DNA of 63,887 bases, the filler included, from Caldilineae bacterium (GTDB taxonomy: Bacteria > Chloroflexota > Anaerolineae > DTLA01): NCBI GenBank assembly GCA_037446815.1. It is 7 parts of 7 records of this genome, joined end to end, with 100 filler letters (N's around TTAATTAATTAA, not from the genome) between each part and the next. Parts side by side here need not be neighbours in the genome. Positions count along the whole stretch, not along the records: positions 1 to 10,297 come from JBBIHX010000103.1; positions 10,398 to 20,586 come from JBBIHX010000104.1; positions 20,687 to 30,822 come from JBBIHX010000105.1; positions 30,923 to 41,033 come from JBBIHX010000106.1; positions 41,134 to 51,234 come from JBBIHX010000107.1; positions 51,335 to 61,412 come from JBBIHX010000108.1; positions 61,513 to 63,887 come from JBBIHX010000254.1. One strand, written 5' to 3'. A program made the translations under genes and the position numbers. The notes below the pieces were generated by a model. That model saw nothing but the letters and a program-made list of their open reading frames with translations. It searched no databases and was not told where the DNA came from. Below, piece after piece: positions 1-63,887 of the stretch. Position 1 is the stretch's first letter. Each line of letters begins with the position of its first letter.

Positions 1-62
1 CAGAAGATCACGGGGCAGAAGCGCCTGCTGGACGAGTGAGGCAGCAGCGGGGGCGCATCGCT

Positions 63-91
63 TTGACACGCCCCCGCAACGCCGCTATAAT
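63..91 (+). promoter_or_regulatory. sigma70-type promoter of glmS
   Basis: TTGACA (63-68), 17 bp, TATAAT (86-91); perfect consensus upstream of the glmS leader. Confidence 0.85.
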
Positions 92-161
92 TCCCGCGTT
101 AGGCCAAGCAGAAGGAGGTGATGCGCCGGACAACGCCGAATGAGCAAGCATCGGGGAGAAT

Positions 162-421
162 AGCGCCTGGACTGGGCGAGGGCCGTTGCCGCGTACCGTG
201 AGGGGCACCTTGCGGTTCCCCTGCGCGAATCAAGCCGTCGGCCAGTTGACGAGGACGGAGGTTCCTCACCGCGAGGTGAGGCTAACCGGCTGCGGCCGGG
301 AAAATCGGAAGATCGGCGGAAGCCTCCGGGGGCGATCCCGCTCCCACATCTCCCCTCCGAAGCGAGCGCGCCTACAAATCCGCGCGGGCGACCGCCGGGC
401 CAAAGGGGCGCGCAGGGATCG
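162..421 (+). ncRNA. glmS ribozyme (GlcN6P-activated), with expanded P1 and a core insertion
   Basis: AGCGCCTGGACT (162-173)...AGTTGACGAGG ACGGAGGTT (244-263)...ATCGG AAGA TCGGCGGA AGCCTCC (304-327); P4-like ACAAA...GCGA...CCAAA (367-413); GATCCC/GGGATC pseudoknot pairing; lies in the 5' UTR of glmS. Confidence 0.92.
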
Positions 422-620
422 GGCCATCACACTCGGCCCGCGCCATCCGCATGGAGGGGCCTCGCGGCAGTCTCGCCGCGCGCGTCAAGCGCCCCCACAT
501 ACGCCACCAGCGTTCAGCCGTCAGCCATTGGCCCGCAGGCGATGGCCGTGGCGGCGGCCCCTGTCCAGAGGCTACTGGCGAATGGCTGGTGGCGCAAGAA
601 ACTGACACGGAGGATAATCC

Positions 621-2456
<1,836 letters not shown>

Positions 2457-2487
2457 GCATCGGGTGCGACGCGCCTCAGAGCACGCT

Positions 2488-2780
2488 CCCTCGCCCCCTG
2501 GGAGAGGGCTGGGGTGAGGGCCACGCACCCTCGCCCTTCGGGAGAGGGCTGGGGTGAGGGCCACGCACCCTCGCCCTTCGGGAGAGGGCTGGGGTGAGGG
2601 GCGGGAGATTCTTCGCGGCTTCGCCGATCAGAATGACGGTAATGGTCCACCCGCAGCCCTTCCAGGTGCCCGGTCATGCTGACCCGAAGCCGAAGCTTCT
2701 CGGAGGATTGTAGCCGCGAATAGCGCGGATCCACGCGAAGAGGGCACGTGCGGCGCACCTCCGAGGCGCGTCGCACGTGG
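2488..2780. repeat. composite REP/BIME-like cluster: 3 tandem 40-bp units (CCCTCGCCCTTCGGGAGAGGGCTGGGGTGAGGG...), REP type-B half-sites and an ACGTGCG..CGCACGT palindrome
   Basis: Tandem units at 2488-2600; the same motifs recur at 10398-10585, 30155-30190, 51045-51200, 51335-51535, 61295-61330. Confidence 0.8.
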
Positions 2781-2814
2781 TCCCCCATCGCACTTTGACA
2801 CCCAATCCGTTACA

Positions 2815-2965
2815 GAGTCGGTTCCGTCTTGTGTTGGTCTGCCCCGCGCACCGCCTCCCCGCTCTGTCATGCTGAGCCGAAGGCGAAGCATCTCGGTCAG
2901 CGAGATTCTTCGCGGCTTCGCCGCTCAGAATGACAGTAGATGCCAACAGACTTTGAAACCGACTC
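2815..2965 (+). mobile_element. MITE copy, type-B core
   Basis: TIRs GAGTCGGTTCC / GAAACCGACTC; 8-bp TSD CCGTTACA at 2807-2814 and 2966-2973. Confidence 0.9.
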
Positions 2966-2973
2966 CCGTTACA

Positions 2974-3123
2974 GAGTCGGTTTCATCTTGTGTTGGTGAA
3001 CCGTAGGCGCACTCTCCTCGTGTGTCATTGCGAGCGAAGCGAAGCAATCCCACGCCCCGGAGATTGCTTCGGGCACTGCGTGCCCTCGCAATGACAGCCA
3101 CCAACAGACTTTGGAACCGACTC
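2974..3123 (+). mobile_element. MITE copy, type-A core, in tandem with the previous copy
   Basis: TIRs GAGTCGGTTTCA / TGGAACCGACTC; TSD CCGTTACA at 2966-2973 and 3124-3131. Confidence 0.92.
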
Positions 3124-3187
3124 CCGTTACACGCCCATTCGCGCCGACGGGGGTTCGCGCATATAATGGGTCGTAACGGAGGGGAAC

Positions 3188-4366
3188 ATGTCTCGTGTCA
3201 ACCGCGTGGTTCTCATCATCCTGGACAGCGTGGGCGCGGGGGCACTGCCCGACGCCGACCGCTACGGCGACGCCGGTAGCAACACGCTGGCCAACACAGC
3301 CCGCGCCGTGGGCGGGTTGCGCCTGCCCAACATGGGCCGCATGGGCCTGGGTCGCATCACCGACATCCTCGGCGTGCCGCCCGACCCGGCCCCCATCGGC
3401 GCATTCGGACGCATGGCCGAAGCGTCGGCGGGCAAGGATACGACCATCGGCCACTGGGAACTGATGGGCATCCACTCGCCCCGGCCCCTGCCCACGTATC
3501 CCAACGGCTTCCCGCCCGACCTGATGCGCCGCTTTGAGCAGGCCATCGGGCGCGAGACCCTGGGCAACTATCCGGCGTCGGGCACGGAGATCATCAAGGA
3601 GTTGGGCGAGGAGCACATGCGCACGGGCAAGCCCATTGTGTACACGTCGGCCGACAGCGTGTTCCAAATCGCGGCCCACGAGGATGTCATCCCGATTGAG
3701 GAGTTGTACGCCATGTGCCGAACGGCGCGCGCCCTGCTCACCGGCGAGCACAACGTGGGGCGGGTCATCGCGCGGCCTTTCGTGGGCGAACCCGGCCGTT
3801 TCACCCGCACCGAGCGGCGCAGGGACTTTTCGGCGCCGCCGCCCGCGCCGACGGTGCTGGATCACCTAACCCAGGCGGGCATTCCGGTCATCGCCGTGGG
3901 CAAGATAGAGGACATCTTCGCGGGGCAGGGCATCACCGAGGCCGTCCACACGAAGGACAACGCCGACGGCATGGATCAGACGCTGGGGTACATGGAGCGG
4001 GTGGAGCGCGGCCTCATCTTCGCGAACCTGGTGGACTTTGACATGGTGTACGGGCATCGCAACAACGCCGAGGGATACGCCCGCGCGCTGGAGGCAGTGG
4101 ACGCGCGGCTGCCCGAGTTCCAGGCCCGGCTGCGGTCGGGCGACGTGCTCATCCTCACCGCCGACCACGGGTGCGACCCCACGACGCCGAGCACGGACCA
4201 CTCGCGTGAGTACGTGCCGCTTCTCATCGTGGGGCCGCACGTTCGCGCCGGCGTTGACCTGGGCACGCGGGCGACGTTCGCCGATGTGGGCGCGACGATC
4301 GCGGATTGGTTCGGCGTGCGCGGGACGGGGTTCGGGACGAGTTTCGCCCGCCTGCTGGTGGAATAG
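3188..4366 (+). CDS. deoB: phosphopentomutase
   Basis: [55 protein letters not shown] motifs. Confidence 0.97.
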
Positions 4367-4381
4367 GCCGGCGACGCGCGC

Positions 4382-4418
4382 AAAAGACCTCCGAGGACGC
4401 TCGCGCCCCGGAGGTCTC
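4382..4418. terminator. hairpin between convergent deoB and pfk; probable terminator, T-tract on the minus strand
   Basis: AAAAGACCTCCG...CGGAGGTCT inverted repeat. Confidence 0.55.
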
Positions 4419-4419
4419 T

Positions 4420-4471
4420 GCTGATTGCTGATGGCTGATTGCTGTCTGCTGTCTGCTGTCCGCTGACCGCT
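4420..4471. repeat. heptamer tandem repeat (GCTGWYN-type)
   Basis: gctgatt gctgatg gctgatt gctgtct gctgtct gctgtcc gctgacc. Confidence 0.7.
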
Positions 4472-5500
4472 CTAGAAGAATACTTTGGCCAGTTCGTACA
4501 GTTCCAGGTCTATTTTCTTGTTGGACGCGACGGCGTGCTCCAGTTCCACGGGCACGATCTTGTTGCCCTTGAGGGCGGCCATGTAGCCGAATCGCCCCTC
4601 GCGGATGAGGTCCACGGCGAAGACGCCCAGGCGCGTCGCCAGGACGCGGTCAAAGACGGACGGGCTTCCACCGCGCTGCAAGTGTCCCAGCACCACCGTG
4701 CGCGCCTCAAACCCGATGCGCTTCTCAATCTCCTTGGCGACGCGCTCGCCGAGGCTGCGCTTGTCCAGCCGCACATGGCCAAAGGCATCGCGCTCGCCCA
4801 GGTCCTCCGGCTCGGGCAGGTCAGTAATCTTGGCGCCCTCGGCCACGACGACGATGGCGAAGTTCTTGCCCGCGTCGCGGCGATTCTTCAGGTGCGCGCA
4901 GATGGCGTCCATGTTGGTGGGCGACTCGGGCACGGCGATGAAGTCGGCGCCACCGGCCAACCCGCCGACGACGGCCACCCACCCGGCATCGCGCCCCATG
5001 ACCTCCACGACGATGACCCGATGATGGGCTGTGGCGGTGGTGTGTAGTTTGTCCAGCGCATCTGCGACGGTGGTCGTGGCCGTGTCAAAACCGATGCAGT
5101 AGTCGGTCTCGGCCACGTCGTTGTCCATGGTCTTGGGCACGCCCACCGCGGGCAGGCCCTTGGCGGCCAGCGCTGCCGCGACGCTGAGCGTGTCGTCGCC
5201 GCCGATGGCCACAAGGCCGTCCAACTGCATGGCCTTGAAGTTGGCGAAGACCCTCTCCATCATCTTGGGGTCTTTCAGCGGGTTGGTGCGGGATGTGCCC
5301 AAAATGGTGCCGCCGACGTGCAGGATGCCCGAAACGGACTTGGGCGTGAGCGGCTCGTAGATGCCCTCCACCATGCCCTGCCAGCCGTTGCGGATGCCCA
5401 CGACTTCCCAACCGTACTGGAACGCGCGGCGCGCAACCGCGCGGATTGCCGCGTTGAGGCCCGGAACGTCGCCTCCTCCTGTCAAAACTCCGATTCGCAT
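4472..5500 (-). CDS. pfkA: 6-phosphofructokinase family, with PPi-type signature residues
   Basis: [39 protein letters not shown] motifs. Confidence 0.95.
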   Translation of the reverse strand: MRIGVLTGGGDVPGLNAAIRAVARRAFQYGWEVVGIRNGWQGMVEGIYEPLTPKSVSGILHVGGTILGTSRTNPLKDPKMMERVFANFKAMQLDGLVAIGGDDTLSVAAALAAKGLPAVGVPKTMDNDVAETDYCIGFDTATTTVADALDKLHTTATAHHRVIVVEVMGRDAGWVAVVGGLAGGADFIAVPESPTNMDAICAHLKNRRDAGKNFAIVVVAEGAKITDLPEPEDLGERDAFGHVRLDKRSLGERVAKEIEKRIGFEARTVVLGHLQRGGSPSVFDRVLATRLGVFAVDLIREGRFGYMAALKGNKIVPVELEHAVASNKKIDLELYELAKVFF

Positions 5501-5558
5501 ACGAATTCCTCCGAAATCATGCCCGCTCTGAACTGATGCTCCGCGGGCGTGTGCTCTC

Positions 5559-6482
5559 TTACTCTTCCGCGCCGCCCAGGTGGGCGCTGCGGAACTGCTT
5601 GGGCGCGTCCACGAAGGCGCCGCTCGGGGTGATGCGACCCGCCGACTTGAACAGGCGAATCTTCTCGCGGACGCGCTCCTTGACGCGCTCCCTGGCCACG
5701 CTCAACGCATGACGCGGGTCTACTGAGTCGGGGTACTTGGCTAACCCTTCCTTCAAGCCCTCGGTGAACGCTTCGTTCAGGTACGTCGCCACGTTGATCT
5801 TGGCGATGCCGTGCTGGATGGCCTCTTCTATGCTGGACTCGCGCACGCCCGATGAGCCGTGCAGCACCAACGGGATGCGGGTCTTCTCATAGACGGCCTT
5901 GATGCGGGCGATGTCCAGTTCGGCCTCCTGGCTGCGCATGGCGTGCACCGAGCCGCAGGCCACCGCCAGTGAGTCCGCGCCCGTCAGGCGGATGAACTCG
6001 GCGGCCTGGTCGGGGTCGGTCATCAGCGCTTCCACCTGCTCCTTGGTCAGGTGCTCGTCGGACTGCGCCACGCGGCCCAGTTCGGCCTCCACGGGAATGC
6101 CCACGATGTGGGCGATGTCGCAAATCTTCTTCGTGATGGCGACGTTCTCCTCAAACGGGAGTTTGGAGCCATCAAACATGAGCGACGTGAACCCGGCGTG
6201 GAGGCAGCGCACGTTCTGCTCGTAGTCGGTGCCGTGATCCAGGTGCAGCACCACCGGCACGTCCACCTGGCTGGCGGCGATCTTCACCAGGCCGGCGGCG
6301 TAGGCCAGCCCCGCGTAGCGGATGGCCCCCTGGCTCACCTGCAGGATGACGGGCGCGCGCTCCTCTTGCGCGGCCTCCACGATGGCCTGGACCTGCTCCA
6401 TGCAGTTCGCGTTGAATGCGCCGACGGCGAAATGGTCTTGCACTGCGCGCTTCAACAATTCTTTGCTCGTTACCAATGGCAT
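5559..6482 (-). CDS. fba: class II fructose-bisphosphate aldolase
   Basis: GAFN, HLDHG, MFDGS, EAELG, GSVH, LVLHGSSG, KINV motifs. Confidence 0.93.
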   Translation of the reverse strand: MPLVTSKELLKRAVQDHFAVGAFNANCMEQVQAIVEAAQEERAPVILQVSQGAIRYAGLAYAAGLVKIAASQVDVPVVLHLDHGTDYEQNVRCLHAGFTSLMFDGSKLPFEENVAITKKICDIAHIVGIPVEAELGRVAQSDEHLTKEQVEALMTDPDQAAEFIRLTGADSLAVACGSVHAMRSQEAELDIARIKAVYEKTRIPLVLHGSSGVRESSIEEAIQHGIAKINVATYLNEAFTEGLKEGLAKYPDSVDPRHALSVARERVKERVREKIRLFKSAGRITPSGAFVDAPKQFRSAHLGGAEE

Positions 6483-6539
6483 GGCTATCCTCTCCTCATA
6501 AAGCGATCGGTGCGCGGTTTGCTAGCCCGCGCTTGGGAT

Positions 6540-7397
6540 TCAGGGCCTTGTCCGGCGGAACCGCAGCACCCAGCGGTGGTGCGAGGGGCCTTCAACATCC
6601 GGGCACGGCTCGTCCGTGGCCCGAAGCCCCCGCACCACCTCGCTCCCTTCGGTTCCCACCGTTACGGCATACTCTACGCCGCTGTCCATGGCGAAATCGG
6701 CATAGCCCGGGTCCACCTCCGGCTTGAGGCCGGTGTAGAACGCATCGGAGCCGCCGCTCCACGTAACCTCAATGCGGACCCCCGGCACGCCGCGCTCGTC
6801 CTCATCCAGCACAAACACGGCGATGAGGTCGGGGCCCGCGCCTGCTGCGCACGTGTACTCCTTCGCCATCAGGCGGAACACCTGCGCGCTCGGCCTCTCC
6901 GTTGGCGTCGCAGTTGGCTCCGGCGACGGCGTGGGCGTCGGCGTGGGCTGCGGCGTGGGCGTCGGCGTTGGCAACGGCGTGGGCGACGGCGTTGGCGTTG
7001 GGGCCGGCGTGGCGATGTACACGAGAAGCCGCGCCGTGATTCCCCCAAGGCGCTCGGCCAGCCGCGCCATGGCCCGTATGTGCTGAAGGCTCGCGCCCTC
7101 GTCCAGGCGAGTCTCGGCCACCTGCGCCACGAATCCGCCTGGGTCATCTATCCCCAGCAGGTTCAGTCGCGCCCGTGCCGCGTCCAAATCGCCCGTCAGC
7201 GCGTACCCGTCGGCGACCAAATCGGCCCACAGCGCTTTGCGCTCGGGCATCAGATCCGAAGGGTCGGTCTCGGTGTACTGCACGGGCCACACGACCCACG
7301 CCATGAGCAGCCCTGCTGCCAGCCCAAGGACAAGGCCCAGCGTGGCCCACAATCCGACCCTTGCGCGCCGCGGCGCCTGCACCGATACGGGCCTCAT
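6540..7397 (-). CDS. membrane-anchored hypothetical protein (TM, WPVQY helical domain, PT linker, C-terminal beta-sandwich)
   Basis: ATG 7397 overlaps the upstream stop (ATGA); hydrophobic segment and Pro/Thr linker. Confidence 0.75.
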   Translation of the reverse strand: MRPVSVQAPRRARVGLWATLGLVLGLAAGLLMAWVVWPVQYTETDPSDLMPERKALWADLVADGYALTGDLDAARARLNLLGIDDPGGFVAQVAETRLDEGASLQHIRAMARLAERLGGITARLLVYIATPAPTPTPSPTPLPTPTPTPQPTPTPTPSPEPTATPTERPSAQVFRLMAKEYTCAAGAGPDLIAVFVLDEDERGVPGVRIEVTWSGGSDAFYTGLKPEVDPGYADFAMDSGVEYAVTVGTEGSEVVRGLRATDEPCPDVEGPSHHRWVLRFRRTRP

Positions 7398-7729
7398 GGC
7401 TGTTTCAGCGCCTCCGTAAGTTTCAGCACGCGCAGGGCGCCGCGGGCATCGCCTCGCGCTTCCAGCGCCGCAACGGCCTGGGTCAGCGTCTGCTCTGCTT
7501 GCGGGCCCAGGAGGGCGACGGCGGCGCGGGCCTGGGCCAGGTCGCCGGTCAACTCCCACTGCTCGCTGACCATCTGCACGTATAGGACCTTGTGCTCAGC
7601 GCGGAGGTCCGGCAGGTCTGTGTCGTAGTACTGCACCGGCCACAGGACCCAGCCGATGACCCCGCCGAGGGCCAGCCCGATGACCAGCCCGACGAGGGCG
7701 GCCAGAACCCGCTTCAGTGCCACAGGCAT
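7394..7729 (-). CDS. small membrane-anchored hypothetical protein, paralog of the downstream gene's N-domain
   Basis: TM helix followed by WPVQYYDTDLPDL...LTGDLAQARA; SD GGAGG upstream. Confidence 0.8.
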   Translation of the reverse strand: MPVALKRVLAALVGLVIGLALGGVIGWVLWPVQYYDTDLPDLRAEHKVLYVQMVSEQWELTGDLAQARAAVALLGPQAEQTLTQAVAALEARGDARGALRVLKLTEALKQP

Positions 7730-7855
7730 GGGAATCGTTCCCTCCGTTGGGCGCGCCGCAGGCCCAAAAAGAGCGGGGGACTCTCCCCCGCTGCCACGGT
7801 GCGCGTCCGACGCCGCTTGTCAAACCTCGCGCGACTCTGCTATAATAGTCCCGTC

Positions 7856-7943
7856 TGGTGCCGAAGGTGGGAGTCGAACCCACATGAGGAGTGACCCTCA
7901 ACGGTTTTTGAGACCGCCGCGTCTGCCATTCCGCCACTTCGGC
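7856..7943 (-). tRNA. tRNA-Leu(CAA)
   Basis: GCCGAAG acceptor stem, GGCAGA D-loop, anticodon loop CT-CAA-AA, long variable arm, GTTCGACTC T-loop, encoded CCA. Confidence 0.97.
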
Positions 7944-7975
7944 GCGGGGCAGGTGAACCTGCCGGATTTGCCCGA

Positions 7976-8004
7976 AGTATAGCGCATCGGAGAACTTTCG
8001 TCAA
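7976..8004 (-). promoter_or_regulatory. sigma70 promoter of tRNA-Leu
   Basis: Minus strand TTGACG, 17 bp, TATACT. Confidence 0.75.
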
Positions 8005-8018
8005 GTTGCTGAGCGGAG

Positions 8019-8169
8019 GAGTCGGTTCCAAAGTCTGTTGGTATCTACTGTCATTCTGAGCGGCGAAGCCGCGAAGAATCTCGCTGACCGAGATGCTTCG
8101 CCTTCGGCTCAGCATGACAGAGCGGGGAGGCGGTGCGCTGTACAGACCAACACAAGATGAAACCGACTC
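8019..8169 (-). mobile_element. MITE copy, type-B core
   Basis: TIRs GAGTCGGTTCCA / TGAAACCGACTC; only a partial TSD (GCGGAG); a further TIR-like GATTCGGTTC at 8179. Confidence 0.88.
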
Positions 8170-8239
8170 GGCGGAGGGGATTCGGTTCAGCATGACACGT
8201 AGCAGGGCGGGGCGGCACGGGGCGCGTTAGGAGGTAGAG

Positions 8240-8452
8240 ATGAGGACCTTCACAGCGGTTGTTGAGAAGTGTCCCGATACGGGTCTGTATGTCGGCTATG
8301 TGCCGGGCTTTCCGGGTGCACACACACAAGCGGCAACGCTTGACGAACTGCAAAGAAACTTGCAGGAAGTCATAGAGATGCTGCTTGAGGACGGTGAGCC
8401 ATCCCTTGAAGCCGAGTTCGTTGGCACCCAGACGGTGGTGATTGGCGGATGA
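8240..8452 (+). CDS. hicB: HicB-family antitoxin (short form)
   Basis: FTAVVE..YVGYVPGFPGAHTQAATLDEL..NLQEVIEMLLE pattern; strong SD AGGAGGT. Confidence 0.9.
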   Translation: MRTFTAVVEKCPDTGLYVGYVPGFPGAHTQAATLDELQRNLQEVIEMLLEDGEPSLEAEFVGTQTVVIGG

Positions 8453-8834
8453 TGGCGAAATATCCCGTCCTCAAGCCGCGAGAAGTGGCAGCGATCTTGA
8501 GTCGGTTTCATCTTATGTTGGTGAACCGTAGGCGCACTCTCTTCGTGTGTCATTGCGAGCGAAGCGAAGCAATCCCACGCGCTGGGGATTGCTTCGGGCA
8601 CTGCGTGCCCTCGCAATGACAAATACCAACAGACGTTGGAACCGAATCGCGATCTTGGAGAACCTCGGCTTTGTGGAGGTGCGGCGGAGAGGCTCCCATA
8701 GGCAATACCGGCATCCGGATGGACGGTGTACAACGGTGCCTTTTCACACGGGGCGAGATATTTCGCCGATTCTGCTGCGGCAGATAGCCAAGGACATTGG
8801 CCTCACCGTAGAAGAGTTGCTGAAGCACAGATGA
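8452..8834 (+). pseudogene. hicA: HicA-family mRNA interferase toxin, interrupted by a MITE
   Basis: Removing 8499-8656 restores a 74-aa ORF MAKYPVLKPREVAAILENLGFVEVRRRGSHRQYRHPDGRCTTVPFH...LLRQIAKDIGL with the GSH catalytic motif. Confidence 0.93.
8499..8648 (+). mobile_element. MITE copy, type A, inside hicA
   Basis: Perfect 8-bp TSD GCGATCTT at 8491-8498 and 8649-8656. Confidence 0.95.
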
Positions 8835-8939
8835 TGGGCTAGTTATCCCATCGGGAGCGCATCTTACGCGTGCCTCCGCCGACGTTCCCTTGCCCGGCGC
8901 AGGGCCGGGGCGGGGGCGGCCCTTGCAGTTTGGAGCACT

Positions 8940-9536
8940 ATGGACGAGCAACGGCTCATCGCGCAGGCTCAACGGGGAGACCTGCACGCCTTCAATCAAC
9001 TGGTGCTCGCGTACCAGTCCACGCTATATAACGTCGCCTACCGCATCCTGGGCGATGCGGATGCGGCTGCCGACGCCACGCAGGATGCCTTCGTATCGGC
9101 CTACAAGGCCATTGCCCGCTTCCGCGGTGGGTCGTTTAAGGCCTGGCTTCTGCGCATCGTTACCAACGCCTGCTACGACCAACTGCGGGTGAGACAGCGC
9201 CGCCCGACCGACTCGCTGGATGATATGCTTGTTGAGCCGGAGCACGACGCCAACCTTCGGGATGATTCCGAGAGCCCGGAGGAGTTCGTGCTTCGGCAGG
9301 AATTGGGGGCGGCCATCCAGCGGGGGTTGAGCACCTTGCCCCCCGACCAGCGAATCACCCTCGTGCTTTCCGACATTGAGGGATTGAGTTACGACGAGAT
9401 CGCCGAAGTAACCCATGTGTCGCTCGGCACGGTCAAGTCCCGGCTCAGTCGCGCGCGCTCCAAATTGCGCGACTACCTGCTCCACAACGGGGAACTTTTG
9501 CCCGCCGCCTATCGTCTTCAAGGCGGTATAGGCTAG
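8940..9536 (+). CDS. ECF sigma-70 factor (SigW/SigE-like)
   Basis: DATQDAF, FKAWLLRIVTNACYD, GLSYDEIAEV..VSLGTVKSRLSRAR. Confidence 0.95.
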   Translation: MDEQRLIAQAQRGDLHAFNQLVLAYQSTLYNVAYRILGDADAAADATQDAFVSAYKAIARFRGGSFKAWLLRIVTNACYDQLRVRQRRPTDSLDDMLVEPEHDANLRDDSESPEEFVLRQELGAAIQRGLSTLPPDQRITLVLSDIEGLSYDEIAEVTHVSLGTVKSRLSRARSKLRDYLLHNGELLPAAYRLQGGIG

Positions 9537-9548
9537 AGGAGCCGGTTC

Positions 9549-10297
9549 ATGGCATTCTGGAACAGGGATAAGCACAGGAGAATCAAAGACAATCTGTCGG
9601 CGTACCTGGACGGTCGGCTGAACCCGACCCAGGCCGCCGAGGTTGAGGCGCATCTGGCGTCTTGCGCCGAATGCGCGTGGGAGAAGCAGACGCTGGAGCA
9701 GACGCGGCATTTGCTGCACTTGACGCCACGGGCGGCCGTTCCGCGCTCGTTTGTCCTCAGCGCGGCGCAGGTGGAGGCGCCGGCCCGTAAGGGCGCGTTC
9801 GCCCCTGCGCCGCTGATGGCGCTGCGCACGGCGACGGCGGCTGTAGGCATCCTGCTGGCGGTCGTCCTGGCCGGAGACCTGTGGCTGCGTCCTCTTGCGC
9901 CCGCGTCCGCGCCGATGGTGAGCGCGCCGCCGTCTCCCGCGGGCGAGATGTACTCGTTCGGCGCGACGCCCGAGCCGACGCTTACCGAAGAGCCGGCGAT
10001 GAAACTGGCGGCCCAGCCGCAGCCCGAGACGCCCGCGCCCGAGCCGCTGGTGGATGGCACGGCGGCAGCGGCCCTGCCCCCGGAAGGTGGCCGCGGGGGC
10101 GGCGCGCCTGAGGCCACGCCGGAGGCCCCTCCAGAGGTGGCTGCCCGGGATATGTCGGTGCACGAGCGTGGCGAGGCCCGCGCGCCCTTCTGGGGCGAGG
10201 TGTGGGTATGGCGCGCGGCGGAAGGGGCGCTCGGGGCCATGTTCGTCGCACTTCTCATTATCACCGTAACCGGTTGGCGGCGCGTGTCCCGCATGGG
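9549..10297 (+). CDS. zf-HC2 anti-sigma factor, membrane-bound; 3' end truncated by contig end
   Basis: LSAYLDG...HLASCAEC zinc motif, TM segments, directly downstream of the ECF sigma. Confidence 0.88.
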
Positions 10298-10397
10298 NNN
10301 NNNNNNNNNNNNNNNNNNNNNNNNNNNNNNNNNNNNNNNNNTTAATTAATTAANNNNNNNNNNNNNNNNNNNNNNNNNNNNNNNNNNNNNNNNNNNN
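10298..10397. other. artificial contig linker N44-TTAATTAATTAA-N44 (also 20587-20686, 30823-30922, 41034-41133, 51235-51334, 61413-61512)
   Basis: Identical six-frame-stop linker; the intervening contigs decrease monotonically in length. Confidence 0.97.
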
Positions 10398-10585
10398 CGC
10401 CCGTCGGGACAGCGCGGGGGTGAGGGCGGCGCTCCCTCGCCCGTCGGGACAGGGCGGGGGTGAGGGCGGCGCTCCCTCGCCCGCCGGGTGAGGGCGGGGG
10501 TGAGGGCGGCGCTCTCCCTCGCCCGCCGGGAGAGGGCCGGGGTGAGGGGCGAGATTCCTCACTGCTCCGCGGCTCAGAATGACAG
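10398..10585. repeat. tandem REP-like units (CCCTCGCCC..GGG.GAGGG..GGGGTGAGGG) plus a type-B half-site
   Basis: Four imperfect ~40-bp units at the contig start. Confidence 0.75.
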
Positions 10586-10661
10586 TGTCCGGGGACTCCT
10601 TCGGGCGCCCCGCCCCTCGCCATGACGATCGCCAACGGATTTCGGAACGAATGGACACCCC

Positions 10662-10811
10662 GAGTCGGTTCCAAAGTTTGTTGGTGGCTGTCATTGCGAG
10701 GGCACGCAGTGCCCGAAGCAATCTCCGGGGCGTGGGATTGCTTCGCTTCGCTCGCAATGACACACGAGGAGAGTGCGCCTACGGTTCACCAACACAAGAT
10801 GAAACCGACTC
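10662..10811 (-). mobile_element. MITE copy, type A, no TSD visible
   Basis: TIRs GAGTCGGTTCCA / TGAAACCGACTC; flanks GACACCCC and AGTGCTGG differ. Confidence 0.9.
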
Positions 10812-10922
10812 AGTGCTGGCCCCCTCTTGCGTTTCCACCCATCCTTGTGCATAATACGCCCACGATGGACATCCCACAGCGCAGGCAAGCCCCGCCGCTT
10901 GCCTGGGAAAGGAGCATCCGCC

Positions 10923-11438
10923 ATGCATCCTCTTGTCCAACTGGCCAGACAGGCGATCACGGCCTACGTCCGAGATCGCAAGCGAATTCCTCCGCCTCCG
11001 CCACACGAGTTGACGCCGGAAATGAAGGAACAGGCTGGCGTCTTCGTTTCCATCCACACCAAAGACGGCGCGCTGCGCGGCTGTATCGGCACCTTCCATC
11101 CCACCCAGCCCAACGTCGCCGAGGAAATCATCAGCAACGCCATCTCCGCCGCAACCCGCGACCCGCGCTTCTATCCCATTGAGCCGTCCGAACTGGACGA
11201 CCTGGACATCTCCGTGGACGTGCTCACCGAACCTGAACCCGTGAACAGCATCAAGGAACTGGACGCGAAGAAATACGGCGTCATCGTGGAGAGCGGCTGG
11301 CGCAAGGGGCTGCTCCTGCCCGACCTGGAGGGCGTGGACACGCCCGAACAGCAAATTGACATCTGTCGGCGCAAGGCCGGCATCGGCCCGAAGGAGCCGG
11401 TCAAACTGTACCGATTCCAGGTCAGGCGCTACCACTGA
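10923..11438 (+). CDS. amrA: AMMECR1-domain protein (AmmeMemoRadiSam protein A)
   Basis: GVFVS..LRGCIGT, RDPRF, GLLLP motifs; promoter TTGCGT-17-CATAAT at 10827-10855. Confidence 0.92.
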
Positions 11439-11469
11439 TTGGAGCGCAGGCGATACCGCCGCAGTCCGC

Positions 11470-12711
11470 CTAACGTCGCCGAATGCGGAACATCAGCAGC
11501 GCGCCCGCTAGTGCGCTGACCGACGACACCACGAACAGCACGGCGTAGCCCATGTACGCGCCCGGGCGCACCGCATTCAGGCCGTCAATCAGCGGCCCGC
11601 CCAGGCGGCTCACCGATGCGGAGCCCGCGGTGGCGATGTTCGTCAGGCCCATGTACAACCCGGCTTTCTCTACCGGAATCAGGTCGGTCGCCAGCGCCCA
11701 GTTTACGCTCACGAAAATGCCCGTCGCGATCCCGATGATGGCCCCGACCCCGTACAGCGACGGGATATTGTTCACAAACAACAGCAGGAATATGCCGAGA
11801 GCGGCCAGAAGGCCCGCGCCGATATTCAGCATTCGGCGGCCCACTCGGTCCGACAGCCACCCGGCGGGAAACACCAGCGCCGTCAGCGCCACGCCGATGG
11901 TCGCCATGAGGTTGCCCGTAACCTCCGGCGCATTCGGCACGGCCAGGCGGTCGCGGATGAAGTACTGGGCAAACGTCTGCACCGCGTAGATGCCCAACAA
12001 AATCAGAAAGCGCGAGGCGATGAGCCAGGCGTAGTCGGGATACTCGCGGATGGCCGCCACGACCCGAGCACGCCACGAGGCCCGTCCCGACGAGGCCGGG
12101 TTCCCGGCCGGGGTCGGGACAGCGGCCACGTCCGAGGCCTCGGGCGTGCCCAACACCGTCGTGAGGGCGCAGGCCGCCAAAATCGCGCCGATGATCGCGA
12201 AGGCCAGCGCGGGGTTATCCTGTCCCATCAGGTTCCCCGCGACCAGCGACGCGACGATGAGGCCGGCCATGTCAAACAGGTTCTTGTAGCCCGAGGCCAG
12301 GCCGCGCCGTTCGGGAGGCACCAGGTCGGGAATCAACCCCTGGGCCGGGCCGTGGGCCATATTGGAGACCGATTGGAGCAATAGGTAGGTGATCAGCAGG
12401 ATCCAGAACCCGCCGGCCGCGTTCATGCCGGCCAGCACCAGCAGCGTGGCCACCGTTCCCGCCACCATCCAGGGGCGACGCCGCCCCCAGCGCGAACGCG
12501 TCCGGTCGCTCCAGGCCCCCGACAAGGGCTGGATGATCATGGCCAAGATGAGGCCGGCGAAGGTCATCCCGCCAAGATACGTGTTTTTCAGCGCATCGGG
12601 GACAAACCGCAACAGAAGCGCAGGCAGGATGATAGGATGCAAGGCATTCCACATGAAGGCGAGACCAAACCAGTACACGTTCATGATGACGTAGTGCCGA
12701 GCCTTGAGCAT
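11470..12711 (-). CDS. MFS transporter (sugar/GPH-like)
   Basis: GAWSDRTRSRWGRRRP and GWLSDRVGRR MFS motif A; about 12 TM segments. Confidence 0.9.
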   Translation of the reverse strand: MLKARHYVIMNVYWFGLAFMWNALHPIILPALLLRFVPDALKNTYLGGMTFAGLILAMIIQPLSGAWSDRTRSRWGRRRPWMVAGTVATLLVLAGMNAAGGFWILLITYLLLQSVSNMAHGPAQGLIPDLVPPERRGLASGYKNLFDMAGLIVASLVAGNLMGQDNPALAFAIIGAILAACALTTVLGTPEASDVAAVPTPAGNPASSGRASWRARVVAAIREYPDYAWLIASRFLILLGIYAVQTFAQYFIRDRLAVPNAPEVTGNLMATIGVALTALVFPAGWLSDRVGRRMLNIGAGLLAALGIFLLLFVNNIPSLYGVGAIIGIATGIFVSVNWALATDLIPVEKAGLYMGLTNIATAGSASVSRLGGPLIDGLNAVRPGAYMGYAVLFVVSSVSALAGALLMFRIRRR

Positions 12712-12759
12712 CGCGCCCTCCTTGACGACAGAGTTGGAGCCGACGGCATAATACCACGA

Positions 12760-13542
12760 GTGCCGCCTGCGAATCAAGTGCCGCGCTACCCCCGCACCTG
12801 GCGCATCGCGGGAGGAATCGCCTGGTCGGCGCTGGCCCGGCGACACCGCTCTTTCGTGCGGGACGCGCGTCGCGCCGTGGCCGCCCTGCGCCCGCCGCCC
12901 GAGGTGCTAGGGGGCGAGCATGTGCCCCCCACAGGCCCCTGCCTGGTCGCCTGCAACCACTACAGCAGGCCAGGGTTCCAGGCGTGGTGGCTGGCCTTCG
13001 CCATCACCGCCGCCGTGGCCGACCGCCGCGCCCGACCCGAACAGGCGAACTTTGCCTGGGTCATGACCGCGGCGTGGCGATTTGAGCGAAGCCGGTGGCG
13101 GCATCGGGTGCTCACGCCCACCAGCCGCTGGGTCTTCGCCCAAATCGCCCGCGCCTACGGGTTCGTAACCATGCCGCCCATGCCGCCCGCGCCCGATGAG
13201 ATGCAGGAGCGCGCCGTCGCCGTCCTGCGCACGCTGCGCCTCGCCCGGCAGTTGGCGCGAAGCGGCGGCATCCTAGGCCTGGCGCCAGAAGGGCGCGACG
13301 TGCCGGTGGGCCTGGCAGAGCCGCCGCCTGGAGCGGGCGCGTTCATTGCCCTGCTCGTAGAAATCGGCATGCCCGTGCTGCCCGCGGCGGTGAGCGAGGT
13401 CGGCGGCCGACTGCGCGTCGCCTTTGGCCCCCCGTTCACGCCCACCATCCCCGGCGACCGCGCTGCGCGCGACGGCGCCGTCGCCGCGCAGGTCATGGAC
13501 GCCATCGCCCGCCTACTCCCCGAAACGCCCCGGCAGCAGTAG
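12760..13542 (+). CDS. PlsC-like lysophospholipid acyltransferase (start uncertain)
   Basis: LVACNHYS and LAPEG motifs. Confidence 0.75.
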   Translation: MPPANQVPRYPRTWRIAGGIAWSALARRHRSFVRDARRAVAALRPPPEVLGGEHVPPTGPCLVACNHYSRPGFQAWWLAFAITAAVADRRARPEQANFAWVMTAAWRFERSRWRHRVLTPTSRWVFAQIARAYGFVTMPPMPPAPDEMQERAVAVLRTLRLARQLARSGGILGLAPEGRDVPVGLAEPPPGAGAFIALLVEIGMPVLPAAVSEVGGRLRVAFGPPFTPTIPGDRAARDGAVAAQVMDAIARLLPETPRQQ

Positions 13543-13592
13543 GGGCAGGTCTGAGACCTGCCCCGAGACCCGCCCTCCCCGAGACCCGCCCC
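13539..13592. repeat. GTAG-type REP palindrome (GTAGGGGCAGGTCTGAGACCTGCCCC); related copy at ~44513-44541
   Basis: GTAG foot plus palindrome immediately after a stop codon. Confidence 0.65.
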
Positions 13593-13625
13593 TTCAGCCC
13601 CGTCTCAATCGCACCCCCTCCGAAT

Positions 13626-13774
13626 GATTCGGTTCCAAAGTCTGTTGGTACTTGTCATTGCGAGGGCGCGGAGCGCCCGAAGCAATCTCTGGGGCGTGAG
13701 GTTGCTTCGCTTCGCTCACAACGACATACGGGGAGAGTGTCCATGCGTTTCACCAACACAAGATGGAACGAGTC
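13626..13774 (-). mobile_element. MITE copy, type A, with a 16-bp flanking duplication
   Basis: CGCACCCCCTCCGAAT at 13610-13625 and 13775-13790. Confidence 0.9.
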
Positions 13775-13922
13775 CGCACCCCCTCCGAATTGACAGGTAG
13801 CCTGGCGGGTGTACAATGTGTTAGCCCTACGCACCGCTGAGCGCCGCTACGTCCATCATCCTCAGCAAGGCCAGGACGAGCCTGGTAGGAGCACCGTCTA
13901 ACCCATCCGAGGAGGTACAACT

Positions 13923-14723
13923 ATGAGCACCAAACCGATCTTTGTACGGGCCATCAGCGGCTTGCTGGCGATTGTCCTCATCACGTCACTGGCCGCTTGC
14001 GGAGGAGGCGCGAAGTCCACGCCCAGGCCCACCGACACGCCGGTTCCCACGCCAACGCCCGTGCCCACCGACACGCCCGTTCCCCCCACTCCGGAGGAAA
14101 CGGCCGTCGCCGACGAACTGGACTCGCTCATCAGCCACCTGGCGCTCCTTGCGCCCGTCCACGTCGTCAGCGTCCTGACCCAGACGGAGGGCGACAACGC
14201 ACCAAAGGTTACCAAGACCGAGGCCGATATTGACGCCGCGGGCAATCAGCGCATCCGCCTGTACGACGGCGACACCATGACCGCCGAGATTTTATTCGTG
14301 GACAAGCAGATGTACATGGGCACCGGCGAGAACCAGTACGTGGCCTTGGGCCCCCAGGACGACCCATGGATCGCCCTGACCATCTACGGCGGCGCGTTCC
14401 TGCTCATGTTCAACAACCTGCAGGAAGCCGAGTTCGTCGGCAGGGAACAGGCCAATGGGTTCAGCACGAACAAGTACCGGGTCCAGATTGACCTGAGCCA
14501 GTTCGGGCTTTCCGGACTCATAGCCGGGCAGCAGGGCGCTGTCCTGGACTACGAAGGCTTCGCCTGGGTGGAGATGAACGCCAAGGCGCTGGTCAAAGCC
14601 CAGGTGCTCTACCGAGCCAAGTCCACGACGGACGAGAAAGTTACAGAGATACGCACCGAGTTTGACGCGGTGAAGGCGGACGTAGCCCCCATTGAGACGC
14701 CCACCAACGTCATCGGGCAGTAG
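13923..14723 (+). CDS. lipoprotein with PT linker (LppX/LolA-like fold possible)
   Basis: Lipobox LAAC; SD GGAGGT; promoter TTGACA-16-TACAAT at 13790-13817. Confidence 0.8.
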   Translation: MSTKPIFVRAISGLLAIVLITSLAACGGGAKSTPRPTDTPVPTPTPVPTDTPVPPTPEETAVADELDSLISHLALLAPVHVVSVLTQTEGDNAPKVTKTEADIDAAGNQRIRLYDGDTMTAEILFVDKQMYMGTGENQYVALGPQDDPWIALTIYGGAFLLMFNNLQEAEFVGREQANGFSTNKYRVQIDLSQFGLSGLIAGQQGAVLDYEGFAWVEMNAKALVKAQVLYRAKSTTDEKVTEIRTEFDAVKADVAPIETPTNVIGQ

Positions 14724-14806
14724 CCCAAGACGCGATCAGGCACCAGGCCGAAGCCCTGCGGGCTTTCACCAGCCCGACAGGGCTTCGGCGTTTCTCGCGC
14801 CGGGGA

Positions 14807-15859
14807 TCAGCCGGCCATGCCCCTGCGGTATATTGCCCCCAACTGCCGCGCACACCAATCCCAGCGCGGCTCCACGGGCCACCGCGCCCGGAATTCGCGC
14901 AGCGCGGACAGGTCCAGGTCGGCGGCCACGAGCGCACCCGCGTCGCAGGACTCCGCGCGCGCCAGCACCCCATCCCCGCCGACCAGTTCCACTGGCCCGA
15001 CGACCGACGACTGCCCGCGGAACGGCATCCCTAACACATCGCCCACCATCATCGCGTGGACGCCGTAGCATGGCGACTCCTGCACCCGACTCCACACGCC
15101 CCGCAGTTGGTAGTACCAATTGTACTCCGCGTTGATGTCCGCCGACGGGTTCAGCAGCACCTCCGCCCCGAGCAGGTAGGCGATGCGCGCCGTCTCCGGA
15201 TACGTGTAGTCCATGCACACCGGCATCGCCAACCTGCCCACGGGCGTGTCGTACACCTGGATGAATCCGCCGCGGGTCAGGCCCATGTGAAACTCCTGGC
15301 CGTAGAAATGCGCTTTGGGCTGGTGGCCCATCTCAAACCCATCCGGGCCGAAAAGGTACGCGGTGTTCCGATGGGTGCCGTCGCTCCCTGCGGCAATGGC
15401 GCTGCCCGCAACGATGTGCACGCGGAACCGCCGGGATAGGTTCTGGAACACGAACCGGTACACCCGCGTAGCCGTGGGCGCGAGCAGGCGCGTAATCACG
15501 GCCAACATACCCGCGTCATCCGCCCCGGAACCGGCCCGCGCCGCCTGGGCCTCAATGCCGGGCACCAGCCCCAGCAGCGGCACAAACCCCACCAGTTCGG
15601 GGAATACGACCAACTGCGCGCCGGCCTCCACCGCCCGCAGCGTCCATCCATGGCACTCCCGCGCGTAGTCGGCGGGCGAGCGGAACAGGCGCGCCGGGAA
15701 CTGCACCGCGGCCACGCGCACGCGCTCTTTCACGTCGTCCGGCGGCATCGCCTGCGGGTACGAGGCGCGCGCCAGCCAATCGTGCGCGGCGCCGAGCCGG
15801 CCTCGCCACCGAATCGCCAGCCGCGCCGCATAGAGCATCGCCGTGTCTGTCGCCCTCAT
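14807..15859 (-). CDS. carbon-nitrogen hydrolase (nitrilase superfamily), intact E-K-C triad
   Basis: VVFPE, QPKAH, MPVCMDYTYPE. Confidence 0.85.
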   Translation of the reverse strand: MRATDTAMLYAARLAIRWRGRLGAAHDWLARASYPQAMPPDDVKERVRVAAVQFPARLFRSPADYARECHGWTLRAVEAGAQLVVFPELVGFVPLLGLVPGIEAQAARAGSGADDAGMLAVITRLLAPTATRVYRFVFQNLSRRFRVHIVAGSAIAAGSDGTHRNTAYLFGPDGFEMGHQPKAHFYGQEFHMGLTRGGFIQVYDTPVGRLAMPVCMDYTYPETARIAYLLGAEVLLNPSADINAEYNWYYQLRGVWSRVQESPCYGVHAMMVGDVLGMPFRGQSSVVGPVELVGGDGVLARAESCDAGALVAADLDLSALREFRARWPVEPRWDWCARQLGAIYRRGMAG

Positions 15860-16674
15860 GTCTGCGACTCCTTGCGGTACAGCGACAGCAACTGTCGGCG
15901 ATACAGGGGGAGATTCATCTCCGCGAGGATGTTGTACTTCTGCACAAGGGCCGCCCGCGCGCCAAAGTCCAACCTTGCCACCACCACCGCCTCGGCCTCG
16001 GCGCTGGCGGCGCGGGCGAGGATGCCCATGCCGTCGGGCGTCATCTCCACCGGTGCCAGCACGCACGAGCGCCCCACGAGGCCCGCCCCCACCGGATACG
16101 CCTCAATGCCGAAGGTCTGATTCGCCTGCACGGCCCGCCACAACCGCGCCAGCCATGCGCCCTCCGACGCGCCACGGAGCGCGCCCACGTGAATCAGCAC
16201 ATCGGCGCCCAGCAACGTCAGCGCGCGGCTCACCTCCGGCACCAGCACATCCGCGCCCACCAGCAGGCCTACCGCTCCCGCCGGCGAGTCAAACACGCGC
16301 AGTTCCTCGCCCGGGGTGTACATGAGCGCGCGGTCTTCGCGGCTCATGTGGACTTGGCGCTGGACCCCCACCAGGCGGCCGTCGTCGGCGAACACGTGCA
16401 GGCATGGGAACACACGCCCTTCGCCGTCGCGCTGGGGGCCAACGTCGGCCACAAGCCACAGGCCAAATCGGGCCGCCAGTTCGCCCGCGCGCGCCAGCGG
16501 CCCGTCCCAGACCTCATCCCACCCAGGGCTGCCCGACAGGACGGCCAGGCGCACCCCTCGGCCCGCAAGGCCTGCCAGCAATGTCGCCCAGTACGCCGCC
16601 CATGCCCCGTCCGACGCGAACGTGAACTGCCGCCCTTGCAGCGCAGCGACGACAACACGGCGCTCCGAAGCCAC
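15856..16674 (-). CDS. nitrilase-fold protein lacking catalytic residues
   Basis: Fold motifs present (VFDSPAGAVGLLVGADVLVPEVSR, VQANQTFG, VVARLD) but triad positions read VLSG / QRQVH / VGAD. Confidence 0.75.
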   Translation of the reverse strand: MASERRVVVAALQGRQFTFASDGAWAAYWATLLAGLAGRGVRLAVLSGSPGWDEVWDGPLARAGELAARFGLWLVADVGPQRDGEGRVFPCLHVFADDGRLVGVQRQVHMSREDRALMYTPGEELRVFDSPAGAVGLLVGADVLVPEVSRALTLLGADVLIHVGALRGASEGAWLARLWRAVQANQTFGIEAYPVGAGLVGRSCVLAPVEMTPDGMGILARAASAEAEAVVVARLDFGARAALVQKYNILAEMNLPLYRRQLLSLYRKESQT

Positions 16675-16678
16675 TCGC

Positions 16679-17965
16679 CTACTCCGACGCCGCAGCCGTT
16701 GCCTCGGCCCGCTCGCGCATCACGCCCCGCAGCCGCTCGGCATCCTGGCGAATGTGCCGCGCCACGCCCAGGAACAGCGCCGCGCACACCAGCCACGTGC
16801 TCACGCAGATGGACAGAATCGCCGTGCCCAGCGAATACCGCACGGCGATGTAGCCCGCCAGCGCGGGAGCAATCGCCGATCCGATATTCTCAATGAAACT
16901 CAGCGTCGCCTGGGCCGTACTGCGGACTTCGGGCTCGGCCACGTCGTGGATGGTGGCCTGCACGTTCGGCGCGGCGATGGACATCGTCAGCCCCGTCAGG
17001 CACATGAAGACCATGAACGGAAGCAGTTGCCCCGACGGTATGCTCAACGTGATGGTCAGCAGGATCGCGCCCAGGAGCACGCCCGTGGCCCCCGTGAGCG
17101 CGCGGCCCCGATAGTCCCGCTTGAAGAAGAAATCGCCGATGGTGCCGCCCACGAAGTACCCCGCCGACAGCGCCAGAATCGCGATCATCATGATGCTGGT
17201 CGTTTGGCCAGTGCTGAACCCCCGCTCCGTCTCCAGGAAGCGGAAGAACCAGAACGTGATGACCTGCCACGGGAACACGCCGAAGAACCCCTGCGCAAAC
17301 AGGAAGAGCAGAGACTTGCGGCGGAACAATCCCAGGGCTACTTTGCGGTCAAAGTGGAAGGTTGGGATATCCTCCAATCGCGCCATCTCCGGCTCGGCCT
17401 TGCCCCTGCGAGGTTCTTTCAGGCCGAAGAACAGCACAACGGCGAGGAGAATCCCCAGGCTGCCTGTGAGGATAAACACCTTGCGCCAGCCCAGGGTATC
17501 CCGCAACATGCTGGCCAGAATCATCCCCAGCATGTAGCCCAGGGGCATGGCCGTCTCCAACAACCCGTACACCTTGCCGCGGATATTCGGCCCAAAGTAG
17601 TCCGCGAGCAGGCTATAGACGCCTGGGTAACTGGAGTCGTCAATGCCCGTGGACGAGCGCGTGATGAGGAAGGTGGTGTAGTTGGGAGCAATGGCATTGA
17701 GCCACGTGGTAGAGCCCCAGATGAACGATGCCAGCGCGATGAGTTTGGCGCGGGCGTATCGGTCGTACAGGTAGCCCCAGACGGGGTACATAATCGCCGC
17801 TACAAGGATGGCAAAACTGGAAACCAACCCCATCTGCGCCTCATTGATACGGAACTCCTCCATGATGGGCGTGGTCAGCGGGCCGATGAGCAAGCGGTCA
17901 GCCTGGTGAAGCAGCATGAAAAAGAAGAACATCAAGACGACAAACCACCGGTACCTGGATTTCAT
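16679..17965 (-). CDS. MFS transporter (spinster/ACS-like)
   Basis: HQADR, WGYLYDRYAR, about 12 TM segments; operonic with the nitrilase pair. Confidence 0.9.
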   Translation of the reverse strand: MKSRYRWFVVLMFFFFMLLHQADRLLIGPLTTPIMEEFRINEAQMGLVSSFAILVAAIMYPVWGYLYDRYARAKLIALASFIWGSTTWLNAIAPNYTTFLITRSSTGIDDSSYPGVYSLLADYFGPNIRGKVYGLLETAMPLGYMLGMILASMLRDTLGWRKVFILTGSLGILLAVVLFFGLKEPRRGKAEPEMARLEDIPTFHFDRKVALGLFRRKSLLFLFAQGFFGVFPWQVITFWFFRFLETERGFSTGQTTSIMMIAILALSAGYFVGGTIGDFFFKRDYRGRALTGATGVLLGAILLTITLSIPSGQLLPFMVFMCLTGLTMSIAAPNVQATIHDVAEPEVRSTAQATLSFIENIGSAIAPALAGYIAVRYSLGTAILSICVSTWLVCAALFLGVARHIRQDAERLRGVMRERAEATAAASE

Positions 17966-18014
17966 TCCACTCCTCCCCAAAGCAAGTGTAGGTTACCGCA
18001 TGGATGTCCGTTGG

Positions 18015-18164
18015 GATTCGGTTCCAAAGTTTGTTGGTGGCTGTCATTGCGAGGGCGCGGAGCGCCCGAAGCAATCTCCGGAGCGTGGGATTGCTTCGCT
18101 TCGCTCGCAATGACACACGGGTAGTGTGCGCCTGTGGTTCACCAACACAAGATGAAACCGAATC
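18015..18164 (-). mobile_element. MITE copy, type A
   Basis: Perfect TSD TCCGTTGG at 18007-18014 and 18165-18172. Confidence 0.93.
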
Positions 18165-18182
18165 TCCGTTGGCGCGGCGCGC

Positions 18183-18716
18183 TTACGATGTCTGTGCGGG
18201 CTTCTCACCTCCTTCCGACGGGTGGTGATGCCGCTGGTCGGCCCCCTTGACCTCTCGCAACAGTTCCACGGCATGGGGGAGCGCGGGCAGGATGGTTTCC
18301 AGATTCTCCTTCACGGCCTTGGGGCTGCCGGGGAGATTCACGATGAGCGTGCGCCTCCGGATTCCCGCCACCGCGCGCGACAGCATGGCATGGGGCGTTA
18401 CGCGCAGGCTCGCGGCGCGCATGGCCTCCGCCAGCCCAGGGGCCTCCCGCTCCATGACGGCCCGCGTGGCTTCGGGCGTTACATCGCGCGGCGCGAAGCC
18501 GGTGCCGCCCGTGGTCAGGATCAGTTCCAGGTCATCTTCGTCGCACCAGCGGCGCAAAATCGCGGCGATCTGCTCCTGCTCGTCCGGTACCACCGCTGTC
18601 TCCGCCACATCGCCGCCCAGCGCCGAGCGGACAATGTCGGCGATGACCGGCCCCGCGCGGTCTTCGTACTCGCCGCGTGAGGCGCGGTCGCTGATGGTTA
18701 GGATTCCGACGCGCAT
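18183..18716 (-). CDS. mog: molybdopterin adenylyltransferase (MogA/MoaB family)
   Basis: [32 protein letters not shown]. Confidence 0.93.
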
Positions 18717-18750
18717 GTGCCCCTCCGAATCGTTGGTCTCGCGGGCGCTG

Positions 18751-20493
18751 CTACTTCTTCAGGAACTGCCGCCACTCGCCGTGAAAGCCGTCTTCGCTCA
18801 CGCCATAGTAGTAGTGGATGCGGCCCGTGCGGTCGCGCTGCACCAGGTTGTACCGGCGGCGGCTGCCGCTGCCGTACACCTTCCACAGGCCGATGTCGCC
18901 CTGCCACGTGATCTTGTCGCCGGCCACGGGCGCCTCTTCATGCTGCATAATCGCCGACCGCCACAGCCTGCGCGCCGACTTTCGCGTTACGTTGGTAACC
19001 ACGTTGCCGTTCCGCAAATCCATCAGCGAATGATACATCGTGCCCTTGCGCTCTTCGGACTCCACGATCTCCACGCCGGTGCGGGGCGGCGCAATGCGGA
19101 ACAGCGGCTCCTCCTCCTCGGCAGCGGGCGGCTCTGCCACCGCCTCTGCTTCCGCGGGCGGCGGCGCTTTCTCTTCCAGCGCCCGCTTCACCAACTGGAT
19201 GATCTCGTCGCGCAGCGCCAGGCTCGTCTCCGACTCGTGCCGCACGTAAATCTGCGTGCCCTCCACCGAGTACGGAATGTCCGTGCCGCGCGGAACGCTC
19301 ACGCGGACGATCTTCTTGCCCTGCGACTCCAGCGTGTCTATCGTTACGTCAACCGGCGGAGCAACCTTGCGCTGAATCTCCGCCTTGACCAGGGAAGCCA
19401 CCTCTTCGGGCCTGTCCACCCCCACCGGCGGCGTCTTCGCGTTGGGGCTGACGCCGATGAAAACCGTGCCGCCGTTGGTGTTCGCGAAGGCCACCACATC
19501 GCACACAACCGCGTGGAGCCTGCCTCCCTTGCGCGCTGCCGACTCAAAGAAGGACTGCACGATATTCGGCCCTTCCTGCCTGGCTGCCATCACATGGTCA
19601 AAAGGCTGCTTCGCAGGGCGGTACGGGCGGGTACGGGCAAAATCATCGCCCAGGAATAACTCCTTAATCGCCGCGAACGTCGTCTCGGGCAGGAGCAGCT
19701 CCGTGATGCGGTCGCCCACGCCCAGCAGCCGCTTGTCCTTGGGGTCGGCGGTCAGGCGGTGCGCGTCGGATCCCTGGATGCAGTGCATTCGGCGCGGGTA
19801 TTCGGGCTTGGAGCCGCTGTAGAACGACGCCGTGCTGCGGCGCTTGCCGCTCTCCAAATCCGTTACTTCCAGCGCGTGCAGGTTGGGGTCTTGCGTGTAC
19901 GCGATCTTCGTCTGCCCGCCGAAATCAAACCCCTGCATCGCCACGCCGTGGCTGGAATTGGCGTGGGCCGCGATGACCAGCGCGCCCGCCTGCGCCATCT
20001 CGCGATAGGCGGTCAGCACGTCCGTGGTAGCGCCCACCTCGGTACTGCCGTCGTCCAGTTTGTCCGCCGGAACGTTCAGGCGAAGCAGGAGATGCTCAAT
20101 CTCCCGAACCGTGGCATCCTCGGGGAAAATGGCCAGGATATGAAAGCCCAGCGTGGCGGTGAATTCCACGCCGGGCAGCACCAGAATCTTGCCCAGAAGC
20201 CGCCGATACTCCTCCAATCGCGCCTTTTCGTCCGGCTGCAAGCGATTCAGCCGCTCCAGGAGTTCCAGGCTCTCAATCTCCTGGCGCATCGCCGCGTAGC
20301 CTCGCACAGTATTGTGATCCGTAAAGGCGATGATGTCCAAGCCGCGTTCCTCGGCGCGGCGCAGGATGTCCAGATAACCCACATTCGGCTCTTGATAGTC
20401 GGCCGAAGCGGGCGTGTGTACGTGCAGGTCGGCCTTCTTCCATTCTAACTGCATACTACCGGTCTTCTTAGTACCTCTCATACATTCTCTCAA
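18751..20493 (-). CDS. PHP-domain + AlbA_2 (Schlafen-like) + unknown C-terminal domain protein (start may be 20481 or 20454)
   Basis: [28 protein letters not shown] (PHP); [16 protein letters not shown] (AlbA_2). Confidence 0.85.
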
Positions 20494-20553
20494 CTCGCAA
20501 TGTGCAAGCCATATCGCCGGCAGAACCGGCCGACTTTACGGCTTGTCCAGGTT

Positions 20554-20582
20554 ATTGTACCATAGAATGTGCACATTATCAA
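20554..20582 (-). promoter_or_regulatory. sigma70 promoter of the PHP-AlbA gene with a palindrome in the spacer
   Basis: Minus strand TTGATA-17-TACAAT; AATGTGCACATT at 20566-20577. Confidence 0.65.
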
Positions 20583-20686
20583 AGAANNNNNNNNNNNNNN
20601 NNNNNNNNNNNNNNNNNNNNNNNNNNNNNNTTAATTAATTAANNNNNNNNNNNNNNNNNNNNNNNNNNNNNNNNNNNNNNNNNNNN

Positions 20687-23600
20687 GCGTGCGCCGCGGC
20701 GTCGGGGTCGGGGTCGGCGTCGGCTCAGGCGTGTCTGGGGGCGTCGGCGTCGGTGTATGCGTCGGCGTCGCCGTGGCGGTGGCCGTCGGCGTCCGCGTCG
20801 GCGTGGCCGTCGGTTCGGGCGTATCGGTTGGCAGCGGCGTATGGGTCGGCGTGGGCGTGGCGCTGGCCGTCGGCGTATGCGTCGGGGTCTCTGTCGGCGT
20901 GGCTGTAGGCGTGCGTGTCGGGGTGGCCGTTTCCGTCGGCGTTGGTGTCGGCGTATCGGTCGGCGCGGGCGTGAAGGTCGGCGTAGGCGTCCGCGTCGCC
21001 GTGGGCGTGAACGTCCGCGTGGCCGTCGGCGTCGCCGTGGCCGTGGGCGTCGGCGTCGGGGTGGGCATGGTGTACTTCAACACCAGCCGCGGGCGCACAT
21101 CGGTTACCGAATGGTTCGCCGACGCGAACTGGTACTCCACCGACACATTGCCCGCGCCTTTCAGGACGAACCCCTTGTTCGCCGACGGATCCTGCAGCCA
21201 CTCCTGCACGGTCTGGGTAACGTTGAACGTGTACCACGTGCCCGCGTCGCTCAACGTGCGGGAATCCAACGGGGTCCCCATCCGGTCGTCCGGGATGCCG
21301 TTGGCCCCCGGCGCTGCCCATGGGAGTTGGTTGGTCGCGCGCAGCCAGGTAGCCGCATCATCGCTCCAGTCTTTGTTGACCTTGTACAGCGTAACCGTCA
21401 GCGGATTCGGGTTGCTTCGGTTCTCCACGAACAGTTCCAGCGAGGCCGACTCCAACCGCGCGCCGGGCGGCAGCTCCACGGCGTGGAAGGTAATGAGCGA
21501 GGCGCGCACATCGCCCTGGCGCACGGCGAGGCGACTGCCCGTGCCGTTGGTCTTGTTCTCGTCCCAGGCGTCAATAAGGGTGTCCTCGGTTCCGACATAT
21601 CCATTCATACCTTGCTGCAAAACTTTAACGGCCTGGTTGGGCGCTAGCGTCGGCGTGGGCGGCGGAGGCTGCGGCGCGCCCGGCGGCGTCGCGGTGGGCT
21701 GCGCCGTCGGCGTGCGCGTCGGCCACGGGGTCGGCGTCGGCGCGAAGCCGCTCCACGACCCGGCCACGTCCAGGAAGTGAATCGTCTCGTCCCCGTCGCC
21801 GTTGTTCCAGATGCGCAAATCGGCCATGCCTTCCAACTGGTCGTTGAAATAGGCATCGCTGACGATCCAATCCTTCTGTACCCACATGTTGGTGTTGCGC
21901 TTCTGGATTTCCAGCGTCTTGACGTTGCCCTGCCCATCTGGGTACTGGAGCGAGAGTTTGTCCGTGCCCTTGTCCAGATACACGAGGCTAATCTTGTACG
22001 AGAGCCCGCCCTGCGGGGGCAGGTTGGCGAAAGGCCAGCCGTTGTCAATGTCAAACGTCATGTAGTTGTTGCCGCTGGCCGCATCGGTGCGCCGAGCCGT
22101 GTACGACGGCGACGTCTGGCGCAGCATGTCCTCGGTGCGCGGGTTGGTGTAGTGCTGATTGCGAGCGGGCGATGGCAACTCCGTGTTCTTCACGGCGACG
22201 GTGCGGCTCTGGGGCGCGGTCTCCAGGCGGTACAGGTAGAACATGTAATCCCCGTACAGGCCCGATGTCCAGCAGCCCGTCGCCTCCTTGCGGGTGGTGT
22301 CCTGGGCCTCGCGCAGGGCAATCCAGACGCTGGGTGTCGTCTGCACGTTCTTGCCCAGGTGGGTATTCACGAAGTTGGAGAACCCCGGCACGGCGGCGAA
22401 TACGCCCAGCACGTCCGAGTGGATGTCCATGAAGTCCAACTTGTGCGACATGGCGGCCAGGAACATCCAGTACGCGCCCGCGGGGCCGGGCATGATGTGC
22501 ATGCCGCCGGCGGTCTCGCCCGCGCGGGGCAGCAGCGGCCGCCGCAGCCAGATGACCGACTCGCCGGTGCGCTCGGCGTTGCTCTTGTAGGTGAGCGCAC
22601 CGCTATTGGGATGCCAGATGTTGGTCTTCAGCCCCACGGGCGGGTTGAGCGTTGCGCCGAAGTCCACGTTGTAGGGCAGTCCCGCCAGGTAGATGGGCTT
22701 GTTGGGGAACGCCTCGCGGTGCCACTTCTCCGCATTCAGCAGCAGTTGCTCAAATTCGTCCTGGGTTACGTACTTCTGGAGTTCGCCCTCGTAGTTGCAC
22801 CCTCCCACGTTCTTCGTCGCGACGGCCTCGCCATCAAACCCGATTCCAATGACGACGCCCGCCAATCGCGGGTCGTTGCCGAATTCGCGGCCCAGGTCGT
22901 AGATGAGTTTCCGGTACTCCTCCTGCCACTTCGGGTCATCGTACTTGGGGGCCACCATGGGGTTCGCGCAGCCCGCCGGCTGAAGGACATAACTGCCTCC
23001 CACGAGTCTCTTCACCCGCTCGGGCGTGAAGTCAATCACCGTCCCGTCCAACTGCGCCCCGTAGAAATACACGTGCAGGATGACCGGCTTGGAAATCTGC
23101 TGCCCATCGGGCAGGGTGATCTTCATTTGCGACGCCTTGTCCAAATAGGCGCGCAGGCCGCTGAAATCGCCGTCAATGGCGTCCCACGGCACGATATGCA
23201 TGGAGCCGAAAGGCCCGTACTCGGGCATGTCGTTCGGGTTCACGTTGCGCCAGTCGTACATCCAGTACACGATGGCAGGCGGCTTGGGCACGTCGCGGGG
23301 CGGCGATGCCACCCACACCACGCGGTTGGCCGCCGAACCGTCGTACTTGGCGCCGGCGAACTGGGCCACGTCGCCGCTGAACACGGCGGTGATGGTGTTG
23401 TTGCCGTGCTCCGCGCCCGAGGCCTTCAGCGTCGCCTGGGCATAGCCATCGGCATCGGTGGATGCGCTCTGCTGGTCGTAGAATCCGGAGAAGTAGATGG
23501 TGCGGCCTGCGGGAAGCGGCTTGCCCTGGGTGTCCAGCAGGCGCACGCGCACGGTAACCGAGTCGCCGCGGGCCACCTCGCTAGGCGCAGACACGATCTC

Positions 23601-24170
23601 CAGCCGCGTGGGGATGGCGTCGCCCCCGCTGCCCACCATGAACATGCCGGTGGCGCGGCTGCCCGTGTACTGGGCGTCGCCTTGGAAGTAGGCCACGGCC
23701 TGATAACTGGAGGCCGTGTTGCGGAAGCCGCCCGCGCCGCAGAAGCCGCTCCGCAGCAGGTCGTTCGCGATGGGCAAATCGTACACGGCCCGGCCCTGGG
23801 CGTCGGTGCGGGCGTAGTAGGCGTAGTTCCACTCGTCATTGTACGTGAAGGCGATCTTGCGCCCCGCGAGAGGCTTGCCGTTCAAATCCGTCAGAACGGC
23901 CTCCATGCGCAGCGTAGAGGCTCCGATACGCATGGACTCGTTGGGCGAGAGGGTCAGCGTCAGGCGCGATTCCTCGCGGGCCGCATGGGGAACCACCGTC
24001 TCGCCCGCCGCAGGCTGTTGCTTCTCGGCGGGAGCCAGCGCTCCCTTCAGCACGAGGAACAGCGCCGCGCCCAGAAGGAGCACGATGGCCGCGATGAGCA
24101 GGATGCGCAGCCAGGTGTTTCGCTTGTCGGCTTTGAGGTCAATCCAGCCGTCGTCCTTTCGGCGTGCCAT
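20687..24170 (-). CDS. large membrane-anchored extracellular protein (Ig-like domains, putative glycoside-hydrolase barrel, CBM-like, DNRLRE-like, long PT repeat); C-terminus truncated
   Basis: N-terminal TM, Ig-like repeats, EDTLI...[14 protein letters not shown]-like module, Pro/Thr repeats running to the contig end. Confidence 0.75.
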
Positions 24171-24243
24171 GATAGATCCTCCCCTTTCCGTCAGGCCCTC
24201 GGAGTTCGCAGGCCCCGAAGGCTATTGCAGGCACACAACGCGA

Positions 24244-24260
24244 TGCAAGTCTCGTGCCAA
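24244..24260 (-). promoter_or_regulatory. sigma54 (-24/-12) promoter
   Basis: Minus strand TTGGCACGAGACTTGCA matches TGGCACG-N4-TTGC, about 75 bp upstream of ATG 24170. Confidence 0.7.
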
Positions 24261-24364
24261 TCGCCGCGCTTGACAAGCGCGAGGCCAAGGGGAGTGCCGC
24301 CGATCCATGCCAAAAACAAAGCCTGGGGATGCCCCAGGCTTCCGCAGTTCTCCATGGAAGCCAC

Positions 24365-24997
24365 CTACCGATAGGGTTTGTCCGTCAGCCCTGTTTCGCA
24401 GAGGAGGTCGTCAATGCTGCACACCACCCGCGCCGGGTTCCCGTAGGCCACTGCGCGGGCCGGGATGTCCTTCGTAACCACGCTCCCCGCGCCGATGAGG
24501 GCGCACGCGCCGATTTCCACATACGGCAACAGCGTTACATTGCCGCCGATTTGCGCGCCCCGCCGAATCGTGGGGCCTCTCATGCACCGCTTGGATTCGG
24601 GACAACCCGGGTGAATGTCGTTGGTGATGATGACGCCCGGCGCTAGAAACACATCATCCTCTATCACCGTGAACTGGGCCACGTACACGCCGGTGTGGAT
24701 TTTCACGCGATTGCCGATGATGCAGCCGTAGTCCACCACGGAATTGCTCCAGATGGCCACGTGGTCGCCGATACGGTTTTCCTCGCGCACGACGACATTG
24801 TGCCCCGTCTGGAAGTCGGCGCCGATGACCGAGCCCTCGTACAGCACCGTGCCCGAGCGGAGCCGCGCGCCCGGGCCGATAACGAGGCGACGGTCGGGGA
24901 TGTCGCGGCCCGTGGGATACCCGAGGAGCACGCCTTCGTCAATCTCCTGCGGCGGGCCGAGTTGCACCAGGTCCGACAGCACCTTGACGCCTCTCAC
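24365..24997 (-). CDS. hexapeptide-repeat sugar N-acyltransferase (WbpD/WxcM-like)
   Basis: Left-handed beta-helix repeats, TND..P, IGAGSVVTKDIP..YGNPAR. Confidence 0.88.
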   Translation of the reverse strand: MRGVKVLSDLVQLGPPQEIDEGVLLGYPTGRDIPDRRLVIGPGARLRSGTVLYEGSVIGADFQTGHNVVVREENRIGDHVAIWSNSVVDYGCIIGNRVKIHTGVYVAQFTVIEDDVFLAPGVIITNDIHPGCPESKRCMRGPTIRRGAQIGGNVTLLPYVEIGACALIGAGSVVTKDIPARAVAYGNPARVVCSIDDLLCETGLTDKPYR

Positions 24998-26013
24998 AGC
25001 CGGACGCGCTCCCTCATCCCGCCGTTGAGGAGCGAGCGCGTGGCCGCCTCCAGAATGCGGACGACCTCCAGCCCGTCGCGGCCATCACTTCGCGGGCGCT
25101 CGCCCGTGCGAACGCAGTGCAAAAAGTGCTCGCACTCCACCCGCAGCGGCTCCACGTTGGGGATGGCGGGGGTGGTGATGTCGCCGTAGCGATACGACAG
25201 GTGGAACTCCTCCAGCGTGTCGCTATAGGGCGGCACGTCCACGCCCTTGTCGTAGATTTTGATCTTCTCGGTCGGCTCCACGTCGTCGTAGACCACCATC
25301 TTCTTGCTCCCGACGACGGTGATGCGCCGAATCTTGCACGGGTCCAGCCACGACACGCGAATATCGGCCATGACCTCGTTGGGGAAGTGCAGCGTCAGAT
25401 AGGCCACATCGTGGATTTTGGGCCGCACGTAGGCCGCACCGCGCGCGCTGACGTTCACCGGCACCATCCCCAGGATGAACAAGAGGATGGACACATCATG
25501 GGGAGCCAGGTCCCACACGACGTTGATATCGGACTGGAAAATCCCCAGGTTCACCCGCGTGGCGTTGATGTAGTAAATGCGGCCCAGGTCGCCGTTGGCG
25601 ATGAGGTTGCGCAGGTACTCCACGGCGGGGTTGTACTCAAAGGTATGCCCCACCATGAGCGAAAGGCCGCGTTGCTCCGCTAGGTTCACCAGGTCCTCCG
25701 CCTCCTCGCTGTTGGCCGTGAGGGGCTTCTCCACCAGGACATGCTTGCCCGCCAGGAGCGCCTCCTTCGCCAGGCGATGGTGTGTCGGGATGGGCGTGGC
25801 GATGGCCACGGCCTCCACGTCCGAGCGGAGCAGTTCCTTGTAGTCCGTGGTAACGCGCACCGTCGGGTACAGTTCGCGGATGTGGTCCAGCCGGTCCTGG
25901 CGCAAGTCGCACACCATCGCCATGTCCGCGCTGGGGATTTCCTGGAAGTTGCGGATGAGTTTGGGCCCCCAGTAGCCCGCGCCCAGAACTCCTACCTTGA
26001 CTTGTCGCTCCAC
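24994..26013 (-). CDS. Gfo/Idh/MocA oxidoreductase (nucleotide-sugar dehydrogenase type)
   Basis: GAGYWG, HVLVEKP, WDLAPHD; GTG start with SD AGGAG. Confidence 0.9.
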   Translation of the reverse strand: MERQVKVGVLGAGYWGPKLIRNFQEIPSADMAMVCDLRQDRLDHIRELYPTVRVTTDYKELLRSDVEAVAIATPIPTHHRLAKEALLAGKHVLVEKPLTANSEEAEDLVNLAEQRGLSLMVGHTFEYNPAVEYLRNLIANGDLGRIYYINATRVNLGIFQSDINVVWDLAPHDVSILLFILGMVPVNVSARGAAYVRPKIHDVAYLTLHFPNEVMADIRVSWLDPCKIRRITVVGSKKMVVYDDVEPTEKIKIYDKGVDVPPYSDTLEEFHLSYRYGDITTPAIPNVEPLRVECEHFLHCVRTGERPRSDGRDGLEVVRILEAATRSLLNGGMRERVRL

Positions 26014-26136
26014 TAACCTAATCTCCTGAACGATGGGTTTCCGAACGTCGGTGATGGGAAGGCGGCGTGGTTCGGCTGCGACGCGCAGCAGTGGCGCCCC
26101 GCCCACGCAGGCCGGCGCGTCCCTGCGGCCTCGCGC

Positions 26137-28131
26137 CTACGGCCACTCGGCCAGTTTCGCGGTCTTCACGATATAGGTGAAGGGAACGTACAACCGCCAC
26201 AGACGGGCCGCGCCGAAGTTCACGATCGCCACGCTGCGCGGCGTGAGGGTGATACGCACCTCGTCGGGCGTCGTGGAGAAATAGCCCGGCGGGTTCGTCC
26301 GCTCTACAACATACTCGCCCGGCTCCACTTCCGGGAACACGTACCGCCCGTCCGGCCCTGTTGGGTCAGCCTCGTACAGCACGTTGCCCAGTGTGTCCTT
26401 GATGCGCACGGACGCGCCCGGTAGCGGCACCTCGTCCAGGTCCAGTACGCCGTCCAGGTTGGCATCGTACCAGACCACGCCCGAGACGCTGGCCGCGTAG
26501 CGCGTGGGCGTCGGTGTGGGCGTCTCCGTAGGCGTGAGGGTAGGCGTCGCCGTGGGCGTCTCTGTGGGCGTGAGCGTGGGCGTCGCCGTCGGCGTGGCGG
26601 TCGGCGTTGCCGTGGGCGTGAACGTCGGCGTGCCGGTGGGCGTCGGCGTCCCCGTGCGGGTGGGTGTAGCCGTTGGCGTCCGCGTGGGCGTGGCCGTAGG
26701 CGTGGCCGTCGGTGTGGCGCACAGGATCATCAGGGTCTCGGCCAGGCCCCAATCGCTTACGCCTTCTCGCGCCGTGGCCCAAACCGTGTTGGTGATAATG
26801 GTGTTGGGCCGAATGCTGCTGAAGGTGTGAATCTCCAGGTAGAGCGTCCGCGTATCCAGCGCCGCCAGCGTCCCCACATTCCACTGCACAACGCCCGGCG
26901 CCACCTGCACCGCCCCAGGCGTGGAATCACCCGGCAGGAACAGCGTTTGCGCGGGGAGCGTGTCCGTTACCACGACCCCGGTCAGCGTGTAGGCCTGCGT
27001 GTTGCGAATCTGGATGGTGTACCGCTGCCGCCAGCCGATGCACAGCGGGTCGTGCCAATCCGACTTGGACACATCCAGCACCAGCGACTGGCTCCAGACC
27101 TCGCCGCCATCGGGCAGGTTCAGCGTGCCTACATAGATGTTGCCCCCATCGGAGAGCATGGAATTGGCGGCGGTATTGTGGGCATCGCCAAAGCCCGGGG
27201 CGCTGGTCTGCCGCCACTGGCCGCCGTCATAGGCCCAAACGACAGGCCCCTGCGTGAGGGAATTCACCGCCGCGAGGAGCAAATCTCCCAGCGGCTCCAC
27301 CTCCGAGACGGCGAGCGCGCCATCCATCTGGCGGAGCAGGCGCAGGCCCATGGCATCTAGGAGCCAAATCTGGTGGTCCACGGCGATGACGAGACTGCCC
27401 GAATACGAGCACATATCGTGAACCCTGACCCTGCCCGCGAACGCGCCGCCGTCCACCCGCGTGAACGTCGCGCCGTCGTAGGCCCACAGTTGCGCCGCGC
27501 CGGCCCCGTCGCCCGTGCCCACGTACAGCAGGCCGTTGTGAACATGGAGCGCGGAGATGACCGTCACAGTTACGGGACTCCCCTGGCCCACGAACCCGCC
27601 CGTCATCACCGGCGTCCACACCACGCCGTTGAACCGCCAGAGTTCCGCGCCGTTGACCGCGTCCCATGTCCCGGCGTAGAGATGGCCGCCATACGCGGCC
27701 AGGCTGGTAACGTTGGCCGTCGGCGCGCCGAGCGTCCCCGAAAGGCTCCACGCCACGCCGTCGTAGGCCCAGACCTGCGCCTGGTTGGTGGCGACGTACA
27801 GGTTGCCGGCGTGCGAGGCCATGGCCCACGGCGTGCTCAGGGTCGGGCCAACGCCCCAGCCGCCGGTCGCGACAGGCGACCACACGCCGCCGGTGTAGCG
27901 CCAGATTTCGGCGCCCGTGGCCGCGTTGGCCGCGCCCGCGTACAGCGCCCCGCCATGCATAGTCAGCGACGTTACGTCGGCGTTCTGGACGACGCCGAAG
28001 CCATCGGCGTTGATCTGCGCCCACGGCCATTCCTGAGCCAGCGCCGCCGACGTGCACAGCGCGCCCAGCGCCACAACGCCCACAAGTATTGCAATGGCCC
28101 GCACGATACGCCTCACCAGCAACCTCCCCAT
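26137..28131 (-). CDS. secreted protein: beta-propeller + DUF11-like + PT linker + SdrD-B-like + C-terminal LYVP motif
   Basis: Signal peptide (ALA-Q), LYAG/WRY blade repeats, [18 protein letters not shown]. Confidence 0.82.
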
Positions 28132-28225
28132 GAACGCCAGAGCAACTCCGCGGGTTTGCGCCCCCAGGGGCGCGGGGCGGATTGTATCACAGGCGAAGGA
28201 CCCGTGTCAATTCGCATCAGACCCA

Positions 28226-28375
28226 GATTCGGTTCTAAAGCCTGTTGGTGGCTGTCATTGCGAGGGCGCGGAGCGCCCGAAGCAATCTCCCGGGCGCGGG
28301 TTTGCTTCGCTTCGCTCGCAATGACACACGAGGAGAGTGCGCCTACGGTTCACCAACACAAGATGGAACCGAATC
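28226..28375 (-). mobile_element. MITE copy, type A
   Basis: TSD 7/8 match: CAGACCCA and CAGGCCCA. Confidence 0.9.
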
Positions 28376-28504
28376 CAGGCCCACGCCCAACCGGGGCATC
28401 TCCCCACCCCATTATACAGACGCCAGATGAACACAGGATGAAAGAACGCGAGGAGCGCAATGACAGTTTGTTCATGCGTGCCCGCGCACGTGCAACTTGC
28501 GCCG

Positions 28505-29827
28505 CTACATGCCCTTGAACAGCACCGGCAGGCGAACCTTGTGCCGCGTCCCCTCGCAGGTGATGTCCAGCCGGTACGAACTCACGGAGCCCATGTAGCC
28601 GTCCACCACGAGGTAATACGTCCCCGGGTCGGCGGAATAACTCACCAGCCAGTTGCCGTAAGCGACGCAGGCGTTGGGGTACGGAGCAGACAGCAGGAAG
28701 ATGTCCAGGTCGGCCCCCGGCTCCAGCGCCGAAAGCCAGGCGGTGATGCTGGTCTTCGCCGTAACGGTGATGACATAGACCTGCTCGGGGCCATTCTCCA
28801 CCCAGGCGAGGTTGCACGAGTAGGCGGAGACGTTGCTGGGCCTGCCACGCGTGTCGCCGACCACATAGGAATTGCAGGTAACCGCCACGGCGCCGCCGAT
28901 GTCCAACACCCGTGTAGCCGTGGGCGTGGGCGTCTTCGTCGCGGTTCCCGTGTTCGTTGGCGTCGGCGTGATGGTCGGCGTGCGCGTGATGGTGGGCGTG
29001 CGCGTGGCCGTGGGCGTGGGCGATGGAGACGGCGTGGGGGTGAATATGGACTCATCGGCGAACCGCAAAGTCGCGATGCTCCCCGCGGTTACCGGAACCA
29101 CCACATTGTTGCTGGACACCGAGCGGTAGCCCGGCGGGTCGGTCTCCGTAACGTAGTAGTACCCGGGCGTCAGGTCGGGGAACCGGAACGTGCCTGTATC
29201 GGTCGTAACCTGTGTGCCCACGACCTGCTGGCTCATGTTCTTCACGGTGATGGTAGCGCCCGCCAGCGGCGGCTCGCCCGGGTCGGGCGTGAGGTTGCGG
29301 TTCAAGTCGTGCCACACCAGGCCCTGAATCTCGCCGGTTGACGGCGTGGGCGTAACGGTGGGGGTGGGCGTGTCCGTTGGCGTCGGGGTGAACGTGGGCG
29401 TAGCCGTCGCCGTTGGCGTCGGCGTGGGGGCGCTCGCCGCGGTCAGGTTGACCTGGGCGGTAACGCCGGAGTGCCACACGCCGGTCTGCTCCGCCTGCAA
29501 ATCGCCGATGCGGAACACCACGATGTCGCCGTCTTGCCCGCCATCCTTGCCCGGCTCGTTAGGGTCATCGCCCCGCACGTCCAGCAGGCCATACCACGAC
29601 TCGCCCCCATGGGTGTAGGTTGTGCCCTGCCCGTACTGCACGCCATCAATCCAGGCGGTGATGAGGGTGCCGTCGGGCACGTTGGCGCCGTCCACCATGA
29701 CGGTGCCATAGAATGTGGACGGCGGAGGCGGCACGGCGCGGGCGGGAGCCGCGAAAACTGCCGCCAATATCCCTATCACGGCAAGAGATGCCAGAATCGC
29801 ACCCTTTGCAAGCCAGGGTTTCAGCAT
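28505..29827 (-). CDS. secreted protein: SdrD-B-like + PPC-like domains, PT linkers, C-terminal RLPVLFK
   Basis: Signal peptide (ARA-V), GLVWHDLNRN, DLDIFL...GTYYLVVDGY. Confidence 0.82.
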   Translation of the reverse strand: MLKPWLAKGAILASLAVIGILAAVFAAPARAVPPPPSTFYGTVMVDGANVPDGTLITAWIDGVQYGQGTTYTHGGESWYGLLDVRGDDPNEPGKDGGQDGDIVVFRIGDLQAEQTGVWHSGVTAQVNLTAASAPTPTPTATATPTFTPTPTDTPTPTVTPTPSTGEIQGLVWHDLNRNLTPDPGEPPLAGATITVKNMSQQVVGTQVTTDTGTFRFPDLTPGYYYVTETDPPGYRSVSSNNVVVPVTAGSIATLRFADESIFTPTPSPSPTPTATRTPTITRTPTITPTPTNTGTATKTPTPTATRVLDIGGAVAVTCNSYVVGDTRGRPSNVSAYSCNLAWVENGPEQVYVITVTAKTSITAWLSALEPGADLDIFLLSAPYPNACVAYGNWLVSYSADPGTYYLVVDGYMGSVSSYRLDITCEGTRHKVRLPVLFKGM

Positions 29828-29912
29828 GTACGCCTTTCCTTCAGAGTTCGGGCTGCAGCCATCGGCACAGTTTGGCCCATTTCGCCCAGATTGTCAACCT
29901 CGCGGCCGGTGG

Positions 29913-30062
29913 GACTCGGCTCCATCTTGTGTTGGTGAAACGCATGGGCACTCTCCCCGTGTGTCGTTGCGAGCGAAGCGAAGCAACCTCACGCCCCAGA
30001 GATTGCTTCGGGCGCTCCGCGCCCTCGCAATGACAAATACCAACAGGCTTTGGAACCGAATC
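29913..30062 (+). mobile_element. MITE copy, type A, followed by a second TIR remnant (30071-30084)
   Basis: Perfect TSD GCCGGTGG at 29905-29912 and 30063-30070. Confidence 0.92.
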
Positions 30063-30346
30063 GCCGGTGGGACTCGGTTCCATCCCGCGTAGTGGAGCAA
30101 ATTGCCAATTTGCTCCACACCCTCAGCGCGGCGGCTTCAGCCCCGCGCCGCCCCGCCCCCTCTCCCGAAGGGAGAGGGCTGGGGTGAGGGGGAATCCCTC
30201 AGCGCGGCGGCTTTAGCCCCGCGCGGTCATGCGCCCGCCGACCCGCGTCGGGCATTGTGCCATCCAGGCCATAGAGGGGCAGGGCTGACCCCTGCCCCTT
30301 TTCACTCACCAAAGGCCCCATCCGCCGAGTGCAAGCGGCGTGCCCG

Positions 30347-30822
30347 TTACTTCCTCACGTTCTTCATGATGACGGGGAGCACGAGACGCTTGGGCGCACG
30401 CGGCGTTGGGGTCGGCGTCCTCGTCGCCATGGGCGACAGGCCGAACGATATCGGTATCGTCCACCCTGCCAGCACGTAAACATCCCACGACGAATCCGTC
30501 GTCGCGTAGTACCCGGCGGGGATGACCACGCTGACCCGATACCACCCAGGCGCCAGGTTGGCAAACTCGTACTGCCCCAGCCCGTTCGTGAGCGCATTCT
30601 GCAGGGGGATGCCGGCCAGGTCCGAGAGGCGCACCGCGATGTTCGCCAACGGCGGCTCCCCGGCCGTCTGGACGCCGTCGGGCGTAACGTCATCCCAGAC
30701 CGTGCCGTAGATGCGCCCCGTGCTAGGCGTGGCCGTGGGCGTCTTCGTCGGCGTCGGCGTGATCGTCGGCGTGGGCGTATTCGTCGGCGTATGGGTGAGC
30801 GTGGGCGTGGGCGTATTCGTCG
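30347..30822 (-). CDS. C-terminal fragment of a secreted PT-linker/SdrD-B-like protein ending RLVLPVIMKNVRK
   Basis: GRIYGTVWDD, GQYEFANLAPGWY; 5' part lost at the contig end. Confidence 0.75.
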
Positions 30823-30922
30823 NNNNNNNNNNNNNNNNNNNNNNNNNNNNNNNNNNNNNNNNNNNNTTAATTAATTAANNNNNNNNNNNNNNNNNNNNNN
30901 NNNNNNNNNNNNNNNNNNNNNN

Positions 30923-30974
30923 GGCGCTCCGCGCCCTCGCAATGACAAATACCAACAGACTTTGGAACCGAATC
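30923..30974 (+). mobile_element. MITE right end, truncated by contig start
   Basis: CCCTCGCAATGAC...CCAACAGACTTTGGAACCGAATC. Confidence 0.85.
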
Positions 30975-31024
30975 AATCTCGCCCCGCGTTTGACATCCGG
31001 CGCATTCTGTGTGATAATCACCCT

Positions 31025-31177
31025 GCCTGCCCGTCGGGCGGGCCCTGGATCGCCATCCTTGGGATGAGGAGGTGATGCCGATGGACAGTAGTAAGCGTAC
31101 TGGCGCCGTAGCATCACCTCCCGTTGAGGGATAGGGCTACGGCGCAGCAAGGAGCCTCTCCGCGGAGAGGCTCTTTG
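31025..31177 (+). ncRNA. candidate stand-alone structured small transcript containing a 17-codon ORF (31081-31134)
   Basis: Own promoter TTGACA-17-(TG)GATAAT at 30990-31018; several hairpins; terminator GAGCCTCTC-CGCG-GAGAGGCTC-TTT; tilS has a separate promoter at 31205-31233. Confidence 0.6.
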
Positions 31178-31249
31178 CGTGTCCACGGCAATTCGCGCCC
31201 GACATTGACACAGGCGCCCGTCGGGGTTATAGTGAATCGGGAGCACAGC

Positions 31250-32743
31250 ATGGAACTGGTGCAGCGGGTACGGGACACAATCCGGCGATTCCACATGCTC
31301 CCGCCCGGGGTTGCTGTCGTGGGCGTGTCGGGCGGGGCCGATTCCGTCGCGCTCCTGCACATCCTGCTCCAACTCCAGGACGACCTCAACATCCGCCTGC
31401 ACGCCGCCCATCTCAATCACCGCATTCGCGGCGAGGACGCCGATGCCGACCAGGCGTTCACCGAGCGGCTGGCGCGGGAATGGCAGGTGCCCCTGACCGT
31501 AGGCAGCGCGGACGTTCCGGCGCTGGCCCGGGAGCGGCGTCTGGCCCTGGAGGAGGCGGCGCGGCAGGCGCGGTACACGTTCCTGCTGCGCACGGCGCGG
31601 GACGTGGGGGCGCGCGCCGTCGCCGTGGCGCACCACGCCGACGACCAAGCCGAGACCGTGCTCATGCACTTCCTGCGCGGGGCCGGACTGGCGGGCATGC
31701 GCGGCATCCTGCCCGTCTCGGACCTGACGCGGCTTCGCATGGGCGCGCCCGAGGAACTGCTCCGCGGCGAGCCGGTGCTCCTTGTCCGGCCGCTGTTGGA
31801 GGTTACCAAGGCCGACATCCTGGCCTACTGCCACGCCAACGGCCTGGAATTCCGTTTTGACCGCTCCAATCTGGACCAGACCTACTTCCGCAACCGCCTG
31901 CGGCACGAGGTGCTCCCGACCCTGGAGACGTACAACCCCAACATCCGCGAGGTCCTGCGCCGGGCCGCCGTGGTGGCCGCGGACGACTACGCGCTGCTGG
32001 CGCATGAGTTGCAGAAAGCGTGGGGCAAGGTGCGCATGGCCGAAGGGGACGGTTGGATTGAGTTTGACCTCCGGCGGTGGCGCGGGCTTCACCGCAGTTT
32101 GCAGCGCGGCGTGCTCCGCGAAGCCATCCGCAGGCTTCGGCAGGGACTGCGGAACATCAATTGGATTCACGTGGAGAATGCGCTGGACGTGCTCACCCGC
32201 ACCGACACCGGCGCAGCCACCCTGCCCCAGGGCCTTGTCGCCGTGGCGCGGTACGGCCGGTTCTACGTGGCCGAGGACGGCGCGATGCCTCCGCCCTCGG
32301 TGCCCCAACTGGCGGGGGAGCCGATTCCGGTGCCGGTGCCCGGCGCGGTGCATCTGCCCGGCGGCCGCTGGGTCCTGGAGACCGAAATCCTGGACGCCGT
32401 GCCAGGCGGGGCGCGGCAGAACGCCGACCCCTGGCAGGCCTGGCTGGATTTGGCGGCGGCTGGCGAGAATCTGGCGCTGCGCCCGCGCCGACCCGGAGAT
32501 ACTTTCGCGCCGCTGGGCATGGGCGGGCGACTGAAGCGGCTCAACGAGTTCATGATCAACGCCAAGATTCCACGCGAGTGGCGGGACAATTGGCCGCTGC
32601 TGTGCAACGCCTCGCACATCCTATGGGTGGCCGGGCTGCGGGTGGACGAGCGGGCGGCCATTGGCGCAGACACTCGGCGAGTGCTCTGGGTTCGGCTCAC
32701 CGAGAAGCGCGCCGCGCACCAGGTTTCGTCGGAGGGGACATGA
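31250..32743 (+). CDS. tilS: tRNA(Ile)-lysidine synthetase
   Basis: SGGADS PP-loop, AHHADDQAET, DRSN..RNRLR; promoter TTGACA-17-TATAGT. Confidence 0.96.
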   Translation: MELVQRVRDTIRRFHMLPPGVAVVGVSGGADSVALLHILLQLQDDLNIRLHAAHLNHRIRGEDADADQAFTERLAREWQVPLTVGSADVPALARERRLALEEAARQARYTFLLRTARDVGARAVAVAHHADDQAETVLMHFLRGAGLAGMRGILPVSDLTRLRMGAPEELLRGEPVLLVRPLLEVTKADILAYCHANGLEFRFDRSNLDQTYFRNRLRHEVLPTLETYNPNIREVLRRAAVVAADDYALLAHELQKAWGKVRMAEGDGWIEFDLRRWRGLHRSLQRGVLREAIRRLRQGLRNINWIHVENALDVLTRTDTGAATLPQGLVAVARYGRFYVAEDGAMPPPSVPQLAGEPIPVPVPGAVHLPGGRWVLETEILDAVPGGARQNADPWQAWLDLAAAGENLALRPRRPGDTFAPLGMGGRLKRLNEFMINAKIPREWRDNWPLLCNASHILWVAGLRVDERAAIGADTRRVLWVRLTEKRAAHQVSSEGT

Positions 32744-33951
32744 CAGGAAGCGGACACCGAGGCACTGCGACGATTGTCCTGAAACCCGGCAAAGAGAAGC
32801 CGGTGCTACAGCGGCACCCGTGGGTATTCTCGGGCGCCATCGCCAGGGTGGAAGGCAATCCCGCCGACGGCGACGTGGTCGTGGTTGCCGATAGCCGGGG
32901 GCAGGCCCTCGCGCGCGGCGGCTACAACAGCCGCTCGCAGATTCGCGTCCGCATCTGGACATTGAACCCGGATGAGGTTGTGGATGCCGCGTTCTTCGCC
33001 GAGCGGCTACGAGCGTCCGCAGAGCGACGCGAATCCCTGCGCGCAGCCAATCACACCACCGCCTACCGCATCGCCAACGCCGAGTCCGACCTCTTGCCCG
33101 GCGTCGTGGTGGATCGCTATGGCGAGTTCCTCGTCGTGCAGTTCTTGACCCTGGCGGCCGAGCGCTGGCGAAACGACATCGTGGACGCGCTGGTGCACTT
33201 GTGCCACCCCGCGGGCGTGTACGAGCGCAGCGACGTGGACGTGCGCCGCAAAGAAGGGCTGGGCCTGCGGGCGGGGCCCGTCTGGGGCAGAGAGCCGCCC
33301 GACACCGTGGAAATCCTGGAGCACGCTCGCAAGTTCCTGGTGGACATCAAGCGGGGGCAGAAGACGGGCTTCTACCTGGATCAGCGGGAGAATCGGCGGC
33401 GCGTTGCCCAGTACGCCGCGGACAGGGACATGCTCAACTGCTTCTGCTACACGGGTGGGTTCAGCGTGTACGCGGGGGCGGCAGGGGCGCTGCGCGTCGT
33501 CAACGTGGACACATCCCGCGACGCCCTTGCCCTGGCCAGGCGCAACATGGCGCTGAACGGCCTCGCCATGGCCGACGACGAGTACGTGGAGGGCGACGTG
33601 TTCCAGGTGCTCCGCGCCTACCGCGACGCGGGGCGCACGTTTGACATCGTGGTGCTGGACCCGCCCAAGTTCGCCACCTCCCAGACGCAGGTGCAGGCGG
33701 CCACGCGAGGGTACAAGGACATCAACCTGCTGGCGATGCAGATTCTGCGGCCCGGGGGGATTCTGGCCACGTTCTCGTGTTCCGGGCTGGTGTCGCCGGA
33801 CTTGTTCCAGAAGGTCGTCTTCGGCGCGTCGGTGGACGCCGGGCGCGACGTCCAGATTCTGGAGAAACTCACCCAGGCCAGCGACCACCCGATACTCCTG
33901 TCATTCCCCGAATCGGAGTATCTCAAAGGGTTCATTTGCAGAGTTCTCTGA
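32740..33951 (+). CDS. rlmI: 23S rRNA m5C1962 methyltransferase (RlmI family)
   Basis: PUA-type HPWVF, GQKTGFYLDQR, DPPKF, TFSCSG, EYLKG. Confidence 0.92.
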   Translation: MTGSGHRGTATIVLKPGKEKPVLQRHPWVFSGAIARVEGNPADGDVVVVADSRGQALARGGYNSRSQIRVRIWTLNPDEVVDAAFFAERLRASAERRESLRAANHTTAYRIANAESDLLPGVVVDRYGEFLVVQFLTLAAERWRNDIVDALVHLCHPAGVYERSDVDVRRKEGLGLRAGPVWGREPPDTVEILEHARKFLVDIKRGQKTGFYLDQRENRRRVAQYAADRDMLNCFCYTGGFSVYAGAAGALRVVNVDTSRDALALARRNMALNGLAMADDEYVEGDVFQVLRAYRDAGRTFDIVVLDPPKFATSQTQVQAATRGYKDINLLAMQILRPGGILATFSCSGLVSPDLFQKVVFGASVDAGRDVQILEKLTQASDHPILLSFPESEYLKGFICRVL

Positions 33952-33994
33952 AGTCCATTATGATTACCGCGAATCCGCGCGCAAGGAGTAGTAC

Positions 33995-34531
33995 ATGTAC
34001 GAAGATGTATCCGAAGTCCTGCTGACCGAAGAGCAGATTCAGGAGCGAATCCGAGAACTGGCCGAGCAGATTAGCGCCGACTACAAGGGCAAGGATTTGC
34101 TCCTCGTCTGCGTGCTCAAAGGGGGAATCCTGTTCCTGACCGACCTGATGCGCCAGTTGGATATTCCCCACGCCATTGACTTCATGGCCATCAGCAGTTA
34201 CGGGGCGGGCACCGAATCCAGCGGCGTGGTGCGCATTCTCATGGACCTGAACACCAGCATTGAGGGGAAGAACGTCCTGATTGTAGAGGACATCGTGGAC
34301 ACGGGCCACACGCTGGATTACATCCTGCGCAACTTGAGCACGCGCCGCCCCGCAAGCCTGAAGGTATGCGCGCTCCTCAACAAGCCCAGCCGCCGCCAGG
34401 TGGACGTCCCCATCCACTACGTGGGGTTTGACATTCCCAACAAGTTTGTCATCGGCTACGGGCTGGATTTCGGGGAGAAGTACCGCAACCTGCCCTTTGT
34501 CGGCGTGCTGAAGCCCGAGTTCTACCGATAG
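33995..34531 (+). CDS. hpt: hypoxanthine phosphoribosyltransferase
   Basis: VLKGG, VEDIVDTGHTL, FVIGYGLD..YRNLP. Confidence 0.97.
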   Translation: MYEDVSEVLLTEEQIQERIRELAEQISADYKGKDLLLVCVLKGGILFLTDLMRQLDIPHAIDFMAISSYGAGTESSGVVRILMDLNTSIEGKNVLIVEDIVDTGHTLDYILRNLSTRRPASLKVCALLNKPSRRQVDVPIHYVGFDIPNKFVIGYGLDFGEKYRNLPFVGVLKPEFYR

Positions 34532-34618
34532 CACCAACGGCGCGCCTATCGCCCGCGGGTGTCGCGCACGGGCACGCCGCGCCATACCGCGTCGGCGCCA
34601 AGCCTGAGGAGGGGCACG

Positions 34619-35104
34619 ATGACAACCACAAGAGTGGATGCCTTGTTGGCGAAGTTGGAGAAGGGGCACCGCAAGACCCTTGAAATCTTCGCCGCGCTGA
34701 CCCCGGAGCAATGGGCCTCGGTTGTGTACGACGACCCGCACGTGTGGCGCGTCCGGGAACTGCTGGCCCATTTCGTCTCGTCCGAAGAGGCGCTGCTCAA
34801 GGTGGCGCAGGATGTGGCGGGCGGAGGGCCGGGCGCGCCCCCGGACTTTGACTACGATGCCTTCAACGCGCAGGAGCAGGAGCGGCTCAAGGGTCAGTCC
34901 CCGCACGAACTGCTGGCGGCGCTGGATCGGGCGCGACAGGCCACGCTGGCCTGGGTGGGCACGCTGGACGACGGCGCGCTGGATCGCGTGGGGCGACACC
35001 CCGCCCTGGGCGAAGTTACGCTGGAGACCATGATCACGGCCATCTACGGCCACCAACTGTACCACATGCAGGACCTGCGGGATCGTCTCGCCCCGCAGGT
35101 TTGA
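34619..35104 (+). CDS. DinB/MDMPI-superfamily protein
   Basis: WRVRELLAH, HPALG, HQLYH. Confidence 0.8.
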   Translation: MTTTRVDALLAKLEKGHRKTLEIFAALTPEQWASVVYDDPHVWRVRELLAHFVSSEEALLKVAQDVAGGGPGAPPDFDYDAFNAQEQERLKGQSPHELLAALDRARQATLAWVGTLDDGALDRVGRHPALGEVTLETMITAIYGHQLYHMQDLRDRLAPQV

Positions 35105-35301
35105 GACCGTTGCCGGTCCCAGGCGGCGGAACGGGCGGAGCCGCGAGGAATCTCGCACCCCNNNNNNNNNNNNNNNNNNNNNNNNNNNNNNNNNNNNNNN
35201 NNNNNNNNNNNNNNNNNNNNNNNNNNNNNNNNNNNNNNNNNNNNNNNNNNNNNNNNNNNNNGCGGCGTGCGGTTCGTGCGCGTGGGACGGCGCCGAATCC
35301 G

Positions 35302-36471
35302 TTACTTCGGCAGTTTGGCGATGGCGTCGGCCATGCGCTCCAGCGCCTTCTTGATGTTCTCCACCGAATTGGCGTAGGACAGGCGCAGGTAGCCCTCGCC
35401 GTAGGCCCCGAAGGAAGTCCCCGACAGGCACGCGACGCCCGCCTCGTTCAGCAGGTAATCGGCCAGCGGCTTGCTCTTCATCCCGGTGCCTTTGATGTTC
35501 GGGAAGGCGTAGAAGGCGCCGCTCGGCAGCACGCACGACACGCCGGGAATCTGGTTCAGCCCCTTGACGATGACATCGCGGCGCTCCCGGAACGCGGCCA
35601 CCATGCGATCCACGTCGTCCTGCGGCCCCTTCAGCGCGGCAATGCCGGCGATCTGCGTCGCCGCGTTGGTGCACGAGTTGGAGTTGGTCATGAGGCGGGT
35701 GATGTGCACCGCGAAGTCCTTGGGCATGACGCCGTAGCCCAGCCGCCAGCCCGTCATGGCGTAGGTCTTGGAGAACCCGTTGAGGATGATGGTGCGCTCC
35801 TGCATGCCCGGGATGCTGGCGATGCTGTAGAACTCGCCGTCGTACAGGATGCGGTCGTAAATCTCGTCCGAGAGCACCGGAATGTCGCGCTCCATGGCGA
35901 TCTTGGCGATCTCGTGCAGCGTCTCTTTGTCCAGGATGCCGCCCGTCGGGTTATGCGGCGAGTTGATGATGATGAGCCGGGTCTTGTCGGTAACCAGTTT
36001 CCTGAACTCGTCCAGGTCAAAGGCGAAGTTGTACTCCTCGCGCAAGGGGATGGGAACGGGCTTGGCTCCCGTGAAGTTGATCATGGATTCGTAGATGGGG
36101 AAGCCTGGGTTGGGATAAATGACCTCATCCCCCGGTTCGGCCAGCGCCAGGATGACGTAGAACATAATGGGCTTGCCGCCAGGCGTTACGACGACGTTCT
36201 CCGCTTCCACGGGGATGCCCCGCGTCCGCGACATCTCCTCGGCGATGGCCTGGCGCAGTTCGGGGATGCCCGCCGAGGGGGTGTAGTGGGTGTAGCCCGA
36301 ACGGAGCGCCTGGCACGCGGCGTCAATGATGTGCTTGGGGGTGTCAAAATCGGGCTCGCCGATTTCCAGGTGGACAACCTCGCGGCCCTGGGCCTCCAGC
36401 GCCCTGGCCCTGGCCAAGACTTCAAACGCGGTTTCGGTTCCCAGACGACTCATGCATTTCGCTAGTCTCAT
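35302..36471 (-). CDS. PLP-dependent class I aminotransferase (aspartate aminotransferase-like)
   Basis: IGEPDF, NSPHNPTG, SDEIY, FSKTYAMTGWRLG; promoter TTGTCA-17-TATAAT at 36538-36566. Confidence 0.93.
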   Translation of the reverse strand: MRLAKCMSRLGTETAFEVLARARALEAQGREVVHLEIGEPDFDTPKHIIDAACQALRSGYTHYTPSAGIPELRQAIAEEMSRTRGIPVEAENVVVTPGGKPIMFYVILALAEPGDEVIYPNPGFPIYESMINFTGAKPVPIPLREEYNFAFDLDEFRKLVTDKTRLIIINSPHNPTGGILDKETLHEIAKIAMERDIPVLSDEIYDRILYDGEFYSIASIPGMQERTIILNGFSKTYAMTGWRLGYGVMPKDFAVHITRLMTNSNSCTNAATQIAGIAALKGPQDDVDRMVAAFRERRDVIVKGLNQIPGVSCVLPSGAFYAFPNIKGTGMKSKPLADYLLNEAGVACLSGTSFGAYGEGYLRLSYANSVENIKKALERMADAIAKLPK

Positions 36472-36570
36472 TGCGATTCCTCCTATTCGTTTTGTTCGCC
36501 GCGCCATTGCGGCTGGGTCGCCTGATACGCACGGCGGATTATAGCACATGCGGCGTTGTCTGACAAAGCC

Positions 36571-37710
36571 TCACCCGCCGCCCAGATGCGCATAGACGGC
36601 CAGCAGTTCACGTGCAGCGCCCTCCCACGTGAACTGCCGCGCCCGCGCCACCCCGGCCTGCCGAAGCGCGGCCCGCAGCGCCGAGTCCTGGAGCACGCGC
36701 GCGATGGCGTCGGCGAGGCCATCCTCATCGCGCGGGTCTATGCGCAGGCCCGCGTCGCCTACCACCTCCGGCAGCGACGACACGTCCGACACGATGGCTG
36801 GCGTCCCGCAGGCCATCGCCTCCAGCGCGGGCAGGCCGAACCCCTCGTAGAACGACGGCGTAACCAGCACATCCGCCGCGCTGTACAGGGCCGGCAGATC
36901 CTCGTCGGGCACGAAGCCGGGAAAGAGCACATCCTCGTGAAGGTTCAGCGCGTCCACCGCGGCGAAGATGGGCTCGTACACCCACCCCTTGCGCCCCACG
37001 ATGACCAGAGCGTGGGGGAGTCGCGCCTGCTGCCGCGCCCGCGCGAAGGCGCGAATCAGCCCGGGGTAATTCTTGCGCGGCTCCAGGGTGCCCACGGCAA
37101 GCACATAGGGCCGCCCGCCGGCATACGTGTCGCGCATGCGCTGCAAAGTCGCCTCGTCTTCCACCGGCGCGAATCGCGCGTCCACGCCGCCGTAGATGAC
37201 CTGCACGCGGTCGGGCGGCACGCCGAGGAGTTCTATCAAGTCGCGTCGCGTGCTCTCCGAGTCGGCGAGCAGGAAGTCGGCCCGCCGCACCGAGCGCGGA
37301 ACCACCTGCCCCAGATACCAGCGCAGGCGCGGGTCTGCGCACTCGGGCACGCGGAGGAACGAGAGGTCGTGAATCGTCAGCACCTTCACCGCGCGGGCCA
37401 CCGGCGGGAGAACGAAGTCCGGCGAGTGGAAGATGTCCAGCCGTCCCAGAAAGGCTTCCACCGGCAGGGGGATTTGCAGCCGATGCCACAGCCGCACCAG
37501 GTTGCGTTCCGAGAGCGGCGTCTGGACGAGGCGGTACGCCCGCGTCTTCGGAGGCAGGTGCGCCTCCGCGACGGGCTGGCGGCCCGCCACCAGGAGCCTG
37601 TACTCGTTGTCGGCGTCCAGCGTCAGGGCCGCGCGGAACAACTCCCGCGTAAACCGCCCGATGCCCGCGCTCTGCCGCGCCGCCGAAGTGTAGTCAATCC
37701 CGATTCGCAA
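36571..37710 (-). CDS. GT4 glycosyltransferase (MtfB-like)
   Basis: TIHDL, GTLEPRKN, EGFGLPALEAMACG; TTG start. Confidence 0.92.
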   Translation of the reverse strand: MRIGIDYTSAARQSAGIGRFTRELFRAALTLDADNEYRLLVAGRQPVAEAHLPPKTRAYRLVQTPLSERNLVRLWHRLQIPLPVEAFLGRLDIFHSPDFVLPPVARAVKVLTIHDLSFLRVPECADPRLRWYLGQVVPRSVRRADFLLADSESTRRDLIELLGVPPDRVQVIYGGVDARFAPVEDEATLQRMRDTYAGGRPYVLAVGTLEPRKNYPGLIRAFARARQQARLPHALVIVGRKGWVYEPIFAAVDALNLHEDVLFPGFVPDEDLPALYSAADVLVTPSFYEGFGLPALEAMACGTPAIVSDVSSLPEVVGDAGLRIDPRDEDGLADAIARVLQDSALRAALRQAGVARARQFTWEGAARELLAVYAHLGGG

Positions 37711-37729
37711 GCCCCACCCCCTGGTCCTG

Positions 37730-37900
37730 CACGTGCGACGCACCTCCAAGGTGCGTCGCACGTGANNNNNNNNNNNNNNNNNNNNNNNNNNNNNNNNNNN
37801 NNNNNNNNNNNNNNNNNNNNNNNNNNNNNNNNNNNNNNNNNNNNNNNNNNNNNNNNNNNNNNNNNACGTGCGACGCACCTCCAAGGTGCGTCGCACGTGA
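37730..37900. repeat. REP palindrome CACGTGCGACGCACCTCCAAGGTGCGTCGCACGTG, on both sides of an assembly gap
   Basis: Near-perfect palindrome; related copies at ~2745-2779, 51073-51105, 51167-51199, 51499-51532. Confidence 0.8.
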
Positions 37901-37947
37901 CTGTTCGCACCCCACCCCCTGCTCGCCGCAGCGCGTGCGACGCACGG

Positions 37948-38406
37948 CTACTTGATGCCGCGATAGGTCCAGACGCGGTTCACGCCAAAGTTCCAGAACA
38001 GCACCACGATGATGGCGATGGCCTTCGCCACGTTGTACCCCAGCGGCCCAAGAAGCGGGCCGAACATGTATCGGTCCAGGCTCAGGAAGACAACCTGATT
38101 GATGGCAAGGCCCGCCACGTTCACCAGCGCGAACTGGGCGAGTTGACTCTTCAGCGGGCGCTGCCGCGACTCCGGAAACGTCCACAGTCGGTTCCACGTG
38201 AAGTTGTTGATGACCGCCAGGGTGAACGAGCAAGTATTCGCCCAGAACTTGCTGAACCCGAACACCAGGTGCAGCAGATTCAGCACACCAAAGTCCACCA
38301 CGGCGCCCGACGTGCCCACGATAGCAAACTTGATGAAGCGAACGAACTCCTTGCGGTTCGTCTGCGCCAGTTCCAGAAGTCTTGTCAAGTTCCACCTCGC
38401 ACTCAC
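37948..38406 (-). CDS. GtrA-family flippase-like protein
   Basis: RFIKFAIVG, NNFTWNRLWTF, WNFGVNRVWTY; GTGA overlap with the upstream gene. Confidence 0.88.
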   Translation of the reverse strand: MSARWNLTRLLELAQTNRKEFVRFIKFAIVGTSGAVVDFGVLNLLHLVFGFSKFWANTCSFTLAVINNFTWNRLWTFPESRQRPLKSQLAQFALVNVAGLAINQVVFLSLDRYMFGPLLGPLGYNVAKAIAIIVVLFWNFGVNRVWTYRGIK

Positions 38407-39875
38407 GGTTTGGTCTCCGAAGTCTGCGCCCCCGGCCACCCATCGTGAGCGGCCCAGGCCACACCCAAAGCCATGCCCAGCACCATGCCCACCAGCATGT
38501 TCATGCCGTGCACGTACAGATTGTCCACCAGGTTGTGCACGCTCAGGTGCACCAGCATCCCCACCGCGCCGATGCACACCGCGCGGGCCAGGCCCGACGC
38601 GCGCGCCACGCCGCGGCCCGCCTGCGCCAGCGCCGCCGCGATGACCGCCAGATACGCCGCCAGCCCCAGCAAGCCTGCCTCGGCGGCGACGTTGATGTAA
38701 TAGTTGTGGGCGTGGCCCAGCGGGTCGCGCCAGATGCCGATGGCGTAGGCGGGGTACACCGCCTCGTAGTTGCCGAACCCCACGCCGAGCCACGGCCGGT
38801 CGCTGAACATGGCCCAGCCCGCCTGCCAGTGGGCCATGCGCTCCACGATGGCCCAGTTGGCGTCGGTAACTTCCACGGTGCGCACGTCAAAGGGGCGGAA
38901 GTAGGCTCCCACATCCGCGAACCGCTCCAGCACCGCGGGCGGGAGCAGGTTCGTCGCCGCGCCGGCGCCCACCAGCACGCCGACCGCCGCGAGGCCGATG
39001 AGCAAGGCCGCCGCCCACCGTCTGCCGCGCAGCAGGATGACCGTGGCCGTGCTGGCCGCAAGCCCAATCCACGCCCCGCGCGACCAACTCGCCACGATGC
39101 CCGCCAGCGCCAGCGCGCCGGCAGCGGCCACGGCAACCCACGTGGCAACGCGCCAGAGGCGCGAGGCAAATGCCCCCCGCCAGGCCGACGGCGCCGACAG
39201 CAACAACGCCAGCGCCATGGGGAACAGCAGCCCCAGGTAGCCCGCATACGGGTTCGGCTGCTGGAACGTGCCGTAGGCCCGCATGAACCGCCCCAGGAGC
39301 ACGAACCCCTCCGGCCCCGCCTGTCGGAAGAACTGGTACAGCCCCAGCAACCCCTCCAGGGCCGCGCCCGCCAGCAGGAACCCTGCCGCGATAAAGATGC
39401 GCCGGCCGCGTAGGAGGTTCCCGGCGGCCAGGAAGATGACCAGCAGTTCGGCCCAGCGCAGCAACTCCTTCGCGCTGTGCGCCAGGGACAGCGCACCCAG
39501 CGTGCTCACAAGCCCCGCGAACAGGAACAGCATCAGCGCCCAGGTCAGCGGAGCGCGCCACCGAATCGGCTCCCGCAGCGCCAGCGCGCGCAGCACCCAC
39601 GTCCCGGCCACCAGAATCCCCACCGCCTCGGCGCCGCCGATGGCCAGCGGCCCCACGGCAAACTCGCGCAGCGAGCCGAAGGGGATGGCGAGCGCCAGCA
39701 GGTACAGCGCGTAGTGGGGTCGGATCAGCGTGAGAACAACTACGAGCGCCCCCGCGATGGCCGCCATGGCGACGGCAAGGGGCAACAGCGCCACGAGGAG
39801 GGCGGTGCCCACCACCAGCCCGGCCAGGGCCATGTCCGAGGCGCGCTCGTGCAGTTTCCACCACAACGCTTTCAT
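38403..39875 (-). CDS. O-antigen ligase/Wzy-like polymerase family membrane protein
   Basis: RAYGTFQQPN, SRGAW, GVGFGNY, HAHNYY...AEAG. Confidence 0.9.
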   Translation of the reverse strand: MKALWWKLHERASDMALAGLVVGTALLVALLPLAVAMAAIAGALVVVLTLIRPHYALYLLALAIPFGSLREFAVGPLAIGGAEAVGILVAGTWVLRALALREPIRWRAPLTWALMLFLFAGLVSTLGALSLAHSAKELLRWAELLVIFLAAGNLLRGRRIFIAAGFLLAGAALEGLLGLYQFFRQAGPEGFVLLGRFMRAYGTFQQPNPYAGYLGLLFPMALALLLSAPSAWRGAFASRLWRVATWVAVAAAGALALAGIVASWSRGAWIGLAASTATVILLRGRRWAAALLIGLAAVGVLVGAGAATNLLPPAVLERFADVGAYFRPFDVRTVEVTDANWAIVERMAHWQAGWAMFSDRPWLGVGFGNYEAVYPAYAIGIWRDPLGHAHNYYINVAAEAGLLGLAAYLAVIAAALAQAGRGVARASGLARAVCIGAVGMLVHLSVHNLVDNLYVHGMNMLVGMVLGMALGVAWAAHDGWPGAQTSETKP

Positions 39876-39931
39876 GCTTCACCCGGCTTCTTGCGCAGCA
39901 GCCCCGTTCCGCAGCACCCAGCGCGATGCTC

Positions 39932-40870
<939 letters not shown>

Positions 40871-41182
40871 CGTCTGTCTCCCGAAAAACAGATTGCCCGG
40901 CTACAGCGCCGGAGCGTGCCCGGTCGGGGGCGCGCGTAGTATACTCAATGCCCGCGAGCGCGTCAAGGCTTGACATTCCGGCCCTCCTGTGGTATGTTCT
41001 TCGCAGGTTGCTCTTTGAGCGTATTTCCCCTTCNNNNNNNNNNNNNNNNNNNNNNNNNNNNNNNNNNNNNNNNNNNNTTAATTAATTAANNNNNNNNNNN
41101 NNNNNNNNNNNNNNNNNNNNNNNNNNNNNNNNNCCGAGAACGCATCTGGATGACCGCGGGCCGCGCCCCTCTGCGCCCCGTC

Positions 41183-43285
41183 CTACGGTGCGTAGTCGCG
41201 GCAGAGCGATGGCAGATACACGACGTGGGTGCGCGACGGCGTGCCGCCCAACTCCCGCGCCCAGGCCATGCCCCCCGTGGTGCCGGCGAACAACATGCCC
41301 CCCGCCGTCGGGCCGAAGGACAGCGAGCGAACCTGCTTGTTCCACATCCCCTCGGGCATGGGCGACCACGACAGCCCCGCATCGCGCGATACGTACACGC
41401 CGTCGGAGCACGTTCCTGCGAACAGCGTCTGGTCGCTGAGGAACGTCGGCGACATCTCCAAGGCGCAGACGGTAACGACGTACTCCCCGGGCAGCCCATT
41501 GTTGTACGGAGCCCAGGTCTGCCCGCCGTCGGTGGAGCGGAACACGCCGCCCCAACTGCTGCCCACGTACATCGTCTTGTCGGTGTTGAACTGGGGCGAG
41601 ATGGCCAGCGCGTTCACCCGCAGGCTGACCAACCCACGGTTAGCCGGACTCCACGATCCGCCTGCGTTGGTGGTAACGAACACGCCGTTGTCGTAGGTGG
41701 CGGCGAATACGGTGCTGTCGCTGAAGTAGAACGGCGAGATGGCTAGGTCCATGATGCGCGAACTGTCCAATCCGACGTTGGCCGCCCTCCACTGGTTGCC
41801 GCCGTCGGTCGTCTTGTAGATGCCGCCGCCATCGGTGCCGGCGTAGAGGGTGCGGTCCACGCCGAAGAAGGGCGAGATGGCCAGCGTGGTTACGCGAAGC
41901 GAGGTGAGGCCCGAATTGACACGCCCCCACGTGCGCCCCGCGTCCGTAGACTTGTACACGCCGTTGCCCAGGGACCCGGCGTAGATCACGCGGTCCGACC
42001 GAAACTCAGGGGAGAACACCAGCGCGCTTGGCGTTGGCGGCGTGTTCACCAACCTCTCCCACGACACCCCTCGGTCCGTGGATTTGTAGATGCCTCCCAG
42101 GCTGGTGCCCGCCAGCACCATGCGGTCCGACGAGAATTCGGGGGACGCCTGGACGAAGTTCGCCGTGCCCAGGCCGGCCAGCAACTGGTTCGCAGGCTGC
42201 CACGTGGCCCCCGCGTCGGTGGATACCCAGACGCCGCCCTTGTCCGTGCCGACGTACACGCGGCCGTCGGTGGCGAAGTTGGGCGACAGGGCAACGGCGC
42301 GCACCGGCACGAAGGGGATGATGTCCGGGCTGATCTCTGCCCAGGTGCCGCCGCCGTCGGTGGATTTGAACACACCGCCCGCCGAGCCGAGGAACAGCGT
42401 CCCATCCACCGCGAAGTTGGGCGAGATGGCCAGGGCCAGCACCTGGCGCCCCGCGGCAGAGAGGCCGTCGCTGCGCTCGTGCCAAGTCGCGCCGCCGTCG
42501 GTGGAGCGGAAGACGCCCCTGGTGTACGTGCCGGCGAATAGCGTGCCGTCATCGGCGAAGGCGGGCGAAATGGCCAGCGCGCGGACATCCTCGGTCGACG
42601 AAAGCCCCGCGTTGGATGCCGCCCACGAGTCGCCGCCGTCGCGGGAGATGAACACGCCGCCGTTGAACGTGCCCGCAAAAAGCGTCCGGTCGCGGGCGTA
42701 GTCGGGCGATGCGATGAGCGCCTGGATGCTGAGGCTGGTCAGCCCAACGCTGGACGGGTTCCAGGCCAGGCCGCCGTTGGTGGATTTGTACACGCCGCCA
42801 GCGAAGGTGCCCACGAAGACGGTGCTATCGGCGGCGAAAGTGGGCGTGGGCGCGATGGCTTGTATCCACGTATCGGTGCCCAGGCCCGCGTTGGCGGCGC
42901 TCCACGAACGGCCCCCGTTGGCCGAGACAAAGAAGCCACCCTCTCGTCGGGTAACCTCATCCTTGGGCGCTCCGGCGAATACCAGGTGGCTGGTGGCGTA
43001 GTTGGGAGGCGCGGCCAGCGCGGTGATAGTGTGGTCGGTGAGGCTCGGGGCCAGCCACGTCGCGCCGCCGTCGGTGGAGCGGAAGACGCCCGACTGCCAG
43101 GCGCCCGCCAGGACGATGCCGTCCGATGCGAGGGCGGGCGAAACCCATAGGCTCTGCACCTGCGCGCCGAAGGGCCCTGTGGTCGTCCACACGCCCACGC
43201 CCGCCGAGGCTACCGGCCCGGGCGAGCCCGCGCCCAGAAGCGCGACGAGAACCGCTGCTGTACCCAGGAGACGTATCTTCGCCAT
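41183..43285 (-). CDS. secreted BNR/Asp-box beta-propeller protein with C-terminal VYLPSLCR
   Basis: Signal peptide; many LAISP.F..D.TLFAGT..GVF.STDGG.TW repeats. Confidence 0.88.
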   Translation of the reverse strand: MAKIRLLGTAAVLVALLGAGSPGPVASAGVGVWTTTGPFGAQVQSLWVSPALASDGIVLAGAWQSGVFRSTDGGATWLAPSLTDHTITALAAPPNYATSHLVFAGAPKDEVTRREGGFFVSANGGRSWSAANAGLGTDTWIQAIAPTPTFAADSTVFVGTFAGGVYKSTNGGLAWNPSSVGLTSLSIQALIASPDYARDRTLFAGTFNGGVFISRDGGDSWAASNAGLSSTEDVRALAISPAFADDGTLFAGTYTRGVFRSTDGGATWHERSDGLSAAGRQVLALAISPNFAVDGTLFLGSAGGVFKSTDGGGTWAEISPDIIPFVPVRAVALSPNFATDGRVYVGTDKGGVWVSTDAGATWQPANQLLAGLGTANFVQASPEFSSDRMVLAGTSLGGIYKSTDRGVSWERLVNTPPTPSALVFSPEFRSDRVIYAGSLGNGVYKSTDAGRTWGRVNSGLTSLRVTTLAISPFFGVDRTLYAGTDGGGIYKTTDGGNQWRAANVGLDSSRIMDLAISPFYFSDSTVFAATYDNGVFVTTNAGGSWSPANRGLVSLRVNALAISPQFNTDKTMYVGSSWGGVFRSTDGGQTWAPYNNGLPGEYVVTVCALEMSPTFLSDQTLFAGTCSDGVYVSRDAGLSWSPMPEGMWNKQVRSLSFGPTAGGMLFAGTTGGMAWARELGGTPSRTHVVYLPSLCRDYAP

Positions 43286-43422
43286 CCGCAAACCTCCCGC
43301 AAGCGATGCGAACGCTGCACCGTAACCGTAGGCCACCGACGCCGTGCCGGATGGGGTCGGTTGTCCCTACCGGCGCATTATAACACAAGACACCAGCGGG
43401 TCAAGCATGTATTCCATCGCCG

Positions 43423-43572
43423 CAGTCGGTTTCATCTTATGTTGGTGAACCGCATGTACACTCTCCTCGTGTGTCAGTGCGAGCGAAGCGACGCAATCTC
43501 ACGCCTCGGAGATTGCTTCGGGCGCTACGCGCCCTCGCAATGACAAGTACCAACAGACTTTGGAACCGAATC
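43423..43572 (+). mobile_element. MITE copy, type A, between divergent promoters
   Basis: Perfect TSD CATCGCCG at 43415-43422 and 43573-43580. Confidence 0.92.
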
Positions 43573-43655
43573 CATCGCCGCGGTTCTTTGCCCTGGACTC
43601 GCTCCCCGTGTTATAATCCGCCCGCAGAGCAGGAACGCCTGCCAGGGGGAGAACC

Positions 43656-44453
43656 GTGACCCGAGAGCGGCAGTATCGCACCGAGGCCATCGTGCTCAAG
43701 CGGAGCGACTTCGGCGAGGCCGACCGCGTCCTCACGCTGTACACGCCGGAACGCGGAAAGGTGCGCGTGGTCGCCAAGGGCATCCGCCGCATCACCAGCC
43801 GCAAGGCCGGCCATCTGGAGATGTTCGTGCGCTCGCGCATCCTGCTGCACGGGGGCCGCGACCTGGACATCGTCGCCCAGGCCGAGAGCGTGGAGACCTA
43901 CCGTCCCCTGCGCGAGGACTTGCGCCGCACCGCCTGCGCCTACTTCGTCGCCGAACTGCTGGACGGCTTCACCGGCGAAGAGGAAGGGCAGGCGGCGGTG
44001 TACGAACTACTGGTGGAGACCCTGCGGCGACTGAGCACGGCCCGCGACCTGTGGCTGGCGACCCATTACTTTGAGATGCGCCTGCTGGGGTTGCTGGGAT
44101 ACCGGCCAGAACTGTTCTTCTGCGTGCGGTGTCGCGCCCCGCTGAAGCCGGAGGGCAACGTGCTGGATCCGGCGGCGGGGGGCCTGGTGTGCCCGCGGTG
44201 CGGCGGCGACGAACTCCACCTGGAGACGGTCTCGCCCCAGGCGTTTGAGGTGCTGCGGTTCTTGCAGACGCGCCCCTACGAGGTGTGCGCGACGCTGCCG
44301 CTGAACAATCGGGTTCGCCGCGAGGTGGAGAATCTGCTGGAAAGTTATGACGTGTACCTGATGGAGCGGCGGCTGAAGAGCGCGGCGTTCCTGCGGGACC
44401 TGCGCCGACGGTGGCAGACGTTAGACGCGCGGGCGACGGAGTCCGACGCATAG
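43656..44453 (+). CDS. recO: DNA repair protein RecO
   Basis: FGEADR..LYT..GKV..AKG, C4 zinc finger CVRC/CPRC. Confidence 0.95.
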   Translation: MTRERQYRTEAIVLKRSDFGEADRVLTLYTPERGKVRVVAKGIRRITSRKAGHLEMFVRSRILLHGGRDLDIVAQAESVETYRPLREDLRRTACAYFVAELLDGFTGEEEGQAAVYELLVETLRRLSTARDLWLATHYFEMRLLGLLGYRPELFFCVRCRAPLKPEGNVLDPAAGGLVCPRCGGDELHLETVSPQAFEVLRFLQTRPYEVCATLPLNNRVRREVENLLESYDVYLMERRLKSAAFLRDLRRRWQTLDARATESDA

Positions 44454-44611
44454 GCCCCTCTGCGAACTCCGCGCCTGATCCGAGGCAAGGGCAGGTCCTG
44501 GTTATTGGTGGCAGTAAGGGCGGGGCTGAGACCCGCCCCTACACGGCGTGGCTGTTGCACCGCGGAGACTCCGCGCCTCGGCGGTGAACTACTCAATTCG
44601 GGAGTTTGATA

Positions 44612-47597
<2,986 letters not shown>

Positions 47598-47599
<2 letters not shown>

Positions 47600-47800
47600 C
47601 GGCTTGCGCGGCGGCTTCAGCCCCGCGCGGCGACGCGCCCGCACGTAGCGCGGCGGCTTTAGCCCCGCGCGGGAGGTGCGCATGCACGGGCGAGCGGCCC
47701 CCCTGGGACACGCCCGACGCTAAAGCATCGGGTTGAGTGTGCGGGGCCGTGCAGGCTGGGGCTGGCCCCTCAGCGCGGCGGCTTCAGCCCCGCGCGGGAG
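47598..47800. repeat. REP-like GCGCGGCGGCTTYAGCCCCGCGC repeats (also ~30125, ~30201, ~61274 reverse)
   Basis: Three copies between the convergent glyQS and ubiD genes. Confidence 0.7.
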
Positions 47801-47823
47801 GTGCGCTTGCCCTGCGGCGCGGG

Positions 47824-49149
47824 TTACTTCAGGGGACTCGGCGGGTAGTTCACGCGGCGGAAATCCAGCCGCTCCCTGTCGCTGAGGAGCCTGCCCGCGT
47901 GGTCGCGCCACGGGATGGTGGCGTCCAGGCCCATCTTGTCGGTGCGCGTCTTCTGGCCCGGCACGTGGCGCGCCGAAGGGTCCAGCGAACTCCCGGGCTC
48001 ATCGGGCAGGACGACCAAATCCCGCCCCGCCTGGAACCGCGTGGCGATGGCCCATTCCACATCGGCCGGGTTGTGGATGTCCACATCCTCGTCCACGACA
48101 ACCACATGCTTCAGCGAGCCGTGCCCTCGGAAGGCCGCCTCAATGGCCCGACGGCCATCGTCCTCCTGGCGCTTGCGAATCTGCACCACCGCGTGAAGCC
48201 ATGAGGTGCCGCCGGGGGTGATGAGCACGTCCAGGCACTCGGCCACTTTGCTCACCTCGGCGAAGATGGTCGGCTCCCGGGGCATTCCCATCAGCACCTT
48301 ATGCTCGCTCTTCCCCGGCAGCAGGGCGTGGTAGATCGGGTCTCTGCGGTGGGTAATGCACCCGATTTCCACGACGGGCTGTTGGCGGACGATGTCCCAC
48401 GTCTCGGTCAAGTCTATGAACGGCCCTTCGGCCGCGAACTCGCCGGTGAACCGCCCCTCCAGGACGAACTCCGCCTCGGCGGGGACCTCCAGGTCTATCG
48501 TCTTGCACCGCACCATGGGCGTCGGCCGTAGCGCATTGGCGATGCCCAGTTCGTCCACGCCCTTTGGCGGAGACATGGCTGCGGCCAGCAGCACGGCGGG
48601 CGATACACCGATGCAGATGGCGACTTCCAGGCGGCCGCCCGTCTTGGCGAGGGCGGTGGCCGTGCCGCGCCCCTCCACCACCCGCGCCGCGAAGCGATTG
48701 GGGCCGATTTGCATCAGCCGGTGGAACGACATGTTGCGGCCCAGGTCGGGGTCGCGGATGATGGCGACGCCCGACGTGATGTACGGCCCGCCGTCGCCCT
48801 GGATGTGCGTCAGGATGGGGAGGGCGTCCAGATTCACCTCGCGCTCCACCACCTCTTGGCACGGGGCGTGGTCAACAATCTCCGGGGGCGCGGGGTGCTC
48901 CAGCGCGTGGGCAAGGGTCGCCAGCAGGTTGCGCCGCTCCACGCCCAGGCTCGCGGCGATCAAGCCTCGGTCGCTGCACACGCCCACGAGGACGGGGATG
49001 TCGTAGCCCCTCACGCGGCGGAACAGCACGGGCCGCCCATCCAGGTCGGCGGCGACGGCGGCCAGTTCCAGGTGGCGATCCACCTCCGCATCCACGCGGA
49101 TGAGCCTGTCGGCCCGTTCCGCCAGCCGAATAAACTCGCGCACGCTCAC
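47824..49149 (-). CDS. ubiD: UbiD-family decarboxylase; probable anhydromevalonate phosphate decarboxylase
   Basis: GGPYITSG, NMSFHR, EGPF.D, VDEDVDI..VEWAIATRFQ, SSLDPS; operon with ubiX and mvk. Confidence 0.9.
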   Translation of the reverse strand: MSVREFIRLAERADRLIRVDAEVDRHLELAAVAADLDGRPVLFRRVRGYDIPVLVGVCSDRGLIAASLGVERRNLLATLAHALEHPAPPEIVDHAPCQEVVEREVNLDALPILTHIQGDGGPYITSGVAIIRDPDLGRNMSFHRLMQIGPNRFAARVVEGRGTATALAKTGGRLEVAICIGVSPAVLLAAAMSPPKGVDELGIANALRPTPMVRCKTIDLEVPAEAEFVLEGRFTGEFAAEGPFIDLTETWDIVRQQPVVEIGCITHRRDPIYHALLPGKSEHKVLMGMPREPTIFAEVSKVAECLDVLITPGGTSWLHAVVQIRKRQEDDGRRAIEAAFRGHGSLKHVVVVDEDVDIHNPADVEWAIATRFQAGRDLVVLPDEPGSSLDPSARHVPGQKTRTDKMGLDATIPWRDHAGRLLSDRERLDFRRVNYPPSPLK

Positions 49150-49706
49150 GGTTCATCCTCCCATGCGGGCACACCCTCCCACCGCCGGTACAAGGTGTGG
49201 GGAAGCCCCAGCGCGTCCAGGATTTTGCCCACCACAAAATCCACCATGTCGTCCAGCGTCTGGGGGCCGAAGTAGAAGGCCATGTTCGGCGGCAGGATGA
49301 CAGCCCCCGCCATCTTGGCCAGGCGCATGTTTTCCAGGGCCGCCAGCGACAGGGGCGTCTCGCGGGGGACCAAGACGAGCCTTCGCCCCATGCGCAGCAT
49401 GTTGTCGGCGGCGCGGCCAATGAGGTTGGAACTCAAGCCGTGGGCCACCATCGCCAGCGTCTTCATGGAGCAGGGGACGATGACCATCCCATCGGCCAAG
49501 AACGACGACGACGCCAGGGGCGCATTCCAGTCCTCCTCGCCGTAACGGTACGTGGCGGCGAGAGGCGCATCGCCCAGTTCGTGGCGCAGGACGGCGCGGG
49601 CCGCGTCCGACAGGATGAGGTGGGTCTCGTGTTCGGCCAAGTGCTCCAGCAGTCGGACGGCCAGGATGGCGCCCGACGCGCCGGTAACGGCCACGATGAG
49701 GCGCAT
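49146..49706 (-). CDS. ubiX: flavin prenyltransferase
   Basis: AVTGASG, PCSMKTL, VPRETPL, AFY. Confidence 0.95.
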   Translation of the reverse strand: MRLIVAVTGASGAILAVRLLEHLAEHETHLILSDAARAVLRHELGDAPLAATYRYGEEDWNAPLASSSFLADGMVIVPCSMKTLAMVAHGLSSNLIGRAADNMLRMGRRLVLVPRETPLSLAALENMRLAKMAGAVILPPNMAFYFGPQTLDDMVDFVVGKILDALGLPHTLYRRWEGVPAWEDEP

Positions 49707-49707
49707 C

Positions 49708-50652
49708 TCACGATACCTCCGTGATGATGACCCGCTTGGCGCCGGCGAGCCGCAGGAACATGTCCACGCGCCCGCGCGTTTCGGGGGTAACGAGCGCAAT
49801 CAGGTTGCCGCCTCTGCCCGCGCCCGAGAGTTTCGCGCCCAGCGCTCCGCCGTCCAGCGCGGCCTGCGCCAGTCGGTCCAGTTCCGGGCACGAGACGCCC
49901 ATGGCCTGCAACAGCGCGTGATTGCGGTTCATCAAATCGCCCAGCCGGGGCAAATCACCCGTTTCTATGGCGCCCCGACCCTGGTACGCAATCTCGGCGA
50001 TTTCGTCAAACAGGAATTCGTAGCGGCCGAGGTTCTCCTGGTAGCGACGGCGCACGTCGGCGACGACATCCTTGGTCTCGCTGGCGATGCCTGTATCGGC
50101 GATGGCCAGCAGGAACGGCGTGTTCACCCAGAAGATCTCCAGCGTCCGCCCGCGGACGAAGTACACCGGCTTGCCAAAGGCGATGACGGTGTTGTCCACG
50201 CCGCTGGGCGTGCCGTGGTACAACTTCTCCGCCTCGTACACCAAATCGGACACGGCTCGGGATGTGAGGTGCTTGCCGAAGTAGCGGGCCAGGGCGCGGA
50301 CAATGGCGGTGGAGACGGCGGCGCCGCTGCCCAGGCCGCGGGCGATGGGAATGGTGGATTCCACCGAGATGCGGATGTCGGGCTGGGGCGGGATCTCCAG
50401 ATGGGCCAGGGTCTTCCACACGATGGCGGCCAGGGCATCGTCGGCGCCGGCGGACGACAGCGGGTATCGGAGGTCAAGGTCGCGGGCTTCCAAAATCACG
50501 CCCTGTCCGGGCTCGCCCAGACTGACCTCGGCCCGCGCCTGCACCTCAAACACCGGCACGGCGATGGCCGGACGGCCGTACACCACCGCGTGTTCGCCGA
50601 ATAGGATGACCTTCCCGGGAGCCGTTCCGACGGCCTTTTCTCTGCTGCGCAT
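49708..50652 (-). CDS. mvk: mevalonate kinase
   Basis: PGKVILFGEHAVVYG, PIARGLGSGAA, HGTPSGVD, KLSGAGRGG. Confidence 0.95.
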   Translation of the reverse strand: MRSREKAVGTAPGKVILFGEHAVVYGRPAIAVPVFEVQARAEVSLGEPGQGVILEARDLDLRYPLSSAGADDALAAIVWKTLAHLEIPPQPDIRISVESTIPIARGLGSGAAVSTAIVRALARYFGKHLTSRAVSDLVYEAEKLYHGTPSGVDNTVIAFGKPVYFVRGRTLEIFWVNTPFLLAIADTGIASETKDVVADVRRRYQENLGRYEFLFDEIAEIAYQGRGAIETGDLPRLGDLMNRNHALLQAMGVSCPELDRLAQAALDGGALGAKLSGAGRGGNLIALVTPETRGRVDMFLRLAGAKRVIITEVS

Positions 50653-51568
50653 TCCCTGCCCTCACCATGGGGCAGTATAGCACAGCGCCCGAGCGCGGGC
50701 AAGGCGTGCGGCCAGGCTCACGCACGGCGCGCGTTGTCCCTCCATCCCGCTGTTATGCTCAGCCGCGGGCGAAGCATCTCGGTCGGCGCAATGCCTCGCG
50801 GCTGGCGCCATTCAGTCTGGGGCGGGGATTGCCGCGGCGTCAACCTCACCCATCCCCACCCAGCCCTCCCCTTCCCTCTCCGCGAGCGGAGAGGGAAGGG
50901 GAGGGTATGGGAGGGGTTAGGTGAGGTCAAGAACCCGTCGCTGCTCGTCATTATTTGCAGACCTCAACGGTCTCCAAAGCCCTTGAGGTCTGGTCGCGCC
51001 CGCACCAGGGGGCTTGGCCCCGCGCGGCCGCGCTCTATCGCCTGACGGGAGAGGGTTGGGGTGAGGGCATTCACGTGCGACGCACTTTCGGAAGTGCGTC
51101 GCACGTTGTCGCCCGCACGCTCGCAACGCCGGATGTCAGCGGGAGAGGGTCTGGGTGAGGGCGTTCACATGCGACGCGCCTCCGAGGTGCACCGCACGTA
51201 GCCACCTTCGTGCCCATTCGCGGATGCGGCCCCCNNNNNNNNNNNNNNNNNNNNNNNNNNNNNNNNNNNNNNNNNNNNTTAATTAATTAANNNNNNNNNN
51301 NNNNNNNNNNNNNNNNNNNNNNNNNNNNNNNNNNACGCCCTCACCCCAGCCCTCTCCCAGCGGGCGAGGGAGCGACGCCCTCACCCCCGGCCTTCAGCCT
51401 CGGGGAACGACGGGGCGAGGTCAGCCGCAATCCGTGCTATCCGTGGATACAACCCTGGAGATGCTTCGCCTTCGGCTCAGCATGACAGGAGAGCGACAAC
51501 GTGCGATGCACTTTCGGAGGTGTGTCGCACGTTGCTCCCCGCCCCGAACTCCGTATCAAGGGGTTTTT

Positions 51569-51719
51569 GAGTCGGTTCCAAACTGTGTTGGTGAACCGTA
51601 GGCGTGCTCTCCTCGTGTGTCATTGCGAGCGAAGCGAAGCAATCGCACGCCCCGGAGGTTGCTTCGGGCGCTCCGCGCCCTCGCAATGACAAAACACCAA
51701 CAGAATTTGGAACCGAGTC
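51569..51719 (+). mobile_element. MITE copy, type A, upstream of rpsA
   Basis: TIRs GAGTCGGTTCCA / TGGAACCGAGTC; degenerate TSD GGGTTTTT and GGCTTTTG. Confidence 0.88.
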
Positions 51720-51804
51720 GGCTTTTGCAAGGTTTGCGTTTTCGCGCAACATACGCTATAATAGCAACAAGAGCAGTAAATCTCAACGGTAAGGGGAAGC
51801 TCGG

Positions 51805-53139
51805 ATGGAGAATCGGCAGCCGGACGTTCATGGACAGGATCAGGAGGTTACCCTAAGCACACCGCCCGTTACCCCGCCTTCTATGGAAGACCTCTTGCAA
51901 CAGGAACAGTTTGGTCTCAAGTCATTTGCCCGGAATGAGACGGTGGAGGGAACCATCGTCGCCATCACGGACACGGAGATGCTGGTAGACATCGGTGGCA
52001 AATCAGAAGCCATCGTGCCTCAGCGCGACCTGGAAGCGCTAGACCCAAAGTTCCGCAGTGGCTTGCAGGTGGGGGATAAGGTGATGGCGGTCGTCGTCCG
52101 GCCGCAGACAGCCGAAGGCCACATCGTTATCTCGCTGGCCCGCGCCGAGTTGGAAAAGGACTGGCGTGAGGCCGAGCGCCTTCACAAGACCCAGGAAGTC
52201 TTTGACGGCCTCGTTACCGGCTACAACAAGGGCGGGCTCATCGTCCGCATGGGCAAACTGCGCGGATTCGTGCCCGCTTCCCAATTGGCCAACGAGCACC
52301 AGCGCAAGGGCGACGACAGCGAGCAGGTTTGGGCCGATCTCACCGGCAAGACCCTGCCGCTCAAGGTGATTGAAATAGACCGCAAGCGCAATCGGCTCAT
52401 TCTCTCCGAGCGGGCCGCGCTGCGCGAGGTGCGCGAGGGCCAGAAGGAGCGGCTGCTGGACTCGCTCCGAGAAGGAGAGGTGCGCAAGGGCGTCGTTACC
52501 AGCGTCTGCGATTTTGGAGCGTTCGTGGACCTGGGTGGAGCCGACGGGCTGATTCACATCTCCGAGTTGGCGTGGGGGCGCATCGCCCATCCCAGCGAGG
52601 TCGTGAAAGTCGGACAGGAGGTGGAAGTCTACGTCCTGAGCGTGGATCACGAGCGGAAGCGCATCGGGCTGAGCCTCAAGCGCCTGGAACCGGAGCCGTG
52701 GGACCTGGTGGAACAGCGTTACCGGGTCGGGCAATTGGTAGAAGGCGTCATCACGAAACTCACGTCGTTTGGCGCGTTCGCCCGCATTGACGACGCCATT
52801 GAGGGGCTGATTCACATCTCCGAACTGTCGGACGACCGCATCACCCATCCAAAGGAGATTGTGAAGGAAGGGGAAACGCACACCCTGCGCATCCTTCGCA
52901 TTGACTCGCAGAAGCGGCGAATGGGGCTCAGCCTTAAGCGCGTGGCCGATCCCCAGTACGCGGACATTGACTGGCGCGAGGAGTATGCAGCCGGCCTCCA
53001 GGACGACTGGGATGAAGACGACGAGTTGGCCGACAACGCCGAGACCATAACGGATGAGCAGGTGGAGGCATGCCTGAAAGAAGCCGACGCCGCCGACGAA
53101 GGGAGTATTGCCGAGGCCGACCAGGAGGAAACCGTGTAG
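51805..53139 (+). CDS. rpsA: 30S ribosomal protein S1 (four S1 domains plus acidic tail; start may be 51883)
   Basis: RGFVPASQ, FGAFVDLGGADGLIHISE, EGLIHISE; promoter TTGCGT-17-TATAAT at 51734-51762. Confidence 0.93.
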   Translation: MENRQPDVHGQDQEVTLSTPPVTPPSMEDLLQQEQFGLKSFARNETVEGTIVAITDTEMLVDIGGKSEAIVPQRDLEALDPKFRSGLQVGDKVMAVVVRPQTAEGHIVISLARAELEKDWREAERLHKTQEVFDGLVTGYNKGGLIVRMGKLRGFVPASQLANEHQRKGDDSEQVWADLTGKTLPLKVIEIDRKRNRLILSERAALREVREGQKERLLDSLREGEVRKGVVTSVCDFGAFVDLGGADGLIHISELAWGRIAHPSEVVKVGQEVEVYVLSVDHERKRIGLSLKRLEPEPWDLVEQRYRVGQLVEGVITKLTSFGAFARIDDAIEGLIHISELSDDRITHPKEIVKEGETHTLRILRIDSQKRRMGLSLKRVADPQYADIDWREEYAAGLQDDWDEDDELADNAETITDEQVEACLKEADAADEGSIAEADQEETV

Positions 53140-53387
53140 GACACGCGTCCACATTCGGTCATACGCTCTGAATCCCGTCAGCGACGGCGGCTGATCAGGT
53201 TGATTCTCGGAACAAGAATTCGGTGTTAGAGGAAGTCCTACCCTATGCGTTTGAAATGGCCCTAGTTCAACCGGACCGGCGCAGCGGAAGCAGAGATTTT
53301 CAGGGCTGTTTCGCCATAGGGCGGGACAGCCCTGATGTTTTTGGGGACCATAGCAGGGTTTGGGGTACGGAAAGACGAGGCAGTGAG

Positions 53388-55769
53388 ATGGCTACCAAAT
53401 TTGAGCGACTGTTTTCGGAAGAGGCACGTAGAGCGTTGGCGCAGGCGCACGATGAGGCGCGCCGGCTGAAACATAACTACCTGGGCACGGAGCACCTGCT
53501 CCTGGGGTTGATTCGCGAGCAGACGACGGCAGCATTGATTCTGATGCAGATGGGCGTGGACCTGGACGAGATTCGGGCGCTGGTGGAACGAATCGCCGGG
53601 CGCGGCGATTACACGGGCACAGGCGCGCCCACCCTCACGCCTCGGACTCAGCGCGTGATTGAACTCGCCATTGACGAGGCCCAACGCATGGGCCGCGCCC
53701 AGGCGGGGACCGAACATCTCCTGCTCGGCATCATCCGCGAGGGGCAAGGGGTTGCCATCAGCGTCCTGCGCAAGATGGGCCTGGACCTGGAGCGCGTGCG
53801 GCTGCGCGCCACCCAGATGTCGCAGCAGACGGCCATGGCGACGCCCGTCGGCCCGAGGCCAAAGGCCAAAGAGACGCCGCTGATAGACCAGTTGAGCGTG
53901 GACCTGACCGCGCTGGCCGCCGAAGGGAAACTGGACCCCGTCATCGGCCGCGAGCGGGAGATAGAGCGCGTCATCCAGATTCTGTCGCGCCGCACCAAGA
54001 ACAACCCCGCCCTCATCGGCGAGCCGGGCGTCGGCAAGACGGCCATCGTGGAGGGCCTGGCGCAGCGCATTGTCGCGGGCCAGATCCCGCGCCCCCTGCT
54101 CAATCGGCGACTCATCCAGTTGGACGTGGGTTCGCTGGTGGCCGGCACCATGTACCGAGGCCAGTTTGAGGAGCGCCTCAAGAAGGTCATTGACGAAATC
54201 AAAGGATCCAAGTGCATCCTGTTCATTGACGAACTGCACATGCTCGTTGGCGCAGGCGCGGCCGGCAGCCAGGTGGACGCGGCCAACATCCTCAAGCCCG
54301 CCCTCGCCAGGGGCGAACTCCAGTGCATCGGCGCGACGACCAGCGACGAGTACCGCAAATACATAGAGAGCGACGCCGCGCTAGAGCGTCGCTTCCAGCC
54401 CGTGCGGGTGGATGAGCCGTCGGTGGAAGAGACCATCGCCATCCTCAAGGGCATCCGCGAGCGCTACGAGGAGCATCACAACGTGGACATAGACGACGGC
54501 GCCCTGGAGGCGGCAGCGCGCCTTGGCGCTCGGTACATCTCGGACCGCTACCTGCCCGATAAGGCGATTGACCTGATTGACGAGGCCGCGTCGCGCGTGC
54601 GCATGTACAAGTCGCCGGAGGCCATTCGCCCCATAGACGAAGCCCTCCAGGAGACCGAGTCGGGCCAACTGGACCTGGGCTGGCTGAAGCCCCAAAAACG
54701 CCCCGTGGTTACCGCCGACGACATCGCAGAGATGGTGGCCATGTGGACGGGCATCCCCGTGGCGCGGCTGGCCGGCGAAGAGTCCGAGCGCCTGCTGCAC
54801 ATGGAGGAGGCGCTCCATCGGCGCATCGTGGGGCAGGACGAGGCCATCTCCACCATCGCCAAGGCGGTGCGGCGCGCCAGGGCCGGGCTGAAAGACCCCA
54901 AGCGTCCCATCGGCTCATTCATCTTCCTGGGGCCCACCGGCGTCGGCAAGACGGAATTGGCCAAGGCGCTGGCCGAGTTCATGTTCGGGAGCGAAGACGC
55001 GCTGCTACAATTGGACATGTCAGAGTTCATGGAGCGCCACACCGTGTCGCGGCTGGTCGGCGCGCCTCCGGGCTACGTGGGCTACGAAGAGGCCGGGCAG
55101 TTGACCGAGGCCATTCGTCGCCGACCCTACAGCGTCGTGCTATTTGACGAAGTGGAAAAGGCGCACCCCGAAGCCTTCAACATGCTCCTGCAAATCATGG
55201 AAGACGGCCACCTGTCGGACGCCAAGGGCCACAAGGTGGACTTCCGCAACACCATCGTTATCATGACATCCAACGTCGGCGCCGAACTCCTGAACCGCGA
55301 GGCGGCGCTGGGCTTCACGGCGCGGCGCGAGACGGCGAAATCCGAGGAAGAGGCCTACCGGCGGATGCGCGACAAGGTGCTGGATGAACTCAAGCGCACC
55401 TTCCGCCCCGAGTTCCTGAACCGCGTGGACGCCGTCATCGTGTTCCGCGCCCTGAACCGCGAGCAGATTCAGCAGATCGTGGACCTGGAACTGGGCAAGG
55501 TGTGCGAGCGCCTGAAGGAGCACGCGCTATCGCTCCAGGCCACCGACGCGGCGAAGGAGTTGCTCGCCGAGCGGGGCTACGAACCGCAGTTCGGCGCGCG
55601 CCCGCTCCGCCGCGTGATTCAGCAGTTGGTGGAAGACCCCTTGTCGGAGGGCGTCCTCGCGGGACAGTTCCAGCAGGGGGACCATATCCTGGTGGACGTG
55701 GAGAACGGCCAGATTACCCTGCGCGCCATTGACCGAGAGACCGAGGTAGCCGCATCCAGCCCGGCGTGA
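53388..55769 (+). CDS. clpC: Clp/Hsp100 ATPase, ClpC-type
   Basis: Two Clp-N repeats (GTEHLLLG), GEPGVGKT, GPTGVGKT, LGF ClpP-binding loop. Confidence 0.95.
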   Translation: MATKFERLFSEEARRALAQAHDEARRLKHNYLGTEHLLLGLIREQTTAALILMQMGVDLDEIRALVERIAGRGDYTGTGAPTLTPRTQRVIELAIDEAQRMGRAQAGTEHLLLGIIREGQGVAISVLRKMGLDLERVRLRATQMSQQTAMATPVGPRPKAKETPLIDQLSVDLTALAAEGKLDPVIGREREIERVIQILSRRTKNNPALIGEPGVGKTAIVEGLAQRIVAGQIPRPLLNRRLIQLDVGSLVAGTMYRGQFEERLKKVIDEIKGSKCILFIDELHMLVGAGAAGSQVDAANILKPALARGELQCIGATTSDEYRKYIESDAALERRFQPVRVDEPSVEETIAILKGIRERYEEHHNVDIDDGALEAAARLGARYISDRYLPDKAIDLIDEAASRVRMYKSPEAIRPIDEALQETESGQLDLGWLKPQKRPVVTADDIAEMVAMWTGIPVARLAGEESERLLHMEEALHRRIVGQDEAISTIAKAVRRARAGLKDPKRPIGSFIFLGPTGVGKTELAKALAEFMFGSEDALLQLDMSEFMERHTVSRLVGAPPGYVGYEEAGQLTEAIRRRPYSVVLFDEVEKAHPEAFNMLLQIMEDGHLSDAKGHKVDFRNTIVIMTSNVGAELLNREAALGFTARRETAKSEEEAYRRMRDKVLDELKRTFRPEFLNRVDAVIVFRALNREQIQQIVDLELGKVCERLKEHALSLQATDAAKELLAERGYEPQFGARPLRRVIQQLVEDPLSEGVLAGQFQQGDHILVDVENGQITLRAIDRETEVAASSPA

Positions 55770-55806
55770 GGGCGCGCAGGCCCCATCGTATAGGGAGCAG
55801 AGGGTC

Positions 55807-57174
55807 TTGCCGAAAGCCAAGACGGTGTACGTGTGCCAGCAGTGCGGGAGCACATCGCCCAAGTGGGTGGGGCGCTGCCCAGATTGCGGCGAGTGGAACA
55901 CCATGGTGGAGACGGTGGTAGAGCCCGCCCGCGAAGCCGCAAGCCGCGCAGCGCCCGTTCTCCGCGCCAAGCCCCAACCTATGCGCGAAATCCGCTCCGA
56001 CGGGTTTGACCGCATCCCCGTCTCCATGGGCGAGATGCAGCGCGTGCTGGGCGGCGGCATCGTTCCGGGGTCGGTCGTCCTCATCGGCGGCGACCCGGGC
56101 ATCGGCAAATCCACGCTCCTGCTCCAGATGTCCGCCGACCAGGCCGCCCAAGGGCGGCGCGTGCTTTACGTGTCCGGCGAAGAGTCCCCCCAGCAGATCA
56201 AGATGCGCGCCCAGCGCCTGGGCGTGGACGGCGATGCCCTCTACGTGCTCCCCGAAACCAGCCTCCAGCAGATTCTGGAGCAGATTGAGCAGATGAAGCC
56301 CGGCTTCGTCGTCGTGGACTCCGTCCAGGCCATTTATTCGGAGGACTTGGAGTCCTCGGCGGGGAGCGTGAGCCAGGTGCGTGAGTGCGCCGCCGCGCTG
56401 CAACGCCTGGCGAAGTCGCTCATCGTCCCCATCTTCCTGGTGGGCCACGTAACCAAGAGCGGCGTCATCGCAGGCCCGCGCGTGCTGGAGCACATTGTGG
56501 ACACCGTGCTGTACCTGGAAGGCGACCGCTTCCACTCGTACCGACTGCTGCGCGCCGTCAAGAACCGCTTCGGCTCCACCAATGAGGTCGGCGTCTTCAG
56601 CATGGAGGAGCAAGGGCTGGCCGAAGTGGCGAACCCGTCCGAGGCGTTCCTGGCCGAGCGGCTGCCCTCGGCGTCGGGGTCGGCCATCGCGGTAACCATG
56701 GAGGGCACGCGGCCCATCCTGGTGGAGATTCAGGCGCTGGCCAGCACCACGAGTTTCGGCCTGCCCCGCCGCACGGCCAATGGCGTGGACATCAACCGCC
56801 TGCTGTTGCTGGTCGCCGTCCTGTCCAAGCGCGTCGGTATCCGCCTGGGGGATCAGGACGTTTTTGTGAATGTGGTGGGCGGGCTGCGCATCACCGAACC
56901 GGCGGCGGATTTGGCCATCGCCCTGGCCATCGCGTCCAGCGTGCGGGACACGCCCGTGGCGGCGGATATGGCCATCATCGGCGAGGTGGGCCTCTCGGGC
57001 GAGTTGCGGTCGGTAAGCCAGACCGAGCGGCGGCTGATAGAGGCGGCGCGGTTGGGCTTCCGCCGCTGCCTGATTCCGAAGACCGGCGCGCGGGTGCGGA
57101 ATGTCCCGTCGGGACTGGAGGTGCTGCAAAGCCGCACCGTGGACGAGGCGCTGGAACTCGCAATGCCGCGATGA
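55807..57174 (+). CDS. radA: DNA repair protein RadA/Sms
   Basis: CQQCG..CPDC zinc finger, GDPGIGKSTLL, KNRFG. Confidence 0.97.
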   Translation: MPKAKTVYVCQQCGSTSPKWVGRCPDCGEWNTMVETVVEPAREAASRAAPVLRAKPQPMREIRSDGFDRIPVSMGEMQRVLGGGIVPGSVVLIGGDPGIGKSTLLLQMSADQAAQGRRVLYVSGEESPQQIKMRAQRLGVDGDALYVLPETSLQQILEQIEQMKPGFVVVDSVQAIYSEDLESSAGSVSQVRECAAALQRLAKSLIVPIFLVGHVTKSGVIAGPRVLEHIVDTVLYLEGDRFHSYRLLRAVKNRFGSTNEVGVFSMEEQGLAEVANPSEAFLAERLPSASGSAIAVTMEGTRPILVEIQALASTTSFGLPRRTANGVDINRLLLLVAVLSKRVGIRLGDQDVFVNVVGGLRITEPAADLAIALAIASSVRDTPVAADMAIIGEVGLSGELRSVSQTERRLIEAARLGFRRCLIPKTGARVRNVPSGLEVLQSRTVDEALELAMPR

Positions 57175-57605
57175 NNNNNNNNNNNNNNNNNNNNNNNNNN
57201 NNNNNNNNNNNNNNNNNNNNNNNNNNNNNNNNNNNNNNNNNNNNNNNNNNNNNNNNNNNNNNNNNNNNNNNNNNCCGCGATGACGTTGACTTTTCGCGCA
57301 ACCTGTGTTATCATTATGTAGATATTCTTTTCGTCGGTTGTTCACATACATAATCGGCGCTGCGTGGCCCGCAGTGGCAAGACATTTTTCTATCATCCCT
57401 GGCACTTATTGGTTGTTCGTTTTCCGAAATCGTTTCAGCATCGCCTGCGGCAAGAAGGATCGGACTACGAAGAGTGCACGGGATGTGCGCTCTTCTTTTT
57501 TCGCGGCAGGTCGGCCGCAATTCTGTTCGGATAGGAGGTGAGCGAAGTCAATGTTTCGGTAGGGGGCGTCAACCCGCGAATGACAAGGCTTGTAAGGAGA
57601 GGGTC

Positions 57606-58643
57606 ATGGCAAGTGAATTCATTGTCCGTATCATTGGCATGATCGTTCTGGGATTAATCGGCTGGGAGGTTGGCGTTTTACTTGGCGGGCGGGTGGATAC
57701 GCAGTCGGTGCGCTACATCCTGACGCTGTCGCTGGCGGGGGCGGCTCTGGGGCTGCTCATTACCCCCTATCTGGTGCTGCGCCCCATCCGCGCTATCCGC
57801 AACTACATCCGCACCGCATCGGCCCAACAGGTGATTTCCGGCATGGCGGGGCTGGTGGTGGGACTCATTGCCTCGGCCCTGCTGGCGTTGCCGCTGTCGT
57901 TCCTCCCGTCGCCGTGGGGACGGGCGCTGCCCGCCGCCTTTGCAGTGCTGTTGGGTTATCTGGGCACGTTTATCGGCGTGGTGCGCCACCGAGACTTCTT
58001 CGCGCTCATGAGCGGGCGGATGAGCCGAGAGGTCAGCCGCGAGGACAATATCGTGCTTCTGGATACCAGCGTTATTATTGACGGGCGCGTCGCCGACATC
58101 AGCCATACCGGCTTCATCAGCGGCACCATGATCGTGCCGCGGTTCGTGCTCAACGAGATTCAGCACATCGCCGACTCGCCCGACCCGCTGCGGCGAGCCC
58201 GCGGGCGGCGCGGCCTGGACATGCTGAACCGACTGCAGAAGGAGTCCGTTGTTCCCATTCGCGTCGCCGACCTGGACATTGAGGACGTGCGCGACGTGGA
58301 CGACAAACTGGTGATGCTGGCCAAGCGACTGAGGGCCCCCATCCTCACCAATGACTACAACTTGAACCGCGTCGCCGAACTCCAGGGCGTGACGGTGCTC
58401 AACATCAACGAATTGGCCAACGCGGTGCGCGCCGTCGTCCTGCCGGGCGAGACCCTCAGCGTGAGCATCATTCAGGAGGGCAAGGAACTCGGCCAGGGGG
58501 TGGGGTATCTGGACGATGGCACAATGGTGGTGGTGGAAAACGGCCGTCGGCACATCGGCCAGACCATCACGGTGATTGTTACGAAAGTGCTGCAAACGGC
58601 CGCCGGCCGCATGATTTTCGCCCAGATTGAGGGGGCGAAGTAG
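57606..58643 (+). CDS. membrane PIN/TRAM-domain protein (YacL-like)
   Basis: About 4 TM segments, LLDTSVIIDGR, TNDYNLN, GYLDDGTMVVVE, GRMIFA; promoter TTGACT-17-TATCAT at 57286-57314. Confidence 0.93.
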   Translation: MASEFIVRIIGMIVLGLIGWEVGVLLGGRVDTQSVRYILTLSLAGAALGLLITPYLVLRPIRAIRNYIRTASAQQVISGMAGLVVGLIASALLALPLSFLPSPWGRALPAAFAVLLGYLGTFIGVVRHRDFFALMSGRMSREVSREDNIVLLDTSVIIDGRVADISHTGFISGTMIVPRFVLNEIQHIADSPDPLRRARGRRGLDMLNRLQKESVVPIRVADLDIEDVRDVDDKLVMLAKRLRAPILTNDYNLNRVAELQGVTVLNINELANAVRAVVLPGETLSVSIIQEGKELGQGVGYLDDGTMVVVENGRRHIGQTITVIVTKVLQTAAGRMIFAQIEGAK

Positions 58644-58932
58644 CCGGACGCGCTTGCAGAGGTTCATGGGCCGCTGGGTGCCATCGGCCAGATTTCGCCC
58701 CAAAGGCTGGCGCGCATCAGGAAGCGTCTGTCGGACTGGCTGCTTGAGGGCTAACGGATGGCAAGCGGCGCACACGCTGCGTGTACGGAGGCGACCAATG
58801 CTTGGATATGACTCGCGGATGCGGAGCGCGTGGAAGTGCATCTGTACGCGGGGAAGGCGCCGATGAGGCCCTTCCCAACCCCAATGCACAGAAACGCTTG
58901 TACTTCCCATTCCTGGGTATGGAGGCAAAACC

Positions 58933-60396
58933 ATGGCGCTCCGAGTGTTCAATTCCCTGTCGCGACAACTGGAACTGTTTGAACCCATCCACGAGGGACG
59001 GGTGGGAATCTACGTCTGCGGCCCCACGGTGCACAACGACGCGCACCTGGGCCATGGCAAGACCTACGTCAACTTTGACACCGTCGTGCGCTATCTGCGC
59101 TATCTGGGGTACAAGGTGCTGCACGTCCAGAACATCACCGACGTGGGCCATCTGCTGGACACGGGCGAAGACCGCATCCTCAAGGGGGCCAAGCGCGAGC
59201 GACTCAATCCCTGGGTGCTGGTGGAGTACTACGAGCGGCGCTTCTTCCGGGACATGGACACGCTCAACGTAACCCGCCCCGACATCACGCCCCACGCCAC
59301 GTGCCACATTCCCGAGCAGATAGAACTGGTCAAGACGCTGATAGAAAAGGGCTACGCCTACGAGGTCAACGGGTCGGTGTACTTCTCGGTGCGCAAGTGG
59401 CCGGAGTACGGCAAACTGTCGGGCCGCAAGGTGGACGAACTGATAGAGGGCGCGCGCGTGGAAGTCCTGCCGGAGAAGCGCGACCCCGCCGACTTCGCCC
59501 TGTGGAAACGCGCCGAGCCGGAGCACATCATGCAGTGGCCCAGCCCGTGGGGTATGGGTTTCCCCGGCTGGCACATTGAGTGCTCGGCGATGTCCACCAA
59601 GTACCTGGGCCAGCCCTTTGACATCCACGGCGGGGGCATGGAAAACAAGTTCCCCCACCACGAATGCGAGATCGCCCAGAGCGAGGCGGCCACGGGCAAG
59701 CCCTTCGCCAAGTATTGGCTCCACAATGGGATGCTCATGATTCGCGGCGAGGAGATGCACAAGTCGCTGGGCAACTTCATCACGCTGGAGCAGGCGTTCC
59801 AGCAGTATTCGCCCATGACCATCCGCTTCTTCATCCTGGGCAGCCACTACCGAAGCCCGCTGGATGTAACCGACGAGGCGCTGACCGCGGCGGCAAAGGG
59901 CGTGGAGCGCCTGTACGGAACCATGCGCCGAGTCCGCGCCCAGATGGACGAGGCCGCGTCGGGGCCGGTGTCCGACGCCGTCGCGGGCCTTGTGGCCGAT
60001 GCCGAGGCCCGCTTCCGCGAGGCCATGGACGACGACTTCAACACCGCCAACGCCCTGGCCGTCCTGTTTGACCTGAACCGCGAGGTCAACAAGATGGCGC
60101 ACGAGGGCGCGCCCATCAGCCGCGAATCGTGGCAACAGGTGGATGCGCTGTACGGCCGCCTTGTCGGGGACGTGCTTGGGCTCATTACGCCGGAGACGTA
60201 CCAGACACAGACGGCCGGCCTGACCGACGACCTGCTGCGGCTGTTGGTGGAGACCCGCGCGGAACTGCGCCAGGCCAAGCAGTGGGCGCTGGCCGACCGC
60301 ATCCGCGACCGCTTGGGCGCGCTCGGCGTCGCCCTGGAGGACAGGCCCGACGGCACAACCTGGCGCATTCGGCCTCCCGAGGCCGGCGAGGAGTAA
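58933..60396 (+). CDS. cysS: cysteine--tRNA ligase
   Basis: [36 protein letters not shown]. Confidence 0.97.
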
Positions 60397-60504
60397 TGCC
60401 CACGGTCGGAGGTGTCGGTGGGGATTCACCGCGGAGAACCAGAATGGATTCTCTGCATTCTCCCTGTCTCTGCGGTGATACTCCTTATCTGCGAGGGGGA
60501 TTGA

Positions 60505-61263
60505 ATGCCGGGCTTTGAGGTGCTGTACGGACGGAACGCCGTCCTGGAGACCCTGCGGGCCAACCGGCGGCGGTTCTACCGCCTGCTGGTGGCGCAGAAC
60601 GTGGCGGCCGGCGGCGCGGTGGGCCACATCCTCGCCGAGGCGCGCGCCCGCAACGTCCCCCATGTGGCGGTGGAGCGCGACGCGCTGGACAAACTGGTGG
60701 GCAAGGACGCGGGCCACCATCAGGGGGTGGCGCTGGAGACGAGCGGCTACCCCTATGTCCCGTGGCAGCAGGCGCTGCGGGCGTGCCAGCAGGCAGGGGA
60801 CAAGGCGCTCTTCCTTGTCCTGGATTGCCTGCAAGACCCGCAGAACCTGGGCAGCCTTCTGCGGACGGCAGAAGCGGTCGGCGTGCACGGCGTCGTAATC
60901 CCCAAACGCCGCGCGGTGGAGATCACCCCCGCCGTGGTGAACGCTTCGGCGGGCGCGACGGAGCACCTGCGCGTGGACATCGTGAGCAACCTGGCGCAAA
61001 CGCTGGAGCAGATGAAGCGGGAGAACGTGTGGGCCGTGGGGCTGGAAGCGACGCCCACAGCGCTGCTGTACACCGAGGCCGACCTGAACCGCTCCCTGGC
61101 GCTTGTCGTGGGGAGCGAGGGGAGCGGCATCAGCCGCCTTCTGCGCGACCGGTGCGACTTCCTGATTCGCCTGCCGATGCGGGGGAAGGTGGGATCGCTC
61201 AATGCTGCCGTGGCGGGGTCGGTGGCGCTCTACGAGATCGCCCGCCAGCGGCAGGGCGGATGA
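60505..61263 (+). CDS. rlmB: 23S rRNA Gm2251 methyltransferase (SpoU family)
   Basis: HQGV, QDPQNLGSLLR, GSEGSG, SLNAAVA. Confidence 0.93.
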   Translation: MPGFEVLYGRNAVLETLRANRRRFYRLLVAQNVAAGGAVGHILAEARARNVPHVAVERDALDKLVGKDAGHHQGVALETSGYPYVPWQQALRACQQAGDKALFLVLDCLQDPQNLGSLLRTAEAVGVHGVVIPKRRAVEITPAVVNASAGATEHLRVDIVSNLAQTLEQMKRENVWAVGLEATPTALLYTEADLNRSLALVVGSEGSGISRLLRDRCDFLIRLPMRGKVGSLNAAVAGSVALYEIARQRQGG

Positions 61264-61512
61264 CGCGGTTGCCGCGCGGGGCTAAAGCCGCCGTTCCCTC
61301 GCCCGCCGGGAGAGGGTCAGGGTGAGGGCCGCGCGGGTGGGACAGGCCTCACCCCCTCAATCCCCCTCTCCGCAAGCGGAGAGGGGGAAGCCGAAGGCGG
61401 AGGTGAGGTAGCNNNNNNNNNNNNNNNNNNNNNNNNNNNNNNNNNNNNNNNNNNNNTTAATTAATTAANNNNNNNNNNNNNNNNNNNNNNNNNNNNNNNN
61501 NNNNNNNNNNNN

Positions 61513-63536
61513 CGCTCGCAGTGAATCCGCTTGTCGGTCCAGCCGGGCAGCGACGGGTGGTGCGCGACCTTGTCCAGCGCGCCCCACGTCAGCGCAGAAC
61601 CGCCCTCCAAGCAGCCGTTCGCCGCGGCCTCCCAGTCGCTGAGGCGGGGCGCGCCGCTGGTGTTGTTGGACTGGACGAGGGTGCCCACGAGGTCCAGCCC
61701 CTCAATCAGGTAGTTGATGTGCGCGCCCGCCACGTGGTTGCCGCGCAATGTCAGCGTCTGGCCCGCGGCCACGTGCGCCCACTCCTGGCACTGCCCGCCC
61801 TCGGGGCACAGCGTTCCGGCGGGCGGCGCGGGTTCCACTGTGCAAGAGTTCGGGTTGCCCACCGCGCGCGGGTGCGCGCTGCCCACGCACCCCGCACCCC
61901 ACATGTGCGTGCCCAGGTTGATGCCCGCATGGATGCCGCCGCAGGTGGTGCTGGAGACGCTCGTTACCGTGTTGGAGATGACCTGCACGCCCGACACGTC
62001 GCCGAAGATCCAGGGGTGGATGGCGATGCCCGCGAACGCGCCGTAGTTGCCGGCCGTGGACTGGATGGTGTTGCTGGAGATGATCGTGTTCCTGCCGCCG
62101 AAGAAGACGATGCCCACGTCGGACGCGTTGATGATGGTGTTGCCGGTGATCCGATGGTTGGGGCCGGTGAGGGTCATGCCGTCGGACCAGCCGCCCCGGG
62201 GCTCGTCGTTGTCGGTGAGCGCGCAGGCGGTTCGGTGAACATGGTCGCCCGCGATGTCAATCGTGGTGTTGCGGATGGTGCTGGCCGCCGCGCCCATGCC
62301 CAGCGCCGTGCCGCATTCGGTGTTGGAGATGCGCACATTGTCCACCAGCAGGCCGGTGCTCCACGCGCCGGGGTGCGCCGCATAGTTCTGGTCGCTCCAG
62401 TCCATGCCGCCGTTCATGGCCAGCGAGCCAGGGAGGCACCAGGGATCGCCCGGGCTGGAGCATTCGGGCAGCCACGAGCCCCAGTTGTCGCCGATGCCGT
62501 TGGACACGTCATCGGGGCCGAAGCAGACGCGCGCAGCCCGGTTGCCGTCAATGTCCAGGTGGCTGATGGTGATGTTGTCAATGTCGCCGGGGTTGAGAAT
62601 CCGCGAGCGGGCCTGCAACTGCACCACAAACCCCTTGAGACTCGCGGTGGCTTTGAGCAGCGCGTGGTTGGACGTGTTCGTGGATCGGAAGGTGAGGTTG
62701 CTCTTGGCCGATGTCGCCACCAGGAAGATGGTCTTGTCAATCTGGTACCCCTGGTAGCCGGGGCTGCCCACGCCCGACGTGAACGTAACGGTATCGCCGG
62801 GGCACGTGGAGTCAATGGCTGCCTGGATGGCGTCGGAGTCGGGGGCCGTGTCCCACGGGTTCGCGCCCCACGAATCCACGTTGATCGTCGCCGCGCCCGA
62901 CGGCTCCAGGCCCACCACCACGCTGCGGAAGATTTCGGCGCCATCGCCGCGGTCATCCAGGCGGAAGTCCGCCCCGTTGTCGCGGTTGCCGAAGTAGGCG
63001 TCGCAGATGAGGAACGAAGCCGTGCGCCACTGGTGGCTGTTGGTCTTCTGGACGACGGCGGTGCTGAGGAATTGGCCATTCCCAAACGGCCCGCCGGAGA
63101 CACCGTCGTACTGAATCACCCAGGTGTCCGTTCCATTGTCGTAGTACTCCACAAGGATGCGCACGCGCGTGGTGGGCGTGCCGTTGAAAATGACGGCGTC
63201 GGACGCGCGGAGTTGCAGGAAACTGTCGGGGATCGTGTTGCCATCGGGCGAGGGTAGCGCTACGCCGTTGCCGGTCTTGCGCGCGGTTACACCCGACAGA
63301 TTCACCGCCTGCGTGTCCACGTCGCCGCCGGTGTCCATCCACAGCCCGTTGGAGATATTGGTGGACCCCAGCACGATTGACAGGCCGCGAGCGTTCTTGG
63401 AAACGACCGGCAGGCGGAGGCGCTTGGGCGCGGGCGCCGATTGAGGGTCGGGCGGCGCCCCAACAGAGCCTTGAACGAAGAGCAAGGGCGACAATGCGAT
63501 GCCGAGGGCCAGCAACAGGGAAAAACCGCGCTTCAT
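61513..63536 (-). CDS. secreted right-handed beta-helix protein with a CBM-like N-domain; C-terminus truncated
   Basis: Signal peptide, D..AIQAAID, parallel beta-helix repeats, many Cys; SD GGAGGT. Confidence 0.8.
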
Positions 63537-63776
63537 GGTACACCTCCCAAAGAGCACCTGAATCCAGGAGCAGCCTATGGCCGCAACGCCAGCACGAGCG
63601 CCACGCGCCCGGAAATCCGCAACGGCGCCCCTGACGAGCGCACCTCCGCCCGCGGGAAGGCGCCAGGCAGTATCGCGGCACGCTGGAGACGAGCGGTCTG
63701 ATAGCGGTGAGCCTACTGAGGATTGCGATGGCAAACAGAGCGTGCTTCACGCCTTCGCTGTGGCGCTTTGTAGGGC

Positions 63777-63872
63777 ATTCTACCATGAGCGCACCGGGAA
63801 GTCAAAGGGTGTCATGATTGGATTCGGTTCCAAAGCGTCGCGATTTGACATTGCGGCATGTGCACCTATAAT
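63777..63872. promoter_or_regulatory. divergent sigma70 promoters flanking a solo MITE TIR (63821-63835)
   Basis: Minus strand TTGACT-17-TAGAAT (63805-63777); plus strand TTGACA-16-TATAAT (63845-63872). Confidence 0.65.
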
Positions 63873-63887
63873 GAGTCCGCTTCTCGG

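Follow-up and report, generated by a model that had tools for sequence, protein, structure and literature searches.

The results support the existence of a MITE family, that is, a non-autonomous transposon family of about 150 bp, in an uncultured member of the Anaerolineae; its copies are inserted in either orientation upstream of sigma70-type -35 boxes, at a constant distance of 15 (14-16) nt. The enzyme that mobilized the MITE in trans was probably the transposase encoded by a ~1.52-kb IS found in other Anaerolineae, and it would cut at a fixed distance upstream of such promoters; we put this reading at roughly 0.8.

The MITE Family in the Window and in the Genome

The stretch of DNA analyzed (63,887 nucleotides; the window) consists of seven contigs (C103-C108 and C254) of a 3.19-Mb Anaerolineae MAG (completeness 93.6%), separated by N spacers. 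An earlier, sequence-only reading had described the copies as lying on unlinked contigs, which is correct given that the seven contigs are merely joined by N's. All 11 full copies listed in that reading were present at the reported starts, each being ~150 bp long with termini GA(G/T)TCGGTTYCA, and the truncated copy ending at 30974 and the solo terminal inverted repeat (TIR) at 63821 were found again (Table 1). A partial copy at 10590-10650 is additional to that list. The spacing between element end and -35 box was likewise reproduced at ten window loci (14-15 nt), the copy at 2974 having a weak -35. Two subfamilies occur in the window, the main one, with the copy at 2974 as reference, and a second with a different interior hairpin (2815 and 8019). 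The element is built of two ~25-bp TIRs flanking a captured hairpin repeat and folds into a strong hairpin (-74.9 kcal/mol, z -6.7).

A profile built from the 11 window copies was employed in an nhmmer search of the MAG, a check that the sequence-only reading had proposed, and over the whole genome the pattern proved far stronger than within the window. The 696 raw matches were reduced to 525 non-redundant loci, including 233 near-full copies, and MITE loci make up 1.9% of the genome. N-free 70-nt flanks were available for 210 near-full copies, 190 of which have both termini with at most 2 mismatches.

Table 1. MITE copies in the window and promoter motifs in their flanks; distances are from the element end to the -35 hexamer.
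Feature	Position	Strand	TSD and remarks	Flanking promoter motifs
MITE, subfamily with different interior hairpin	2815..2965	+	First of tandem pair; TSD CCGTTACA	
MITE, main subfamily, reference copy	2974..3123	+	8-bp CCGTTACA in common with 2815 copy	Right: weak -35 3139-3144; -10 TATAAT 3162-3167 (outward position 39)
MITE, second subfamily	8019..8169	-	Near-exact TSD	Left (minus strand): TTGACG 7999-8004, 14 nt; TATACT 7976-7981
MITE	8499..8648	+	Exact TSD GCGATCTT	No promoter motif in either flank
Partial MITE, profile positions 85-147	10590..10650	+	Adjoins 10662 copy	
MITE	10662..10811	-	No TSD	Right: TTGCGT 10827-10832, 15 nt; CATAAT 10850-10855
MITE, one-base deletion in one TIR	13626..13774	-	16-nt flank repeat in place of simple 8-bp TSD	Right: TTGACA 13790-13795, 15 nt
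MITE	18015..18164	-	Exact TSD TCCGTTGG	No promoter motif in either flank
MITE	28226..28375	-	Near-exact TSD	Left (minus strand): TTGACA 28205-28210, 15 nt
MITE	29913..30062	+	Exact TSD GCCGGTGG; solo TIR after right TSD	Left (minus strand): TTGACA 29892-29897, 15 nt
MITE cut by contig start, profile positions 99-150	30923..30974	+		Right: TTGACA 30990-30995, 15 nt; GATAAT 31013-31018
MITE	43423..43572	+	Exact TSD CATCGCCG; upstream of recO	Right: TTGCCC 43588-43593, 15 nt; TATAAT 43612-43617
MITE	51569..51719	+	Near-exact TSD; upstream of rpsA	Right: TTGCGT 51734-51739, 14 nt; TATAAT 51757-51762
Solo TIR	63821..63835	+		Left (minus strand): TTGACT 63800-63805, 15 nt; TAGAAT 63777-63782

Distance to the Promoter

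At both ends of the element T accounts for 51-58% of bases at outward positions 16 and 17 (background 17.5%), while positions 1-15 carry almost no information and positions 22-38 show no conservation. Among the 318 flanks counted, each without a directly neighboring TIR, TTG starts at position 16 in 91 (binomial p 2e-90; mean 4.3 and maximum 11 over 42 control positions), equally at end A (45/156) and end B (46/162). The peak is one base wide, the adjacent positions 15 and 17 accounting for 7 and 24 flanks, and 33 of the 91 hexamers at position 16 are full consensus TTGACA. The earlier claim of a fixed insertion distance thus holds genome-wide and in either orientation, the distance distribution being anything but flat. 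A promoter-like motif is found on neither side of 29/190 copies, among them those at 8499 and 18015.

Promoters were called only from motifs and crude GC3-based gene calls, and none of the RNA runs was found to contain the window. A TANNNT starting at positions 38-41 follows in 75 of the 91 TTG flanks (control windows 1-2), exactly at position 39, i.e., with a 17-bp spacer, in 52 of them; it is also present in 22/183 flanks lacking TTG at 15-17 (control windows 4-6). A full promoter was detected on one side of 98/190 elements, and registers shifted by 3-5 nt gave 2-5/318 flanks. Counting from the promoter side, an element ends exactly 15 nt upstream of 48/241 TTGACA-N16-18-TANNNT sites. Occupancy is a matter not of the -35 alone but also of a -10 box at the correct spacing, since non-coding TTGACA hexamers are occupied at 15 nt in 48/221 cases with a -10 and in 7/281 without (OR 10.9, p 4e-12). 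The next gene is directed away from the element on 94/119 TTG-bearing sides vs. 82/169 motif-less sides (p 2e-7), and only 3/190 copies lie within gene bodies. The flagged hexamers are probably active promoters; the earlier suggestion that the element marks such promoters draws on sequence motifs and gene orientation and is kept here as a likelihood.

Target-Site Duplications and Empty Sites

Exact 8-bp target-site duplications (TSDs) were found in the window at the copies at 8499, 18015, 29913 and 43423 and around the tandem pair at 2815 and 2974, where CCGTTACA occurs three times. The 8-bp TSDs described from the window extend to the genome, being exact in 80/190 clean-ended copies and within 2 mismatches in 136/190 (shifted control 3/190). 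Moreover, exactly 8 nt separate the copies in 11 of 16 neighboring pairs, and two pairs show the identical 8-mer three times.

An empty allele, which the sequence-only reading had proposed to look for, exists at the 8499 locus: a contig of a public run (X1) joins window position 8490 to 8649, which corresponds to precise removal of the element and one TSD. The rpsA promoter is conserved in 4/4 congeners, all lacking the MITE. Conservation in four congeners also holds for the recO promoter; 3/4 of them lack the MITE, while the fourth retains a degraded element end, likewise at 15 nt.

The Probable Partner Transposase

As stated earlier for the window, no transposase is present there, and neither the partner type described below nor any Mutator family searched was found in the MAG or in four congeners. 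Across the class, 26/301 genomes contain the TIR pattern. A search for a transposase bounded by the same TIRs, again suggested by the earlier reading, was unsuccessful in this MAG and successful in other Anaerolineae: MITE-type TIRs bracket ~30 transposase genes in ~25 MAGs at 1520-1545 bp. These ISs (~1.52 kb) are intact and encode a transposase of 427-428 aa, and they share the asymmetry of the MITE, the gene-start end corresponding to end B and the other to end A. A perfect 8-bp TSD surrounds 12 of the 21 IS copies with both flanks available, the remaining 9 lacking a clean one. The TIR is present in 12/17 transposase-bearing vs. 14/284 transposase-free genomes (p 5e-11), although such kinship counts are not independent from genome to genome.

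Sequence comparisons support the assignment of the partner transposase to a separate, zinc-ribbon lineage that is Mutator/IS256-like. It scores 24-36 bits against PF00872 (cut-off 21) and 38-42 bits against the NCBIfam IS256 model (cut-off 150), and in fold it is best matched by the ISCth4 transposase (6xgx, 6xg8; E 2e-7, TM about 0.45). A zinc ribbon lies at its N terminus, and two invariant aspartates are followed by C-x-x-H. No match to the curated ISLre2/TnGBS and ISKra4 models was obtained at E up to 1, and a remote likeness to ISKra4-like proteins was detected (hhalign 93%, E 3e-7). Hence, of the transposase type proposed earlier, the Mutator/IS256-like character stands, while membership in ISLre2/TnGBS or ISKra4 is not borne out by the curated models.

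In the intact ISs of other genomes the promoter-distance signal is weaker than in the MITE and in part different. A full promoter in the position-16 register was found in 1/56 flanks and a -10 alone at 38-41 in 14/56, while in 8/56 the register is shifted 10 bp towards the element (TTG at 5-7 plus TANNNT at 27-30); 28/56 are without any promoter motif.

Proposed Mechanism and Alternatives

According to the reading we favor, the IS transposase, with its N-terminal zinc ribbon and Mutator/IS256-type DDE core, would act in trans on the MITE ends and cut the target with an 8-bp stagger, the site being set by position irrespective of the sequence of these bases. A further 7 bases would separate these 8 bp from the -35 hexamer, so that the element end comes to lie 15 nt upstream of it. 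The MITE would insert either way round and leave the promoter intact, replacing just the sequence further upstream than about -50. An occupied promoter would be open to a second insertion at the same 8 bp, resulting in tandem copies one TSD apart. The cue may be promoter DNA bound by the RNA polymerase holoenzyme, through sigma region 4 or the alpha C-terminal domains. The earlier term "RNA-polymerase/sigma-guided" is retained in this conditional sense, the one observation behind it being that occupancy depends on a spaced -10 plus -35; DNA shape or selection could also give the -10 dependence, which is thus no proof of RNA polymerase contact. Given that neither the MAG nor the four congeners contain the transposase, a helper in this organism is assumed and not seen; presumably it lives or lived there and is missing from the bin.

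An unlikely alternative is that the transposase reads the sequence or shape of the -35 and -10 directly, without RNA polymerase or sigma, the distance reflecting protein geometry on DNA. The -35 TTG is indeed the strongest information in the flanks, with 33/91 hexamers at full consensus, and the two registers of the intact ISs, 10 bp apart, could come from a protein reading one helix face. However, occupancy drops from 48/221 to 7/281 when the -10, 23 bp further away, is absent, flanks without TTG still show the -10 (22/183 vs. 4-6), and a transposase of only ~48 kDa would need to recognize both hexamers, with 17 bp between them, together with a cut site 7-15 bp upstream that itself lacks sequence preference. 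Random or roughly intergenic insertion, with purifying selection keeping harmless copies just upstream of promoters, would also leave few copies in gene bodies (3/190), but it cannot yield a one-base-wide peak (91 vs. 7 and 24) and does not account for tandem copies that use one 8-mer repeatedly at a spacing of exactly 8 nt; we regard it as highly improbable.

A mobilizer from the ISLre2/TnGBS or ISKra4 family, with the zinc-ribbon IS merely having similar ends, is very unlikely. ISKra4 transposases are common in the class (123/301 genomes at E up to 0.001, 30 above cut-off), the TIRs of some (e.g., L029 and L030) resemble that of the MITE (pattern G.GT..GTTTCA...TTG.GTTG), and known ISKra4-group ISs are described in passages of PMC3942029 as targeting promoters in both orientations. 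Yet the MITE terminal 12-mer is at the ends of 0/30 ISKra4-like loci (at most 2 mismatches), whereas the ~30 zinc-ribbon IS copies do have it, with the same left-right asymmetry, and NF033572 and NF033529 were not found in this genus. Hardly credible, finally, is the notion that the element brings or creates a promoter, as Correia elements do. MITE copies do lie directly upstream of genes, like Correia elements in the passages available of PMC10969869, but both hexamers are outside the TSD with positions 1-15 and 22-38 unconserved, the promoter is on one side only and at either element end, and the rpsA and recO promoters are present in congeners without the MITE.

Comparison With Known Systems

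Promoter targeting by Mutator-like transposases (TnGBS, ISLre2, ISKra4) is already known. Passages of PMC3942029 report that TnGBS conjugative transposons and ISLre2-family ISs insert before sigmaA promoters, 15-17 bp ahead of the -35 and with a detection peak 16 bp from the IR, and that insertion of ISKra4-group ISs is promoter-directed in both orientations, with near-symmetric IRs (Guerillot et al., 2014). The ISKra4 group (p-MULT 4; ISKra2/4/5/6 and others) shares with the partner a Mutator-superfamily transposase and with the MITE insertion ahead of sigmaA promoters at a constant spacing, promoters on either side and a similar TIR pattern, and it also occurs in Chloroflexi, as far as these passages go. 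In contrast, the partner lacks a match to the ISKra4 model NF033572 and has an N-terminal zinc ribbon, and the window element is a 150-bp non-coding derivative in >230 copies. The TnGBS/ISLre2 group (p-MULT 3), with its peak at 16 bp in the same source, agrees in distance with the MITE, for which 15 nt places the start of the -35 at position 16; it inserts in one orientation, IR-right beside the promoter, while the MITE uses both equally (45 vs. 46). Its hosts are mostly Firmicutes, the MITE host belonging to the Anaerolineae, and the partner matches neither NF033529 nor PF06782. With IS256 (p-MULT 1) the partner shares its best fold match, ISCth4, a PF00872 score over the cut-off and the two invariant aspartates with the C-x-x-H after them, but it falls far below the NCBIfam cut-off (38-42 vs. 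150 bits); moreover, IS256 insertion is reported as random in the passages of PMC3942029, whereas this family is promoter-directed.

Similar to other bacterial MITEs (Correia, RUP, BOX, MITEAba12), the element is short and non-coding, with TIRs, a TSD, many intergenic copies and a strong hairpin, and a transposase would be supplied in trans; Correia elements carry promoters, while the MITE here adjoins host promoters. The available passages of two surveys (PMC10969869, PMC11602168) mention neither a MITE aimed at a promoter distance nor one derived from a Mutator-type IS. What is new is the promoter-targeting MITE, its scale and a further transposase lineage. Since they are nearly always exactly 15 bases ahead of a promoter, the MITE copies serve as natural promoter flags in this genome.

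Structure and census of the MITE family

The MITE found in the window is ~150 bp long, has no transposase coding capacity and carries a hairpin repeat as its interior, with TIRs of the form GAKTCGGTTYCA...TGTTGGTG. The sequence-only reading had listed 11 full copies, a copy cut by a contig end and a solo TIR, and all of them were recovered at the positions it had claimed; it had also described the TIR as GA(G/T)TCGGTTYCA, and the copies do start in this way and end with the complement. The two ends are alike over 12 bases and then diverge, the A end continuing with TCTTGTGTTGGTG and the B end with AAGTCTGTTGGTG. A profile built from the 11 window copies was run with nhmmer against the window's own MAG (G000; 3.19 Mb in 265 contigs, 65% G+C, completeness 93.6%, contamination 2.9%). 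The 696 hits obtained correspond to 525 non-redundant loci, including 233 near-full copies, and the family amounts to 1.9% of the genome. Flanks of 70 nt free of N or contig ends were available for 210 of the near-full copies, 190 of which deviate from the consensus by no more than two mismatches at either terminus, and the counts of TSDs, flanks and gene context in G000 rest on those 190. The 8-bp TSDs, also described from the window, are exact in 80/190 copies and within two mismatches in 136/190, against 3/190 in a shifted control.

At least three subfamilies combine common ends with different interiors. In the main subfamily a long hairpin makes up the interior, and folding of the complete element gives -74.9 kcal/mol (z -6.7 relative to shuffles). 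This interior (profile positions ~50-126) also exists as a stand-alone repeat with matches in relatives, at times in tandem arrays, so that the MITE looks like a pair of IS ends around a captured repeat. A longer subfamily of ~200 bp with the same TIRs and an unrelated interior was observed as well, often in tandem with a 150-bp copy, which results in ~357-bp doubles. A search against Rfam returned nothing but a sub-threshold chance match beside the element. The 111 main-subfamily copies of exactly 150 nt show a median identity of 88% and a maximum of 100%. The reference copy has several near-twins at 99-100% identity, and some of the activity must therefore be recent.

The window consists of seven contigs (C103 to C108 and C254) linked by N runs around the word TTAATTAATTAA, which the between-contig spacers bear; internal 100-N gaps are also present in C106 and C108. 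Our analysis revealed a MITE copy within 200 nt of 184 of the 530 contig ends of G000, and the family can thus be regarded as one of the chief reasons why this bin is fragmented, much of the fragmentation being accounted for by such copies. At two places in the window, MITE copies are adjoined by G+C-rich repeats whose period is 40 nt (with units such as CCCTCGCCCGYCGGGAGAGGGC-GGGGTGAGGG); in public runs the contig depths of these repeats add up to very high values, indicating a second high-copy repeat family. In addition, a gene with nine repeats of ~138-nt period has the pattern of a predicted beta-propeller-type repeat protein.

Coordinates of the MITE copies and associated features (G000, the window's own MAG; G004, one of its congeners)
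Feature	Location	Remarks
MITE, full copies	window 2815, 2974, 8019, 8499, 10662, 13626, 18015, 28226, 29913, 43423, 51569	
MITE, contig-cut copy	window, ending at 30974	
Solo TIR	window 63821	
~200-bp subfamily	G000 C117:7110, C121:412, C172:381, C86:5033, C93:305, C124:8760	
Central hairpin, GTCATTGCGAG...CTCGCAATGAC	window 3023-3099 and interiors of other copies	~77 nt; independent repeat family, without TIRs in 14/41 relatives
Central-hairpin tandem arrays	G004:C22:117467-117790, G004:C8:75291-75696	~80-nt period
40-nt-period repeats	window 2444-2680, 10390-10586	
138-nt-period repeats	window 41522-42858, minus strand	within one gene
Other flank of the recO copy	window 43380-43422, minus strand	TTGACC, 16 nt, TATAAT; 18 nt from the element end
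Matches of the 593-nt contig of run X1	window 8284-8490, 8649-9034	
N runs	window 10298-10397, 20587-20686, 30823-30922, 35162-35261, 37766-37865, 41034-41133, 51235-51334, 57175-57274, 61413-61512	

[quoted passage not shown]

Positions were counted outward from the element end into the flank, a -35 box at position 16 thus leaving a gap of 15 nt. Across the 190 copies, positions 1-15 are near-empty of information at either end, T reaches 51-58% at positions 16 and 17 (background 17.5%), and a second A/T-rich patch occupies positions 39-44. Flanks that are another element end, usually beginning at position 9, were excluded from the TTG counts, leaving 318. TTG starts at position 16 in 45/156 A-end and 46/162 B-end flanks, or 91/318 pooled, whereas 42 control positions averaged 4.3 and never exceeded 11 (binomial p 2e-90); positions 15 and 17 form shoulders with 7 and 24 flanks, respectively. 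The fixed distance and the use of either orientation, both proposed from the loci of the window, thus hold genome-wide. Of the 91 position-16 flanks, 33 read TTGACA, and TANNNT begins at positions 38-41 in 75 (exactly at 39, equal to a 17-bp spacer, in 52), with counts of 1 and 2 in two control windows.

When the 190 elements were classified individually, a complete promoter was found on one side in 98, a -35 only in 19 and a -10 only in 21; a motif in a register closer to the element was the only feature in 11 and a neighbouring element in 12, while 29 showed nothing. Registers shifted by 3-5 nt gave a complete promoter in just 2-5/318 flanks, and the closer register is near-absent from G000, with 1 full case. 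Promoters in this genome were predicted from motifs. TTGACA-N16-18-TANNNT has 241 matches, with an element end up to 33 nt upstream of 59 and exactly 15 nt upstream of 48. Outside gene calls and elements, TTGACA is occupied at 15 nt in 48/221 cases with a spaced -10 versus 7/281 without (odds ratio 10.9, p 4e-12), and the target is therefore the whole promoter rather than the hexamer. According to gene calls that are crude, being drawn from third-position G+C (3031 genes), the next gene points away from the element on 94/119 sides with TTG at 15-17 (median gap ~80 nt) versus 82/169 motif-less sides (p 2e-7), and just 3/190 copies lie inside a gene body. A single genome provides ~100 independent, base-precise insertions beside complete predicted promoters, in both orientations and with an internal control for the need of a -10. 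No RNA runs were listed for window 1-10000. The recO copy has on its other flank a second promoter-like sequence facing in the opposite direction, and this copy may sit between divergent promoters.

Repeated insertion, mobility and age of the promoters

Sixteen pairs of near-full copies lie no more than 40 nt apart, 11 of them exactly 8 nt apart. The same 8-mer is present three times in two pairs, namely the window pair 2815/2974 and one on contig C55, and the middle and right 8-mers are identical in three more. Such 8-nt-spaced tandem pairs are as expected if the 8 bp set by a promoter are hit a second time. Mobility was also assessed in public sequencing runs, empty alleles having been put forward by the sequence-only reading as a check. 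A 593-nt contig of run X1 matches the window unbroken across 8490/8649 and is thus without copy 8499-8648 and has a single GCGATCTT where the window has two, a precise empty site that comes from one contig of depth 6.7 and concerns a copy without an adjacent promoter. Runs X2-X4 cover small shares of the window, and the other listed joints, with sides under 40 letters that lie within repeats, were not used. Contigs and differences are identical between runs X3 and X4 at every point, so that the two probably represent a single data set deposited twice and are non-independent.

With regard to the age of the target promoters, the rpsA promoter (TTGCGT, 17 nt, TATAAT) and its leader are kept in 4/4 congeners at 82-85% identity, while the element is present in 0/4, and the similarity to G000 starts within the last TSD bases. 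The recO promoter (TTGCCC, then TATAAT) is likewise kept in 4/4 congeners, three of which are without the element, and in G004 a decayed element end was found at the same 15-nt distance. Judging from these alignments, the rpsA and recO promoters predate the insertions.

A TIR-sharing IS in other Anaerolineae

The TIR pattern was found in 26/301 genomes sampled from the class, in some of which TIR pairs ~1.52 kb apart surround a single gene of 427-428 codons. Scanning of one genome per species gave 51 loci of this transposase, nearly all in MAGs of Anaerolineae or other Chloroflexota, with ~30 full genes flanked by the MITE TIRs, 1520-1545 bp from end to end. These genes have the B-type end at their start and the A-type end at their 3' side, and the TSD is a perfect 8 bp in 12/21 distinct copies with both flanks. 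The pattern is present in 12/17 genomes carrying the transposase versus 14/284 without it, although the p of 5e-11 (301 genomes) is overstated because the genomes are related. In metagenomes, 1763 transposase clusters were recovered at E <= 1e-5 among 8000 candidates scored, most of them on contigs of 1.4-2 kb and named just 'transposase-like' or 'hypothetical'.

For the flanks of the intact ISs the data are thin: 38 distinct copies, spread over many species, left 56 flanks that could be used. A full promoter in the 16 register was found in 1/56, a -10-like hexamer at 38-41 without TTG at 15-17 in 14/56 (shifted controls 2-3), TTG at 5-7 together with TANNNT at 27-30 in 8/56 (controls 0-1), and no motif in 28/56. 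The eight closer-register flanks display the same promoter geometry 10 bp, or one helical turn, nearer to the element, so that the TTG falls inside the TSD. It appears that the intact ISs partly seek promoters. At the individual IS loci L099-L102, L114-L117 and L064, the adjacent promoter is found in this second insertion register; its TTG, at outward position 6, is part of the TSD, and its -10 is at 28.

The transposase of this IS carries an N-terminal four-cysteine ribbon. D171 (in GxDGLW), D234 (in SDG) and C255-x-x-H258 are invariant in 37 sequences; E293, E311 and E354 are all invariant in the transposase alignment as well, each being a candidate for the catalytic E. A Mutator-like, IS256-related enzyme had been anticipated from the window, an assignment that stands for the superfamily and fails for the named families. 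PF00872 (Transposase_mut) scored 24 and 36 bits, over its cut-off of 21. NF033543 (IS256) reached 38 and 42.5 bits, far under the cut-off of 150, so that IS256 membership failed, and the NCBIfam ISH6 model gave 29-38 bits, far under 240. NF033572 (ISKra4, cut-off 205 bits) and NF033529/PF06782 (ISLre2) had no match among the partner transposases at E up to 1. Comparison by hhalign with eight ISKra4-like proteins of the class resulted in 93% probability (E 3e-7, 278 columns, 15% identity), a likeness at superfamily level only, and comparison with one IS256-like protein gave 90% over 67 columns. The PDB yielded nothing relevant by sequence. The structure model is moderate (mean pLDDT 65.6, catalytic core 77-93), and its closest solved fold is the ISCth4 transposase, which we take to be an IS256-family enzyme (E 2e-7, TM 0.44-0.48, ~400 columns), followed by Hermes. 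The model scores and the fold match thus argue for a Mutator/IS256-superfamily enzyme outside the curated families.

Absence of the presumed helper from the genus

The window had been reported to hold no transposase, and none was found there. A transposase bounded by the same TIRs, suggested as the source of mobility, does exist as the ~1.52-kb IS of other Anaerolineae, but not in G000 or its genus. The zinc-ribbon gene was absent from all five genus genomes in a genome search, the best local tblastn match in G000 having E 0.08. Model searches with PF00872, PF06782 and NF033572 gave no match in G000. The ISLre2-type models (PF06782, NF033529) found none in the genus, a result that says little, since the control genomes were also silent. 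The TIR pattern occurs 561 times in G000, and 27, 25, 9 and 4 times in the four congeners. All TIR pairs of G000 that face inward across 250-8000 bp and show a TSD proved to be tandem doubles and triples only, and the 285 TIRs of G000 outside near-full copies belong to more MITE subfamilies and contig-end fragments, with no coding element. At the 20 solo TIR places examined in congener G001, the high G+C creates many spurious ORFs.

Two IS256-like genes of congeners (L021 on G002:C133 and L022 on G001:C2) were rejected as helpers, being without the MITE TIR and without detectable IRs; they may be decayed or domesticated IS256-family copies. ISKra4-family transposases are present in 123/301 genomes of the class at E <= 0.001, with 30 over the cut-off, and their TIRs (GGGTGCGTTTCATTTGAGTTGA and variants; loci L029, L030, L032 and 27 more) resemble that of the MITE. 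As a source of the TIR these loci were rejected too, the pattern being similar and the ends not the same. Given that the smallest contig kept in G000 is at least 2019 bp, none being shorter, and that the transposase family lies mostly on contigs of 1.4-2 kb, we infer that a helper assembled as a ~1.5-kb contig would have been dropped from the bin, which would also be the reason why helper ISs are missing from bins.

Comparison with known systems and possible mechanism

Fixed-distance promoter targeting is a rare safe-haven integration strategy of unsolved mechanism, so far based on a small number of IS and ICE families, whose insertions in each genome number in the tens. Passages of Guerillot et al. 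(2014; PMC3942029) describe a single orientation for TnGBS and ISLre2 elements (p-MULT 3), whose insertions lie 15-17 bp upstream of the -35 box in sigmaA promoters. They report the same targeting for thirteen ISKra4-group ISs (p-MULT 4), with promoters on both sides, which the authors tie to near-perfect IR symmetry, while IS256 insertion appears random. For the promoter-targeting transposases the paper also gives a sequence signature that includes a conserved Asp and lies between domains N1 and N2. The MITE shares the fixed 15-17-bp spacing of the TnGBS/ISLre2/ISKra4 type, with its peak at 15 nt, and, as far as those passages go, its distance and its use of both orientations match the ISKra4 group. 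However, the partner transposase fails the membership tests of ISKra4, ISLre2 and IS256 alike. No report of a promoter-aimed MITE, or of an Anaerolineae IS of such kind, was found in open-access literature searches, and passages of two MITE surveys (PMC10969869, PMC11602168) include no MITE aimed at promoters. The TIR-sharing IS family may already be named or listed, in the supplementary IS lists of PMC3942029 or in ISfinder. This is the first promoter-aimed MITE that could be found in our literature search; its copy number is very high, and an additional lineage of Mutator-like transposases in Anaerolineae is linked to it.

The 8-bp target is set by position, 7 nt upstream of the -35, and has no sequence preference of its own; insertion depends on both promoter hexamers and not on orientation, and the same site is re-used. 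Probably, a transposase-DNA complex is recruited by the promoter-bound RNA polymerase holoenzyme, a direct reading of the promoter DNA by the transposase being less likely. With recruitment, the cut would fall between about -51 and -44, the region that the alpha C-terminal domains occupy in textbook promoters. Insertion should be nearly neutral because the core promoter is preserved and the upstream DNA alone is replaced, and this near-neutrality would account for the expansion to hundreds of copies.

Recruitment is also part of a broader reading, to which we assign a probability of about 0.4. Promoter-directed integration would then extend beyond ISLre2/TnGBS and ISKra4 to Mutator-like transposases of bacteria more broadly, and might be ancestral among them. 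The zinc-ribbon lineage would read holoenzyme-occupied promoter architecture and no DNA word, docking in two registers one helical turn apart (with the -35 beginning at outward position 6 or 16), with its MITEs filling about one fifth of the consensus promoters of one genome. The compact candidate transposase family makes the targeting mechanism testable. The copies flag predicted promoters, hence operon starts, in an uncultured Anaerolineae lineage, and if this reading is true, MITE copies would represent a ready-made in vivo promoter map for unculturable organisms.
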